The notes under the pieces: model-generated
What the model was told of the DNA's origin: nothing
What the model saw: the letters and a program-made list of their open reading frames with translations, nothing else
Database searches by the model: none
Made by a program: the position numbers and the translations under genes
DNA from: Botryllus schlosseri
Lineage: Eukaryota
Assembly: GCA_051294905.1 (NCBI GenBank)
Contig: CM119371.1
Coordinates: 40,178,001-40,242,000, forward strand
Length of the DNA stretch: 64,000 bases
Direction: 5' to 3'
Shown here: positions 1 to 64,000 of the stretch, in pieces
Position numbering within the stretch: the stretch's first letter is position 1
How the letters are laid out: every line of letters starts with the position of its first letter

Positions 1-405
1 GTGGGCCATTTCATGTTAATCTTGGGGGGTTCAATAATTTAGGAGCCATACTTGTACTCGCTAGATGGCGTATGCTTGACGATACTTCCTGGTCTGGTCT
101 AAGGGAATATTCTGGATATAGCTGTGATAGGGTACAGTTTGTCAATAGTAATTGGCCCACCGGACGTTCCCTCACTGTATCTACCGATCTTGTTTGGACA
201 ATATCTTATTCGCGCTACTACTGTGTCGTATTATAATTTGGATATAAGGAAATTCGATCAATTGGAACTTCAAGCAATATACTTTTCTACCGTACTTCAA
301 GATCGCGTATATTTGCATCGGGAAACTTATAGGACTTTGCGGCGCTGTAAGTTCAAGGGAAGACAGCTTACACAGAATCACATAGGCAGTTCAGCGACCG
401 CAACA
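1..405 (+). repeat. 5' LTR (first ~7 bp outside the window)
   Basis: Matches 4876-5280 at offset 4875; the spurious ORFs inside translate identically; ends in CAACA. Confidence 0.95.
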
Positions 406-622
406 GTAGATACAGCTAAAGGTCCGGTCGTGGAGTAAATACACTGAACGGCCAGGAAGCGGAACAGTAACACAGGACGGCTATCGGTACATAAGGAAAG
501 GACAATTCCATATTCTGTGGATTGGTGCCGGTAATAGGACTTGCTTCATTCATACTGATATTGGAGAAAAGGACACACTTCTGTTCAAGAAAACAGTAAG
601 TTCATGTACTCTGGTTTTAATA

Positions 623-3600
623 ATGACTCCTGGAAGAAATAGGAAGAAGTCTGGAAAGGCTTCTCGCGGTGGCCGAAATGGTGTTAATTCAAGGAATTCT
701 ACTTTGGTGGGTGAAGATAACGTAGATTCGGATCCTAATAGAATTATGGCCGAGGATTACAAGCATGGCCACACCGTGATATCGGACAGGAGAACTAGAG
801 GAACCTCCGCATTTATTGAAAACATGAAACAAGAGTTTGACTTCCGTGTCAAAGAGGTATTGCGACAGTGCAAATGTTTGAATGACCTGCTAGAGTCACG
901 GGACGTTCGGGAATATGTTTCAGAAGCATATTTAGATATGCAAAAGAAGTTTGCTCTACTACAAGATTTTTGGATGGATCTTGAGCCTCGTCTAAGGCCA
1001 GAGGAATTGGAAGAAATTTCTCGTTCATTCAAGGATATACAAGATCATGTAGAAGAGACTGGCAACAACGCAAAGGATCATTTGGACGAATACAACGGCG
1101 AAGTGAAGGCGAAGTTCTCTGAGCCCACTCCAAGACGGAATAGGTTCGCTGTACTAGAAGATTCGAACTCTCCCGAAAGAGAGACTGCTCTGCTGGTTGA
1201 ACAAATGAAACGGGACAACGAGCAGAAGATGAAGGACCTGTCTGCTCAGAATCAACGAGACTTGCAAAGGCTAATTGATAGAGGGCGGAAGTCGACACCG
1301 AGTAGTGTACTGGATAACACCGAAAATGTAATGGATAGAGCACCTAATAACGATGGTGCTCATGGGATATATCATGTTAATGCAAATCTGGATCAGGTTT
1401 TGAAGGAATTGGCTGTTTCGAATGCTATGTTGGCGCGATCGTGTGGTCTACCAGAAATTAAGGTTGGTGTTTTTGATGGCAATATTCTTGAATATTTAGC
1501 CTGGGAAACTTCGTTTGATGCATTGATTCAGTCGAAGACATGCAATGTGCATGAGCTCTTGAACTATCTAGAGTCACATCTATCTGGTGAGCCTAAGGAA
1601 ATGATAAAAGGTTTACTGCTCTTGCAGAGTAGAGATGCCTATGAAAAGGCACGTAAGAGATTGAAAAATAGATACGGCAACGACAATGTAGTTGGGAATG
1701 CATTTTTGAATCGACTATCTTCTTGGCCAAAAATCAATGTCAAAGATGGGATTGGTCTGAGAAAATTTGCAGATTTTTTGGATCAAATCGCAGCAGCTGA
1801 GCAGAAAATACCTGCTCTTGGTGTTTTGAACTATGCTATTGAAAGTAATAAAATCATTGGAAAACTACCGCAATTTCTGAGAGGTAAATGGCGGGATGAA
1901 GTTTACAAATGGCGAAGTAAATATGGTGAGGCGTCATATCCACCATTGAAAGAAGTGGCAGGATTTATCGATGTCTGTGCCGAAAAGATGAATATTCCAG
2001 AATTGGATGATCTGGATTCACCAAATGACAAAGGAAAAATTGGCACTCCTGAAGTAGTGAGCAATAGAGACTCTTACAAGGGAAAATTTAAGGTCACATC
2101 GTTCTCGACAGAATGTCAGGACGACACGAGTGTTACAAGGACAAAGTGTTATTTTTGTGAAGAACCACATCACATTGATGATTGTGAAGGCTTTGGAAAG
2201 CTATCCCATATCGACAAACGGGAATTTATCATGAAACGAGGACTATGTTTTGGTTGTGGCTCATCGCAAGACCACATGGCCAAGTACTGTACAGCAAGAA
2301 TAATTTGCAGGATATGCAAAAGGAGGCATTTGACATCTCTGCATGTGGAACCTGATGAGGTGGACTCGAAATGTACGCAAGTGTGCTCCCAGGAAGGACA
2401 GGAGGGAGGTAAGCAGAATACTATGATAGTCCCGGTTTATGTGAGTACTGCTGCCAATCCTTCCAAGAAGGTCAAATGTTATTGTGCACTAGATGGTCAA
2501 AGTAATCGGACTTTCATCATTGATGATCTAAAGGAAACTTTAGGACTGAAATCTGTAAATACCAAGTTACAGATGTCCACATTGTATAAATCTGGTGCAG
2601 TTATTAACTCAAGCAGGGTCACTGGAATAAAAGTTTCAAGTATCGATGAAACCTCTTCTGTCACTATTCCTCAAGTTTACACAAGAGCAGAAATTCCAAT
2701 TCAAATTTCACAAATCCCTAAACCTCAGGTGGCAAGAGAGTGGGCTCATCTTCGAAGCATTGCGGATAAGATTATGCCCTATGACCCATCTATGAAAATT
2801 GGAATAATAATTGGCACTGATGTTCCTAACGCGTTACGTCCTCATGAGGTTGTAGCCGGTGATGATGAGGATCCGTATGGTCAACTATCTATGTTTGGTT
2901 GGGGAATTGTTGGTAATGTTTGTAAGGACTTGAAGGGTGAATCATCTAGCGTGGTATCGCATCATACTATTGTGAGAGAGGCACAAATGGAAGAAGGCTT
3001 CGAAACTTCAGAAGTTGTTGCTGAAGGGAATACCGCCTTTGTATACATGACAAAGGCGAAGGAAGTTATGTGTCCACAGGAAATCAATCATTTGCTAGAA
3101 ATGGATTTCATCGAACATAGGAATTTGGAAGCTTCTTTGTCGGTCGAGGACAAGCGTTTTATGGACATCCTCTCAAACGGTGTTTCAAGGAGAGAGGACG
3201 GGCATTACGAATTCCCTCTGCCATTGAAATACGACAATGTTAGAGTGCCAAACAACAGACCTTTGGCGGCAAAAAGGGCTGTTGCAAACTGCCTGCAATT
3301 CAAAGACAGATTGAAGGGTTTGCCAATAAACAGTTCTCTCACTGTTGAAAGGTTGTCAATGGCAGAAAGGATCATCTTGAAAGACTTACAGAGCGAATTC
3401 TTTCCGGATGAATTGGAACGTCTTGACTCTGCATCAAAGTCGAAGGGTTCTACTGTAAAGAAAGACAGTCCTTTGTACAAACTAGATCCATTTGTGGACT
3501 GTGATGGCTTGATAAGAGTTGGCGGAAGAATCCGTAATAGCTCTTTGTCTACTGAAGTCAAGAATCCAATTTTGCTGCCTCGGAAATCTCATGTAACGGA

Positions 3601-4810
3601 CTTGATCATTCGCCATTTTCATGGAAAGGTCAATCATATGGGACGTGGAATTACGCACAATGAGATACGTCAACATGGATATTGGATTATAGGTGGTGTG
3701 AGCGCTGTCTCTCAGCACATCCACCAATGCATAACTTGTCGGAAATTACGGAAACCATTATCGGCACAAAAGATGTGCGATTTACCAGAGTCGAGAATGG
3801 CTGAGCAAGGTCCATTCACATTTTGCTCGTGCGATTTCTTCGGGCCATTTGAAATCAAAGAAAGGCGATCCGTATTGAAAAGGTACGGAGTTATTTTCTC
3901 GTGTATGTCATCCAGAGCTATACACTTGGAGACGACTAACTCTATGGACTTGGATTCATTCATTAATGCATTGAGAAGATTTCTTGCAAGAAGAGGGCCG
4001 ATAAAATCACTGTTGAGTGATTGCGGAAGCAACATCATTGGGGGAAAGAATGCTTTCCAAAAGGCGATGGGTGAGATGAATCAGAAAAAGGTCAGAGATT
4101 ATCTCTTGTCTGAAAATTGTGATCTGATAGAATTCAACTTTCACGTGCCAAAAGCTAGTCATATGAATGGGAATGTCGAACGCCAAATTCTTACGGTGCG
4201 TCGTGTTTTGGAATCATTGCTTTGTCAAATAGGTTCACATTTGGATGATGAATCACTCAGAACCTTTTTCGCAGAAGTAGAAAATGTGGTAAATTCAAGA
4301 CCACTAACTGTTATCAATTTGGGTGATGTCAATGCGCCAGAACCATTGACACCGAATCATCTGTTAACGATGAAACCAAAAATTTTGTTGTCACCTCCAG
4401 GGGAATTTGGCAAGCCAGATCTCTATGCAAGAAGGCGCTGGAGAAGAACACAATACGCTGTGAATCAATTTTGGTTCAGATGGAGAAGGGAGTTTTTACC
4501 TGGCATGCAACAACGCACTAAATGGAGCAAAGTTAGTCGAAATGTTCGCGTGGGAGATATTGTTATCGTTCATGATGATGACCTTCCGCGAAACTCTTGG
4601 AAATTGGGAATCGTACACTCGGTTTCGAGTTCGACAGATGGGCTGGTGCGAAAGGCCAAGATACGCATCGCCGACCGTACTATTGATCAGCACGGAAGAA
4701 GAATCAACGATGTGCAGTTTTTGGAGCGACCTATCCACAAATTGGTCGTGCTTCTCGCTGCAGAGGAAGTTACCGAGGATTCCACCGACGAGGAGCCACT
4801 AATGGACTAA
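623..4810 (+). CDS. BEL/Pao Gag-protease-integrase polyprotein with in-frame loss of RT and RNase H
   Basis: Gag motif FDGNILEYLAWETSF. Three Cys/His knuckles (CYFCEEPHHIDDC, CFGCGSSQDHMAKYC, CRICKRRHLTSLH). Aspartic protease LDGQS. Integrase HHCC (HFHGKVNH..CITC), DDE core (DFFGPF, SDCGSN, NVERQI) and C-terminal RRWRRTQYAVNQFW. No YxDD, DAS, PRLEL or NPAD motifs. Confidence 0.95.
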   Translation: MTPGRNRKKSGKASRGGRNGVNSRNSTLVGEDNVDSDPNRIMAEDYKHGHTVISDRRTRGTSAFIENMKQEFDFRVKEVLRQCKCLNDLLESRDVREYVSEAYLDMQKKFALLQDFWMDLEPRLRPEELEEISRSFKDIQDHVEETGNNAKDHLDEYNGEVKAKFSEPTPRRNRFAVLEDSNSPERETALLVEQMKRDNEQKMKDLSAQNQRDLQRLIDRGRKSTPSSVLDNTENVMDRAPNNDGAHGIYHVNANLDQVLKELAVSNAMLARSCGLPEIKVGVFDGNILEYLAWETSFDALIQSKTCNVHELLNYLESHLSGEPKEMIKGLLLLQSRDAYEKARKRLKNRYGNDNVVGNAFLNRLSSWPKINVKDGIGLRKFADFLDQIAAAEQKIPALGVLNYAIESNKIIGKLPQFLRGKWRDEVYKWRSKYGEASYPPLKEVAGFIDVCAEKMNIPELDDLDSPNDKGKIGTPEVVSNRDSYKGKFKVTSFSTECQDDTSVTRTKCYFCEEPHHIDDCEGFGKLSHIDKREFIMKRGLCFGCGSSQDHMAKYCTARIICRICKRRHLTSLHVEPDEVDSKCTQVCSQEGQEGGKQNTMIVPVYVSTAANPSKKVKCYCALDGQSNRTFIIDDLKETLGLKSVNTKLQMSTLYKSGAVINSSRVTGIKVSSIDETSSVTIPQVYTRAEIPIQISQIPKPQVAREWAHLRSIADKIMPYDPSMKIGIIIGTDVPNALRPHEVVAGDDEDPYGQLSMFGWGIVGNVCKDLKGESSSVVSHHTIVREAQMEEGFETSEVVAEGNTAFVYMTKAKEVMCPQEINHLLEMDFIEHRNLEASLSVEDKRFMDILSNGVSRREDGHYEFPLPLKYDNVRVPNNRPLAAKRAVANCLQFKDRLKGLPINSSLTVERLSMAERIILKDLQSEFFPDELERLDSASKSKGSTVKKDSPLYKLDPFVDCDGLIRVGGRIRNSSLSTEVKNPILLPRKSHVTDLIIRHFHGKVNHMGRGITHNEIRQHGYWIIGGVSAVSQHIHQCITCRKLRKPLSAQKMCDLPESRMAEQGPFTFCSCDFFGPFEIKERRSVLKRYGVIFSCMSSRAIHLETTNSMDLDSFINALRRFLARRGPIKSLLSDCGSNIIGGKNAFQKAMGEMNQKKVRDYLLSENCDLIEFNFHVPKASHMNGNVERQILTVRRVLESLLCQIGSHLDDESLRTFFAEVENVVNSRPLTVINLGDVNAPEPLTPNHLLTMKPKILLSPPGEFGKPDLYARRRWRRTQYAVNQFWFRWRREFLPGMQQRTKWSKVSRNVRVGDIVIVHDDDLPRNSWKLGIVHSVSSSTDGLVRKAKIRIADRTIDQHGRRINDVQFLERPIHKLVVLLAAEEVTEDSTDEEPLMD

Positions 4811-4859
4811 TGTTTTACTTAATTTGCAAAAAAGTTCTTTGTCATTTTATAACTTTTTT

Positions 4860-4868
4860 GGGGGGGTA
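4860..4868 (+). promoter_or_regulatory. Polypurine tract
   Basis: GGGGGGGTA immediately 5' of the 3' LTR's initial TG. Confidence 0.75.
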
Positions 4869-5280
4869 TGTTACTGTGGGCCATTTCATGTTAATCTTGG
4901 GGGGTTCAATAATTTAGGAGCCATACTTGTACTCGCTAGATGGCGTATGCTTGACGATACTTCCTGGTCTGGTCTAAGGGAATATTCTGGATATAGCTGT
5001 GATAGGGTACAGTTTGTCAATAGTAATTGGCCCACCGGACGTTCCCTCACTGTATCTACCGATCTTGTTTGGACAATATCTTATTCGCGCTACTACTGTG
5101 TCGTATTATAATTTGGATATAAGGAAATTCGATCAATTGGAACTTCAAGCAATATACTTTTCTACCGTACTTCAAGATCGCGTATATTTGCATCGGGAAA
5201 CTTATAGGACTTTGCGGCGCTGTAAGTTCAAGGGAAGACAGCTTACACAGAATCACATAGGCAGTTCAGCGACCGCAACA
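4869..5280 (+). repeat. 3' LTR (412 bp)
   Basis: TG...CA termini (TGTT/AACA); matches 1-405. Confidence 0.96.
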
Positions 5281-5789
5281 ATAGGCCATGTGCAGTGTAC
5301 ACACTATTCCATCGCTGGCCTGCACAATCGCATCTTGATTGGCTTGGTGCTCACGATATTATCGTTGACCTACACAATCGCATCTGCAATAGGCCTACGA
5401 ACGATATAATCGCTGGCCTAACCATCTCGGACCCAGCATGCATTGGCTCCTATCTCTCCATGGCTTGTTGACGATATGCCGTTAAGTGTATTCTAATTAG
5501 TGATTCTGAGAGTGACACCGCGAAACTGAATGACATCGAATGTTCGCAAAAATGTGCGTGCGTGCAAGCGTAATTGATTTCCGCTGATGATTAATTCGAA
5601 AAAAAAAGATCGAAACCCCCTGATTTCATTTCAATCCCCCTACATTTTCGGCTGGCTGCGTGCCTGATCACGTGAATTAGAGCGAGGTATCATGTCGGCA
5701 TCAATTCCAGTATCAGCTAGTCGTCTTTCTAGTACTCCAAACCTAAACATAAGGATGGTCAAAAGGATGTAAAGCCGTTGAAGTTTCCG

Positions 5790-6200
5790 GCGTACGACCT
5801 GCCAACCTTTTGACTCTCTACGAAGCGCTGATTTCTATACAGCCCACTTCTGTGGAAGCTGAAAAAGCATTCAATGAACGTGGACTCTTTGTTACAAAAT
5901 TCCGGTCCCGGCTACAGGATCCCACAATTGATGCATCTGTGCTTTATAGAGAGGGCATTGCAGAAGCAGTGAACATTAAATTTGCGTGGTTTTTCTCGTA
6001 TTCGCACATACTGCGCGCGTAGGTAGGTACTCTACAATAACACTGTGTAATGATTTTGCGATCCGTTTTACATGCAGACCTAATGAAATCGATTGTCTTT
6101 TAGCAGTTATTATCCGGTTAACCGGTTAGATAAATTCCAAAATATCCGGATATATCCGTTATCCGGATAGTGAAAATTATTGATATCCGAACTAACCCTA
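5790..6200 (+). mobile_element. Decayed hAT transposon 3' end (dimerisation-domain remnant plus TIR)
   Basis: Peptide LISIQPTSVEAEKAFNERGLFVTKFRSRL resembles the hAT C-terminal 'TSV..ERAFS' motif. ATCCGG subterminal repeats; terminus ...CTAACCCTA at 6200. Confidence 0.7.
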
Positions 6201-7703
6201 CTGTGCACGCATATTTTCTGTACCACCATCACTGCCGTTTGTTATGTATTTTGGTTCGATGAAAATAAAGACTCTCTCTCTGTACACGATTGAAGACGGC
6301 GTGACTATCAAATCATGAAACAAACTCACTCAACATAATTCATTTCGTGTAAGTCATCGAACGGTACGTACCGTTGTTTGCTTTGTAAATTTTGCAGTAT
6401 AACAGCTGAGCACAAAGGCCCAAATTGTTCAACAGCGAATATTCGTAGACAAGTCAAGTATCATTTTACAATAGTACAGTTGCACTCATTGTCGCTCAAA
6501 ACACCAAGGACAAAAATAAAGTACGTCTCTTCCATTTCCATTGCATTTCCATATGCATGATATTTGTTCAAATTAGCCCACGAGTTTTGAAGGCCACGCT
6601 AATCATTTTTAAGTGTTCGTAAATCAAGCATACAAATTCGCGGTAATTTTTGCAAAATGACGATTCAGGTAGTTATTTCCCAGTAACCATATCAACTGCG
6701 ACTTGATTTTAGATTCAGATGGTAACTTGTTTTATATCCATTGGAAATATATATTTCCCATGAGTATAAAATCCTTTCCTTTGGCTAGCTTCGCATATGA
6801 TCCAATCAGCACCGAGTTACTACTGATTATACAATGTCGCATACATTGATCTCATTAAACGAGATATATGTTGGCGCAAGTCACCAAGCAATATGATTTG
6901 TTTGTTTCCGTTGCTTTCGCAACATTGCGTGGACGTTGGCGAATTGACATTGTTACATATTTACTGTGAGACAACTTCGAACTTTGTAACGTCGAATTCA
7001 TGGCGATACAGAGTTCGTAACATAAAACGGCCATGTGCAAGCTTCCATTACAGAATGAAATGTCCACGAATTATTTAAATGCTACGCCGAGCAATACCGT
7101 TTGTGCTGGCGATGCGGTTGCCCTCTTGGATCCCTAAAATTATTCAAATTGTAAATCCAAATTACCCGCAGCCTTTGAAGTTTCTTCGATATCATTAGGG
7201 ATGGGAAAACAATTACTGAAAATCAAACGGAATATCATATTGGAGATAAGTTATAGGATCTTCCCCGGTATTTCAAATTCTCTGTGTATTCAAATAAATT
7301 TCTCATTCCAGTAGAGTTTGTTAACACATTTCAGATAGCGGAATCTCCTCAATGTCAGCGGTAGTGGCAATCTTATTCAGTATTCCGATAAGGCAGTGTA
7401 CTATCCCGACAGTATCAAAGTATAAATCCTATGATATTGTCTGTAAATTAGTGGCTATTAACATGGTTTTACCGATACTTGGACATTGAATTATATTCAG
7501 TTCCTACCAAATAAGATTTCATCTCATGGCTATGGCGTACCAGTACAGCGGAATGGGCTCGTTTCGCACTACACACTACACAGCTTACCTGTAGCATTTG
7601 AAGGAAACCAGAAATGAGGTTAGAATTGAAATATAGCATCGGAACAATATACCAACGTAAATGCATACACCAATGACTTAGTTTTCACATGAATGGTTTA
7701 GAC

Positions 7704-7873
7704 CAGTGGTTCCCAACGTGGGCGATATCGCCCCCCAGGGGGCGATTTGGCGATCTAGGGGGGCGAAAATGACGAAGGGGGCGATAGGGGGGCGAAAATG
7801 GACTAAGGGGGCGACGGGGGGCGAAAATAGCGAAGGGGGCGATAGGGGGGCGATGACGCGTCAAAACGGCTGA

Positions 7874-7907
<34 letters not shown>

Positions 7908-8036
7908 TCATCCACCTAGCAATTCGGAGAGAAAAAAGTTTGTATGCCGAATTATCGGTGCACAAAATTTGGGGGGCGATGATCGGTGTTGACCTTGAAA
8001 AGGGGGCGATGGGTCGAAAAAGGTTGGGAACCACTG
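7704..8036. mobile_element. hAT/Charlie-type MITE
   Basis: TIR CAGTGGTTCCCAAC, perfect 8-bp TSD GTTTAGAC, internal GGGGGCGA repeats. Confidence 0.93.
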
Positions 8037-11000
8037 GTTTAGACGTAAGAAAGTGCGAGGCGGGAATTTTTTTGTAGATAGCAGGATTTCCCTACAGTCT
8101 TTGATAATTAATATGCGTGTTCCTATATATAAAAGTGTAGCGATAAGCGTCACCATCGCCACTACCAGCTCGACATGACGTGTTTGGAATTACAACTAAA
8201 AAGTCCATATGCATCACCGCCCTAACTGCGATTAGAACTCTGGGCCTAATTTCAAAGTCATTCAACTCCTTCATACTGACAATTTAACGTACAGAGCCTG
8301 CGCATTATGCGCAGTCATTTAATTGTAAGATCGGTAGCTGTCACGCAACAAATATTCGTTCTAGGCATTACGACATCAATATATAATTTGCTAATCATTG
8401 GTGAAATATTGCGCCGAGCTACTTTCTTGAAAGTTGACAATTGTACGGTTTCTTGCTGAAATGACTCTGATAACTGACTGGCCGTGACCTATCTTCTGAT
8501 AACTAGCAATTGCATTCGCTGCTGTATATTGATAATTTGTAAAGGCGAAACAAAACACACGCTCTGCAATAATTGGTTAGCAATCAACAATATCGTAATA
8601 TGATAGTCGAATAGTTCATCGGTCGCCTCTTCGATCGGTGGCGGACGGTTATTTCTTTACAATCAGCAAACATTCCGCACTCCAATAAAGCAGAGGAGAG
8701 CGACCGAGCATTGATCTCGTATGGACTGCGATATGATACATAATGCTGACCTCATTACTGAGCTAGGCAAGGCTTTACGATTTCGCTTCATTTCAGTTCT
8801 TTTTGCAAAACCTCATCGACGAGTCAACCATTCGAAATTCTATCAACGAGTGGACCATTCCAAATTTTAAATTCTATATTTAAGTATAAGTTTCGAACAC
8901 TTGTTAATCGTCATTGGCAAAGCAATCTATTTCGTTCAGTTGTTGACAAATTAGCCATGAATAGCCAAGAATTACGCACCAACTTTTAAATCATAAATCG
9001 AGCTCAGCCATAAGAATATATGCTTGACATCGAGTGATATATGGTTTGTTTGTTTCAGTTGACATTCCAAGATACCGTGGGCTTGCGCGCTGCGTAGCCT
9101 ACATTGGGTCGCTATAATTTAACTTTGCAGCGTCTTATGCCAAGTCATCTGGAATTCCTAATGCACAACATCGAATTCGTACTCAAATTAGTACGGTTTT
9201 AAAATATTTCAGCTCATGTGAAATATGTTCGTAGCGGAAAAGTTCGTGTGACTGACTTTGTTCGCCGAACGATTATTTCATTTCGCTAATAATCAGGAGT
9301 TTCGCAATGCTATTCCTGTGTCTGTTTACCTGTCCTCATAAGCTTGCTGTCCTCTCGAAGTTGCCACACCAGAACGATTAATATTTGCTTCTGATGAACG
9401 TAAGTAGAAACATTTGGGTATACAATAGATTGGGAACAATGAATTTATTTTGCTGTACCGAGAAAAGAGGAAAAATGAAACGTTCGACCAGCATCCAAAT
9501 TTTCAAAATACCTTCGTGTGCCACAGCGATGATGGAGTAGGCTACTGATACATGTAATGATACTGTATTAGCAAGAAATGTAACGTGAAATGTATCCGAA
9601 AATTAGTTGCTGAGAGAAATGCGGGCACGTTGATATAGACATGGCAAATTCGGAACAAATCGTGCGTCAGAGACGTCGCAAATGAAGCATCTCAGAACAG
9701 CGCCAAAACGAAATAAATTGAATACCTTCATGTAACGACACAACCTCCGGTGAAGCAAACAAGTATACCAGTTTCGAGAGCGGTAATCTATATATAACGA
9801 ATCGCGCGTTATATTGTACATCATTCCGGTGTATACAAATCACCCATGAATACCAGGTGAATGCCTTTTCGAAAAAGCTAATCAGAGTAGTTGCGTTATA
9901 TTGCATGATAAAGCTGTTCGTATGGCGCGTTGACACAGAATACGTGGTAAGATAACGCCACTACTCTGATTAGCTTTTTCGAAAGGGTTATATTTACAAT
10001 ATATAGTAGTGGTCTAAAAATCGGTCAACCTAGAAAAATTTCTTAAGAAGACTTGTTATATATTTGTTGGAAAGATAATTTTATCAGCATTTCAATAGTA
10101 TGTTATGACATTTTTTTAACCTTAGGGTAAGAGTTATGACCAAAAACGTGCCAAGGGGTTAAAATTGAAATTAGGGGAAAAGGTTAACATAAAAATATGA
10201 ACAAAAGGCTAGGAATTTACGAATTACCAACAAAAAAGCAGGACATAGATGTGAAAGTTATAAATAAAACAGAAATATATACCTTTTCAGGGAGTAAGAA
10301 TGAGCAAGACGTAAAGGGGGGGGGGAGGGGTCAGTAGAGTTGTCCTTGTTCATTATAACTTCATTATGTTATTGTTTACTTAATATGGTCGGTTTTATTT
10401 ACCTTGCTTGTTTTTTTTTAAATAATGCATGGTCAAAAAGAAACAGCAATTTGTGTTAAGTGTAGAAAAGGCTATCGCACTGGTGATTCACTGTGTCATG
10501 TTGAAGCTTATTTCTGCGTGAGTGATAGTAACACAAACCCTTTGGACTAGGGGGGTTGCATTTAAAACCAAAATCAAATAAAAACAAACATGTTTAAAAC
10601 AAGGCCCTAATTTAAGAAATTTTTTTTTGAAGCCATGACGTCATGAATATTCAATATGGACGTCACAATGGATTGAAATTGACAATTGAAAATATAGGGT
10701 AAATATAGCTCCTTTGACGAAATATCTGTACTATGACTGCTGAACCGACTATTTTCAGGATTCCAACCATCCCATATCGATATACGTCGGCTAAATCGGG
10801 TGGTAGGCCTAATTGTCTGTGGGCTCATACACCATGTTTTTGAGAAGTATTTACACAATTATGGCATAATTTTACAACTTAAAAAAACACGATTTTTCAT
10901 AAATCTTTTGTTTGAAACACTGTTTAAAACATGTTCTGAACAAAATGTTTTAAAACACCGTTTTTTTTTAAATATAACCATCATTTGGACACTATACTTG

Positions 11001-11099
11001 CCCATGCTTTGAATCTGGATTGTGAAACGCTGGTCGCAAGCTTTGCAGAAAAATAAATAAAATGGTCATATTACGTACATCTACACATCATGCCGTAAT

Positions 11100-11340
11100 T
11101 CCTTGAACAACCATGCGAGATCCGAGAAACGTTTGTGGTGGCTTTATCAAAACAACTAGAGTTGAATGGTTTCAAAGTTCATTTGTTCCCTAGTGATGTA
11201 GATACAACAGCAGTTCAAGTTGCTTTTGATTCGGTAGGTGGAACACCTGTAACTGTGTACTCCGACGATACTGATGTCATTTGCTTGCTAGTGCATCATG
11301 CTATGCATCGCGACTATCCTGATATCTTCTTAACTAGGCA
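11100..11340 (+). pseudogene. PIN/XPG-like nuclease fragment, probably from an Academ-type DNA transposon
   Basis: SDVDTTAVQVAF...VTVYSDDTDVICLLVHH resembles the 'DADT.IV...V.DDTDV..LL' motif. Isolated and not extendable; superfamily assignment is from memory. Confidence 0.5.
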
Positions 11341-11986
11341 TGTTTCAGTTGTTGCATGATCAGTTAGTGCAAGTTGATACAAGCCCTAGTTCCAATTAAA
11401 TATGGTTGCTGATTTGTTCGTGTTGAAGGTTTACAGAGAAAAATGTATGCGTCGATCGAAATTTATTTTATACCCCCTAAAGCAGTAAACATATCTCAGA
11501 GACCCCAAAACTCGCGCACTTCGAAATTTTTTGTATGCGAGGAAAGATGCTGCCGGCCTGCAATTGTAGACAAATTCACGGTATTACCATGGAGAATATA
11601 TCAAGTATTCTCGGTCCCCCCCCCCCAGTGATCCATCGGTACCACATCTCTCCAACTTGTTATTCGCTCATGCATTTACGGGCTTCGATACAACTTCAGC
11701 AATTCATAAAATCGGCATTTTGCGTTAGCCGAGAAGATACATCCTGCGATTTCTTATGTAGTCACCTCCGATTATCTGTTGAAAGAATGCAATCAACTTC
11801 CTCCAACCAAATATACTTGGATATTTACTGACTTTTAGTAATTTTCAGACCTATTCTTTTCGTCTTCTACTTGAAGTAGTGTTCATGTGTCTTAGAAATT
11901 ACTACTTCTACTGTTAATTGAGAAAATATAAGGCATTACTTCAGCTACTTGAGTAGCAACGCCGATGACTTCTACAAACTCTAGTT

Positions 11987-13653
11987 AAGTGGTTCTAAAC
12001 CTGGGGTGATTACCCCAAAGGGGTAATTCAAATTGCCAGTAGTAGTGCGGATCATATATTGTTACGCATACTGGTGAATTGAAAGACCACGAGGGGCGTA
12101 TAAGTTCAGTTTTACACCTATAAATATTGCACACTTATAAATATTGCACACCTATAAATATTGCAGTAACAATATCGTAAAAATAAAGTTGTTAGTATTG
12201 AAAAGTGTTGTGGTCTAGTCTAGTCCGAAAAATTAGAACTAGCATCATCAAAATGCCTTTGAAGAAAAGAGGGGAAGATATTGGAACCTTTTGGGCTCGA
12301 CTTCAAAATGACTAACCAATCTTCGTCACAATGGCATTGAACTTTCTGATTGCATTTCCTTCAACTTATTGTTGTGAAATAGGATTTTCTGCAATGGTAT
12401 ATATCAAAACAAAATAAGTTTGTGATTGACAATTACATGATATACTGTCTAGTATCTAGGGATGGTGTGAACGCGAGGTTAATGTTCGCGTTCTGTGTGT
12501 GAACCTCAAAAATTTAGAGGTTCACGTTCACAGAGAAACCTTGGTAGGTTCTGTACTGCGAACATTTTTCATATATTACAATTTTGACTTCAGACTTCAT
12601 TATAACATCTTTGGTAGAATTTTATTGCATTTTAACTAAGGGCCACTCTATGCATGACACTGTCAGCATAAAAAATCAGCACTAAACGATCATGCACCTT
12701 GACAATCTCAAAAATTTTACTAGCTTTGTTGCAAAAGTTTGCTCGAAATACCCAGTTTTTCGTTTGTGTATGTTTCGTGACTCTCTGGTGTGAGCTTGTC
12801 CCACTATCACACAACATCAAGAGCGAAATACACTATACATGTAACTGGTCAGCAAAACATGTTGATTCAACCAATCAATGAAATTGATATCGCTGTCTGA
12901 TGTAAATATTCTAGCAGGCGTACGCGGTCAATCGTGATTTCATATGTTCATTCTCTTCTAAAAAACAAATCCGTACGATTGGGGTATTGGCTAGGGTACT
13001 GCTTTATAACTTGTTGATGGGGTAATATCAGTAGCAAATATCGGAACCCGTTTTACACTCTGCTCAATATCAACGTAGCAATACTCGGACGCAGAATATA
13101 TTGTTCGTCTGGCCTGGACCGTTAAGGCGTAAGCTTATATTCCCTTGCAAGTTATCGTCGAAATTGTTGGCAACGCGACGGTAGATATTGATTTTATCGG
13201 ATCATTATATCACTTGATTGCCCCAGATGATACATTTGGCGATGTTTAAAACATCAATATTTATTTCAGCATTTTCGCATTTTGTGGCCCGAGTCGTCGA
13301 TAGGCTATCACTTCACTGAAATGTAGGGTTGGAATTAGCAATCCAATATGATGTTACGTGATGTCATGAGGTTCACGTTCGCGTTCTCACAGAACCTTTT
13401 AGAGGCTCACAACATCCCAACTATTATCCTCCCCTTTGCGACGATGTGACTACTGGAAAACACTAAAACAGCATCAGCCTTCCCATTAACTTGATATTTT
13501 TAACTGGCATTTTAGTGAATATTATTACGTCACTTTGTACTATATTATAATTAGTCGAGTGCAAGCTGTAATTCTCATTTTTTGAAAAGGGGTAATTGCA
13601 ACTCGTTATTTTCTTCTAGGGGGTAAGGTTATAAGAAAGGTAAGGAATCACTG
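11987..13653 (+). mobile_element. Non-autonomous hAT/Charlie (Buster) element carrying a nested MITE
   Basis: 8-bp TSD CTCTAGTT, AGTGGTTC...GAATCACTG ends, transposase scrap FLIAFPSTYCCEIGFSAMVYIKTK near 12340-12415. Confidence 0.85.
12457..13420. mobile_element. Nested hAT-type MITE (TAGGGATG TIR)
   Basis: TAGGGATGGTGTGA...TCACAACATCCCAA ends; TSD CTAGTATC/CTATTATC; absent from the sister copy at 17692-18587. Confidence 0.82.
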
Positions 13654-15280
13654 CTCTAGTTCATAGTAAAATGTAAAAACCGCCAAAAATGTAAAGCTTT
13701 TTGTATTTAGAACTGGTGTTTAATATTGAAATACACAAATAAAAAGCCTCGATACCATTTAAAAGCATCACTAGAAAGTAACCAATGATCATCTCTGGCT
13801 CTGTTCCAGCATGGTATTTGGTGTGGGCCACATAATATCTTATGTCAAGACGGATGGACTGTCCTAGAACCTAGAGCTGTTACTAAGCAGTCTGCATTCA
13901 TCTGGTTGTCTGTAATGGACGATGCAAAATAAGCCTTTTTATTTCGTTGCAATAAACCTAAGGAAAAACAGTTCAGAAACAGCTTTCATATCATTAAATT
14001 AGATGGATGAACTTGAATACTAAGCCGGACCACGCCCTTTCATCATAAATTGTACGTATCAAACTTGAATATCAAGAACAGGCTTGATTCAAGTAAAACT
14101 CCAATAATTTCACAAGTTAATTGACGAACGTGCTTAAGTGGATAATAATTATTTGCCAAAATGCGCTTTTGATTGCAATAGTGCAAAATGTATTACAATA
14201 TCAATATTTAAAATTCATTTCTTTAACTGAATATTGTTCTAAAAGACAAACGCTATTTTTAATACTTGAAGGAAGTCTGATAACTGATCATGACGAAACG
14301 TGACTTACGAAGGTGCTTTGTTCAATAATACCCATGTTTTACACATATTAACTATATCTTGATTTTCAGGTGTTTTAAAGGCAAGTGAACGTGGTTCATA
14401 ATATGGAGTGTCAAATTTTAAAAATTGAAAGTATTTGAGCCGATTTTATTCCATTTCAAACAGTCGCAGAACATTCACAGAGCCGTAACTCTGGTCTTAA
14501 GCAAGGTGTTATAATAGCGAGTGATGATATCGCTTACTAGGTTGGCATATTCTCCTTATTTAATAAGTCGTAAAATATCTTATTGGTATTGACGTTAATT
14601 TGGATGAGTTGAAACTCTAAATTGTGAAATTTGAAAATTGAATTGATGGATGGCACGAGCTTGATACCGCTACACTATATACATCCCCCATTCAAACGAA
14701 TACAATGTAATTGTCTAATAAAGGGGACATCGACCTTTACTTCGTCATACTGAGTAGAGTGCAAACAAATGCTGTGTTTTCAAACTGGAACGTTACATTT
14801 GGTGTTCGACCACGAAACAATTAATTCGGGATTTGTTTATCTTGTAAGCAATTGACCAACGCCACTTCGTGACAGGTGCCACCATTTACAGACTAATAGG
14901 TTCAAATTATCGTCGAATTTGACAGTTGGTATCTCAATTTCACAATAAAAAGTGGGTAAAAGAATAAGACATTATACCTATGGCTATCCTCTCGTAAATT
15001 ATTTGTATGTTTCGGAGTCATTTCAGGATTGGATATAGAAGGCAAGCAAAAAAACTTACGAACTGTGCGGATCACATACGTAGTAGTGATACGTAGTAGT
15101 AGTCGCCGCGCGGATCGGATATTTGGTAGCGTTTGACACCAAGATCTTGGCGAACCGTCATCATGTTCGGTAACAATCATAGTAGCTTTACCATTTAAAG
15201 ATGAATCTGAATCTTCGGGATACACGGTAATCTCAACAATCAAAATGATTGAATTTTAAAACCCCATCACTAGCTGTATG

Positions 15281-16069
15281 CCAGACATGGGGTAGTCGCG
15301 ATTAGAAATCGTAATCGATTACGACGATTACAGCATTTCCAAGTAATCGTAATCGCAATCGATTACATTACGATATGGGTTCGCTGCATATCTGATGTCA
15401 AGTCGCGCCGGGTGCGAAAATTAGGGGCACGCAATTTATAACTATAACATCTTCAAGCGGGCCCGTTGTTGTTATTACTTTTGTATGATGTTAATTCGTA
15501 CTATATGTAGTCAAAATATATTGATGTCGCTCAGACGTAGCAGACTATAAGAAAAATAAACGAAAAAATTTCGTGAGACCCACCCAGAAATGGTTATTTC
15601 TGCACGACGCGCCTTATTTTCCTCAGTAGGTGTCCCTGGTGGCATTTGTATCGTGGGCTCGGATTGAGAAGACAGGACTATTCATCGCGTTCATCCAGCG
15701 CGTCTATGGACAATCGACAAATACACAACGTTTCGTCTAAGGTCTTCATTTGGTTGCATGTCTTGATGTGTCGCGGAGTAGTAGGCTATCAACCTGCCTC
15801 GAAACGCCTGTTTCTATAAATCATGCAATGAGCACTTATGATATAGACAACAAATGACATCTCGGGTAAAATGATCTTCGCTCACGAGACTTTTTCATCG
15901 CAATCGTTATAATTGTCTTTAAAAGATAAGTTCAAACTCGCAAAATAAATGTAATCATGAGTAATCGACTACTTGGTGATTTTACTGTATTCGTAATCGT
16001 AATCGCGGTATTTATAAGTAATCGTAATCGCAATCGATTACATTCATGAAGTAATCACCCCATGTCTGG
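15281..16069. mobile_element. MITE with CCAGACATGGGG TIR and GTAATC/GATTAC subterminal repeats
   Basis: Terminal inverted repeats at both ends; CTGTAT present in both flanks (imperfect TSD). Confidence 0.8.
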
Positions 16070-17691
16070 CTGTATCACGGTGACGTCAAAGTCGTAATGC
16101 CGTTTTTGTATATAAAAGAATATTCGAGAAAGTTTGTGTAGTTCAAGAAGACGTATATTTATACCGTATCTTTGACGACTTCCATTCATTTACATGGTAC
16201 AAGCGACACCTGGAAATATATCACCTGTGGCTGCTCGATTGGGCTTTACAAAAATAACCTTTTTTCCGGACTCCGCGGATTTACCTACTAAATTACTAAA
16301 TTGTAATATGGCCAAAAAAGATGCACAACAAATTCTGCTCAATTTCAACCAGCCGACGCCGCGTCAGAGCCAAATGAAAATGTTGAATTCATAAAGTGTT
16401 TTTTTTAAACTTGACTATTAATGCAATGTAATTGTTAAGTTGCATACAAAACGACGCAAAAGAAATTTGACGCAATTCCTGCCCGTAGAAGCGAAGGTGT
16501 TTTAGTTCTCTTCCATAATCCCGGCATTTCCCACCATCGATGCTATGTTTGGGAATCCAAAACTTTCAACTGCAGTAATATCGCTTGTACCGGTTGGAAG
16601 TTAGCAAAAATGATTTTTAGTTATACATCTTTCTCTTTTGCAGCCAAATATTTCATGGGGTTGACAGTAAAATTTGAAGACAATTTTTTTTTGAATAAAA
16701 TTAAAACCGTAAATTGTCTCTGCCGAGGCATCGCATTCGGCTGGTTTTGTTTTGGTTTTATGCATTCATTTTTGAACAACCCTACTGTACAATGTACAAT
16801 ACGATCCTAGCTAATACCAAGCAGATTGTGGTTAACAATGGGCATTCGGATATACATTTGAATTTCATACGGTAAAGTGCGAATGGCAAGACTAGTTTCG
16901 GCGGTAAAGTTGACGCGCACAACTCGGGGAGCCAAAGTAAATGCTACCAAACAATGTAAAGAATTTCAGTAGAAGTGAGTAAAATATGCATACGACTATG
17001 GAACAGCCGAGGATTTTGGTAAGTTAAAGTCTCTAAAATACTCAGGGTTGAGTTAAAGTGTTCGCTTACTGGTCCGTATAGTTATAAAAGTCTAATTCCG
17101 ACTTCCTCTCGATAGGTATCGTACACACATATCTGTTTACCTCAAACCGCCACATTTAGGAAGGTAACTTTATTCGTGAGTCAAAAAAACTAGCGAGACT
17201 TTTTACTGCCACAAAGTTATTACGAACCACTGGATGTTCTAGTAATTTCGAATAAATCTGTTGATTCAGTCATCAATTATGTAAAGAGTGGTACAGCATC
17301 ATTTACTAGAGAGTGAAATTTATTGCTGTTTGCCAACGATCAGCGTGTACATATTATGAATGAGGAAGTGTTCTTTTCTTTGTAGTCGCATAGAAGGTAC
17401 ATATTTGAGCCTACCTCATCACCAATACTATTCGAGACTGACCGGTCGCGTATGATTTTGGTAAGTATATTATATCAAGATATGATATTTATTTGGTCAC
17501 TAAGCTATTTAGTATTTTAGTTTCCCGCTATAACACAATGAGAAGGTGACGATTGCCTGTTCAAAAACTGCACGTAGGGACGATCGATATTGTGGTGTTA
17601 AAGGTAGTTGCACGCAGTAAAACCGAACTTTTTGTTTGAGCACCATTTAGCTAAGCCGACTCTAAGCCTAACCCGATGTTTCACCCTAACT

Positions 17692-18587
17692 CAGTGGTTC
17701 CTAACTCTTATCACAATGTGACCCCTAAGAAGAAAATGACAGGATGCGATTACCTCTTTTCAAAAAATAACAAGTTAAAGCTGGCACTCAATTAATTGTA
17801 AAACAACACAAAGTGACGTCATAATGTACACTGAAATGCCCGTTCAAAATATCAAGTCAATGGGAAGGCTGATGCTGTTTTTGTGTTATCCAGTGGTCAC
17901 ATATAGGAAAGGGAATGAGGATAATAGAAATCATCGCATGCAACTGTGAATCGTAAATATAATATTGATATTTCGTTTTGATGGATACCATCGCAGAAAT
18001 CCTATTTCACAGCAATAAGTTGAAGGAAATTCAATCAAGAAGTTCAATGCCACTATGACGAAGATTTGTAAGTCATTTTGACGGTGAACCCAAAAGGTTC
18101 CAATATCGTCCCTTCGTTTCTTGGAAGGCCTTCTGATGATGTAAGACACAATTGTGTGGCCAGACTATACCACTGCACTTTTCAATACTAAAAACTATAT
18201 TTTCACGATATTGTTACTGTCTCATTAGTGTAAAGCTGAACTTTGACGCCCCTTGTTGTCTTCTAAAGCGTAAGAATATATGATCCACACTACAGCAAAA
18301 TAAATTGGACTTCTCGCACTATACTAAACTACATTTGACCCTGTTATTCGTAATCACTATTGGTTCTGATTACTATGATATCACAGCAGGCATGGTGTGT
18401 TAAGTGAAACAAAAGATATGTAGCCTACAAGCCCGCAAAATATATGTTGGCCTACATTCATATTTACGTTTGAAAATATTTCATTGCAGCGTTATAATAA
18501 TTCATAGGAAATGTCAATTTGAATTACCCCCGAAAATTGGTAAATTACCTATTTGAGGGTAATTAACCCCAGGTTAAGACACCACTG
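17692..18587 (-). mobile_element. Second copy (inverted) of the 11987-13653 Charlie-type element, without the nested MITE
   Basis: CAGTGGTTCC...ACCACTG ends, reverse-complement similarity along its length, peptide LIEFPSTYCCEIGF. Confidence 0.85.
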
Positions 18588-19133
18588 CTAACTAGTTTTG
18601 ATTAGGATGAGTCGACTATAGACATCCTACATGGAGACTAAGCCGTCTCGGCGTTTTCAACTTGATAGCGTTTATTTAAAAGGTTTCCCATCTCCAGTTG
18701 TTCAACCTCGTCAAACTCTAGTGATCATGCACATGTACAATACCTGCCCAATTGCAGAACGCTAGCGTATGGAGTTGTAAGTGAAAATATTCTATAAGCA
18801 TTACGACATGGACGTGCATTTCGCGTATATTTCACGAAATACTGCTCGTATACCCTCTCTTAAACATTAATAACCACAAAGTTATTAAATGAAGGAAATC
18901 CGATAACCAACCAGTCGCTACTCGTCTTCTCATTGACTAGCATGCGCCTTCACTAGACTGTAGCTACCGTGTTTGCTGATAAGTACTGTCACCCTGAAAT
19001 CGATTAACTTAACATACGCTCGTCAAATGCGACGTAATTTCAGGTTGTAAACCCAATCGACAGTATCTCAATATGATCGTTGAGTACTTCATCTGCAGAC
19101 TTTTATGTCGGTAGTTCAGCAACTGGTATTTAA

Positions 19134-19630
19134 AGGGGCACTGCACTCTAAAAATGATGTGGTCTCAAATTGAAGGGCAAAACGAAAGAAAAATTTTGGC
19201 CGCAGCCGTTTTCTTCAGAACGCCGCCGTAATGGAGCTGTAATGTATTGAAATTTCCAGAGTTGCAGCACGCTCCGGCAGTCACGCAGAGATCGAGCTTT
19301 ATATCGTTGTCAGCCGATGTTATGAAGGAAATAGAATACACTAGGCCCGATTTTGACATAAATCTCCTGACTGGACAAGTGGACATCTTCCGTTGAACGC
19401 GGTATCTAAACCACCTTGGCGTGTACGACATATTTCCTTCATAACATCGGCTGACCACGATATAAAGTTCGATCTCTGCGTGACTGCTGAAGCGTGCTGC
19501 AACTCTGGAAATTTCAATACATTACAGCTCCATTACGGTGGCGTTCTGAAGAAAACGGCTGCGGCCAAAATTTTTCTTTCGTTTTGCCCTTCAATTTGAG
19601 ATCACATCATTTTTTGAGTGCAGTGCCCCT
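19134..19630. mobile_element. Foldback MITE, Kolobok-like
   Basis: TTAA TSD, AGGGGCACTGCAC termini, ~200-bp near-perfect inverted arms. Confidence 0.88.
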
Positions 19631-19691
19631 TTAATATATAGTAAACATTCCCTACTATAATGAGGATACGAGAACGACCAAGTATTGATAA

Positions 19692-21034
19692 CACTGGTCC
19701 ACACATATTTTTAGGCATACAAAGTAAGAGTGGTTTGGGGGGTTCCGAAAGGCACTGATTCCGAATATGACCTTAGATTTTTTCAAATTGGCTCTTATTG
19801 TGGAGATAACCCATGGGGCTATTTTGACCAAAATCTCCCATTTTCGCGGTAATGACTTGATATAAAATCGGCTTAATCGTACTATAAAGTTTAGAAATTC
19901 AATCTACTTGTTATTTTTACACACAGAAGACTATTTTAAATCAAAATACAGCAACAGCACTATATTTAGGGGTAATAGATTTATCATAGTTACAGACTTT
20001 CATGGACATCATGTACATAAATAAACTCTAGTCATGTATATAAGTATTTATCTAGATACTCAAATAACGTGGCATTAATTCAATCAGTTTTACGTCAACC
20101 ACCTATTGTAAATTTGAAATAATCAGTTGGAATACAATGTTATTGATATATTTTAAATCGAAATTGATTTTTGTACGATTTTCGCCTGTAAGCTATTTAG
20201 TGCAGTTTCTCGAAAGGCTCCGGCAATGGTCTGACATAATATGTTCAATGACTCGTCTCATCTTCCCTGGTATCTTTATTTTGTTGTTCTGATGTCTTGG
20301 TAGAACCTCTACCCTTGCTAATGAACAAGATGATCGGGAAATATATCAAGAGGACTGTTTGTAGTTGGGTGCTTTGTGATCATCTAAAAAGTTTTATTTA
20401 CTACATCTTAGGAGAAATTATATGCTGTGAACTCTTCCTAATGTGAAATTGGAATCTTTCATCGGTATTCGAATATACCAGGTACCAGATTTAAGCTTCT
20501 CGTTTGATAGAGTTACCCACTTTGTTGACTCAGTGGAAAATTATCCATTTACCAGTCTAAAGAATGAGACACATATGAGTATTGTAGTTAAGCCTTTCAA
20601 GGACAAATTTCATAGTTTTATACTCCTCTTTAATCTTGGTAGAATGACCAATTGATAAAGAAGAATATTAATTTCCGTTGTACAAAAGTAAAATTTGTAG
20701 GCTTGACAAACTGCTTTTTTGACAAACAAATATTTCGCATCATGCCATGATAATATTGATGGAATGACTAAGAATGATATGGGTGTTCTTCATGGTCAAT
20801 TAGCCATTTATGCGCTGTATAAAATTAGAAAAAACTACGATTTTCGTCCTACCAAGTGAAATATTTAAGGGTAAATAAAGTAATTTTGGGCTTTTTTAGG
20901 GTTATAAATATCTTCTGACAGTGAGTCAATCTGACAAAACTAATGTGATATTTGTAATCAGCAACCTCAGAAACCCCAGAAACGGCTCTCAGATGTTCTG
21001 CCTAAAAAATTGTTTTTCATTTTGTTGACCAGTG
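19692..21034 (-). mobile_element. Internally deleted, decayed Chapaev3-like (CMC) DNA transposon
   Basis: CACTGGTC...GACCAGTG ends with 3-bp TAA TSD. Minus-strand scraps GHSTKIKEEYKTMKFVLERLNY, HKAPNYK and RFYQDI...RYQGR resemble this transposase family. Confidence 0.8.
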
Positions 21035-21759
21035 TAATTATTCGATATATCTTCCCATATGATCGACCAAAAAATTTCTGTAAGAGACCTCATTCCAGGC
21101 CGATTAACATACCTCGCGTTTTCGGGAAATGATCACTAACAGCCTGGCATGGCAGGATGGCGCGTAGCTTATTCATCAAAGCAATAAACTCATTTTTGTA
21201 ATGTTTCCACGTGACACTGAGAAGAAATCGTGTGAAATACTTAACAATAGTATACATCAGTTGCGATCCACACAATCATATTGCAACAACTGCGAGGGAA
21301 GCGATGATATGTGCTCGTATACTAATTCACATAATTCACATTCTGACAGATAAATTGCTCGATTTATGTTCAGTACACCCTGTCCAAACAAATGTCTCAT
21401 ACCGAGCACATCGCATTTAAGTGCCTCGTAAAAATTACGCTGTCAAAAAATCATCGGTTTGCAAACTTTGCAGTGACATGTGATGTTTGCGACATCTCCG
21501 CACGACACGTAACCAATCACTAGGAATTAACATTGGAATTTACTATTCGTGTAAGTGGGTTGGTAACACCATTTCGTGACAGGCACTAACGCTGCAGTAG
21601 TTAACGTTCACACAATTCTTGAATATGACTGATCCTAGCTCACTTTTCACAGCATGCAATACGCAAGAGGAACAGCGATTCAAGCCTTAAAGTAACGTTT
21701 ATATCATCTCTAAAGCCACTTTCAGGGTGAGGACTAAAGGTTATTATAAAAGGTTATTG

Positions 21760-22330
21760 TTCGTGCAAACGCGAGCCTTTTTGTAAGGTTCTGTGTGAAT
21801 GCTAACGCGAACCTATGACCTCACGTGACGTCATAATGATAATTCCAACCCTACATTTTAGTAACGTGATATATTAATGTTCATTGGACACGATACCTAG
21901 CGACGAATCAGGCTATATTATGCCACAATGCTGAAGTAAATGCTGACTTTAAACGTCATTAAATGTATCACTTGTAGCGATCAAATGCTAAAATAATCCC
22001 GTAAAATCAATATCTTCCATCGCTTTGCCAACAATTTCAACGAGAACTTGTAAAGTTATATAAGCTCACTTGTCAACGGTCTAGACCTGACCTGAAAATG
22101 TATTCGGCACTGACAATTGCTACATGGATATTGAGCAGAGTGTAGATCGGGGTTCTATACTCACTACTGAGATCACCCCGTAAATAAGGTATAGAATAGC
22201 CGACACCCCAAATGCACGGATTTGGTTGTTATGATAAAATAAACATAATAAATCAAGATAGATCCTGTATGCCTGCAAAATTTGTTTACATTAAACAACA
22301 ATGTATTCATTATATCAATCTCATATAGTG
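21760..22330 (-). mobile_element. Partial inverted relative of the 12457-13420 MITE
   Basis: Reverse-complement similarity to ~12880-13410 (e.g. AATTCCAACCCTACATTT, ATATTGAGCAGAGTGTA). Confidence 0.7.
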
Positions 22331-23233
22331 GTTGAACAGGCATCATTCGCTGACTACCAAGATGTAATAATGTAGGTTATTTCGTTCTTGATGTACCAGT
22401 TACCAATAGATTTTGGAACCCAAAGAGGGTTTTTGCACGTTTGTGTCTAGATGCGAACCTCGATCATTTACAGATTCGTTTTAACAAAACAATCTGGGTA
22501 GCTACTACCCAACGAACATGTTGGTAATGATCCGAATTTTGGATCAAAATGTTAGGAATTTCAAGTGCCTGTCACCGCCGCTACGTAGCGATGAAAACAC
22601 GTTTGTGCTAAAGCGAACCGTAAACTTATATATCAGTAGTAGTTATCCAGGGTATCAACGAACCCCGGGGATTCGCTGAGAAAGTTTACGGAGTTCAGCA
22701 GGAGTCAAGACACACATCCAACTCACATGATTAGCGATGACGCGCCCGCTGGGCCCATCATTGCCTGCAGATAATTAGACGCGATCAGTAGTCGAATTGT
22801 ATCCGTTGCGGTGGTACGCGGTTTGTAATGACGAACACAAGGAAGACTTGAGTCTAGAATTGAAACCGCGCCCATTTGAAATTCGGGCCTATCCCCGATA
22901 GTTATTGATTCATTTGAAATTGAGCACTTTGCACCCCGTTGATGCAAGGCAATTCCCAGGGTCAATCCTCGATAGGATTCGTTAGAGATTACAGAATTTG
23001 TAGAGATACATATTCATATCTCGGCTTTGACGACTTCATCTACATCGCAATGACGTATGCGTCATCTGAATATACATTACACATGACTGCACTTTGTACA
23101 GTGTACTCGTCGTTACCTAATACGAAGCAAATTATCCTCCACAAGAAGAAAAAACACGGATATATATTAGTTTTAATAATAATATTAATATATTAATTTA
23201 GAGTGCCGAATATAACAATATATCATTACTACA

Positions 23234-23545
23234 CTAGGGCGCTATATACATAAAAGGCAATAAAATATAAAAGTAAACGATATGTATAAAAGACGGAGTG
23301 CATAGTTGTAGGGCGAAATGAACACTATATTGTAGTTCGAACGCTCGTGTGAATAAAACGGTCTTGATTTTGCGTTTGAAAGCATATAGCGAGTCACAGT
23401 CTGATAGAAAATGGAAGATTGTTCCACTGAATGCGGCGGCCGAGAAAGGAAAGGCTCTCTCGCCGTAGGTCGATATTCTGACTCTTGGAACTGACAAGAG
23501 TTTTTGCGACTGAAAACGTAGCGCTCTTCCGGGATTATTCAAGTT
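23234..23545 (-). mobile_element. L2/CR1-group LINE 3' fragment
   Basis: RALRFQSQKLLSVPRVRISTYGERAF...FKRKIKTVLF is typical of the ORF2 C-terminus; frameshifted. Confidence 0.75.
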
Positions 23546-23676
23546 TTCAAGTTCGAGTTTATTCATAAAATTTTCATCACTTCAAAACATCACAAGACTG
23601 CAATACAGTGAATTATAGGAAGATGCCGAAACGACTGGGAGCAGTCTTAAGATCAGACACCGACCTGGGCCTAGGC

Positions 23677-24979
23677 CAGTGGTTCCCAACGTGGGCGATA
23701 TCGCCCCCCAGGGGGCGATTTGGCGGTCTAGGGGGGCGAAAATAACGAAGGGGGCGATAGGGGGGCGAAAACGGACGAAGGGGGCGATAGGGGGGCGATG
23801 GCGCGTTAAGACGGCTATAATGGACACCAAACCCGCACCCCAAACCACCCAATTGGGGGTGGAGGGGGGCCCAAACTCGAAGGAGGCCTAAACTATTTCG
23901 TGAATTAACATAAATTGTAGAGTAATTTCTTAGTAATTCATGCAACTTTTTCAAAAAATCCTCGCGCGGGCGCGATTTTATATTTTCATATATCTTGACT
24001 TTGGGATACCCGTCCCCCAACAAAATTACGCAGGATTTATGGAAATGGGAGACTTCCGTGTCAGCCATTACTGCGCCACGACGCACCAAGACATATGAAG
24101 TTAGAGGACATGTAACATGCGATTCCGAGAAGTGTGCCATCAGAACGAAATGCAGCGAGAAGACCTTGGCCGAGAAGGAATGCCCTTGTGCTGACCGCAA
24201 ACTTCGATATACATAGGTGCCTCAATGGCTGGCGTCGAATGCTCCAGCCCTGGCGACCTTAACCCTACATGACAAATGCCATCCCACAAAGAAAAAAATA
24301 TTTACCAATTTGAAATCATGTGCGTCTTTTAGTTTGATACGTTTTGACGAGTTCTATACCTTCTGACATAGCAGATATAAGAGCTCACGAGATAGCAACA
24401 TGTAACGAAGTCAATATACCAACGATTCCGCCAAATTTCGTGGCCATAGCGAACTACGTGATGGCGGTCGGTTTATCACCCAATGGGAGCCGGACACCAA
24501 AGTTTTTTGGGGGGGCCTGTGGAAGTGTTGTTCCGTTCCTGCCAACGGGTATACGCCCGAAGACGTTTAATTATTTTTTAGGGGTGTCCTACCTTTTCCA
24601 ACACACCACACTCAGCTCTACCGGTAAATCTGATTCCGTGAGCAGAAAGAGGATGAAAAAATTGATAGCAATATATATGCAATTCCCGACCATACTGACC
24701 GATTCAAACACGACTTGTATAAATCTGTGGCACTTCGTGCGTTTAGGCGAAATACGGTGAGTCACCGAACAGTACATGAAATAGGGTATAGCTGATATGT
24801 AGCGAAAAAAGCCCACTGGCTGACAGGGGGTCTGAGGTGGTTTATCACCCTATGGAGACAAAGACCAACGTTGTAGGGGGTGACGAAGTGCTGTTTTTCG
24901 ATTCCCAATATTTGGGGGGCGATGATCGGTGTGGAGCTTCAAAAGGGGGCGATGAGTCGAAAAAGGTTGGGAACCACTG
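23677..24979. mobile_element. hAT/Charlie-type non-autonomous element (long member of the 7704 family)
   Basis: TIR CAGTGGTTCCCAAC, perfect TSD GCCTAGGC; termini shared with 7704-8036, with a longer interior. Confidence 0.92.
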
Positions 24980-24987
24980 GCCTAGGC

Positions 24988-25230
24988 GATGTAAAGAGGA
25001 GGCATACACACTGAATTGAAATAAAAGAAGCTAATATAAAGTGGCAAGTGTCGGAGGGCGAGATCGAGATATGCCAGGTCGTGGTCTGGTAAATGGCGAG
25101 GGCTGACGAGTATTATAGATTGTCACTAGCTCACGAAGATACGCTGGTGCACTTCCCTCCATGCATTTGAAGACGTACAGAAGAAGCTTGTATTCAGACC
25201 TACATTTCACGGGTAACCAATGAACCAGAC
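24988..25230 (-). mobile_element. L2/CR1-group LINE fragment
   Basis: HWLPVKCRSEYKLLLYVFKCMEGSAPAYLRELV matches the LHWLP...APxYL motif. Its 3' UTR-like part resembles 47640-47780. Confidence 0.8.
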
Positions 25231-26059
25231 GCTCCGTGCCATTTGGTGGAAAAGGTGAATTGATTTCGGTCGTACAACTCAAGAACCAAAAGGACTACTA
25301 GTTGCTGATGATTACCACTGGCATGTGCCATCCGTAAATATTTTGGATTTATTTAACTATCTTTATATACTATAAAATTGACGAATGTTTCTGTTTACTA
25401 GCGTCAAGTTGAAACGAGTCACGGGATATTGGCGTGATTCTGATAAAAAAAACGTTGCTCCAGTCATAAATTATGCCATAAAGCGTTATTGCAGTGTTGA
25501 GATAAGAGTTAAATTTACTGCTTTGTATCTAGGATTGCCTTGTACAGTGTACAATGTACATGTACATATCATGGACAAGGCAGTGTGCTTAACAGAATTA
25601 AACACTGTTTGTGGATAGCAGTCGGACGAATCAGAAATTTAAAAGAAGCGGCACACCCTCGAATTAAATTGATGTGTAGCAGCTGCAGTCAGCAGATAAT
25701 AACTTGAAATAATGTGTGACTAGAATTTTTTCCAGTTTATACTGCGCGATCCTATGATAAATACTTGAGTAAGCTCGGATTTTTCTGCTCAGCTTACTTT
25801 CCATAGACTACTGCAGACCTGCGCACAGTGCGGCCCGCGAAAGGTTGCTTGGAATTCAAAACTTAGAAGTTGCTTTTTGAATGACCTATGCAATAGGCTG
25901 TATCAACTGAACAGGAAATTCGTTTACTTTGAAGCCTATTCCTTAATATATCACGATTACACGGCCTGGGTACCTCGCATACGTAATCCTGATCCCAAAT
26001 AAAGGAAAGTATGAGTAACATTTGAAGTCACAAGAAATCCCTCTTTCCATATAGTTTAG

Positions 26060-26620
26060 TTCAAGGGTTTAGTTCACCAACCTTTGGGCAACCACGGGCT
26101 ACTTTTGGGTACTGATGGAATCGACGGGCTACCATTTACTCCCGTCGTTTACCCGTTGCCCTACTATCTGTTTTTAAATTGATAGCACTGGGCAGGAAAC
26201 ACATTGTGGTAAGACTTCTAAGAGATTCTTATAAATCACAACATCTCATTTCAAATATCTTGCCACCAAGACTTTTTTAGAAATCACGAATTACTTCGCA
26301 CTATGTTTATATCAATTATTCAACTGTCAGCTCAAATTTTAAAATAAATCACATCACACCTTAGACTGGACATCATGCTATCTGTTCTTATATCAGTCAG
26401 TGGGAGGCCTGGTATTGCAGGCTATCAACTAGTGCGCTGTACTCGGGTATGTATAACTGGACACTGCAGCTCCTAGTGAGTGTTCCACATATCCATTAGT
26501 GAGGCGTGTTCTGTGTTTGTTTTTGATGAAGTTCATGTCGTCAAAGGCTGATTCACAACGATAATTTGAACCAAATACGCTTGCAACCTTCATAGCTGCT
26601 GCGCATTTAACCACTGTACT
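26060..26620 (-). mobile_element. Decayed hAT Buster/SPIN-type transposase 3' fragment
   Basis: AMKVASVFGSNYRCESAFDDMNFIKNKHRTRLT matches the 'FGSTY.CE..FS.M..IK.K.R.RLT' motif. Confidence 0.8.
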
Positions 26621-27278
26621 TTTCCGTGTCAACAAAGCCTCATAAGTTTGCTGCAGCTTTGTGGGCTTTGAGCTGGTGGTCATTTTGCGGGGTTACAAAT
26701 TCAATGTCCAACTATTCACCATCCAGACATGATAGATTTCATTATGCCTGACAGCAGCGTGAATTCCAGATTTTCTCATTTTTGGCCGAAGCCGGTTTGA
26801 AGCAGGATCAGTACGTTTTCTGATACGGCCGAAGTCGGATCGGAGCCGGATCAGTACTTTTTACCAATAATACGACGGCCTCAAACTCTTCCACCCTCGA
26901 ATGAATAGTTAAAGTGAAACCTTCATAGAAATAAACCAATGCTAAATCCAAGTTTGGCAAAATAACTTCAGATAAGGGCTGGGTTTGATCTTCGAGTTTT
27001 TAATGTCCTATTTGCATTGTTTCAATCAATATTCAATACCATCCTGTGAGTAGTTAGAAATATTATCGTAGTTTTTCGGGCCGGATCACGGTCATTTCTT
27101 GAATTCGGTCAAGGAGTAGGACCAGAGCTTTTAAAACCAGAAGCAGAGTTGGACCAGAGAATTTGTCGACCCGCTTCCCACTAATGTCTTCCTGAGTTCC
27201 TAAGTGGATGTCAAATTTGAATTAAAAAGTTGTACTCGATTTATACCGCGGTATAAGTCTGAGATAGGTTCTGGTTGT

Positions 27279-27400
27279 GACACGATTGTTGATATTTAAT
27301 GTTTTTACCATTCTCTACTAGTTGCTGACGATTACCCCAGACGAGTGTCAGCCGAAAATATTCGGGTTCATTTCACTATGAATATATTATTCAATTGTAT
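27279..27400 (+). mobile_element. Short Penelope pLTR fragment with mutated hammerhead (CAGACGA)
   Basis: High similarity to 38105-38223. Confidence 0.85.
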
Positions 27401-28668
27401 AGCAGCAGTGCAGAGCAGTGGTTCCTAACCTTGTCTCCAGCGTCCCTCAAGCGGAAACGCCCAGGGGTTGATATGGGGGGGGGGCTGAGATCAGGGGCAC
27501 AATATGGGGGACGATAAAGAAAAATGGCTTCGCAGTAGATGGTGTAGTATTAGGGCACATCCTTAAGGAGTATTCAGAGCAGATTAACAGTCCACAAAAT
27601 ATGTCATATCCTGAAATTTTTGGTCGCGCTATGCGACGATGTTTGCTACATATGTTTTCATAAATGTAGTGGATTATTATAATTCATGTAAAATAAATTG
27701 GACGTACTTTCAGATCGCCGATTTCCCATTAAAGCACTGCCATCACGCTTGCTAGGGTTACTTTCAACAAAATCTGTAGAACTAGGTATTATATCCTGCA
27801 GCGCATAACACGTGGAAATCGAAGAAGGAGGCACTGTACATCACTTTTGAGAATGAGAGCCCCTTTGTTGTTTGTCGACTACTATGGTCATTTACATCAG
27901 GCATATCTTCGTTTTTATTCCGTAGCTGTCGACTTGCAGCACGGCCAACTTCTAGGCTTTCATCAGACACCGCTTACACGCATGATAACGAGATGGAGCC
28001 TAGCTAGATAGGAGTTCTAGAATCGACCGTGGTCGGACTCACATCCGCAATCTATTAGTGTTGCAGCTGTGGATTATACTAATACGCTATCTCGCCACTA
28101 TGGCGCGCAAGCGATGTCTCAACAAAGCCTAAAAACGAAAATGGAGCCTTGCTATAGCAAAATTTTCCAAATTAGATTAGAATAAGAATTATAGTTACGC
28201 AGTATTTTTTTAAAATTAGACGAGAATTGGAGTATTGAATTAGAATTACTGAATTCGCGAAAAGTTGGACATTGAATGAAGTTCGGTTGATATCAAATCA
28301 GAGTTCATTCCTCAAAAGCATTAGAATAACAAACGTCTGTATAGAAAGCTTGGCTTTTCGCACTGTTCGGTCCTCCTGTAACATTTTCAAGAAAACTAGA
28401 AACGTGATTGGTATTCCAAGCAAAGATACACCTCCCAAATCAGATAAGGATTATAGGACCAGCATTTTGTTCTAATCAGTCCAACTTGACATTAATAATT
28501 ATCTAGTTGTCCATGTATGTGTGCTGTAAATCAACGGACCAGTAATGAAAATCGGAAATATCAGCCTGGTGTAAATGACCACAGTTCGTAACACCATGAC
28601 TTATTAGCAAATAAAGGCGTGACTCAGTTATGACATTCCCATAAATCTTTTGAAGAACGTCACCAAAG

Positions 28669-29183
28669 TACAGAACTTCAGTATACAATTAAATAGTATA
28701 TTCTTATTGAAATGAGACCCGAATATTCAGCAGCATACCAATACCGAGAAAACCATTACCGAGAATGGACATTAGCGAGAATGTCATTACCGAGAATGGA
28801 CATTAGCGAGAATGGACATTACCGAGAATGGTCATTATCGGGAATGGTCATTACCGAGAATGGCCAATGTCCAGAATATAGCTTACTGGGACTGACCTTG
28901 CCGCGAAATTTGTACCCGAGCATCGGTGCCGAATGTGGCAACGCCGTGATGCACTCACACGACCTGTGCATATGCATAACATGCCTGCATTGCATATATT
29001 GCATTCTCGGTAATGTCCATTCTCGGTGGTGTCCATTCTCGGTAATGTCCATTCTCTGTGGTGTGCATTCTCGGTAATGTCCATTCTCGTTGGTGTCCAA
29101 TCTCGGTAATGGCATTCTCGGTAATGGTTTTCTCGGTATTGACCAGACACCAATATTTTCGGCTGACACTCTTCAGGGGTAAT
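28669..29183 (-). mobile_element. Penelope pLTR fragment split by a MITE insertion
   Basis: 28669-28727 and 29152-29183 rejoin into the hammerhead-containing sequence. Confidence 0.8.
28728..29151. mobile_element. MITE with inverted arrays of a ~17-bp repeat (CATTACCGAGAATGGA)
   Basis: Tandem units at 28740-28863 are mirrored at 29000-29141; right end GACCAGACACC; AATATT on both sides. Confidence 0.8.
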
Positions 29184-29477
29184 CGCGCGAAATCAAGCAA
29201 TATTTCCTTCATTACAACGAATCAAGTCGACAGACAGAAGACAGAAGATCCCGACCTCGAGCACAAACATTACCGCGTTAGCATTCGTTGAAGGGACATT
29301 AAGGAGAAATTACACACTAACACTGGAAATAATATTTGTCCGATGTGATACGGATTTCATCCGATATAAGATCCCGAGACAAATCACGGCGCAAATCTGC
29401 GATTGGAGTGAGGTTTGGCGTTGCTGTGTAAATCGGGCAATATATTGCGTCCTCGTTACGAAATCATTTGTCTAGAT

Positions 29478-29832
29478 CAGTGGTTCCCAACGTGGGCGAT
29501 TTGGCGGCTTATGAGGGCGAAAATGACGAAGGGCGCGATAGGGGCGCGAAAATGGACAAAGGGGGCGACAGGGGGCGAAAATAGCGAGGGGGCGATGACG
29601 CGTTGAAACGACTATATTGGAGTCAAGTCGGAGAAATGACCTTTTTTCTTAGTCAACCCACGGAAATTTAGTTGCAAAAGTGTAAAACTCGACAACGAAC
29701 CGAAAAGTTTTTAGTCAATCCGCCGATGATTACAGATTGTATACCGATTTTTCGGTTCACAAAATTTTAGGGGCGATGATCGACGTTGAGCTTGAAAAGG
29801 GGGCGATGAGTCGAAAAGGTTGGTAACCACTG
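29478..29832. mobile_element. hAT/Charlie-type MITE (7704 family)
   Basis: CAGTGGTT TIR, perfect TSD GTCTAGAT. Confidence 0.92.
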
Positions 29833-29977
29833 GTCTAGATGCTTTACTATGGTCAGAATTCGCCACTATCGCGAGGGGTCCGTGGTCATAGGAGAAATGA
29901 ACAATTGGGCATGCGACAAATGGGTGGGTTAAGTTTTAGCTTTAGGGTTGATTTAGGGACTTAGGGTTACGGTTAGG

Positions 29978-30008
<31 letters not shown>

Positions 30009-31080
30009 AGGGATAATTTCATGGTTATGCCTGTGGTTAGGGTTAATTTTGGTGTTATAAAGTCAAATGCTTAAGTGACGAATGCTAAAGTGTCCATGCT
30101 CAACTGCCGTTTTTCATTGTGTCCCATTCTCATATTCTGGTAGGGCAATCATCGAGAGGGTATTACAAAGACACAAGTCAAATAACGTTTGCGGCTAGTT
30201 TATTCATTTGCGTTAGATTGTCAGTGCGTTGGCCTATTCATATTTAGTTTCGTCAGTATAACTACAACAGGTTTTCTTTCTACTCAATGTACAAGTGCAA
30301 GAAGCGATTTCCTATCCCTATCAAAACCACTTCAAGTGCAATAGAAAATGAAAGGTCGGAAAAGCACTCAAGTAAGTGGTACTGAGACTGGAATTTAGTA
30401 GACATTCGCAGATATCTCCTCGAGTCTCGGCTCTACCATGTTTCTATGTGTCGGAGGTTTATCTGGGCTCCTCATCGCCGATCCCGCTGCTAACGCAGTG
30501 CATTGATAAAAAGCCCAGAGGCAGAGTGAGCCGAGCTCCAAAGACGGCAGCAGAGACCCGAAGTGAACGCAATGAAAGCAAGAATGAATGTGTGAAAGTG
30601 TGGGAGTGCGCGAGCATGAAAAAAAAAGTGCAAAAGACCGAAAGCAAAGATACTGAACTGTACTAAATGCATTGTCGTGGCGCACAAGGCCTTCACAGGC
30701 GATAAGCGCCACTGTTGTTGTGTGTAATAATAATAGATATCTCCTTTCCAAATTGCAAGATGCATATTCCCGACTAAAGCAAAAGGACTAATTACCCTAC
30801 AAATATTATTTGATACCGGGGTGAAATTGCATGTTTGTTAGGGCAATTTAACCCCTAAACGTGTAACCAACATATGCCAAAACCACTCTTTGCTTTCAAA
30901 ATTCCAAGTCTGAAAAGTAAGTAGTTTGGACTTGAAGACTGTGAAATTGAAGTAGTAGTCCAAAGACATAACAGCCTGAGTAAATATGTAGTAGATGTAG
31001 GTAATACCCACTTGGGTACTCCGAAAAAGTACCTCATTACTGACAATCTATGCCCTATGGAGTTACGTTACACGTAATTG

Positions 31081-31144
31081 AATAGTATATTCATATTGAA
31101 TACTATTCAGTTTTATATTGAAGTTCTGTACCTCCAAGAAGCTC
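31081..31144. mobile_element. 64-bp minimal Penelope insertion (inverted arm plus tail)
   Basis: 13-bp TSD TTACACGTAATTG (31068-31080, 31145-31157); interior is pLTR 3'-end sequence in both orientations. Confidence 0.8.
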
Positions 31145-31557
31145 TTACACGTAATTGTAGACTCAAATCCATAAGCCTATAAATTCTACTTCGCGGTGGG
31201 AATTTTGTGGTAACACCTTGTTTCTTCTGTTCGTCACATATGATTCTATTACAACAATCGATGGGTATGCTATTTACCCTGGTTGGCGGACGTCCTGTTA
31301 TAAACTCACAATGAGGTCATCCAGCCAGCAAATAATCAAATATCAGCTTACAAAATACTTGTAGCATCACCTATAAAAGAAAGCCGGTCATTCTTGTACC
31401 ATAATAGTATAAAGTCAGTTCGGTATCGGATCAAGACGGACGTCTCAAGCATCCAATGACGATTTGCATATGGCATATGTGCTTGGAAAAGAATTAACTT
31501 TCGACTATTTGCGACAATACTTGGGTCTGAAGTGACTTCAGTAGCGATCCGGATATC

Positions 31558-32427
31558 ATGAGCTTGCTTGGAGCATATTTGTCGGCTATACTGTCACTGG
31601 TGAACTTTGTGACGGATATCTGCTCGGTTTGGATATACTGGATGCACACGGACGATAGTTTGGACGGTTTCTATGTAGCGCTAATCTCTACACTGATCTT
31701 ATTTATAAGTCCCATACCTATTACCATGGGTATAGCGTGTACCTTCACCAAAAGATCCACTAAAGTGGAAAAAACTTTGCGCAAAGCAAAAACGCTCGAA
31801 TTGACATTGACAGCTGTACCTCAACTATGGATCAGTTTATACGCTTTATCAGTGGGCGCAAATCTACTTTACGGGGAAAGAACACTATTACTCGTGTCAT
31901 CAGCTATGTCGTATTTATCAGTATGCGCGATCTTACCGCGTGCCGATAACAAAATGTTAAGTAAAACCTTTCAAAACGATTCCATGACTGACTTCGACCG
32001 TTTCGTGGTTAACGCCTCAAAATGTGCGATGTTTATGGCGCGAATTTTGTTGCTGGTTTACATGACCTCACAGATCGGATGGTATTATACGGCTTTGTTT
32101 TTTGGGACACATTGGATTTTGTTATCTGCTCTGTGTTTTTGTACGATTTCAAGACATTATACCAATCCGTGTCGAAATGCTGTTGACGCGATCGAATCAG
32201 GACTTTTGCATTTCTTCTCGTGGGTATGTCCAGTTAAGCGGTCTTGGTCTCATTTCTTCATAACGGCGTATTTTATTTTGGAGCACGTTCTAGCGTGGAT
32301 CTTGTTGCTGTGTTTGCCTAACAACCAATCTACTTTTCTCATCGTCAATGTACTGGCATTTCATGTGTTGATGAATACTATCGCTACTTTTTTCATGGTT
32401 GCGTATGTTATTAAGAAATGGCCGTGA
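31558..32427 (+). CDS. XK-related (XKR family) multi-pass membrane protein, intronless ORF
   Basis: 289-aa hydrophobic ORF with XK-family landmarks in order: NFVTDI in TM1, LELTLTAVPQLWISLY (cf. E..LES.PQL.LQLY), SSAMSYLS, ARILLL, FGTHW, YFILEH. Confidence 0.82.
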   Translation: MSLLGAYLSAILSLVNFVTDICSVWIYWMHTDDSLDGFYVALISTLILFISPIPITMGIACTFTKRSTKVEKTLRKAKTLELTLTAVPQLWISLYALSVGANLLYGERTLLLVSSAMSYLSVCAILPRADNKMLSKTFQNDSMTDFDRFVVNASKCAMFMARILLLVYMTSQIGWYYTALFFGTHWILLSALCFCTISRHYTNPCRNAVDAIESGLLHFFSWVCPVKRSWSHFFITAYFILEHVLAWILLLCLPNNQSTFLIVNVLAFHVLMNTIATFFMVAYVIKKWP

Positions 32428-33469
32428 GTTCGGATATAACTTATCCTGCTGCACTGAAGGGTTTACAATTACGCGGGAAGTAATATATAGCCAATTATTG
32501 CACGGAGTCTCCTAGTATTGCGCATAGCGAATATTCCTGCTGTGCGTCAACTTATACACCCGTTTCATTTAATTTCGTAAACAGCTTTTTCATTTCGATG
32601 TAATCAAGGTGATTTATTTATTTTCATTGCAAATCTTAGTCTCTAGTAGGCTATTTGTTTTTACCGAATGCATTGGAAAAATTCAAAAGGGCCAAAATCG
32701 ACTGTCACCAGACTGTTATTTCATGTCATGTGACGTACGAAAGCAATTACTTTAGTATGGACAAGACATTGTAAAAGAGAGGAGTATTCTTCACGGAGTG
32801 TGTGGCAGTCATACATAGGACTACTCCAGCATACTCAATGTATATCCATTTTTGTGAATATTGGTTGTAATCACAGCTAAAAGAAAACGTTAGATTCGGT
32901 GCGTGCTTCTTCATCATTCGTATCTCCTACTGTGTGACACAGTCACAGTTGCCAACGAACATTATAACGAATATTATAGCGCAATGCAACATTGTTCCTA
33001 ATGACATCGTGCCATTTGAAAAAATGACCTACATTGCCCCAATGCTTGCATCAGAATCAAAATCAATTCAGAATTATTATTCATCAAAAGTTTCGTGGAA
33101 TAAACGCGAACTGCGATACAATCAAACATGAAGAATACGTCGAAACAGCTTCTTTAATACACTCGATCAACTCTTACCTCGGCCTGCATGCTTGATTGGG
33201 CTGGACATTATCACAAAAATTAGGAAATTGCACATGATCTGTGCAGTATATGTGAGGCACGAGATGTCGGAATAACTGGACCATTTACGCCTCTCTTTCA
33301 AATCACGTAAAACGCGCCAGTTTATCCCACACGATAATCTTATAATTGGGGTGTCAAATCTGATTTTAAATAATTATACGTATTGCAATATAGGATTCTC
33401 AAAGCCCCTCGTAAATCACACAGGATGGGGTTTTGGCCTTGGATGAATTCGCAATACAAATAAAATCGT

Positions 33470-33633
33470 TTTAATGATATATTCATGACAGAAATATATT
33501 AAAACCCGAAGCTTTTCGAGCTAACACTATTCAGCGGCAATCGTCAGCGAATGGAGAATTTCAAAAGCATATTTCTGTCATGAATATATTATTAAAATAT
33601 ATATTATAGTTCTGTACCCCAAAGAGTCTCTTC
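33470..33633. mobile_element. Divergent Penelope pLTR insertion (inverted arm plus tail) with variant hammerhead on the minus strand
   Basis: Minus strand reads GCTGACG...CTGAATAG TGTTAGCT CGAAA AGCT TC GGG; tail GTTCTGTACCCCAAAGAG. Confidence 0.7.
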
Positions 33634-33824
33634 AAAAATAATCGATTAACACGCGAAATCTTCATATTTTGACTTATGGCCGACTACACAATGCACACGA
33701 TAAGTTGCCAACCCTTGGCCTACGGAAATATCGAAAAATTGGACAAGCAATAAAAATCAAGATACCTATTTCAATACGAGGCACAATGGAAGTAAAAGTG
33801 TCAGCCAAAACATATACCAGCATT

Positions 33825-34095
33825 TGAATAGCTTCTTGGGGGTACAGACTACAGAACCTCAATATAACAATGATTAGCATATTCATATTGAAATGAACCC
33901 GAATATATTAGGCTGGCACTCGTCAGGGGTAATCGTCAGCAACTAGTAGAGATCTGGAAAGAACATTGTATTGTACCATTGTTGATATAAAATGTTCTCT
34001 CCAATTCTCTACTAGTTGCTGACGATTGCCCCTGACGAGTGTCAGCCGGAAATATTCGGGTTCATTTCAATATGATTATTCTATTCAATTGTATA
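33825..34095. mobile_element. Tail-out inverted pair of Penelope pLTR fragments, both hammerhead cores mutated
   Basis: Minus arm ~33825-33975 includes the tail; plus arm ~33978-34095; both match 38110-38223. Confidence 0.87.
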
Positions 34096-34944
34096 TATTA
34101 GCTAGAATGTATTCCAGTTTCATACTCTTCTTTCTCCTTTCTGCGGATGATGTCATATATGAAGTGGCGGAAGAGCATTGTTTCAAGTCTATCGTTATAG
34201 CGTTGCTCCATTCGTTGCCTACAAACCCAGTATAAAAGTACGGTAATGTGACCGTGCCTTGCCTGTAATAATATATTGCGTTGTAGTCTACGATTCTCAC
34301 GGCGTCATGTTTTCATCACTGGCCGCGTGATGTGATTGTGATACTATCGTCTGTTCCAGGCGAATCACGTTGCAGACCACCTGATCTGCGAAGGTGTGGG
34401 CGAGGCGTGACTTATTACTAAGCGAATCGCATAAACCCGATATCAACTTCGGGCAGCGTGTCTAATGTCACGTCTAACGTCAACATTTGATCTAAGCAAA
34501 TCTTTTTGGTGTCGACATCAGACGCTGTTCACGAATCAATCTCGTCTAAACATCATTGGAGTATTGCCAGATCGCAGATCGCATATGTTATGTACCGGTT
34601 GGAATGTTTCCGTGCGGGCCGTTTCGATTTTTGATTGGGTAGAATCGCATGTGTGTTTGGTTTGTAAATAGCATTGTGTAATTTGCGTAATATGTATAAG
34701 TCTGACGTATTGTAACTCAATGTGCGAACGCACCCCACTTGATTTCGACGATGTTGTCAGTAATACTTAGTAGAAAAGTCACCATCTCTGATTGAACTAA
34801 CTACTTCGTTACAGCTTAATATTAACTTACTTTAATTGGCGTAAATATTTGTTATGCTCCGTACAGTATACACATTTTTTGTGGTTTTGTAGTTTTCGTT
34901 AGCATTTTACTTTTAGTAGCAATATCCCAATCGATGCTATATAT

Positions 34945-35122
34945 ACAATACATTGTATATAATGCCGGTGACGTCATTGTTGGTCATACGATTGTTGATT
35001 TACAATGTTCTTTCCAATTCTCTACTGGTGTTTGACGATTACCCGAAACCTTCGGATTTGTTTCAATATGAATATATTATTCAGTTACATATTGAGTTTC
35101 TGTACCTCCAAGAAACTTTTCA
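34945..35122 (+). mobile_element. Degenerate Penelope pLTR fragment, hammerhead core deleted
   Basis: Similar to 38085-38223 plus tail (CTGTACCTCCAAGAA); CTGACGA-stem II is missing. Confidence 0.75.
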
Positions 35123-36244
35123 AGTTGATATCATTTCTATATTATTATGTACGGATGCAGTAGCAGTAATTAGTCATCGGCCACCTCTACATATCTCGTA
35201 GATGTAAGACCAGTGGATTGTACGATTTACATATAGGACATTCCAGCAGACTGACCTGACAATACACTTCGCCTAACGCTGTACGAAATATGCGGTGTCT
35301 GGCCAATATATTCGTGTCTATCAGTCACACGCGGCATTCATAACATGCGTCAATCCCGTTCACAGCAACTGAAACGCCTACTTGCGATGCGAAAAGATGT
35401 CTTCAAACACAATATTGTTGTGTCATGACTAGGGTCTGCTGGTAATATTTCCTGGTTCAAACATACGGGATATCTCACTTCGAGTGCAGTTAAATTGCCG
35501 CATCACGTCGCTTTGAAATGGAATGACAGATTCCTCGCAAATAGGTAATAAACCCGGATAATTGAGATATCAATAAAACTCGATAACTTTGCAGTAAAAT
35601 TAGTATGCTGTAGCTTAAAGTTCCTCCGTCGAAAGAATCTGTTCCGTGTTCAGTTCAATGCTAATATGACAGATAGCAAATGGACGAGGATTGAGAAACC
35701 GCTCGGCCTGATCATTTCAACGCCCGCAATTGATATCAACAGGTATAAATAGCTACCACCACAAGCTTTGGTAACGCCGAAGTGTACGCGAACGGGTAAT
35801 TTACCGTTAATATATTGATCAATCTGTTTGGGTGAGGTCGATGTGAATAGAAATCGGTAATTCGATGAAGCAAGCCACTGCATCAAGTCGACCGAAATTC
35901 TGGCAGCATACGTCAAATGATACCACTGCTGAATCTCTCTTCTCAAATGGAACCGACAAGTTTTGCCTTCCAAGTTAATAAAGCTCGAATCTAGTTATCT
36001 CTATTGAAAGGATGGTAGCCTATGTTTACCAAGGTCATTGTATTTACGCCGTAGCGTAACGATGACTTCTGATCGCGTACCAGGGAAATACCTCAAGTAT
36101 AGTTCATAGGGAGGATAAAAAATGACGTATTCTATAGAACTGCTTAGGCAGGCCCACTGTATTTCTCATAGTCGTTATTTGAACAGCTTCTTTGAGGTAC
36201 AGAACTTCAATATACAATTGAATAGTATATTCATATTAAAATGA

Positions 36245-36288
36245 ACCCGAATATTTTCGGCTGACACTCGTCAGGGGTAATCGTCAGC
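36245..36288 (-). ncRNA. Minimal type I hammerhead ribozyme (left arm)
   Basis: Reverse complement of 38152-38195. Confidence 0.85.
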
Positions 36289-36379
36289 AACTAGTAGAGA
36301 ATTCGAAAGAACAGCGTATATCAACAATCGTAACACAAAATATGACGTCACCAGCACGAAATGTCGAATACGAGAGCGT

Positions 36380-36953
36380 TCAATGTACTATTTTTAGATG
36401 ATACACGAACTCTTTTTGTTGACACAGCCTTGGCTGGTGTATTTTGATAAAAGTCGACTCCAAGGCGCACAAATGAAAGTGTGAGCGACCCTTTCCGAGT
36501 ATGCGAAATCTGTCGTCTCGATAATTTTTCGCGCAGGCGGGATTATCCAACAAGTGTTTGCCAATTGCAGAATTTATGGCCTTTGATTGTTCCGCATCAA
36601 TCTTGAGCGGGTGAGTTAAGGGTGAGCTTTTCATCGAGCGTGTTCTAATGAATCTAGGGACATGCTGATTTATGCGTTCCTGCAATCGCTTTGACGTTCT
36701 TCCCACGTAGCCACAATCACAGTGACACTTAAATTCATAAACTACATTGCTTTGCTGAAGTGCGGGTAGCACGTCTTTACGTGTTGCGGGGAGCAGTTGC
36801 GCTGTCGTGAAAATCACGTTGGTCTTCACTGTGTCGTAACACTTATTGACCGCTGAAATCAATTGCTTTTCAAAGCGGGTGGAAATAGGCCCTATCCAAG
36901 GTAGATGGATGTAAACATCTTTGGTTGTTCGTTCGGTAGGCTCTGTTGACTTT
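36380..36953 (-). pseudogene. Inverted duplicate of the GIY-YIG endonuclease half of the Penelope ORF
   Basis: Translation identical to the C-terminal ~190 aa of the plus-strand ORF. Confidence 0.9.
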
Positions 36954-38060
36954 AAAATAGACGGCATATCGATGGGATCTCCCTTGGGACCTATTTTGGC
37001 TAACATTTTCGTAGGATTTTATGAGGTCGAGCTTCTCACCCAGCGTGTGTCCGCCAAACCGGTGTTGTACCGACGTTATGTAGACGACACTTTTGTCATT
37101 TTCAGAAATGAGATAGACTGTGATCAATTTCTCATTCACTTAAACTCGCTTCACCCGGCTCTGTTATTCACAATTGAAAAAGAACGAAATAACTCATTGT
37201 CATTTTTGGACGTTTTAGTCGAAAAACATGATACCAATAAATTTGAAACGTCAATCTTCCGGAAACCGACATTCACTGGCCAATACCTTCGTTGGAACTC
37301 ATTTAGTCCTAGACGCGGAAAAATCAACCTCATAGGCACCCTCGTGCATAGAGCGTTGATGATATGTTCGGGTAATAAACTGAACTCAGAACTTGACAAT
37401 ATCCGGAAAATCTTACTTGATAACGGTTACCCTGAACATGTCATCAACCGTGGCATAGAGAGGAAAGTAACGCATTTCAATGCAGAAAAGTCAACAGAGC
37501 CTACCGAACGAACAACCAAAGATGTTTACATCCATCTACCTTGGATAGGGCCTATTTCCACCCGCTTTGAAAAGCAATTGATTTCAGCGGTCAATAAGTG
37601 TTACGACACAGTGAAGACCAACGTGATTTTCACGACAGCGCAACTGCTCCCCGCAACACGTAAAGACGTGCTACCCGCACTTCAGCAAAGCAATGTAGTT
37701 TATGAATTTAAGTGTCACTGTGATTGTGGCTACGTGGGAAGAACGTCAAAGCGATTGCAGGAACGCATAAATCAGCATGTCCCTAGATTCATTAGAACAC
37801 GCTCGATGAAAAGCTCACCCTTAACTCACCCGCTCAAGATTGATGCGGAACAATCAAAGGCCATAAATTCTGCAATTGGCAAACACTTGTTGGATAATCC
37901 CGCCTGCGCGAAAAATTATCGAGACGACAGATTTCGCATACTCGGAAAGGGTCGCTCACACTTTCATTTGTGCGCCTTGGAGTCGACTTTTATCAAAATA
38001 CACCAGCCAAGGCTGTGTCAACAAAAAGAGTTCGTGTATCATCTAAAAATAGTACATTGA
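36954..38060 (+). CDS. 5'-truncated Penelope RT (C-terminal part) plus GIY-YIG endonuclease
   Basis: DGISMGSPLGPILAN, YRRYVDDTF, LSFLDV, IFRKPTFTGQYL, then NVVYEFKC..CGYVGRTSKRLQERINQH and LESTFI. The N-terminal RT is missing; the ORF-track start at 36921 lies in the inverted arm. Confidence 0.92.
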   Translation, partial: KIDGISMGSPLGPILANIFVGFYEVELLTQRVSAKPVLYRRYVDDTFVIFRNEIDCDQFLIHLNSLHPALLFTIEKERNNSLSFLDVLVEKHDTNKFETSIFRKPTFTGQYLRWNSFSPRRGKINLIGTLVHRALMICSGNKLNSELDNIRKILLDNGYPEHVINRGIERKVTHFNAEKSTEPTERTTKDVYIHLPWIGPISTRFEKQLISAVNKCYDTVKTNVIFTTAQLLPATRKDVLPALQQSNVVYEFKCHCDCGYVGRTSKRLQERINQHVPRFIRTRSMKSSPLTHPLKIDAEQSKAINSAIGKHLLDNPACAKNYRDDRFRILGKGRSHFHLCALESTFIKIHQPRLCQQKEFVYHLKIVH

Positions 38061-38151
38061 ACGCTCTCGTATTCGACATTTCGTGCTGGTGACGTCATAT
38101 TTTGTGTTACGATTGTTGATATACGCTGTTCTTTCGAATTCTCTACTAGTT

Positions 38152-38195
38152 GCTGACGATTACCCCTGACGAGTGTCAGCCGAAAATATTCGGGT
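38152..38195 (+). ncRNA. Minimal type I hammerhead ribozyme (right arm)
   Basis: ACCC-CUGACGA-G[UGUCAGC]C-GAAA-AUAU-UC^GGGU. Stem I is ACCC/GGGU; stem III is the palindrome AAUAUU; loop II is complementary to upstream GCUGACG. Predicted cleavage after 38191. Confidence 0.85.
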
Positions 38196-39647
38196 TCATT
38201 TTAATATGAATATACTATTCAATAGTCGTTATTGTAAAATGATAACTATGGCTGACTTATAACAGCTCGTTCGCATTGAAGTAAGACGTTGTGAAGTTGC
38301 GTCATTGGAAGTCATCAGATTACTTGGGATACACATCATGTGTTTATCGCAGTAGTGGAGAAATTCGGTACCTTGACTCATGCGTGACTCTATAGTGAAT
38401 ACGATCACTTATACGGGGAAATATTCAGGTATCTTGCTCAAGCTATGGGTATGAATACTTGAGATCAAGCGACACAGACGCTTTCATCGTAATTATCATG
38501 TTTCGATTCCAGATACTTCAAGACTTGCAATACAGTTAATAAAAAGGAAGGAACAGAAACGACTAATTAATCAAACTCATTTCTTAGCCTACAAATATAT
38601 AGTTAGCAATCGGATAAAAAACGTGATAAAGGAGGCATACACGCCATAGTCTAGTTTTAATGAGAAATGTCATTCAGAATTCCAGGTAAACAATGAAGAG
38701 ACATTTTACAGAATAGTGTACAGGCGAAGTCGCTGTGTCAAGATCAATTCGACAATCTCAATACGCACCCTATATTAATCCGATAAAATGGACATGCATT
38801 TAGACTTCAAGGTGATCATGGTCATGGTCATCGGTCATACTTTGAAAGCTCTGCTATCGAACCAAAGAGGGCTTGTACACATGTGCGTTAGATTTCATAG
38901 TACTGAAGGTGTCAAATTCAGCGGACAGATACATAGATTGAAAGAATACATTAACTAGCAATTTCTAGCTACCTCGTTTCTTTATTATTCAAGGCTCGAT
39001 TTGATCGAAAAGAATCTCACAGAACTAACTTACATAATATTAGTCGTATAACTGAATTCGGTATACGTATTTACAGGTGATATAGTCACTTTCGTTTGAT
39101 CGTGTTTTTGCGTTTGGTTGCTACTACTGCGCCAACATTGGGTTTGGCTGTGAATAGCTGGTGCTTTCGCGTGTGTCATCATTCTCCTAGCGAACGTATT
39201 AGATCGTTATGCTATTCACTCCCAGTTTTCTCTATTCAATTTATTGTGTGTTATGAACTTGGGCTGTATAAATGTCGTACGATAGGGGGTGTTCTTCAAG
39301 GATTCTGCTGTAGACCCTACGTACACTGTACCGGAATCATACTTATTGGATTACATGAGCGTGAGCTTGAGCATCCTGTATAATGAATAATTGTCCGATC
39401 GAATTTATATCAAACAGTGCAAGTTGCCTACATAAGAGGCCCTTGATTACAGGGGAAATGGCTATCCCATTTGCCTGGAAAATAACTGGACAGTTGATAG
39501 TTATACAGTTAGACAGTTCTGCAGGCGATAATGCGTTGATTATAGGTTGCAAGGTCAATTTGATTTTGATGCTATATGGTGGTAGCAACAGGACATGTTT
39601 TGTTCAGATAATACGACTTATACAAGTTTCTTTAATATTACGAACTG

Positions 39648-41282
39648 ATGATGTCGGGGAAGCAGTCGGTTCCGGAGCTGCAAATTTCGCAGACAATAAC
39701 AAAGCACCTTCAGAGATCGCGTTTCAGTGGGAAGTACGCAGATTTCAAAATCATAGTCGGCAGCAAAGTGTTCCCAGCTCACCGCTTTATTCTCGGAAAC
39801 AAATCGGCGTTTTTCCGTGACCTGATTCATAATAACGCAAATAAAGACACCCCAGTATCGTGTGATCATTCGGAATACTCATCAGATGCTGTCGGCGTAT
39901 GCTTGGAATACATTTACACAGATCGACTCGAGTTCGAGTCTCACAACGCGCCGGCTGTTTTGCGCGTGGCGCATCATTGGACTTTGCGTTATGTCGTCAC
40001 CAAGTGCGAGCAATTGCTGAAGACTAGCATAACGTCGTCAAACTGTATCAAAACAAGAGCGCTGGCTACGAAACTTGGCCTTGCGGACCTCGGGGAGTGC
40101 GCTAACAGGGCTATTCTTGGGCATTTTGAAATGGTGACTAAAGCTAAAGATCTAATCATTTTATCAGTTGATGATATGAAGTCCATTAAAGAGACAGCTA
40201 TGGAAAGAGCATCAGTACGCATTAAAGACTTATGGACTCTATTTTACACATGGCACAAACGAAAAAACAAGGCTGGATCTCACACCTTATGCGAATGCTT
40301 GCATATATTCCCGTTCGACCAGTTTACAGTCACCGGTTTCAAAGAGCAGATATGGAAAAACGAACACGTGTCGAACTGTGACCAGTGTCAGGAAGTCGCG
40401 GTAAGGGCGTTTCTGAGTACATTTGACGAGCCACGTAAAGGCGACGACGTTTTATTCCTTAAAAAGCTCGCGAAGAAATACAATTTTCGTACGTTGAACG
40501 AAATTACGCGCAGACACATTGTAGAGAATCATTTATTTATATTCACAAATCACGACATGGGCGAGCTCGATAACGATGATTTGATGGAGTGCATTAACGA
40601 TATCGAGGACATGTGCACGCCCGGTGAGTTTACGGCGATCGTGAAATGGATGGTAAAATCGAAAAAGCGACAAGGAATTTTCCCGCAAATATTTAAATGC
40701 GTGGAGGATCCTACCTGCGCGCCACACAACGTGTTTCTGTCCAGTATTGGCGGATTTTTTGGTCTTTCCGAACCCACCGCGGCAGAAGTAGCATGTTCTA
40801 TTTCACGTGAGCAATATTGGTGGCCGAAATACTGCCTTTTCCTCAAAAAGCTGGCGGGAAAATACGACTGTAGTGTTACAGAGAAATTCGTGGATCAATG
40901 CATAGCCGGGGGTTTTGCCGAGGTCTGTGAAGACGTCGGTTTTTTAGAACTAAGTGCTCCTGACTTGATAACTTATCTGTCGTCGAAGTCCACGTATAGC
41001 TGTCGTGAAAGCCAGATTTGGGGGGCGATCATGTGCTGGATTCGTCATCACGAGTCGAGACGGGAGTCGTTTCAGGCTATCTTCGATTCGCTAAAGCTAG
41101 AAGAATTTACGACCGGTTTCCTGAGGTCGAACATATTAATCAACGCGTTAGTGATGGAGTCCAAAGCCAGTGTTTTCTCCGTGATGAGGGAGATTCTGCG
41201 AAGATTAGAAATATTGGAAAGCGAACACGCGGAAATGAAGAAAAACCTTCGCAACAAAATCGATCGGAAACAGACGAAATGA
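39648..41282 (+). CDS. BTB/POZ protein with repeated BACK-like modules and a C-terminal coiled coil, no Kelch repeats; intronless ORF
   Basis: BTB: YADFKIIVGSKVFPAHRFILGNKSAFFRDL...LEYIYT. BACK-like segments begin at HFEMVTKAKDL, NHLFIFTNHDMGEL and FAEVCEDVGFLELS...ESQIWGAIMCWIRH. Confidence 0.9.
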   Translation: MMSGKQSVPELQISQTITKHLQRSRFSGKYADFKIIVGSKVFPAHRFILGNKSAFFRDLIHNNANKDTPVSCDHSEYSSDAVGVCLEYIYTDRLEFESHNAPAVLRVAHHWTLRYVVTKCEQLLKTSITSSNCIKTRALATKLGLADLGECANRAILGHFEMVTKAKDLIILSVDDMKSIKETAMERASVRIKDLWTLFYTWHKRKNKAGSHTLCECLHIFPFDQFTVTGFKEQIWKNEHVSNCDQCQEVAVRAFLSTFDEPRKGDDVLFLKKLAKKYNFRTLNEITRRHIVENHLFIFTNHDMGELDNDDLMECINDIEDMCTPGEFTAIVKWMVKSKKRQGIFPQIFKCVEDPTCAPHNVFLSSIGGFFGLSEPTAAEVACSISREQYWWPKYCLFLKKLAGKYDCSVTEKFVDQCIAGGFAEVCEDVGFLELSAPDLITYLSSKSTYSCRESQIWGAIMCWIRHHESRRESFQAIFDSLKLEEFTTGFLRSNILINALVMESKASVFSVMREILRRLEILESEHAEMKKNLRNKIDRKQTK

Positions 41283-42393
41283 ACGACGTATGTCTTTATC
41301 CCGGAACGTATATAGATCTGCTCTGCTCGCTGAAACGCAGACATGTTTACCAAGCAAGGTTTGCTGGATGCAGTGTTGTTTTGTCAGGCTTAACCTGGTG
41401 CTAACTAGAGAATGGGTTCCCGACCATTTTTTGGCGTACCCCGTATTTGAATTTGAAAATGTATCAGTTATTCAGCAGCGCCGACGGCTTATATGTATCT
41501 GTACATGTATACTATTAACACATGAAACTACCGGTTCATTCGTAGATTTCCAGGAACGAGAAATTACAGTCCTATTGATTTCCATGCACTCGACACTTTA
41601 ATACTCATAGCAGTGGCCGGATATCATTCTCACTTTATGCCAGGTGGGGCTTTAAAATGATGCTCCTACTTCGTTCTTTTCTATTAAGAAAAATGAATTC
41701 GGATTTTCAGAAATGGCCCGCCCATAAAATCCGTATCCCTATAGTTAACATTCTCGTAATAGTCATTGGTATTTAATTTCCGTCCCCAGGCCATCCAGAG
41801 ATAGATAAACGACCCAACGTTGAAAGCTTTCGAACTAAAGTCTCACTGGTATCAAATTTTCTCAGCTTTCCTATGAAACCAATATTTGCGGATTGACAGT
41901 AAACGTTTCCATATTTAGTGGATTGCTGATTTGCATAAATTTATATACCTGTTGATCGCAGCACCGTGACTAGGTCTACATTCCTTTCTATCAGTGGATA
42001 CCTCTTGAATCGAGGGACTGCTAAACATTTTGCAGACGTGTTCGAATGTTTCGGTGAAAATACTTATATTTCAATATTACTTTACTCAATATTATCCGTT
42101 TTGCTATGCTCCCCGAATTTTATAAGTTTTTATATTGATTCGTATCTTTGATGTGAATAAAATCTCTATTATATCTTTGAACTATGTTCTATGCATCGCA
42201 ATCTCATAATATTGGCAAATTTATATTGTGTTAGCACGGCAGTCGATCAAGTGTCGTTGCCGATCGATTTGCACGCTGCATTTTTAGTTCGATTTGACAG
42301 GACATGCCAACGATATGTTAGAGCCGTCGTGAATTATAAAAAGCCCGCCTTGGACACGAAAGAGAGCATATGGTGGCGATTTCGCCCTAGCCA

Positions 42394-42905
42394 CAGTGAG
42401 GAGCATCGGAGTCGGAGTGGATTCGGAGCGGAGTTTTGCCGATTTTGTGACAGTCGGAGCGGAGTCGGAGTTTACTACTGATATTTTTTCGGAGAATTTT
42501 GGAGTATTGTAACTTTTGTCTACGATATATTTATATAGCTCTGACCAAAATAACCTATTGATTATGATTACAAACCAAAGCACAGACAGTTGACACCTTG
42601 TAAAGCTGTAATATGACGGGTAACATGCAAAAATGATTGCCAAGTGCATAAAAATCAGCCATCTGCACTGCAATTGGGGACTGGAAAGTAAACAATACAA
42701 TAAGGGCAACCATATTATCACATGTACCATGTTGTACCATGTGTGCCATGTACCATGCTTGCCACTGTTTGGGATACATGACGAGATTCGTCGGAGTATC
42801 TCGGTGTCTGGGATTGAACTCTTCGGAGTCGGAGGGAGTTTTCCTCAGACACCAAAATTGTCGGAGGGATTCGGAGTCTCGAAAAGCACTATCCGCTCAT
42901 CACTG
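42394..42905. mobile_element. hAT-type MITE with CGGAGT repeats
   Basis: CAGTGAGGAGC...GCTCATCACTG ends, perfect 8-bp TSD CCTAGCCA. Confidence 0.9.
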
Positions 42906-43495
42906 CCTAGCCAACAGCACGTAACCAAAGGCTATAAGTTCTAATCTCGGCTCTAGCATGTTTCCGAGCTTCGAATTAACTGGACTCATCACCGACTTGC
43001 TATCACTATTATACGATCCATTTCCCGAATTATAACGACATGGTACAGCAATCATGTTTACTTTAATTTTACTTTTCTTTATCAATCATATTATCTCATC
43101 GAATACTCACCCTAATTCGTCACGATGCAATTATTAGCATAAATAATACTTGCGATGTATTATTGCAGTGGTTCTTAACCAAGGTGTCGATTGTATTGCT
43201 CAGAGGTGCAGCGAGGAAATGAGGTAAACAAAAAACCGTTGACATATAATGCAAATTCAGGACATCCAAATTCTGAATAGCATCTGGAAAGCTTATGACA
43301 CTGCATGGCAATGAGGCAGTGATAGCAGTGTTATACTCGTCGGAGACTGGAACAAAGCGTCTCTCGCACTTGATTGGCATTGTTCGATTTATTATTGTAA
43401 CACTATCGGCAGCCGTGATTTTAATCAAAAGCCGGTATTGGAGTCCATTGATTTTGAGTGCTCATTAGGTGTTAACCTTGAAACTTGGCCTAGTG

Positions 43496-44200
43496 CAGTG
43501 GTTCCCAACCGGGGGGGGGGATTCCTTGGGTGGAATTTTGACATTTTTAGGGGGAAATCTGGCCTAATTTCTTTAGGGAAAATCTGGGTTTGGCATTTTA
43601 TCGGAAGATACACTGGGTTCATGAGGTTTTTAGATTTTTATGGTATAGAACTGTTAAGTAGAAATTAGTTAGTTACAAGTGTATGTTTCTTTGGCGGCTT
43701 TCAGGCTATGTGTATGTTTCCCCAGACCCCCTGATAAAGTGAGGCTCACGAGACGATTTCATTGAGTCTGCGACAGCCTCTCGACCAAATTGCTACGAAG
43801 CAGGAAAACGTCAAGCCGAATTCAGCACAAGGCCTCTAGTGAAATTGTTCAACTTTTCAGGCCAACATATGAGCTAACGTGAAAAACATACCGTACAAAA
43901 TTCATCGATTCAACTCAAGTCTATAGCAAGCGGACTTGGTGATTTATTTTTCGTCAGCAGCTACCCGACCGGTCAAAACAGGTCAAATTTGACTGTACTT
44001 CACCAAAGTTTAGTGCGGTCCGCATTCGCCATAGTTCGGACAAATCTGAATATGTTTGGTCATTAATTGTTCAGTCAATAAATGGTTGCGCGTTAAAAAC
44101 CACATTTTTTCAGTCGCAGGCAACTTTTTCATAGGGGGGGAATTTTTGCTCAAGTATCGGCCAAGGGGATGCACGAGACAAAAAAGGTTGGGAACCACTG
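43496..44200. mobile_element. hAT/Charlie-type MITE
   Basis: TIR CAGTGGTTCCCAACC, perfect TSD GCCTAGTG. Confidence 0.92.
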
Positions 44201-44366
44201 GCCTAGTGTTAGGCAATATCGTCGAGATATACCATACAAAATCTTGGCAGCCATCTCAGTAAGAAACATCGTCAAAATCAACGCGCAACAATACCGACTT
44301 TCGCGTATTTTATGCGTAGGTTTAATGACAGAACAGCGCTCACCTATTCTATACAAGACGTTTGGT

Positions 44367-44806
44367 TAGGCTTACCATATTTTGGAAATGTAAAAAGAGG
44401 ACAATTTTTCAGAAATTCCAGACATGCAGAACTGGAGAAGAATTCTCAAAACCCGGTAAATTTTTCCCACTTCGTGATCGGTTGACTAAAAAAAAAGGTC
44501 ATCACTTCCGCTCAGTGCTCAAAATAACGTTTTTCTCTCCACATTGCCAGGAGGATGACTATAAAAAAGGTCTTCTTTTCGCTCATAGCTAAAATCACCG
44601 CTTTTTCCTCCGAAATACCCGCCGGAGCTTCACTTCTGCGCTAATTTGCGGCATATCACTCGCAATTTGCTCTAAATCTGACATATAATTTCAAAAAAGA
44701 GGACAAAATCTCAAAAAAGAGGGCAAAAGGGCGTCCTCCGAGGACCCTTTCAAAAAAGTCAAAAAAGAGGACAAATCCTATTAAAAGAGGACGTATGGTA
44801 ACCCTA
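44367..44806. mobile_element. hAT(Ac)-like MITE with GAGGAC repeats
   Basis: TAGGCTTACCATA...TATGGTAACCCTA ends; no clean TSD. Confidence 0.7.
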
Positions 44807-46297
44807 CCATAGGGTGATGAAACGACCCGTCCATCACGCTGTTCGCGTTTGTCACGAAATCATCTGTACTGTATTGTGAGCCAGCGCGAGGCGCGAAAAT
44901 TTTCGATCATTTATGATACAATCGGTCAATCAGATCGGCGATTACATAATATATTATCAATTTATTTTCCTCTCTAGTCAAGTAATTATTTACCGGTAGA
45001 GCTGAGTGACGTGTCTTGAAAACGGGAAGGCCCGTGAATAATAATTAAACACCTTCTGGCGGGCGGACCCGTTGATATGACTTCGTTACATGATGTTATT
45101 TCGTGACTTCCAGTCTGCTATATCAAAAAATATAGAATCACTCAAACGTAGGCTTCTAAACTAAGAGACGCACACGATTTCAAATTGGTATTTCTTCACT
45201 GGCATAAAATTTTTCCCAGCGGGATGGTATTTGTCTTGTGAGGTTCAGAATGCAAAGACATGAACATTCGGCGTCAGTCATTTAGGCGCATATGGACAAT
45301 TAAACCTATTTGTATTTTATATATAGAACGCAGTCTTCGGTCAGCATAAGGGCATAGACCTTTTCGGCCAAGGTTTTCTCGCTGCCGATCGCTCTGGCAC
45401 ACTTCTTGGAGTCGCGTGTTATACGGCCTAAAACTTGATTGCATGTCTTGGTGGGTCGTGGCGCGGTGATGGCCCAATACCAAATAATAAAGATAAATGG
45501 CTAATTGAATTCGCGCACTACGCCAAAAAATGTTGAAAAATTGGCTCAAATTTTCAAAAAATACTCTATGATTTATGCTAATTCACGAAATAATTTTGAG
45601 CCCCCTTCGAGCTCGGGCCCCCCCCCAATTGGGGGGTTTGGGGTGCGGCAGTTACGGTGCTGGATATAGCCTACATATATATTTATTTGTTCATAGGCGC
45701 CTAAATGGCTGGCGCCAAATGTTACTGTCCTGGCAATAAGAACCCCACAAAAAATGACATCTCGCAGATATATACCTATCTGAAATCGTGTGCGTCTTTA
45801 AGTTTGGTACGTATGGGCGATTTGAATATATTTTGACATAGCAGACAGGCCACGAAATGTCATTACGTAACGAAGTCATTATACCCACGGGTCCGCCCGA
45901 ATATGTTCAATAGGGCTGTTCAAAAATAAAAAAAATTCCATGATTCCAGCCATTCACTGATTAAATTGTAAGGTTAGCCTAAAAAAAACGCTGCACACCA
46001 AATTTGGTTCAATTCGAACATATATAGGACTCCAAAGATCCAATTAAAATTTTTAATTTATTATAGAAAATTAAAAAAAAAAAATTCAAATTTTTCTGCC
46101 AACCCCATGAAATTGTTGAGCTGTCTTCAAAGACGTTGTAAAACAAATTTGAGTCAATTCCGACCAGTAGAAGCGGGGTTATGTGAGTTTTTTGTTGAAA
46201 AATCGCGGATTATCCACCGTTTGGGAACCACTGGTCTATTATATCTCATTACGTTAACTGTTTAGGGTATCCTCACATCTGCACTACGCTTACCTAC

Positions 46298-48194
46298 CAG
46301 TGATGAGCGGACTGTGATATTTTTCGGTCCAAGTCCAATCCTGAAAATTTTTAACTCACTCCTACTCCATCCTGATCCAAAAATATTTTCAAAATTCACA
46401 GTCCAAGTCCGGTACTGAAAATTTTCAACTCAGTCCTACTATATACTGATCCAATAATATTTTCAAAACTTACAGTCCAACTCCATCCTGATCCAAAAAT
46501 ATTTTCAAAATCTAAAGTCCCAATCTATAAATAAAAAACGGAAGAACATGTTATAGAGAATAATTAGGCTATCTGAAATATAACTCTGGTCTGTGAAAAG
46601 ATGTATATTTCCAATGTTTGCCTTCCCTCGAGCTGCAGTGGGCCTACATGACACAGCAACTTTAATTTTACATTTTAGAAACACGAATGTAAATATCTAG
46701 ACTGGCAAGATGGCTATCAATACCTAACCATCAAATCATGAGCAATGTGCATGTACGTACGTACAATGACATCAGGGTTGATCATTATAGTTTTTTTTAT
46801 AAATTTGACTGGCTAGTTGATAAAATTGTTAGGTCGGTTTGAACAAACGCTGCACATCAAATTCGATTCAATTCCAGCCTGTAGAAGCGAAGTTATTACA
46901 ACTGGAAAATTTTCAATATAATAAAAAGTATACACACTTTTTCGAATTATACTGGCTGCCCGTCCCTATAAAGTTTTGTAAGAAAATCGTGCATAACAAA
47001 TTTGACTCAATTCCAACCCGCACGGTATTTACTGTGGGATATTCTCTCATCAATAATTATAGATCTGCAACACTACTTTGAAGAGCTTCTTGGAGGTACA
47101 GAACTTGAATATACAATTGAATAGTATATTCATATTGAAATGAACCCGAATATTTTCGGCAGAAACTCGTCAGGGGTAATCGTCAGCAACTAATAGATAA
47201 TTGAAAATAACATTGTATATCATCAATCGTATCACAAAATATGACAGCCGAAAATATCCGGGCTCATTCCAATATGAACATACTATTCAACACCATTTTT
47301 CTAACCCAAAATTTTCCACTTCAAAGAATTCACCTACACCGGTTGGAATTCAACCAGTAGCCTCTTTAGCCAGTAAATTTCGAAAAAAAGTTATATCTAT
47401 CCAATCCTAATGTACCTACTATCCATACCAGACAAACAACCAATATATTCACGTTCCGGGTCAATACACAACAAACTTGCCATAGTAGTTTGTTCCGTGA
47501 GTAGGTACATAAAATATTTTATCATCATCATCATTGGTTTATTAGCAATTTTATCAGTTCAATACACCACAAAAAATGCGATACAATGAAAAGACAGGAA
47601 GGTGTCGAAGCGACAAGGAGCAGTCTATGGAATCTGACACCCACCTTGGCCTAGGCGATATAAGGAGGAGGCATGCACACTGAATGAAAGTAAAGAAGAT
47701 AGTATGGAAAAAGAAAGCGACAATAAATAGGGCGGCATGTCATGGGAAGCGAGATCGATAGGTCAGTCGTGGTCCGGTAATCTTGAGGATGGACTGTATT
47801 TATTTAGTAGTAATTGCTTGTATTTCGACTTGAATGTGGACATGCTCGTCGACTGTCGGATGGCAGACGAAAGAACCAGCCAAATCACAATATATAGGTG
47901 AGCAACTACTACATTAACGATCAACTTGAATCAACGTCCATTGGCAACACTGGGAACAATTCTTCTCTCCATCCGCCCGCACTCAGCTATATAAACAAAC
48001 ACTGAGCTATATTAAAATACCCCGCACTTCTGGTTGCGAAATCAGCGTGCCCGAGTCCGGATTTTGGCATGTCCAAGTCCAACTATATTTTTGAAAATCA
48101 CAATCCGAGTCCAAACTTTTTTCTCAAAATCACTATCCGGACCTAACGAAAATAACCCATAATCCTGATCCTGTCCAATCCAATGCTCATCCTG
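46298..48194. mobile_element. hAT-type element (CAGTGATGAGC TIR) with nested MITE, Penelope and LINE fragments
   Basis: TSD TTACCTAC/CTACCTAC; AGTCC/ATCC subterminal repeats at both ends. Confidence 0.78.
47079..47288. mobile_element. Tail-out inverted Penelope pLTR insertion
   Basis: Minus arm with tail and intact CUGACGA/GAAA core; short plus arm ends TACTATTC; CAACAC in both flanks. Confidence 0.85.
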
Positions 48195-48627
48195 CTACCT
48201 ACCTCATCTTAGAAAAAGTTCTGGCGCATACAACGAACGTCTTGCATTTTCTGCCGATGGCTATGCAACTTCTTGCCCCCTTCTACGCTTTCGCATGATA
48301 ACATACACTGATTAAGTCTCCTCACACCGCAACAATCCAACCAAATTTACTACAAGTTCAAATGACTAATTATTGTTTATTTCACACTAATTCTACACAT
48401 TACATAACATGAAAATGAGCTGCATGAACAAAATACAATCAGCGAAAATTCAGTCAGTACACTCCTAGTCTAAGCTAATGTACTTAGTAGTCATTAACAA
48501 TTTTCTCGGTTGTGGCTAATATTATTGTTGTTTCAATCACAACGGATAATGAGGAATATTTGTCAACCACAAAATGTTACAGAATGTCAAGCAGCGAAGC
48601 ATAATAATTTCGTAATAAGTGTTTAGT

Positions 48628-48783
48628 GAATAGTATTTGGATAGTATATTCCTATTGAAATGGCCCCCGACATTTTCGGCTGACAATCGCTAGGTGTAAT
48701 CGTCAGCAACTAGTAAGGAATTGGAAGGAATGAATATACTATTCAATTGTATATTGCAGCTCTGTAACGCCAACAAGCTCTTT
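48628..48783. mobile_element. Degenerate inverted Penelope pLTR insertion
   Basis: Minus arm with decayed hammerhead, then plus arm TGAATATACTATTCAATTG plus tail. Confidence 0.75.
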
Positions 48784-51700
48784 GAATCACATTTATACGA
48801 TTTCATAAATTCCGATTGTTATACATTTAATAATTGCCTCTTTATCTGTTAACTTGAGTATATTAGACCATTAGGAATTAATTATTCACATGTAATAATA
48901 AGCATGGTCACTAAGGTGGGATGTGGTAATGATATTTCGGTTTGGTCATTTGGAATCACCAAGCTAGCATAAAACGTGAACATCGAAATTGAACCACGAA
49001 AATCATTGACTTGAAATACAGCGACCGTGAATATGCAACAGCATAATATCAAGCTTTTTGATGAGAGAGAGAGAGAGAGTCTTTATTTTCATCCAACCAA
49101 TATGTCATGAAATATCTTGCCAATGAAAGTTATAAAGTCTGTTAGATTAATATTTTTTTTCCGTGACGCCAACTGCACTCAAGACATAGAAAGTGATCAC
49201 GAGATGATGACGGAACATAGAAGATACTACATAATTGATATTACATTGGGATTCATGCACTACTAGAGACATTTATGTTCACAACATTTTTTTTTCTTTT
49301 TTTTTAGTTATTCATTTTTTATTTTTCATTTTTCTATCATAATCAACCATTAAACACTACACACGATACATGTGGGATTAGTAACATTTTTTTTATTCAT
49401 TTTCCGTGTTTTGTATTTTTTTTGTACATCATATTCAATTATTTAAAACCATAACACCTGATCACTAACACATATCGAGATTTTAGTCTTTATATACACA
49501 TAACTACCTTCTACAATCATCGTGAAAGTTTGCATGAAATGTATATTGTATATTGGCTTAGAAAAAGTAACATCACGAATATTCATGATAACGAATGTAA
49601 CAGTAGTATTGATTAGAGTTGGACAACGATTGCTGATTTGACAAATAAATTCCAGCATAATTATTCTTTGACATTCTCCGACCTGTTGATTTAGAAAGAG
49701 GACATTGGTTGCTCCAACGAAATATACAGTATGACAATAATTCATCATAGAAGACAGAAGATATTTATTTTGAAATGAAGCTATTTCATTGTTACCTGCG
49801 TATCAATCATGATAGAAGCAACTAATCCTACATTATGATGGCTTCAAGTCTACTCTAGTGGTAGAACTTGTCTGTTCAAATTCATTAAATCAGTAATTAA
49901 CGCCTTAAAACACACATGTGATGAAAAGCGAGAATGGAAACGATATTTGCGGATATGAATGTTGTTTTTGTCGTGTCGTTAAACTTGCACAACTTTTTCA
50001 GGTTACCTGACTGTAAAATGCACGATATAAATCGCATCATCACATTGTAACGTGTCAATTGTGTCAATCGAATGCGAAATCGTCAACTTGAATTCTAAAA
50101 TGCAACGCAGTCATTCCGCTCGTAAATCTCAATTTTTGCTGATGACGAATTGTTGGCTATTGTACACGATTACCCTCGTTGCTTCTGTCGCCTTTTCTTA
50201 CGCTCGCTGAAAAACAAGTAGGCAACCTCTGAATAAATCAATATCCTAGTTAATCAAACAAGTTTTCCTACTATTCGGATAATCAGAGGGATATGCACCG
50301 TTCGCTTTACGTCATTACAGCGTGTAAAATAGTATTAGACTTTTTGTTAACGACCTGGACTCATCGTCGGATGCATCGTTGGGATTTCATCTACAGATCG
50401 ACTATGGATTTCTATTTTTGCAAGACGATTCTTGAGCATATCCTGCTCACAATCCAATATACGGTGACATATTGATCATGTACACGCCTTTCTTGAAAAT
50501 AAACTTGCAGGCAAGTCATCGTATATCAGGGAGCGGCATTGACCGGGACGCTCTACTTCCTAGTAGACTTTGTTGACACTTTACATTTCCATTACGTAAT
50601 TACAGTGCAGTTAAAAATGTCGACTATCAATGACACTTGGAAAGATAGCTCAACTCTTTGTTTGATAGAAAGTGTTTTTTATTGCCACTAGGATCATCTG
50701 TATGAGTGGAAAGGTCATGAAAAATAGGGTCGTGCATTTCTGCATCAAGGTAACCTTAAATGGGTGACAATATGCGTAATGATATCACACTTGGATCATT
50801 GGATAATTCTAGTCGTCTAATTAGACTAAATAGAGTGAAATGCCGGTAATCTAATTCGAATCTGATTTGTGAAATATTTCGTTGCACTGTCATTTTGATT
50901 CTTATATTATTTCTGGTTTTCCTGTAAATGCTACTGAGAGAACAGTATAATGCGAAACGATCCAAGCTTACTGAACAGACATTTTCTATTATCATGCTCA
51001 TGAGCAGGAACCGTGATTTGATATGACGGGACATGATGAAATGTCAAAGTTTTCACGAATGCAGTCATTCTAATTCTAATCTAATTTGGAAAAGAGCCGT
51101 GTAGCTATCATTTATTGTAATTCAATTTGGAAATACCTGTTTAACTATATAGTTCTAATTTTATAGTTGTCCAAATCTGACTGTTATCAATTCCGAAAGT
51201 GCGTCAATTTGCTGCCCACTTCTTGACAAAACGTTGTTCGATACGTACGGGAAAATTTGTAAGTTGTCACTTGTGATTACCTAATAAAAGTATGCGACAA
51301 CCCGTCCAAATATTCGTATTTTAAATTCACATACTTCAGTAATTTTCAACCTTCATTTACAATACTTCTACTTGTACCCAAGAAAAAAATGGGCGGGATC
51401 ACTCCAGCTTCTGCACAAGACGAATTAATGACTATTTCGATAGTTTCTACAAATGATGCGACCACATATTCCGACCATCAACTCTATTTTTTACTTCGAG
51501 CAGCTAAACAATGCGGGCGGATTATTTTTTTGACTTTTGCCGTGTCAATAATGCGAGCGTCTCGTCAAATGTCAGTTTTTATTATCCAATATTTCTCGCA
51601 AGAAAATGAGATCTAGGTCAGTTGAATGCAGCAAGTAATCATGCATTGAAGTGACGCATGATTGCCGAAGATCAACTTCAGTGTCATATGTTGACAGAGG

Positions 51701-53291
51701 TTGTCAGTAAGCAAGTACTTCTACTTTTTCCAATTATAAAAGTAATTTACCCAATTTCACTACTTACTGGGATGCATGACATTGCTATTATATTCTAGCA
51801 GAAGAAACAATGTTTTTCAACGACGCTTCGTTTGATGCACATTGTGACATCGTTATGACGACACTATATGACACCACAATAATATCTAATCCATATAAAT
51901 TTGTTTTCTCTTCCGTGCATGAGAATGAATTGAGCATGGAATGGAAGGATAAATCTCAACACTCATTAACGGAGCGGTCAGACTTCGCAGCATCGGCTCA
52001 CCTGTAAAAAAAAAACATAGTCGAGTAGCTGCCAGGCGTCTACTTCTCGAGACACTGAAATGAGAAAGAATTAGAGAATATATAATACTTGTTAATAAAT
52101 GATGTATGCATTGGTCAAAATCCAAATCCTGTTACTGATTAGAATTTCAAATCCAAATCCAAAATTTAAATTGTTTCGGGGGTCAGTAACGAACTATTTC
52201 TACTTAATCAGGGTACTCAAGTAGTGTTGCCTACTTGCACCGCTTCATCAAGTCGTTACAATTTTAAAATACTTCCATTTCTACTTGTTCCGACAGTTGT
52301 TCGACAAAACTTCTTACTTCGTAAAATTTGGATTTTGAAAAGTAGCAAGTAGTTCCGGGATGATTGTTCGTCATTTTTGTTCCGTGAAAGTGTCATGGGA
52401 GTCAAGTGAAACAGCCCATGTATCGCGATAACTTAATATATATTTTACAATTATTTCGCTCACTTGCCGTGTATTTAGTCATTTTGCATTAGTGGCGATG
52501 ATATATCAAGATTGTAATTTGGAAAGTAAATATCTTCTGTGAACTACTAAAAGTAAGCGACCCGTCAACTAAATCTACATTAAAAACAACTCCCTTGAAT
52601 GCCCCTACGACCATTCGGGGACTCACGTTAGCAACTTTCAGAACCAATGGGTGTCTGCATGAACATCCGGTGTCGTAAAATATCCACAAAGAGCACAGTA
52701 TTTTCTCCTATGGTTACGAAAATATTCGAGTCCCCAATTTTTTTTGACTCATCGCCCCCCCTCACTAAGCTCTATGTATCTTTATCACAACCCCAAAAGC
52801 TAAGTTGTCATTAGCTACGAAGTACTTCTACTTATTCCTAGTACTAAACTATTTTATAGCGGCTGGTGTACTTACTCAAGAAGTTTCAATTGAATACTAT
52901 TTCTACATCAGTGTTTTTAATGCTTGGCAACTAAATTTTGCATTCTTGATATTGTCAATTGAAAAGTAGTTTTTAGACGCGCTTCAAAGACGTCTTACTT
53001 CAAAATAGACAAGACTTCACGATCAGCGATGTATGGGAAATCATGCGTAAAACAATTATTCGTATTGAATATCAAGTATAGGATATCGAATTACACTACT
53101 ATTCACTACTACCGAGCGTGATCAGGTAACCGTGGTAACGACGCTGCGTCACACCATAGCATGTCATAACCACAAGATTTCAAGTTGCGTTAGTAATGCA
53201 ACAGGCATGTTACGTGAAATGAGCATTTCATGCAAAATGATCGCAAAACTCATATATACATGCAATATAACACCTATACCTAATAATATAC

Positions 53292-56200
53292 CTAACCAAA
53301 CCATGACTCACGATATAAAACTTCCAGCTCAGCATCGATATCATTTACAATCTTCAGGGCATTCTTCCAATCGTCTCCTTTCAACATGTCATCTTCACTC
53401 CAGTATATTAATGTTACTTTCTTCAAATTAGAGTTGTTGACGAGAGACGAAACGTCATAGACAGTAGCACGACCTCCAGGGCTGAATATGCATCTGATGC
53501 ATTCGATCTGCGACGGGAGAATATTACTATTAATATTGTGTGTTATAATGATGCTTCTTGCTATTGCTAGCCTTTTCACCTGGGGCAATGATTTGTTACA
53601 TGGTACTTTAGATCAGGGGTTGCCAACCTTTTAGCTGTTCACGGCCGCATTCCAGGACCAAGTCGCAATGAACTAATTGGATGCCAAATATCCATGTTAA
53701 ACTGCACATGTCCATTTCCGGTGAACTCCGGACTAATCTATCTATACAAATCAGCACACTAATTTCTGGAACCAATTGTGGTCGCACGAGCCGCGAAGTT
53801 TTCATAGGATTCGGGAATGAATTTTGTCATTAACATTAGTAGTTTCACATATTACTGCCAGACATTTCATTTTTTCTTTCTCAGCCCATGTGATCATATC
53901 CATCGGTTGAGTTCATGGAGGTGGGCGTTTCCGAAAATCTTGGGCAAATCATAATTGATGATTCATCTTTTGGTGGGCCGATTGTTAGTAGTCACTTTGT
54001 TGCATCCTAACTGTTGTTATTCCACGTCCCATCAGGATTGTCAGTATATAGTGGAAATATATTGAAATCGCCCAATAGTACCGGAATCAATTTTCTTTCG
54101 TGAGGAGCACACGATTCCAAGTTGGTATTTGTATATGGGGCCCTTCATTTTCATATGCTGTTCACATCTGTACTGCGGGGTTCCGATTGCGAAGGGCGCT
54201 CTTATATTAAAATCGCGCAAAATAAATTTCCATATTGATCACTATCGGTAGTCAATTTGTAAATTGAATATGCATGTTGTAGGTCACCAAAAAATAATAA
54301 TTGAATTACGTGTCGAAGGCCGCACAAATTCCATTCTACGGCCTCAGGTTGGCTATCCCTGCTTTAGATAAACTTATTGATAAGAATTACGAACTCCGCA
54401 ACTGCGGTGGATATCTAGGACAAGAAAAACAAGTTAATTCATGTGAAGGGGATTCGAACTGAACGGCAGAGTTAAATAATCAACGTGCGTTGGTGGAATA
54501 TGTACGTTGCATCTATGCAAATAACACCGGATCATAATTACTACCTTCTTTTGCTTGCAAGCTTCAACAATATTTCTGAATTTATCTCCTCTTGTAAAGC
54601 AGAACATTGCCTGGATACTGCCCAAAGCGGAAATTTCTCTGGCACGGTCCAAAATACTGTTGTAATTGTCGACGGATATCTGGCCATTCACAGCAATTTC
54701 CAAGGCCTCCATCTTAAATGCGGAAGATATAAGTTGTTAAATCTTGTAACAAGAATCGGTAATTTAATTAAAGACAGTTATTCCCGGAAGTTAAGATAGA
54801 CGCCTAAAGAATGATCAATTCTGATACTCGAGATATATAGGGAAATATAAATGCGTTTGAAAGCAATCTTAAATTCGAATGAGGAATCGTACTTGATACT
54901 TTTTCCAGGAAGTTTCAATTAGCGACCAATCGATATCTCCTCCCTCCGTGCAATCGAGCAAGATCTTGCTTATCTGAACACAATATTGGCTTCATGAGGT
55001 AAGATGACATCATCGTGACGTGGTCATGTATTGAAATCTATATTCATATTTTCACAGTATAATAGTGATTTCTTACAATTATTTGATTGTACACAATGCA
55101 TACTGAGCAGGATCTCTCGTTAGAATCTACTCATGAATATTCTTTGTATTGTATAAAGTAGTGGTGGTCAAAGTAGTCGTCGTCGATACTCAAGTAGAAG
55201 TACTCAATTACATTTCTACTCAAGTAGTATTAACGATATACAAGTAAGTAAGAAAGTAAGTACTCCAAGCCAAAGAATTAAAACTAGAGTTATACAGTAT
55301 TTCAAAATTAGAATTAGAGCTACACCATTTTTTTCCAAATGAGATTGGAATTAGAGCTACACAGTTTTTTTCCCATTTAGATTGTGATTAGAATTAGAGC
55401 TACAGTTTTTTTTTTCAATAAAATTATAATTAGAGCTACAGTTTTTTTCAAATAAGATTAAGATTAGAATTAGAGCTACACAGTTTTTTTTTTAAATAAG
55501 ATTAGGATTAGAATTAGAGCTACACAGTTTTTCCAAATAAGATTAGTATTAGTATTAGAGCTACACAGTTTGTTTTTTTTTTCAAATAAGATTAGAATTA
55601 GAGCTATACAGTTTTTTTCCAAATAAGATTACAGCTCTAATTATAATTATATTTGGAAAAAAACTGTAATTCTAATTCTAATCTGATTTGGAAAGAAACT
55701 GGGAAGCTCTAATAATAACTCTAATCTTATTTGGAGAAAAAACCGTATAGCTCTAATTATAATTTTATTTGGAGAAAGACTGTAACTCTAACTATAATTT
55801 TATCTGGAAAAAAACTGTGTAGCTCTAATTATAATCTTATTTGGAAAAAAACTGTGTAGCTCTAATTATAATCTTATTTGGAAAAAAACTGTGTAGCTCT
55901 AATTATAATCTTATTTGGAAAAAAACTGTGTAGCTCTAATTATAATCTTATTTGGAAAAAAACTGTGTAGCTCTAATTATAATCTTATTTGGAAAAAAAC
56001 TGTGTAGCTCTAATTATAATCTTATTTGAAAAAAAACTGTGTAGTTATGATTCATCGTCTTGATGCCATCTAGTGCGGCATCAAAAAGAGCAACCAGCCG
56101 CCGCCATCATTAACCACATTCCCACGGAGCCATGGCGCAGAGGTGGCTGGAATCGGAAAACATGGCGTTCGACATGGAGACTGATCTAGCGCAACGGGGG

Positions 56201-59200
56201 CTGTCGCTTGAAGACGCCCACGACCGCCTACGTTGGAGATGCCTAACACGAGCCCAAAGCTGATTATCTCGATGTTCTTTTGTTTCCTGTTTTCTTTTGC
56301 CCTTTTTATTTTATCTATTGGAAAAGTCGATATATATATCATTCTAATTTAATTCAATTTGGAAATAACTCTTTAACTATAGCACTAATTCTAATCTGAT
56401 TTGGAAAGAAACTGTGTAGCTCTAATTATGATCCTATTACAATTACAATCCAAATTAGATTGGGATTAGAATTAGAGCTACAGTTTTTTTCCCAATAAAA
56501 TTAGAATTAGAGCTACACAATTTTTGTTAAATAAAATGATAATTAGAGCTACACAGTTTTTTTCCAAAAAAGATTAGGATTAGAATTAGAGCTACACAGT
56601 TTTTTTCCAAAAAATATTAGGATTAGAATTAGAGCTACAGTTTTTCCAAATAAAATTTTAATTAGAGCCACACATTTTTTTCCGAATTAGATTAGAATTG
56701 GAAATAAAGCTACACAGTTTTTTATAAATTAGATTAGAATTAGAATTTGAGCTACACGTTTTTTTCCAAATTAGATTGAAATTATAATTAGAGATAAATT
56801 TTTTTTCCAAATTAGATTGGAATTAGAGTTATACAGTTTTTCAAAATTAGATTAGAATTAGAATAGAAGCTACACAGTTTTCTTTCAGAATTAGATTATA
56901 ATTAGAATTAAAGGTAGAGTGTTTTTTTCAAATTAGATTGGAATTAGAGTTATGCAGTTTTCCAAAATTACGGTACATTAGGATCAGAATTAGAGCTAGT
57001 TTTTTTTCGAATTAGATTAGAATTAGAGCTACGCTGTTTTTTTCCAAATTAAATTAGAATTAGAATTAGAGCTACACAGTAGGGGTCCCCAAAAATGACT
57101 TTTTTCCCAAATTCTATTGGCTGTTTGATAAAATTGATAGGTTACCCAATTCAAGCCTGCACACCAAGTTTGGTTCAATTCCAACCAGTAGTCGCATTGC
57201 TGCTGGAGAAGAATGTTTTTTCATTCATTATATAAAAATGTTTAAAAAAATTCAAAATTTTCTGTTCATCCCATGAAATTGTTCGGTTTTCTATAGAAAC
57301 GATGTTCGCCAAATTTGGCTCAATTCCAACCAGCGGAAGCGGAGTTATTGAGTATAAGTATATTGCCTTGACATGCAATGGTTCAGACACTGACAAGACC
57401 GAGTTGCTTAGGAAACGGCCTAGGGCGTCCTAGAGCGTTGTGAGGTATCGTGCGCAGCTCATATTGTTTAAAATAAAATGAAGTTCATGATGATGATATT
57501 TCTTGTATTTGTACTACTTCAATAAAATATTTCTTCCGATGCCCATGTTAGTGAGCACAGCGTTTTACTAATATAAAGTTTTAATACGTGGCTGCTCAAC
57601 TGTGTAGTCTATTTTGTCTCGATATTGCATTCTTGCGGCCCGCGGCCGCTACGAATATTTGGAAAGTGGCCAGCGACACGTTTTGAGTTGATGACTTCTG
57701 CACTATACAGTTCTCCTGAATGACTGTGCGGTGCAAGCAATGCGATGGCGACTTGGCACCCGATTTCCCTGCAAAATGCCGTGTACAAATAAACATTTTC
57801 AGGGAAACAATAAACTGGATTATAATTAGAATTAGAGCATAGAAGCATTACACAAATTAGAGTAGAATTAGATTACTGATTCGAGTCGAGTAGTAAAACA
57901 CATTTTTTCGAGCACTGAAATTATACGCTCCTCGCCACTGAAAGTGAATTTATCAACGAGAATTACAGTTTCGATTCTAATTTTCACTGTTGAAGATTAG
58001 AACAAGCCTTGAAATCTTGATTGGCCGGTTCGCAGCACATTTCCGAATTCATGATCATCCCACAACATTGTCACCAAGTGCAATGAAATCGGTATGGTCA
58101 AAAAATACCAAAGTATCTTTCATGTGATGGAGAACAGGTATTACCTATATTCTTTACGGTCGCCTAAAAGGTACACATTTGAACTTTGCCATAGTAGGCT
58201 ACATTTTGTTATGACATCATAACGAGTGATACTCGATTACTCGAAGCGTATTACGTGATTCAGAATCGAATAACTCAGATACTCGATCTTGCCCAGGCCA
58301 ACTTATAAGATCTTACATTTCCCACTTTCACTTGAAGTAGTTTTATTAAGTCTTTTAAAGAGCCAGTTCTACTTGTAATCGCGTATAAATTCAACAAGTT
58401 GCTTCTACTTGATTAGCAAGGCTGAGTACTTTGACCAGCTCTGCGTACACTCGAGACTCGACTCGAAACATTGGAGACTAGGTGTGTTCAAAAAAAAAAC
58501 TTTTTTCAAATTTCATCGGCTTAGTTGTCGAATCATCAGGTTACCTAAAATAACGTTGCTCACCAAATTTGAGTCAATTCCAACCAGTAGAATCGGAGGT
58601 CACTCAAATTGAAATTTCGGTCATTTTTGAAATAATAGTATTTACGGAGACCAATTTCGGTGAATTGAAAATGACTCAACTTGACTCGTGACTCAGTGCC
58701 TTGTGACTTGGTTACAACCCTGAGTTTGGATGAAGACATCGCCAGTAAACGAAAAAAGATATGGCACGAAATTACTTGAAAATGGGTCCACTTCATTGAA
58801 ATCGACATGTTGAAACGATGGTAAGATAATTTTCAAATATATTACTTTACACACTGAAATTACCGACCACAAAAAGGATATGAACTGACAAGAAGGTAAA
58901 ATACAGGTAAATATATTTCTCAAGTGACAGTCGAGAAGTATTTTTTGTCGGACCAATTTAGATTTCATTAAATCTATCCCAGTTACGCAAGACATACCGA
59001 TGTCTCTCTGCCTTGATTCAAAGTTTTTACTGATTGCAAAGTCGCCATTCCCAAAATCTCATCCACAGAGACGTCAGTTGCATTCCTCAGCAGCTCCGTG
59101 TTCGAATATTTCTCTGCTACTTGACATTGACTTATCCAGGGCTTTAAAAATGGTGCTGATTGCAATTCAGAATGGGCTATGCCACTGAATAGTATTTATG

Positions 59201-62200
59201 TGTTGTAAAAAACATTTCTGATACTCCACATAAGCGTTGATACTAGAGCTATGTATGTGCTCGAAACAATGTGAGGTTAAAGGAAACCAAATGGTAAGCC
59301 AATGAGCTTATAAAGCACATTAGTCATTTTCTGGTCTTTCAATATCACCTGGCCCCCCTGGTCATCGAATAATAAAAAGCGTTGGTGTTTTACCACGATA
59401 TATGGATACAATTAGATGGTAGTAACCGAATATGGAGGATGACATGCAGAGAAGACGATAACTTTTGATAGGAAGAAGATCTGTCACGATGCCCATTAGT
59501 CTTATCCTTCACCTGTGATATTGTACTATAAAAGTGCTGCAGAGCAAATAATAAAATATCATATAATATCAAATGGTATCGTGAAGAAATCTACGTTGGA
59601 CCAACAAAGAATATAGATATTGACAATCACTTGAGAATATATTTACCCATATTTTATGTGCTTATTGTCAGTTCATGTCCTTTTCGTGGTCATCAATTTC
59701 AGTGTGTAAAGTACTCTATTTGAAAATTATCTCACCATCGTTTCAACATGTCGATTTCAACGAAGTGGACCAATTTCCAGGTAATCCATGCCATATCTTT
59801 TTTTCGTTTACTGGCGATGTCTTCATCCAAACCCCACCATAGGCCCTTGTCAAGATCAAAACAACGGGAAAATACATCCCTGCCAATTCAGGCATACCTG
59901 GAACACGGTTTTTGGTCATGTCGGTGTCACGAAATTGGTCACCGTAAATACTACTATTACTTGAAAAATGACTGAAGTTTCAATTTGAGTGACCTCGGCT
60001 TCTAATGGTTGGAATTGAGTCAAATTTGGTGTGCAACGTATTTTTTAGGTAACCTGATGATTTGACAAGCCAATGAAATTTGGAAAAAAAAAAATTCTGA
60101 ACAGCCCTATTGCAGACGCAAGATGAGTAGGCATTGACAACACAATTTTTAATTGAAAAATCCTTCTTAATGAATTGTGCATTGTTTATTTACTAAAAAT
60201 GACAGATTAAATATTTTATATGTTTTTTTCCAATAAAAATTGTAAAACTTGAGATTCCGAAACACCATATCAACTCTATTTGAATTGCAACAGAAAGTCA
60301 TTCCGTGCAGATCTGAAAAGAAATAGCGCATATGCACACGAAACACCTCGAATTATGCTCGATTCAGGCGCGCACAAGAAATCGTTCTATTCCTGATATC
60401 TGTTATATAGTTAGACCATGATTACTTGATTATCCACTTGTGGATAAAGTATGGGTGAAAGTAGATTTAAAGCGGATAATCTAATCGATTAACCACAATG
60501 TAATGTTTGAGTTTTAAAGCAAACTTGAAACTGTATATTTATGAGAAGAAAAATATCAGTAACTGACCTTTTCCAATTTGCGATCTGATAACTGCCGCAA
60601 ATCATTCTGCTTGGCCAACAGATGTTGTTGTTCGTTCAATTTGATAAATTCTGCATCGAAAAGTATCCCGAGAAATACCACATCAGTTACGTAACCAATC
60701 TGGTCGACAGACAGAGTAGATTTCTGTGAAAATGTAGTCAGTTGCATCACATCCTACGAAGGACTCATTCTCAGAGATACGATCAATCATAAGAGAATAT
60801 TGCCACTACATATAGCCAATGCCGGTAAGACGATGAGATCTCGTTATCAGAACATAGCTTGCCAAACGAGTCGTCTGAAATTGCGCACATGAATAACGCA
60901 ACCGTTACATGAATTATATTGACTGAGACTTTCATGAAAATATATTAGCTCCCTCCATATCTATATTGCGCGAAGTATCACCAAATTCTCGACTCTCCGC
61001 AAAAACAGTCACTGAATTTCTTCGTCATGGTCGCTCTCACTCTCTTATTGGAAGTACATATTACTTCTACTTGACAAATTGTAAACGGCGAAAAGTAAGT
61101 TATTGGGACACAAAATATGACAAAGTACAAGTAGAAGTAGAGCGGCGTAACATTTGATTTACTTGAGTGAGTGCGGCAAGTAGAGGTAAATACTTGAGTA
61201 CTTGGAAAAAGTAGAAGTTACCCCTCTGGATTTGAATTAATAGAATACTCCAAATCATCCTTTCACTGTATCGCACGGTTATTTTAATTGAGTAAAAGTA
61301 GACTAAAGTTTGATAAAAGGTGATTTGAATTGAGTGAAATTAAATATCCGATTCCAAATCGTAGCGTTCTCTCGGGTATGACCTGGTGATGATATTGTCT
61401 AGTGCTGCTTATGCCATAATAAAGCTCATAATTATGTCATAAGCTACAGCCTGGCTACACTACACCGTGAATCCATTGCTGTATGTGACAATTATGTTGC
61501 TTTACAGCTTTGTAGTGAAGTCAGTGAAATAAACAAAGATCCGATCATCAGCATGAACCCGTTCAGATAAAATATTAAATTTCGTCTCACCCATGGCTCT
61601 GGTACCCCCCAAAATCAGCGTCAAATTTTGCATTGTGAGGGAATTTGGCATTGTGACACACCAATGCTGCCTGGCTCTGGCTCCTGAGCTGCAGTATCGT
61701 TTTGTCAGACAACATTGTTGCGTCACAATGCCAAACTACAACACAATGTAAAATACGAGGCTGATTTTAGGGGGGTTCCAGTGCCACGGGTAAAATAAAA
61801 TTTATATTTTCGTAATCGGTACAGCAATAGCTTTCGATTGGTACACGTTTTATCAAATTTCCCACTCGGCGAGCCGGTCAAAATTGACCTTAGATTGCCT
61901 TTGGTCAAGTGGAATGTATGAAGTAACCCAAATACAGTCAGCCGTTCAATCTCTCCACACCATATATTGAACAAAGATCCGATCGTAAGTAACGATGTCA
62001 TCATTCCAACCTTGATGTTAAAGTGACCGCTTACACCGCCAGTCATGTCGATGACATCTTCTCCGTTCTTTAAATCAAAACAGTTTCCGGCAGACAACTT
62101 GACAACCTGAAAATTGTTCAGAAACTCGAGTATTCCATCATCCCAAAAATATTGTGACGTCATATCAGACATACGGTGATGACAACAGCATCGGAATACG

Positions 62201-62216
62201 TCACCAACACGGTTCC
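53292..62216 (-). CDS. Predicted multi-exon gene of unknown function, 5' end not located
   Basis: AG/GT-bounded, phase-compatible open exons: 62216-62175, 62106-62035, 60753-60568, [59512-59394, 59184-58998], 54973-54893, 54712-54545, 53579-53292 (stop). The last three are the best supported. No domain recognised. Confidence 0.5.
53614..54361. mobile_element. hAT/Charlie-type MITE in the predicted last intron
   Basis: CAGGGGTTGCCAACC...GGTTGGCTATCCCTG ends, perfect TSD CTTTAGAT. Confidence 0.88.
55159..58443. mobile_element. Probable Tol2-like non-autonomous hAT element hosting the satellite
   Basis: Imperfect TIR (TGGTCAAAGTA / TACTTTGACCA) and AAGTA/TACTT subterminal repeats; TSD not seen. 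Confidence 0.5.
55280..57080. repeat. 37-43-bp tandem satellite (ATTAGAGCTACACAGTTTTTTTCCAAAT core) with orientation switches
   Basis: Forward 55280-55630, reverse 55631-56435 (interrupted 56048-56341), forward 56440-57080. About 6 near-identical 37-bp units at 55806-56045. Confidence 0.92.
58479..60109. mobile_element. hAT-type element with ~480-bp inverted arms
   Basis: TAGGTGTGTTCA...TGAACAGCCCTA ends; TSD TTGGAGAC/TTGCAGAC; arms ~58479-58960 and ~59600-60109. Confidence 0.82.
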
Positions 62217-62429
62217 CTGATTTAGCAAAAGAAATCGGTGAAAATTCTGTGTAATAAGCCAAAAGTCACACTGGTTAATAGAGTTGACTTGTAACTAAAA
62301 CTGTAAGCACCGCAAACGGTATTCCAGCATTTACGCCACGAGACATTTTTGAGGGATTTTTGTCTTTATAATCGGCGCGCGAAATAAGAAAGTTTGTCAT
62401 TGTGTGCATGCATATAATTATATATATAC

Positions 62430-63011
62430 AAGGGTAGTTCAAAAATAACTTTTTTTCGGATACCCGGGATTCACTGATTACATTGTTAGGTTGCCTAAAA
62501 AAACGCTGCATACTAAATTTGGCTCAATTCCTACCAGTAGAGGCCGACGCAGAGCCAGTTGAAAATAATTATTTTTAATATAATTACTGTAAGCCTCATG
62601 ATATTGTTGAGTTGTCTACGAAAACGATGCGAAACAAATTTGACGTAACTGCAACCCATAGGAGCCAAGTTATTAGAGTTTTTCAATAATAATTTTCGGT
62701 TTTCCCACCGACAATGCTACTTTTGAACTTTCAACCGCAATAACTTAGTTTCTGCTGGTTGGAATGGAGCAAAAAATGTCATGCTTCGTTCTTTCAGGTA
62801 CCTGAACAATCTTATGGAGTTGGCAGTAAAAGTGGAACAATTTATTTTTCAATTTTGGTATAATAAATTCAAAATTTCAATTGGCTCTGCGTTGGCTTAT
62901 ACTGTTTGTAATCGAGCCAAATTTGATGTGCAGCGATTATTTAACCAACCTAACAATTTAATCAGGAAATCCACGGAATCTGAAAAAAAAAGTTATCTTT
63001 GAACAATCCTA
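62430..63011. mobile_element. Palindromic MITE related to the 58479 family (other pieces near 45911, 46800, 57080)
   Basis: AGGGTAGTTCAAA...TTTGAACAATCCTA ends; shared CAAATTTG..TCAATTCC motifs. Confidence 0.78.
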
Positions 63012-64000
63012 ATGTATATGTGTATTGCATAATATTGTATGCATGTTTTATGAGCAGACCTGATATGGCATGATAGTGACTTCTACTATACTGTTATACT
63101 GTTATTATCGGCAAACAATTTGCCGATGCGATGTCAGAAGTCACTGTGTTGACCTATTGCTAATTAGATGGCGCTTTCTTGAGGACTTGAAATCATCCCC
63201 TGCGTGCTAATTCATGTCTACATGCTCACTCTAGAATTGCCGCGCTCCCAGTAATGTTGCTTGCTACCGAAGGTAGTCACAAGCACACAAGTCGTTTTCG
63301 ACTACTTCTAGTACTTACTCAAGTAAAACTAATATTTCGCTATACTTTTCACTATTTACAGTTTGTGAATTAAATGATTATATTATTCCAATAGAGAGAG
63401 AGAATGAGACTAAAAAAATATAGTGACGTTTTTTGCCGAGTATCAAAAATAATTTACCTATCACAAAAGTTTAAAAAAGTTGGGAATGTTCGTCGTGCTT
63501 CAAGCAAAATAGATATGGAGCGACAAGAATGTTTTCATGGAACTGTTGGTCAGTATCATTTAGGTAGGTTCATTTCATAACATACTTTCGCCTATATGAC
63601 ACGTTTCATCGTGCAGTAAATATGGCTCGGAAAAGATATTCGGAACTATCTCATCGTAATCTTGCACCCTAGCCGCACAGCAAGTGTTCAAACAGGGAAA
63701 AAGTGGTCCTTGACTTTTTAGCGCTAGACCGTTGAGCGTCAATCACTGTTGAAATCGTCTGAAACCTGTTTTACATATTGTAGTTGAATTTCTCTTCATG
63801 CACGGTATCATTACAGTTGGTTTTTTAATCAATCTTAGTTCTTTTGTCCGAGACACATGCGCATAGAAGTGTAATATTACGAAGTAAAATTGAACGTGAA
63901 TGGCATTTTACGATCTACCCTATTGTTGTTTCACGTAATACTCATCGCACAAATCGGTAATACCATTTCTAATACAACTCAATATCGCTTTTCGCCTCAA

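Follow-up and report, generated by a model that had tools for sequence, protein, structure and literature searches.

Clustered Penelope/Poseidon-type insertions with a one-sided tail in Botryllus schlosseri, probably formed by two-primer integration

In a window of 64 kb, the whole stretch of DNA given above, one Penelope/Poseidon-type retroelement family is present at ten loci, all inside positions 25295-48790. Six of the ten (D, E, F, H, I, and J) are tail-out inversions with one tail-bearing arm each, in agreement with an earlier note on this DNA that counted at least six; the other four (A, B, C, and G) are single-armed. We consider it likely that the ten loci are independent, mostly heavily 5'-truncated insertions of different ages, left by two-primer integration of a high-copy EN+ Penelope/Poseidon-type element. 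The positions of the features are listed in Table 1.

Results

A 381-aa frame in the window aligns over 93-99% with most of the top homologs, which have 680-870 aa (best 63%, E 2e-142), and the residues YVDD, C726/C728, YVGRT, H747, and H784 are invariant in 14 sequences. The names of the homologs are uninformative. Pfam returned RVT_1 alone for the window protein, at E 3e-4 and below the cut-off; we take the motifs of the element protein to be those of RT, GIY-YIG endonuclease, and CCHH. A single ORF holds RT and then a C-terminal GIY-YIG endonuclease with the CCHH motif, the pLTR lies over the ORF start, and a tail, an inverted 5'-truncated copy, and a TSD are all present. The 39-nt tail corresponds to the beginning of the ORF of the element itself, with 11 of 19 translated residues identical to the N-terminus of the full-length homolog P0001 (E 4e-5). 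In the translation of the ORF, RT and EN are not separated by a Cys-rich linker, which sets the element apart from Neptune and Nematis as described in passages of PMC3846280 and PMC8557442. An assignment to the EN+ Penelope/Poseidon type is supported by domain layout, motifs, and insertion structure, and the Penelope identity given in the earlier note is borne out by the agreement of ORF motifs, homologs, and pLTR/tail layout. The window holds no full-length copy, and the N-terminal domain of the element is missing there.

Family copies were located by blastn/nhmmer and then by a profile HMM. Run over the whole window, the profile gave 17 matches at E<=0.0024, which represent 16 arms and all lie in 25294-48785; the rest of the window contains no family copy (top outside match E=0.2), and the top match in a reversed-window control had E=0.7. 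All nine loci listed earlier were found where they had been placed, but the statement that there were none elsewhere has to be corrected for a tenth, more diverged copy at 25295-25380. The smallest inversion, D, measures 64 bp and the largest, H, 2042 bp, matching the claimed range of 64 bp to 2 kb. Read depth ratios for the family of 19,000-31,000, inflated by contig overlap, suggest a copy number of roughly 10^4, and the depth data show that most copies are shorter than 400 nt. In run X2 the depth falls steadily from the pLTR to the ORF (about 15,000-, 6,000-, 1,400-, 575-, and 170-fold). Two pattern scans of metagenome contigs gave 0 matches, and no relative was found in viral contigs. Reads of both mate directions cover the pLTR to the same extent in RNA run X24, and 97% of the aligned reads continue unlike it; this run is uninformative on element-specific transcription or cleavage.

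Table 1. Features of the window (position 1 is its first letter)
Feature	Position	Strand	Remarks
Locus A, old single arm, no tail	25295..25380	+	E 1.3e-15; 17/83 positions differ, about 20% diverged
Locus B, single arm, no clear tail	27275..27401	+	hammerhead core with one substitution
Locus C, single tail-bearing arm	28650..29185	-	interrupted by MITE-like insert
Locus D, inversion, 64 bp	31081..31144	tail-less arm -, tail arm +	no hammerhead
Locus D TSD	31068-31080 and 31145-31157		perfect, 13 bp
Host ORF, XK-related membrane protein	31531..32427	+	uninterrupted; Pfam PF09815 E 1.4e-9
Locus E, inversion of diverged subfamily	33470..33632		private variants common to both arms
Locus E TSD	33457-33468 / 33633-33644		10/12
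Locus F, inversion	33822..34092	tail arm -, tail-less arm +	weak TSD, 8/10
Locus G, single tail-bearing arm	34963..35122	+	17-nt deletion across hammerhead core
Locus H, inversion, 2042 bp	36180..38221		youngest insertion
Locus H, tail arm	36180-36953	-	
Locus H, tail-less arm	36954-38221	+	
Locus H TSD	36168-36179 / 38222-38233		perfect, 12 bp
ORF start codon and tail	36180..36234	-	codes first 18-19 residues of element protein
Element ORF, 3' part	36954..38060	+	presumed RT motifs (G-SPLG, YVDD), thumb, GIY-YIG-type endonuclease, C-x-C...H...H
Minimal type I hammerhead motif	38152..38195	+	predicted cut after 38191; cleavage predicted from sequence
Host ORF, BTB and two BACK domains	39636..41282	+	uninterrupted
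Locus I, inversion	47080..47287	tail arm - (longer), tail-less arm +	
Locus I TSD	47068-47079 / 47288-47299		10/12
Locus J, inversion	48630..48786	tail-less arm -, tail arm +	

Stereotyped end points, as the earlier note had claimed, recur across the inversions of the window. The tail-less arm ends within 0-2 nt of TACTATTCAA in five of the six, but in F it extends 3-8 nt further, so the claim of a common end holds with one exception. TTCAA terminates 6/8 tail arms, and the two kinds of arm end at about +17 and about +56 of the ORF, each at a CTnTTCAA motif. Among the 24 loose-end rows listed out of 4767, those at the tail end pile up at 36176-36185 and 31146 in three DNA runs and come from hundreds of contigs with mixed flanks; none of the 24 is at the tail-less end. 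One tail per inversion in 6/6 would have a chance of 1/64 if the primers chose freely. In five of the six inversions (D, E, F, H, and J) the 5' reach of the tail-less arm exceeds that of the tail arm, and therefore neither arm there is a DNA copy of the other; this lead is partly expected because of the 39-nt head start, and it is no proof of a common RNA. Arm lengths within pairs give rho 0.66 (p 0.16). The TSD is perfect at two of the inversions (D and H), likely at two (E and I), weak at one (F), and absent at J, where the junction-constrained search found none (null fraction 0.42, compared with 0.013 for E and I and 0.04 for F). A looser search did not separate E, F, I, and J from chance, whereas the constrained search separated E and I.

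The arms of locus H are 100% identical across 740 nt, and its junction holds a 533-nt unique spacer. Three contigs (runs X2 and X6) diverge from the reference exactly at 36179, the edge of H, and the insertion is apparently missing from other alleles. Private variants are common to both arms at 5/5 positions in H; in E two are common and one is not, and none are common in F (15 not common) or I (7 not common). The F arms mismatch at 15/110 common positions. These differences in F and I fit age, and they fit two templates as well. At J the tail-less arm has its own end re-copied over 10 nt at the junction. Nine of the 15 joints listed are between opposite strands; most were rejected as inversions and left uncounted, being an artefact of switching between oppositely oriented reference copies, and one at 36347-36476, with 3 letters in common, looks real. 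Among the single-armed loci, the MITE-like insert of C (28728-29151, with a 6-bp duplication) lies inside the hammerhead palindrome. A TIR-like motif of another repeat follows locus B at 27416.

The hammerhead predicted in H consists of a 4-bp stem I, a CUGACGA core at 38166-38172, G10.1-C11.1, GAAA at 38182, and a palindromic stem III; its loop II is complementary to 38152-38158, a pairing that may form a pseudoknot. A minimal-hammerhead descriptor of our own (CUGAnGA, GAAA, NUH, helix I, G10.1-C11.1, and a palindromic helix III) gave three matches when both window strands were scanned, each of them in an arm of the family. The description of the loci as hammerhead-bearing is right in that the family carries the motif, but just 3/16 arms pass the descriptor, and Rfam found no hammerhead family in the window at E<=1, its three weak matches being to miRNA models at hairpins. 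In the hammerhead stems 89% of cells are paired vs 21-44% for slid partners. Covariation analysis of 10 decayed copies found 0 hammerhead pairs with two-sided change and none for the candidate pseudoknot, and the MFE fold of H (z -0.83) does not form the hammerhead. One bulk cDNA run gave no pile-up of RNA ends at the predicted cut, and such data are not expected to reveal cleavage. The motif resembles the minimal type I PLE hammerheads in passages of PMC4209133 in its short helix I, conserved core, G10.1-C11.1, and helix III, which is palindromic, small, and suited to cleavage as a dimer; those hammerheads, and out-group ones, have a helix II of 6-8 bp, whereas here there is one base pair and a loop of 7 nt that is complementary to a heptamer lying upstream. 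The available passages of PMC4209133 do not mention "pseudoknot", and those of PMC10085705 treat other permutations.

Discussion

The two-primer integration proposed in the earlier note is supported by the one-tail rule, the arm geometry of 5/6 inversions, and extension of both strands in vitro (PMC11167929). In that study the Poseidon protein of the anole acts on both strands, cleaving and extending each of them; reverse transcription starts at two internal sites matching genomic tail ends, ATT is preferred, and the protein is modelled as a dimer. In our proposal the template would be a read-through RNA extending from the ORF across the pLTR into the start of the next copy's ORF, because the tail consists of ORF codons. 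The element protein would nick both target strands in AT-rich DNA, about 12 bp apart judging by the TSDs, and each target 3' end would prime its own cDNA on the element RNA at about +17 or about +56. The two cDNAs would halt early and be joined head to head with a 0-3 nt overlap, which would produce a tail-out inversion that has a single tail and is flanked by a TSD; at single-armed loci one side may have failed, or have been lost later. Related loci from another genome show the inversion layout in 4/11 cases (L009, L012, L015, and L023), each with a perfect 10-19 bp TSD and the extension on one side only. Against the proposal stand the sample of six inversions measured within one window, the 4/10 loci with one arm, and the lack of a start-site difference between the strands in PMC11167929, which alone does not predict one tail per insertion. 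In the literature searched we found no paper stating a two-primer model for Penelope inversions.

Two other routes to the inversions were weighed. Folding back of a single target-primed cDNA, which would then copy itself into the second arm, deserves very little credence: the arms of H are identical, and locus I, where the tail arm is longer and contains the 5' start of the other arm, fits fold-back and two primers equally well, but in D, E, F, H, and J each arm holds sequence missing from the other, as is also the case at L015 and L023. With the tail-less arm longer at its 5' end in those five inversions, single-cDNA fold-back cannot make them. A self-primed hairpin that forms first, possibly on an antisense template, and whose ends are then trimmed and inserted by the GIY-YIG endonuclease, the tail coming from staggered resolution, is in our judgment unlikely. 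It was proposed in passages of PMC3846280, and passages of PMC8557442 refer to "EN-mediated resolution"; it explains the identical arms and common private variants of H and E, and an extrachromosomal intermediate cut by the endonuclease is compatible with the geometry. In the + arm of locus I, 4/5 private changes are T>C in sense orientation, as antisense-template editing would leave, though the sample is very small. However, the hairpin proposal predates the in vitro extension of target strands from tail boundaries (PMC11167929), the junctions are not symmetrical palindromes (H has its unique spacer), and the re-copied end at J may reflect slippage at a priming site.

The earlier note also suggested that some copies could be retrozyme-like non-coding units; such short copies would amplify via their own small RNA. 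The family shares with non-LTR retrozymes, as passages of PMC6765202 and bioRxiv 10.64898/2026.07.22.740005 describe them, a relation to pLTRs (from which animal retrozymes derive according to the latter), a type I hammerhead, and short non-coding copies. The defining feature of those retrozymes is a series of tandem units, every one of which has a hammerhead, whereas none of the 31 tandem-repeat rows of the window involves the family; there are no head-to-tail arrays, the paired arms are all inverted, every arm has its own 5' end, and the hammerhead core is kept in 3/16 arms. The depth declines continuously from pLTR to ORF, as for truncation, and PLE insertions with a 128-bp median produced by truncation are reported in passages of PMC9977147. 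Since the family is mostly under 400 nt at roughly 10^4 copies, the short copies are best read as truncation products; we have given up the retrozyme suggestion as highly improbable.

The clustering within the window is real (p about 0.001, post hoc): all ten loci fall within 23.5 kb out of the 64 kb (range test p=0.0008), and eight in 12 kb (p=0.0015). Regional targeting, as the earlier note suggested, for example to open germline chromatin near the two intronless genes or by attraction to earlier copies, is in our view less likely than not. Insertions of 0% to about 20% divergence share the stretch, other within-window repeats cover 7% of it vs 19%, and its GC is not lower. On the other hand, the statistics are post hoc on a window flagged for its cluster, and a family with one locus every 5-10 kb should form such a cluster at some place in a genome (P 0.02-0.0002 per interval). 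The flanks of each locus are unique and AT-rich, none of the loci lies with certainty inside an earlier copy, purifying selection elsewhere would yield the same picture, and for Penelope, TE-rich compartments that include members of multigene families have been described before in passages of PMC3846280. The cluster is more probably a by-product of a very abundant family and local tolerance or accessibility. No link connects the insertions with either host gene. The XK-related host ORF is transcribed (RNA depth 10-30, with a 3' end pile-up at 32499), and Pfam had no match above cut-off in the 102 of 225 frames of >=62 aa that lie outside the cluster. Capture of a host gene between pLTRs found no support: a separate perfect TSD flanks each of D and H, the loci that immediately precede the two genes.

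In LINE-1 twin priming both target strands prime cDNA on the element RNA, which results in an inversion within the TSD, and the parts of one RNA that the two cDNAs copy are adjacent and overlap little. In the present family, by contrast, the two arms are copies of a common 3' region, of which up to 740 nt are copied twice. Inversions are typical for Penelope elements (passages of PMC3846280 and PMC8557442); the inverted architecture is a published norm for Penelope-like elements and is not peculiar to this locus, and the cluster shows no function. Pen2a_Av of Adineta vaga, in passages of PMC3846280, likewise has an inverted pLTR, at its 5' side, a TSD (8-10 bp), a tail (31 bp) on one inverted pLTR, and pLTR plus tail that code the first residues of its ORF, which encodes an RT-GIY-YIG protein of 830-840 aa. 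The present family differs from it in its roughly 10^4 copies, most under 400 nt, a 39-nt tail, a TSD of about 12 bp, and a pLTR with about 6 codons (19 with the tail). PAc, the Poseidon element of Anolis carolinensis (PMC11167929), is similar in that two internal RT starts in the ORF start define the tail, the targets are AT-rich, and a hammerhead lies just before or at the start codon; its starts are about 111-118 nt into the ORF at an AC-rich stem-loop, compared with about +17 and +56 here, both at CTnTTCAA.

A further joint reading, of which we are doubtful, combines a coupled asymmetric dimeric RNP with a pseudoknot that replaces hammerhead helix II and a region that is a true hotspot. 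Two RT centres would be fixed on the two CTnTTCAA copies, 39 nt apart on one RNA; the pair of target strands would thereby always give rise to one cDNA with the tail and one lacking it, and a single stretch of RNA would be copied twice. If true, this would explain the long-noted rule of a tail on one end only. The origin of the inverted copies and the one-sided tail in Penelope-like elements is stated to be unresolved in passages of PMC8557442, and the one in vitro study (PMC11167929) does not discuss inverted insertions and stops short of explaining them. With its roughly 10^4 insertions, each short enough to be read whole, this young and polymorphic family provides material to decide between two primers and a hairpin; its end combinations, TSDs, and arm lengths can be counted, which gives the family a modest value as a test set for the mechanism.

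Cluster Composition and Arm End Points

Searches by blastn, nhmmer and an arm profile HMM, arms being copies of the element 3' end, recovered 16 arms at ten loci, A to J. Reference positions (p) count along the reverse complement of 36165-36420 of the window, p being 36421 less the window coordinate. All nine loci listed in an earlier note on this DNA are recovered as B to J, and locus A is additional. That note had seen no copies elsewhere in the window, which agrees with a best profile HMM match of E 0.2 outside the cluster and of E 0.7 in the reversed-window control. The inversions, at least six in that note, are outward-pointing arm pairs and number six (D, E, F, H, I, and J). In 6/6 one arm ends near reference 241-243 with the tail (an extra 39 nt from the start of the element ORF) and the other near 202-205, the tail-less arm of F running on to 207-211. 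TTCAA terminates 6 of 8 tail arms, and by inspection the motif CTnTTCAA lies at both arm end points, 39 nt apart. Target site duplications (TSDs) are perfect at D (13 bp) and H (12 bp), match at 10/12 positions at E and I and 8/10 at F, and are lacking at J.

Positions of features in the window
Feature	Position	Strand	Observation
Loci A-J	25295-48790		Span of the 16 arms
H, tail arm	36180-36953	-	
H, tail-less arm	36954-38221	+	
H, ORF	36954-38060		3' half of RT-GIY-YIG ORF
I, one arm	47242-47290		T>C (sense orientation) in 4/5 private changes
J, junction	48627-48647		10-nt direct re-copy, resembling slippage early in reverse transcription
F, tail	33842-33855		7-nt direct re-copy, resembling the same
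MITE-like insert	28728-29151		Inverted blocks of 16-nt tandem repeats; 6-bp duplication; inside hammerhead palindrome of C
BTB-BACK-BACK ORF	39636-41282		Uninterrupted; no Kelch match in Pfam
BEL/Pao-type LTR retrotransposon	1-5175		LTR letters 300/300 identical; left LTR cut by window edge
hAT dimerisation	5753-6019		Weak match
Satellite-like arrays	55294-57083	+, -, +	37-43 nt units; stray units at 28162, 51064
TIR-like 14-mer	7704, 8023, 17692, 23677, 24966, 27416, 29478, 29819, 43166, 43496, 44187, 46220, 53614		13 matches

Against uniform points, the confinement of ten loci to 37% of the window gives p=0.0008 and that of eight to 12 kb p=0.0015, both post hoc; assumed densities of 1 per 5, 10, or 20 kb would give ten loci in 23.5 kb with probabilities of 0.02, 1.7e-4, and 5e-7. 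The cluster stretch is not more AT-rich than the rest of the window, and other within-window repeats cover 7% of it vs 19% elsewhere. The XK-related gene is transcribed, but no evidence connects either this gene or the BTB-BACK gene with the insertions. The clustering may stem from targeting, from relaxed selection or from chance.

Among the other repeats, several of the TIR-like 14-mers form facing pairs and probably mark a MITE family. The BEL/Pao-type element has one 1466-aa frame with DUF1759, integrase, and DUF5641; Pfam finds no RT or RNase H in it, which suggests an in-frame internal loss.

Family Identity and Integration

Homologs of the H ORF are proteins of 680-870 aa (best identity 63%), with RT and endonuclease motifs invariant across 14 sequences. 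The cysteine-rich linker is absent from its translation, and by this layout criterion, as given in PMC3846280 and PMC8557442, rather than by a tree, the family is putatively of Penelope/Poseidon layout. The pseudo-LTR end plus tail translate to 19 residues, 11 of them identical to the N-terminus of the full-length homolog P0001. Since the tail encodes the ORF N-terminus, the template RNA would have continued into the first codons of the next copy's ORF, and reverse transcription would have started within this part, at about +17 and +56.

In D, E, F, H, and J the tail-less arm begins further 5' than its tail-bearing partner, so that each arm contains sequence missing from the other; fold-back of a single cDNA cannot produce this arrangement. 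A self-primed hairpin, as proposed in PMC3846280, is an improbable source of the inversions. In vitro work on the anole Poseidon element (PMC11167929) found both strands to be cut and extended, from two internal start sites that match the tail ends; the element is modelled as a dimer, and inversions are not discussed. Because of these in vitro results and the arm-containment evidence, we favor target-primed reverse transcription from two primers, proposed in the earlier note, as the probable origin of the inversions: each target strand would prime its own cDNA, on either one element RNA copied twice or two RNAs, starting at about +17 or +56 of the ORF. An explicit model of this kind was not found in the literature searched, and a search for cryo-EM studies brought up nothing pertinent; subscription papers or the supplements of PMC11167929 may state one.

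Over 740 nt the H arms do not differ, and 5/5 private variants are common to both; the E arms share two vs one unshared. F and I have no private variant common to both arms, which differ at 15/110 and 7/49 positions, and the arms of D and J overlap too little for this comparison. At the centre junctions the arms overlap by 0-3 nt or are separated by a 2-nt insert. The first two letters of the target are the same as the following letters of the template at either end of H, and ATT stands at several primer ends, resembling the in vitro cut motif. The T>C changes in one arm of I may have arisen randomly or by editing, the edited template being antisense or double-stranded.

An independent check covered 11 of 26 related out-group loci, those on longer contigs. 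Four (L009, L012, L015, and L023) have tail-out arms that extend on one side by about 10-42 nt and are flanked by a perfect TSD of 10-19 bp; L002, L007, L017, and L025 have inverted pairs without a clear TSD, and L006, L008, and L016 no inverted arm pair. These 11 and others are hammerhead-bearing Penelope-like elements whose contigs are assigned to bacterial MAGs; they most likely represent contamination of those genomes by animal DNA.

Hammerhead Motif

The insertions had been described as hammerhead-bearing, which stands for 3/16 arms: a minimal type I descriptor scanned on both window strands matches H twice and I once, the remaining arms being too short, mutated, deleted (G) or MITE-split (C). 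The motif has a 4-bp stem I, a palindromic stem III and a helix II of G10.1-C11.1 only, whereas out-group Penelope-like elements have an ordinary helix II of 6-7 bp. Its 7-nt loop is complementary to 38152-38158. Predicted pairs are kept in 89% of cells vs 21-44% with slid partners, the structure having been derived from one of the same sequences. Family copies show no two-sided (covarying) changes in these pairs, Rfam gives no hammerhead match and the MFE fold differs from the hammerhead structure. The suggestion that some short copies are retrozyme-like is not supported: it fails its defining test, tandem head-to-tail units, none of which were found for this family in the window.

Abundance and Age

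Contigs of three DNA-like runs were aligned to 30500-37480, with depth relative to the median of single-copy bins (for X6, 11 of 16 bins, five of near-zero depth being left out). Summed depth at 36274 is 29,000, 19,000, and 31,000 times this median; the ratio is inflated by contig overlap and is not a copy number, so only its order is taken, which suggests about 10^4 copies. Depth in X2 falls steeply over successive 233-nt bins into the ORF (14,892, 6,053, 1,368, 575, 171, and 767-fold), so most copies are short by 5' truncation; PMC9977147 gives a median PLE insertion of 128 bp. In all three runs, loose contig ends accumulate at the tail end (36176-36185 and 31146), their flanks being mixed, with an agreement of about 0.4; of 4767 loose ends, the 24 listed include none at the tail-less end.

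At 36179 exactly, where the TSD ends, three contigs (X2 record 7; X6 records 21 and 22) diverge from the reference and carry 39-161 unaligned letters, so H is probably missing from those alleles. Other X5/X6 contigs (records 14, 16, 18, and 20) join E, F, or G to unique flanking sequence, so these insertions are shared. Divergence per arm from other copies ranges from 0% to 23%; the cluster thus accumulated over time.

We concluded that the cluster is real and well-formed and that the family is new and high-copy, with an architecture already known and standard for Penelope: PMC8557442 describes a tail often at one end only and attributes the structures to undefined steps, and the curation guide PMC8969392 includes these structures. 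What this family adds, all from small numbers, is the strict rule of one tail per inversion, the start motif that recurs at both end points, the argument from arm containment and the unusual helix II.

Follow-up and report, generated by a model that had tools for sequence, protein, structure and literature searches.

A minimal type I hammerhead motif with a predicted, covarying pseudoknot in the pLTR of a Penelope-like insertion of Botryllus schlosseri

The window analysed here is the whole stretch of 64,000 nucleotides taken from Botryllus schlosseri (assembly GCA_051294905.1, contig CM119371.1, positions 40,178,001 to 40,242,000 of the forward strand), and all coordinates below count from its first letter. 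Its left end (1–5284) is occupied by an LTR retrotransposon with a 1466-aa open frame and 409-bp repeats of 99.8% identity, which we take to be of the BEL/Pao type from its DUF1759, DUF5641 and integrase domains. An XK-related ORF is located at 31531–32427 (+) and an uninterrupted BTB-BACK ORF at 39636–41282 (+), the latter 1.4 kb downstream of the promoter-like region of the element described below. No read-through toward the BTB-BACK gene was seen in three RNA runs, as the RNA depth was near zero in 38275–38500. A complex degenerate array of tandem and inverted repeats with a unit of about 37–40 bp covers 55270–57080. A descriptor scan also returned a loose hammerhead-like match near 23491 (+) with a CTGACAA core, an 8-bp stem I containing G·U pairs and a 12-nt loop, which is probably due to chance.

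The insertion that carries the motif spans 36180 to 38223. It is placed between identical 10-bp direct repeats on the forward strand, the left TSD at 36170–36179 (12 bp with two ambiguous junction bases) and the right TSD at 38224–38233. It is a young, 5'-truncated Penelope-like element with an inverted copy, its youth being indicated by the intact frame, the near-identical arms and the perfect TSD. The inverted, 5'-truncated copy of the element end lies at 36180–36953 (−) and forms a 740-bp inverted repeat of 99.9% identity. The direct truncated copy follows, and its uninterrupted, 5'-truncated Penelope-like ORF at 36954–38060 (+) codes for the final part of a reverse transcriptase and for a GIY-YIG endonuclease. 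It gave a weak RVT_1 match (E 3e-4) and 1919 homologs, many with PF00078/PF26215 and some with PF01541; the GIY-YIG label of the window's own ORF is our assumption from its YVGRT and CCHH motifs. A 37-nt tail (36180–36216) is present in the inverted copy and absent at the right end, and it extends the N-terminus of the ORF (MNILFNCILKFCTSKKLF). Within this tail, a conserved AGTTCTGTACC stretch encodes a KFCT peptide that is common to distant families. TSD, inverted truncated copy, one-end tail and an ORF start within the pLTR were thus all found, as expected of a Penelope insertion. The same anatomy is described in the accessible text of two earlier studies (Arkhipova et al. 2013, PMC3846280; Craig et al. 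2021, PMC8557442), namely an inverted truncated copy, a TSD of 8–10 bp, a one-end tail of 30–40 bp, a pLTR with TATA and Inr, and the first ORF codons in the pLTR. At this level the insertion is ordinary and no difference was found.

The motif lies in the pLTR of this RT and GIY-YIG element, and its first strand begins 92 nt past the stop codon of the ORF. Read directly from the window, stem I consists of ACCC (38162–38165, +) paired with GGGT (38192–38195, +). The catalytic core CUGACGA (C3 to A9) follows at 38166–38172 and is succeeded at 38173–38181 by a stem II of one base pair, G10.1 (38173) with C11.1 (38181), which closes the 7-nt loop TGTCAGC (38174–38180). The remaining part (38182–38191) comprises GAA (G12 to A14, 38182–38184), the palindromic, dimer-type stem III AATATT (A15.1 to U16.1, 38185–38190) and C17 (38191). 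From this anatomy, the cut is predicted between 38191 and 38192. Upstream of stem I, GCTGACG (38152–38158, +) can pair with loop II by six Watson-Crick pairs and one G·U pair as the 5' strand of a pseudoknot, and it overlaps a second CUGACGA at 38153–38159. The preliminary description had placed these elements at 38152–38195, with a complete core, a 4-bp stem I, a palindromic stem III, a single G-C pair closing UGUCAGC and a complementary GCUGACG overlapping the second box, and every one of them can be read in the sequence. CUGANGA, GAAA, UH, G10.1-C11.1, A15.1-U16.1 and a three-way junction open at stem I characterise a type I hammerhead. The motif is, as judged from its letters, a real type I hammerhead motif in the pLTR of a Penelope-like insertion, with self-cleavage predicted.

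A second, identical hammerhead copy is found at 36245–36288 (−) in the inverted arm. The two hammerheads of the insertion, both intact, sit on opposite strands and therefore cannot dimerise in cis. In the whole window, nine copies were detected at E<0.01 with a covariance model that was built partly from the 38152–38195 copy itself; the seven others carry core or pseudoknot mutations, as in decaying copies. A diverged copy at 33504–33548 (−) has AAGCUU in place of AAUAUU as stem III palindrome and a U·G variant in the pseudoknot, and it probably belongs to another subfamily. Short inverted-pair insertions of the same family that hold the hammerhead-bearing end alone were seen at 33822–34096 and 47077–47290.

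A helix comparable to the pseudoknot was rarely obtained by chance. It appeared in the shuffled upstream 16-mer with p = 0.004 (20,000 shuffles) and in one of 40 distinct chance matches to the core pattern. These controls came from two core-pattern scans of viral contigs that gave 88 loci in 40 distinct contexts, and they were treated as chance because just one has a 4-bp and one a 3-bp stem I. A motif alignment search of the viral contigs revealed no relative among 40 pattern matches, and another such search gave one weak locus. The comparison with Rfam hammerhead models suggested by the preliminary description returned no hammerhead match, neither at gathering score over the window nor at E≤10 over 501 bp around the motif and in seven relatives. 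The Rfam hammerhead models do not capture this minimal form.

Relatives of the element were collected by endonuclease alignment, comprising the best 80 of 410 confirmed metagenome loci and four further loci in two genome bins titled as bacteria, which are most likely eukaryotic contamination. Among the matches listed, 65 of 84 loci showed the hammerhead, as detected with a motif model, no more than 500 nt past the endonuclease. Of the 69 loci that leave 230 nt or more of downstream room, 63 carried it and six gave no motif match. The model was built from nine sequences, and the eight that stem from these loci necessarily match it. Nor are the 84 loci independent of one another, as 74 form a single family by our grouping (L003 type). 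The other families among the matches listed are L002, L017/018/027, L022, L049, L170–172 and L173, which brings the total to eight with the window and the L003 type. Endonuclease identity to the window is 40–59% for these seven families among the matches listed, and the DNA from stop codon to motif cannot be aligned between families beyond patches of 13–20 nt. The core is canonical in five of the eight families and compensated in a sixth, L002, in which C3-G8 is replaced by U3-A8. Deviations were observed in the L003 type (U3·G8 with U17 in most copies), in the L173 type (A6U in both copies) and in L170–172 (altered cores in three direct copies). N17 is C, U or A in all nine representatives.

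Strand and loop change together across these families. GCUGACG faces UGUCAGC in the window, UCUGACG faces UGUCAGA in L002, the L003 type and L173, and UCCGACG faces UGUCGGA in L017. The pairs are UGACGCG/UGCGUCA in L022, UGACGC/AGCGUCA in L170 and GCAUU/AAUGC in L049. For an alignment of nine representatives, two from one family, that was hand-trimmed to the proposed helix and in which L049 stands one column out of register, 88.9% of the pseudoknot cells were paired. Both-sided changes occurred in six of the seven pseudoknot pairs, a value reached by none of 500 shuffles, and sliding the strands against each other lowered the pairing to 16–44% in the same nine sequences. Loops paired better with their own upstream strands than with exchanged ones, at 54 of 362,880 permutations, or 1 of 120 for the five distinct types. 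Six or seven pseudoknot pairs are kept in 38 of 44 distinct matches among those listed. The changes in L022 and L170 may be one 2-nt slip on both strands, so that about four independent compensatory events, not twelve, should be counted.

The other helices behave similarly. Stem I changed on both sides in all four pairs. Stem III stays palindromic, being AAUAUU in the window, AAGCUU in five families, AAAGCUUU in L017 and an imperfect palindrome, AACUUGUU, in L049; the motif thereby has the short palindromic stem III of PLE pLTR hammerheads. The terminal pseudoknot pair is G·U in seven of the nine representatives, which points to an RNA of the plus strand and not to a DNA inverted repeat. From this covariation the pseudoknot is judged to be real and conserved with compensatory changes in distant relatives. 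Two proposals of the preliminary description thus gain support, namely that this is a PLE hammerhead whose palindromic stem III is of the dimer type and that a pseudoknot stabilises its 1-bp stem II. An extension of stem I around the pseudoknot strand (UUCAU/AUGAA) was considered as well, is present in the L002 and L003 types only and was rejected as a general feature.

The motif is embedded between promoter-like sequences and the start of the ORF. A TATA-like box lies at 38120–38126 (+), 32 nt upstream of the pseudoknot strand. It reads TATACGC here, a degraded form of the TATACAA or TATAAAA found elsewhere in the family; the majority letters at 38125–38126 are known from family reads, and the function of the box is presumed from its place. 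With a loose pattern chosen post hoc, a TATA-like motif was found 30–37 nt upstream of the pseudoknot strand in all nine representatives, and it is a canonical TATAAA or TATATA in five of the eight families. An initiator-like sequence at 38146–38151 (+) would, from its spacing, set the start near A38148, and Inr-like TCATT or TCAGT occurs at a similar place in relatives, usually just upstream of the pseudoknot strand. A perfect TGACGTCA palindrome, presumably CRE-like, was also noted at 38090–38097 upstream of the TATA-like box and again in the copy near 34970.

Downstream of the predicted cut, a start codon and the first six ORF codons reach the right end of the insertion (38206–38223, +). 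The AUG at 38206 is in frame with the conserved KFCT peptide of the tail and of relatives, a KFC(T/S)-type N-terminus. An AUG follows N17 at a distance of 0–27 nt in seven of the eight families and of 4–27 nt in six. In L170–172 the predicted cut splits the AUG itself (A17 and the next two bases; position 1732 on plus-strand copies), and L022 has a CUG in the same register (C|UG, 1312–1314). Religation after the A|UG cut would rebuild the start codon. Judging from these positions, the ribozyme is predicted to occupy the 5' leader of the element mRNA, with a TATA/Inr-like promoter ahead of it and the start of the ORF behind.

This placement corrects the earlier suggestion that the motif defines the RNA end of the element. 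In three RNA runs and one DNA run, coverage by family reads and contigs fell from hundreds or thousands to near zero past 38223, and inserted copies consequently end 32 nt past the cut and not at the cut; the motif would belong to the 5' leader of the next element copy. Family reads were found on both strands and without a pile-up of ends in three raw RNA runs (3–6% of each) and one DNA run, standard cDNA libraries dominated by dispersed copies and not expected to resolve ends.

The comparisons with published hammerheads given here refer to the accessible parts of the cited papers. PLE hammerheads cleave weakly and as dimers (PMC4209133). Like those of PLE pLTRs (Cervera & De la Peña 2014, PMC4209133), the window motif has type I topology, a stem I within 4–6 bp and a palindromic stem III implying dimers; a pLTR just downstream of an RT-GIY-YIG ORF, U3-A8 variants and many dispersed truncated copies are shared as well. 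In contrast, helix II comprises at least 3 bp in all 56 representatives of their Fig. S3, and A9 is usually followed by an extra base (PMC4209133), whereas the window motif has a 1-bp stem II, lacks the extra base and thus departs from the PLE min-HHR consensus (7–8 bp in S. mansoni). The word 'pseudoknot' is absent from the searchable part of the supplement of that study. Two reviews describe PLE hammerheads as devoid of tertiary interactions (PMC6155905, PMC7761336), unlike the window motif with its covarying pseudoknot. By location and stem III the motif is predicted to be a PLE hammerhead, but one outside the published min-HHR consensus.

A closer structural parallel is the PK (RAGATH-1) hammerhead (Zhan et al. 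2024, PMC11300833, PDB 8YDC), whose stem II consists of A9·G12 and G10.1-C11.1 only. Both replace helix II by a pseudoknot of about 6 bp with the partner strand 5' of helix I. In the PK hammerhead, however, the partner strand is presented by the loop of helix IV, an additional hairpin with an A-rich linker that forms an A-minor triplex (PMC11300833), whereas in the window motif it is a single strand 1–6 nt upstream of stem I without a conserved helix IV, and stem III is of the dimer type. An equivalent of helix IV was sought and rejected, since inspection showed the strand to lie outside any conserved hairpin, with a linker of 1–6 nt. From its sequence, the motif is expected to work like the PK hammerhead but is not a member of the PK family, because it lacks helix IV and gave no match to an Rfam model. 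A pseudoknot between stems I and II is used by approximately 40% of hammerheads (Perreault et al. 2011, PMC3088659). A pseudoknot hammerhead with a 1-bp stem II cleaved at >1.2/min in a pseudoknot-dependent manner, and a shortened pseudoknot reduced its activity 20- to 100-fold (PMC3088659). The hammerhead tested there was a metagenomic type II monomer, whereas the window motif is of type I and the dimer type; repeat-type, dimer-dependent type I motifs were left out of the stem-length analysis in that study (PMC3088659).

Pseudoknot hammerheads with a 1-bp stem II and dimeric Penelope hammerheads are thus each known singly, and their combination was not found in the literature searched. Lünse, Weinberg and Breaker reportedly described in 2017 about 150,000 PLE-linked hammerhead variants of a small-stem-III type, and their abstract is said to describe hammerheads as frequently forming a pseudoknot of loop II with the bases ahead of stem I. 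Given that abstract, a pseudoknotted PLE subtype may already be in print. In the full texts searched no pseudoknotted PLE hammerhead was found, and one may be described in the work of Lünse from 2017, in Arkhipova 2017 or in part of the Cervera supplement. None is mentioned in the accessible parts of PMC6765202, PMC10085705, PMC6466107 and the supplement of PMC8557442. From the sequence comparisons, the motif is considered a real, conserved variant in which each structural feature was already known on its own.

Taken together, the motif is probably a dimer-dependent type I hammerhead of a Penelope-like clade in which most of stem II gives way to a pseudoknot of 6–7 bp that brings stems I and II into line. 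By analogy with known hammerheads, 38152–38158 would pair with loop II co-transcriptionally, before stem I closes. The pseudoknot helix would stack on G10.1-C11.1 and the sheared A9·G12, so that stems I and II run parallel as they do in the crystal structure of the PK hammerhead, while stem III would form solely between two copies via the palindrome. At −0.2 kcal/mol, the dimer helix of AAUAUU has very little stability. With a program that cannot model pseudoknots, stem I was almost absent from the nested-fold ensemble of the window copy (0.2 pairs), and its minimum-energy fold, likewise without pseudoknots, consisted of two inactive hairpins (CUGAC/GUCAG and CCGAA/UUCGG; −10.9 kcal/mol).

Penelope is transcribed from the upstream pLTR of a tandem element (PMC2377424). 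In a putative full tandem element of the present clade, transcription would start a few nucleotides upstream of the pseudoknot strand in the upstream pLTR and run through the ORF into the downstream pLTR, where the hammerheads at both RNA ends could pair and cut. Cutting would remove a capped leader of about 44 nt and leave an uncapped, unit-length, ligatable RNA. We infer that cleavage may convert the mRNA into a template for reverse transcription, because the cut splits the start codon in one family. It is a speculative, rather doubtful extension that an undescribed, clade-wide hammerhead subtype forms the whole 5' leader between cap and start codon, that the pseudoknot makes a fast ribozyme which is held off until a second copy arrives from the downstream pLTR, and that cutting then removes the cap, splits the AUG in some families and yields the template. 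If true, the motif would sense full-length transcripts and switch them from mRNA to template, and it would offer a direct handle on the purpose of PLE hammerheads.

Several other readings were weighed against dimer cleavage. It is unlikely that the fold is kept mainly as a structure, for RT binding or translation control in the 5' leader, with cleavage slight or dispensable. The pseudoknot is indeed intact next to the deviant cores of the L003 type (U3·G8/U17) and the L173 type (A6U), PLE hammerheads catalyse poorly in vitro with non-cleavage roles left open (PMC4209133), and Naiad PLEs thrive without canonical hammerheads (PMC8557442). However, a canonical core in five families with compensation in the sixth, the restriction of N17 to C, U or A in the nine representatives and the covariation of both stem I and the stem III palindrome are what a catalytic dimer needs.

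A two-state switch, in which loop II pairs either with its own CUGAC (off) or with the upstream CUGACG as decoy (on) and cutting depends on the presence of 38152–38158 in the transcript, seems quite improbable. The preliminary description had envisaged such an active/inactive switch and had singled out the second CUGACGA. For the window copy this idea has physical grounds, as a 5-bp hairpin of CUGAC (38166–38170) with GUCAG (38175–38179) dominates the minimum-energy nested fold. Once the upstream strand was included, loop-core pairing dropped from 4.9 to 2.9 pairs in the window, from 2.6 to 0.2 in L170 and from 1.7 to 0 in L017, and TGACG is kept in six of the eight families. Across the families the switch is weakly supported: loop-core pairing is negligible (≤0.1) in L022, L072 and L173 and minor (0.2–0.8) in L049, stays at 4.6 with or without the upstream strand in L002 and even rises from 0.2 to 2.9 in L044. 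Transcripts from the predicted start, moreover, already include the pseudoknot strand. The loop-core pairing is best read as a family-specific misfolding that the pseudoknot would outcompete, and not as a conserved switch. The upstream CUGACGA is complete in just three of the eight families (window, L002 and L003 type); it is CUGACGU in L173, and L017, L022, L170 and L049 have no such box. As an alternative core it was rejected, having neither a stem I of its own nor G10.1-C11.1, and in some families the look-alike CUGACG would arise as a side effect of the pseudoknot sequence and at most help against misfolding.

It is very unlikely that cleavage serves translation, the 5'-OH RNA beginning 14 nt upstream of the AUG and being translated cap-free, as reported for the type I hammerheads of mycovirus 5' UTRs. 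The predicted cut precedes the AUG by 4–27 nt in six families, and short-helix-II type I hammerheads upstream of viral ORFs were reported to drive cap-independent translation, one of them cutting 7 nt upstream of the AUG (PMC13725137). Against this, cutting inside the AUG in L170–172, and at the same place in the CUG of L022, would remove the start codon, and the TATA/Inr-like promoter implies a capped mRNA without need of a cap-free route. A DNA-level reading, in which the two complementary segments act as an inverted repeat or as a promoter motif with TGACG half-sites near the start, is highly improbable: TGACG does lie just downstream of the predicted start in six of eight families, the full TGACGTCA palindrome is nearby at 38090–38097 and a GACG-containing downstream promoter element was described for Drosophila Penelope (PMC2377424), but in L017 and L049 the letters change with pairing kept, the conserved G·U and further U·G variants pair as RNA on this strand only, and the second segment falls exactly in loop II, the seat of known hammerhead pseudoknots.

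The dimer-dependent, pseudoknotted hammerhead bears on a function that reviews, in their accessible text, call unknown, tertiary contacts for fast cleavage being described as absent. A clade that keeps a covarying pseudoknot suggests selection on a folded ribozyme, and its members would be the best candidates for efficient dimer cleavage. Earlier published tests may have missed activity if the upstream strand was lacking from constructs cut back to stem I. The compact layout of promoter, pseudoknot strand, core, cut and start codon suits testing whether cutting turns translation off or on. This form would escape descriptors that demand more than a few pairs in stem II, as it escaped the Rfam models.

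Two kinds of additional hairpins were observed close to the motif. AU-rich hairpins (UUCAU/AUGAA and UGAAUA/UAUUCA) lie at the right end of the insertion (38195–38221). In L022 and L170, matches resembling the histone 3' stem-loop (Rfam RF00032) scored 27.7 and 25.5 bits and did not reach the gathering score (34). They are located at L022:1319–1365 and 1385–1420 (+) and at L170:1738–1782 (+) and 920–955 (−). This hairpin starts a few bases past the hammerhead and overlaps the first ORF codons, and it could be a 3'-end signal or a chance match.
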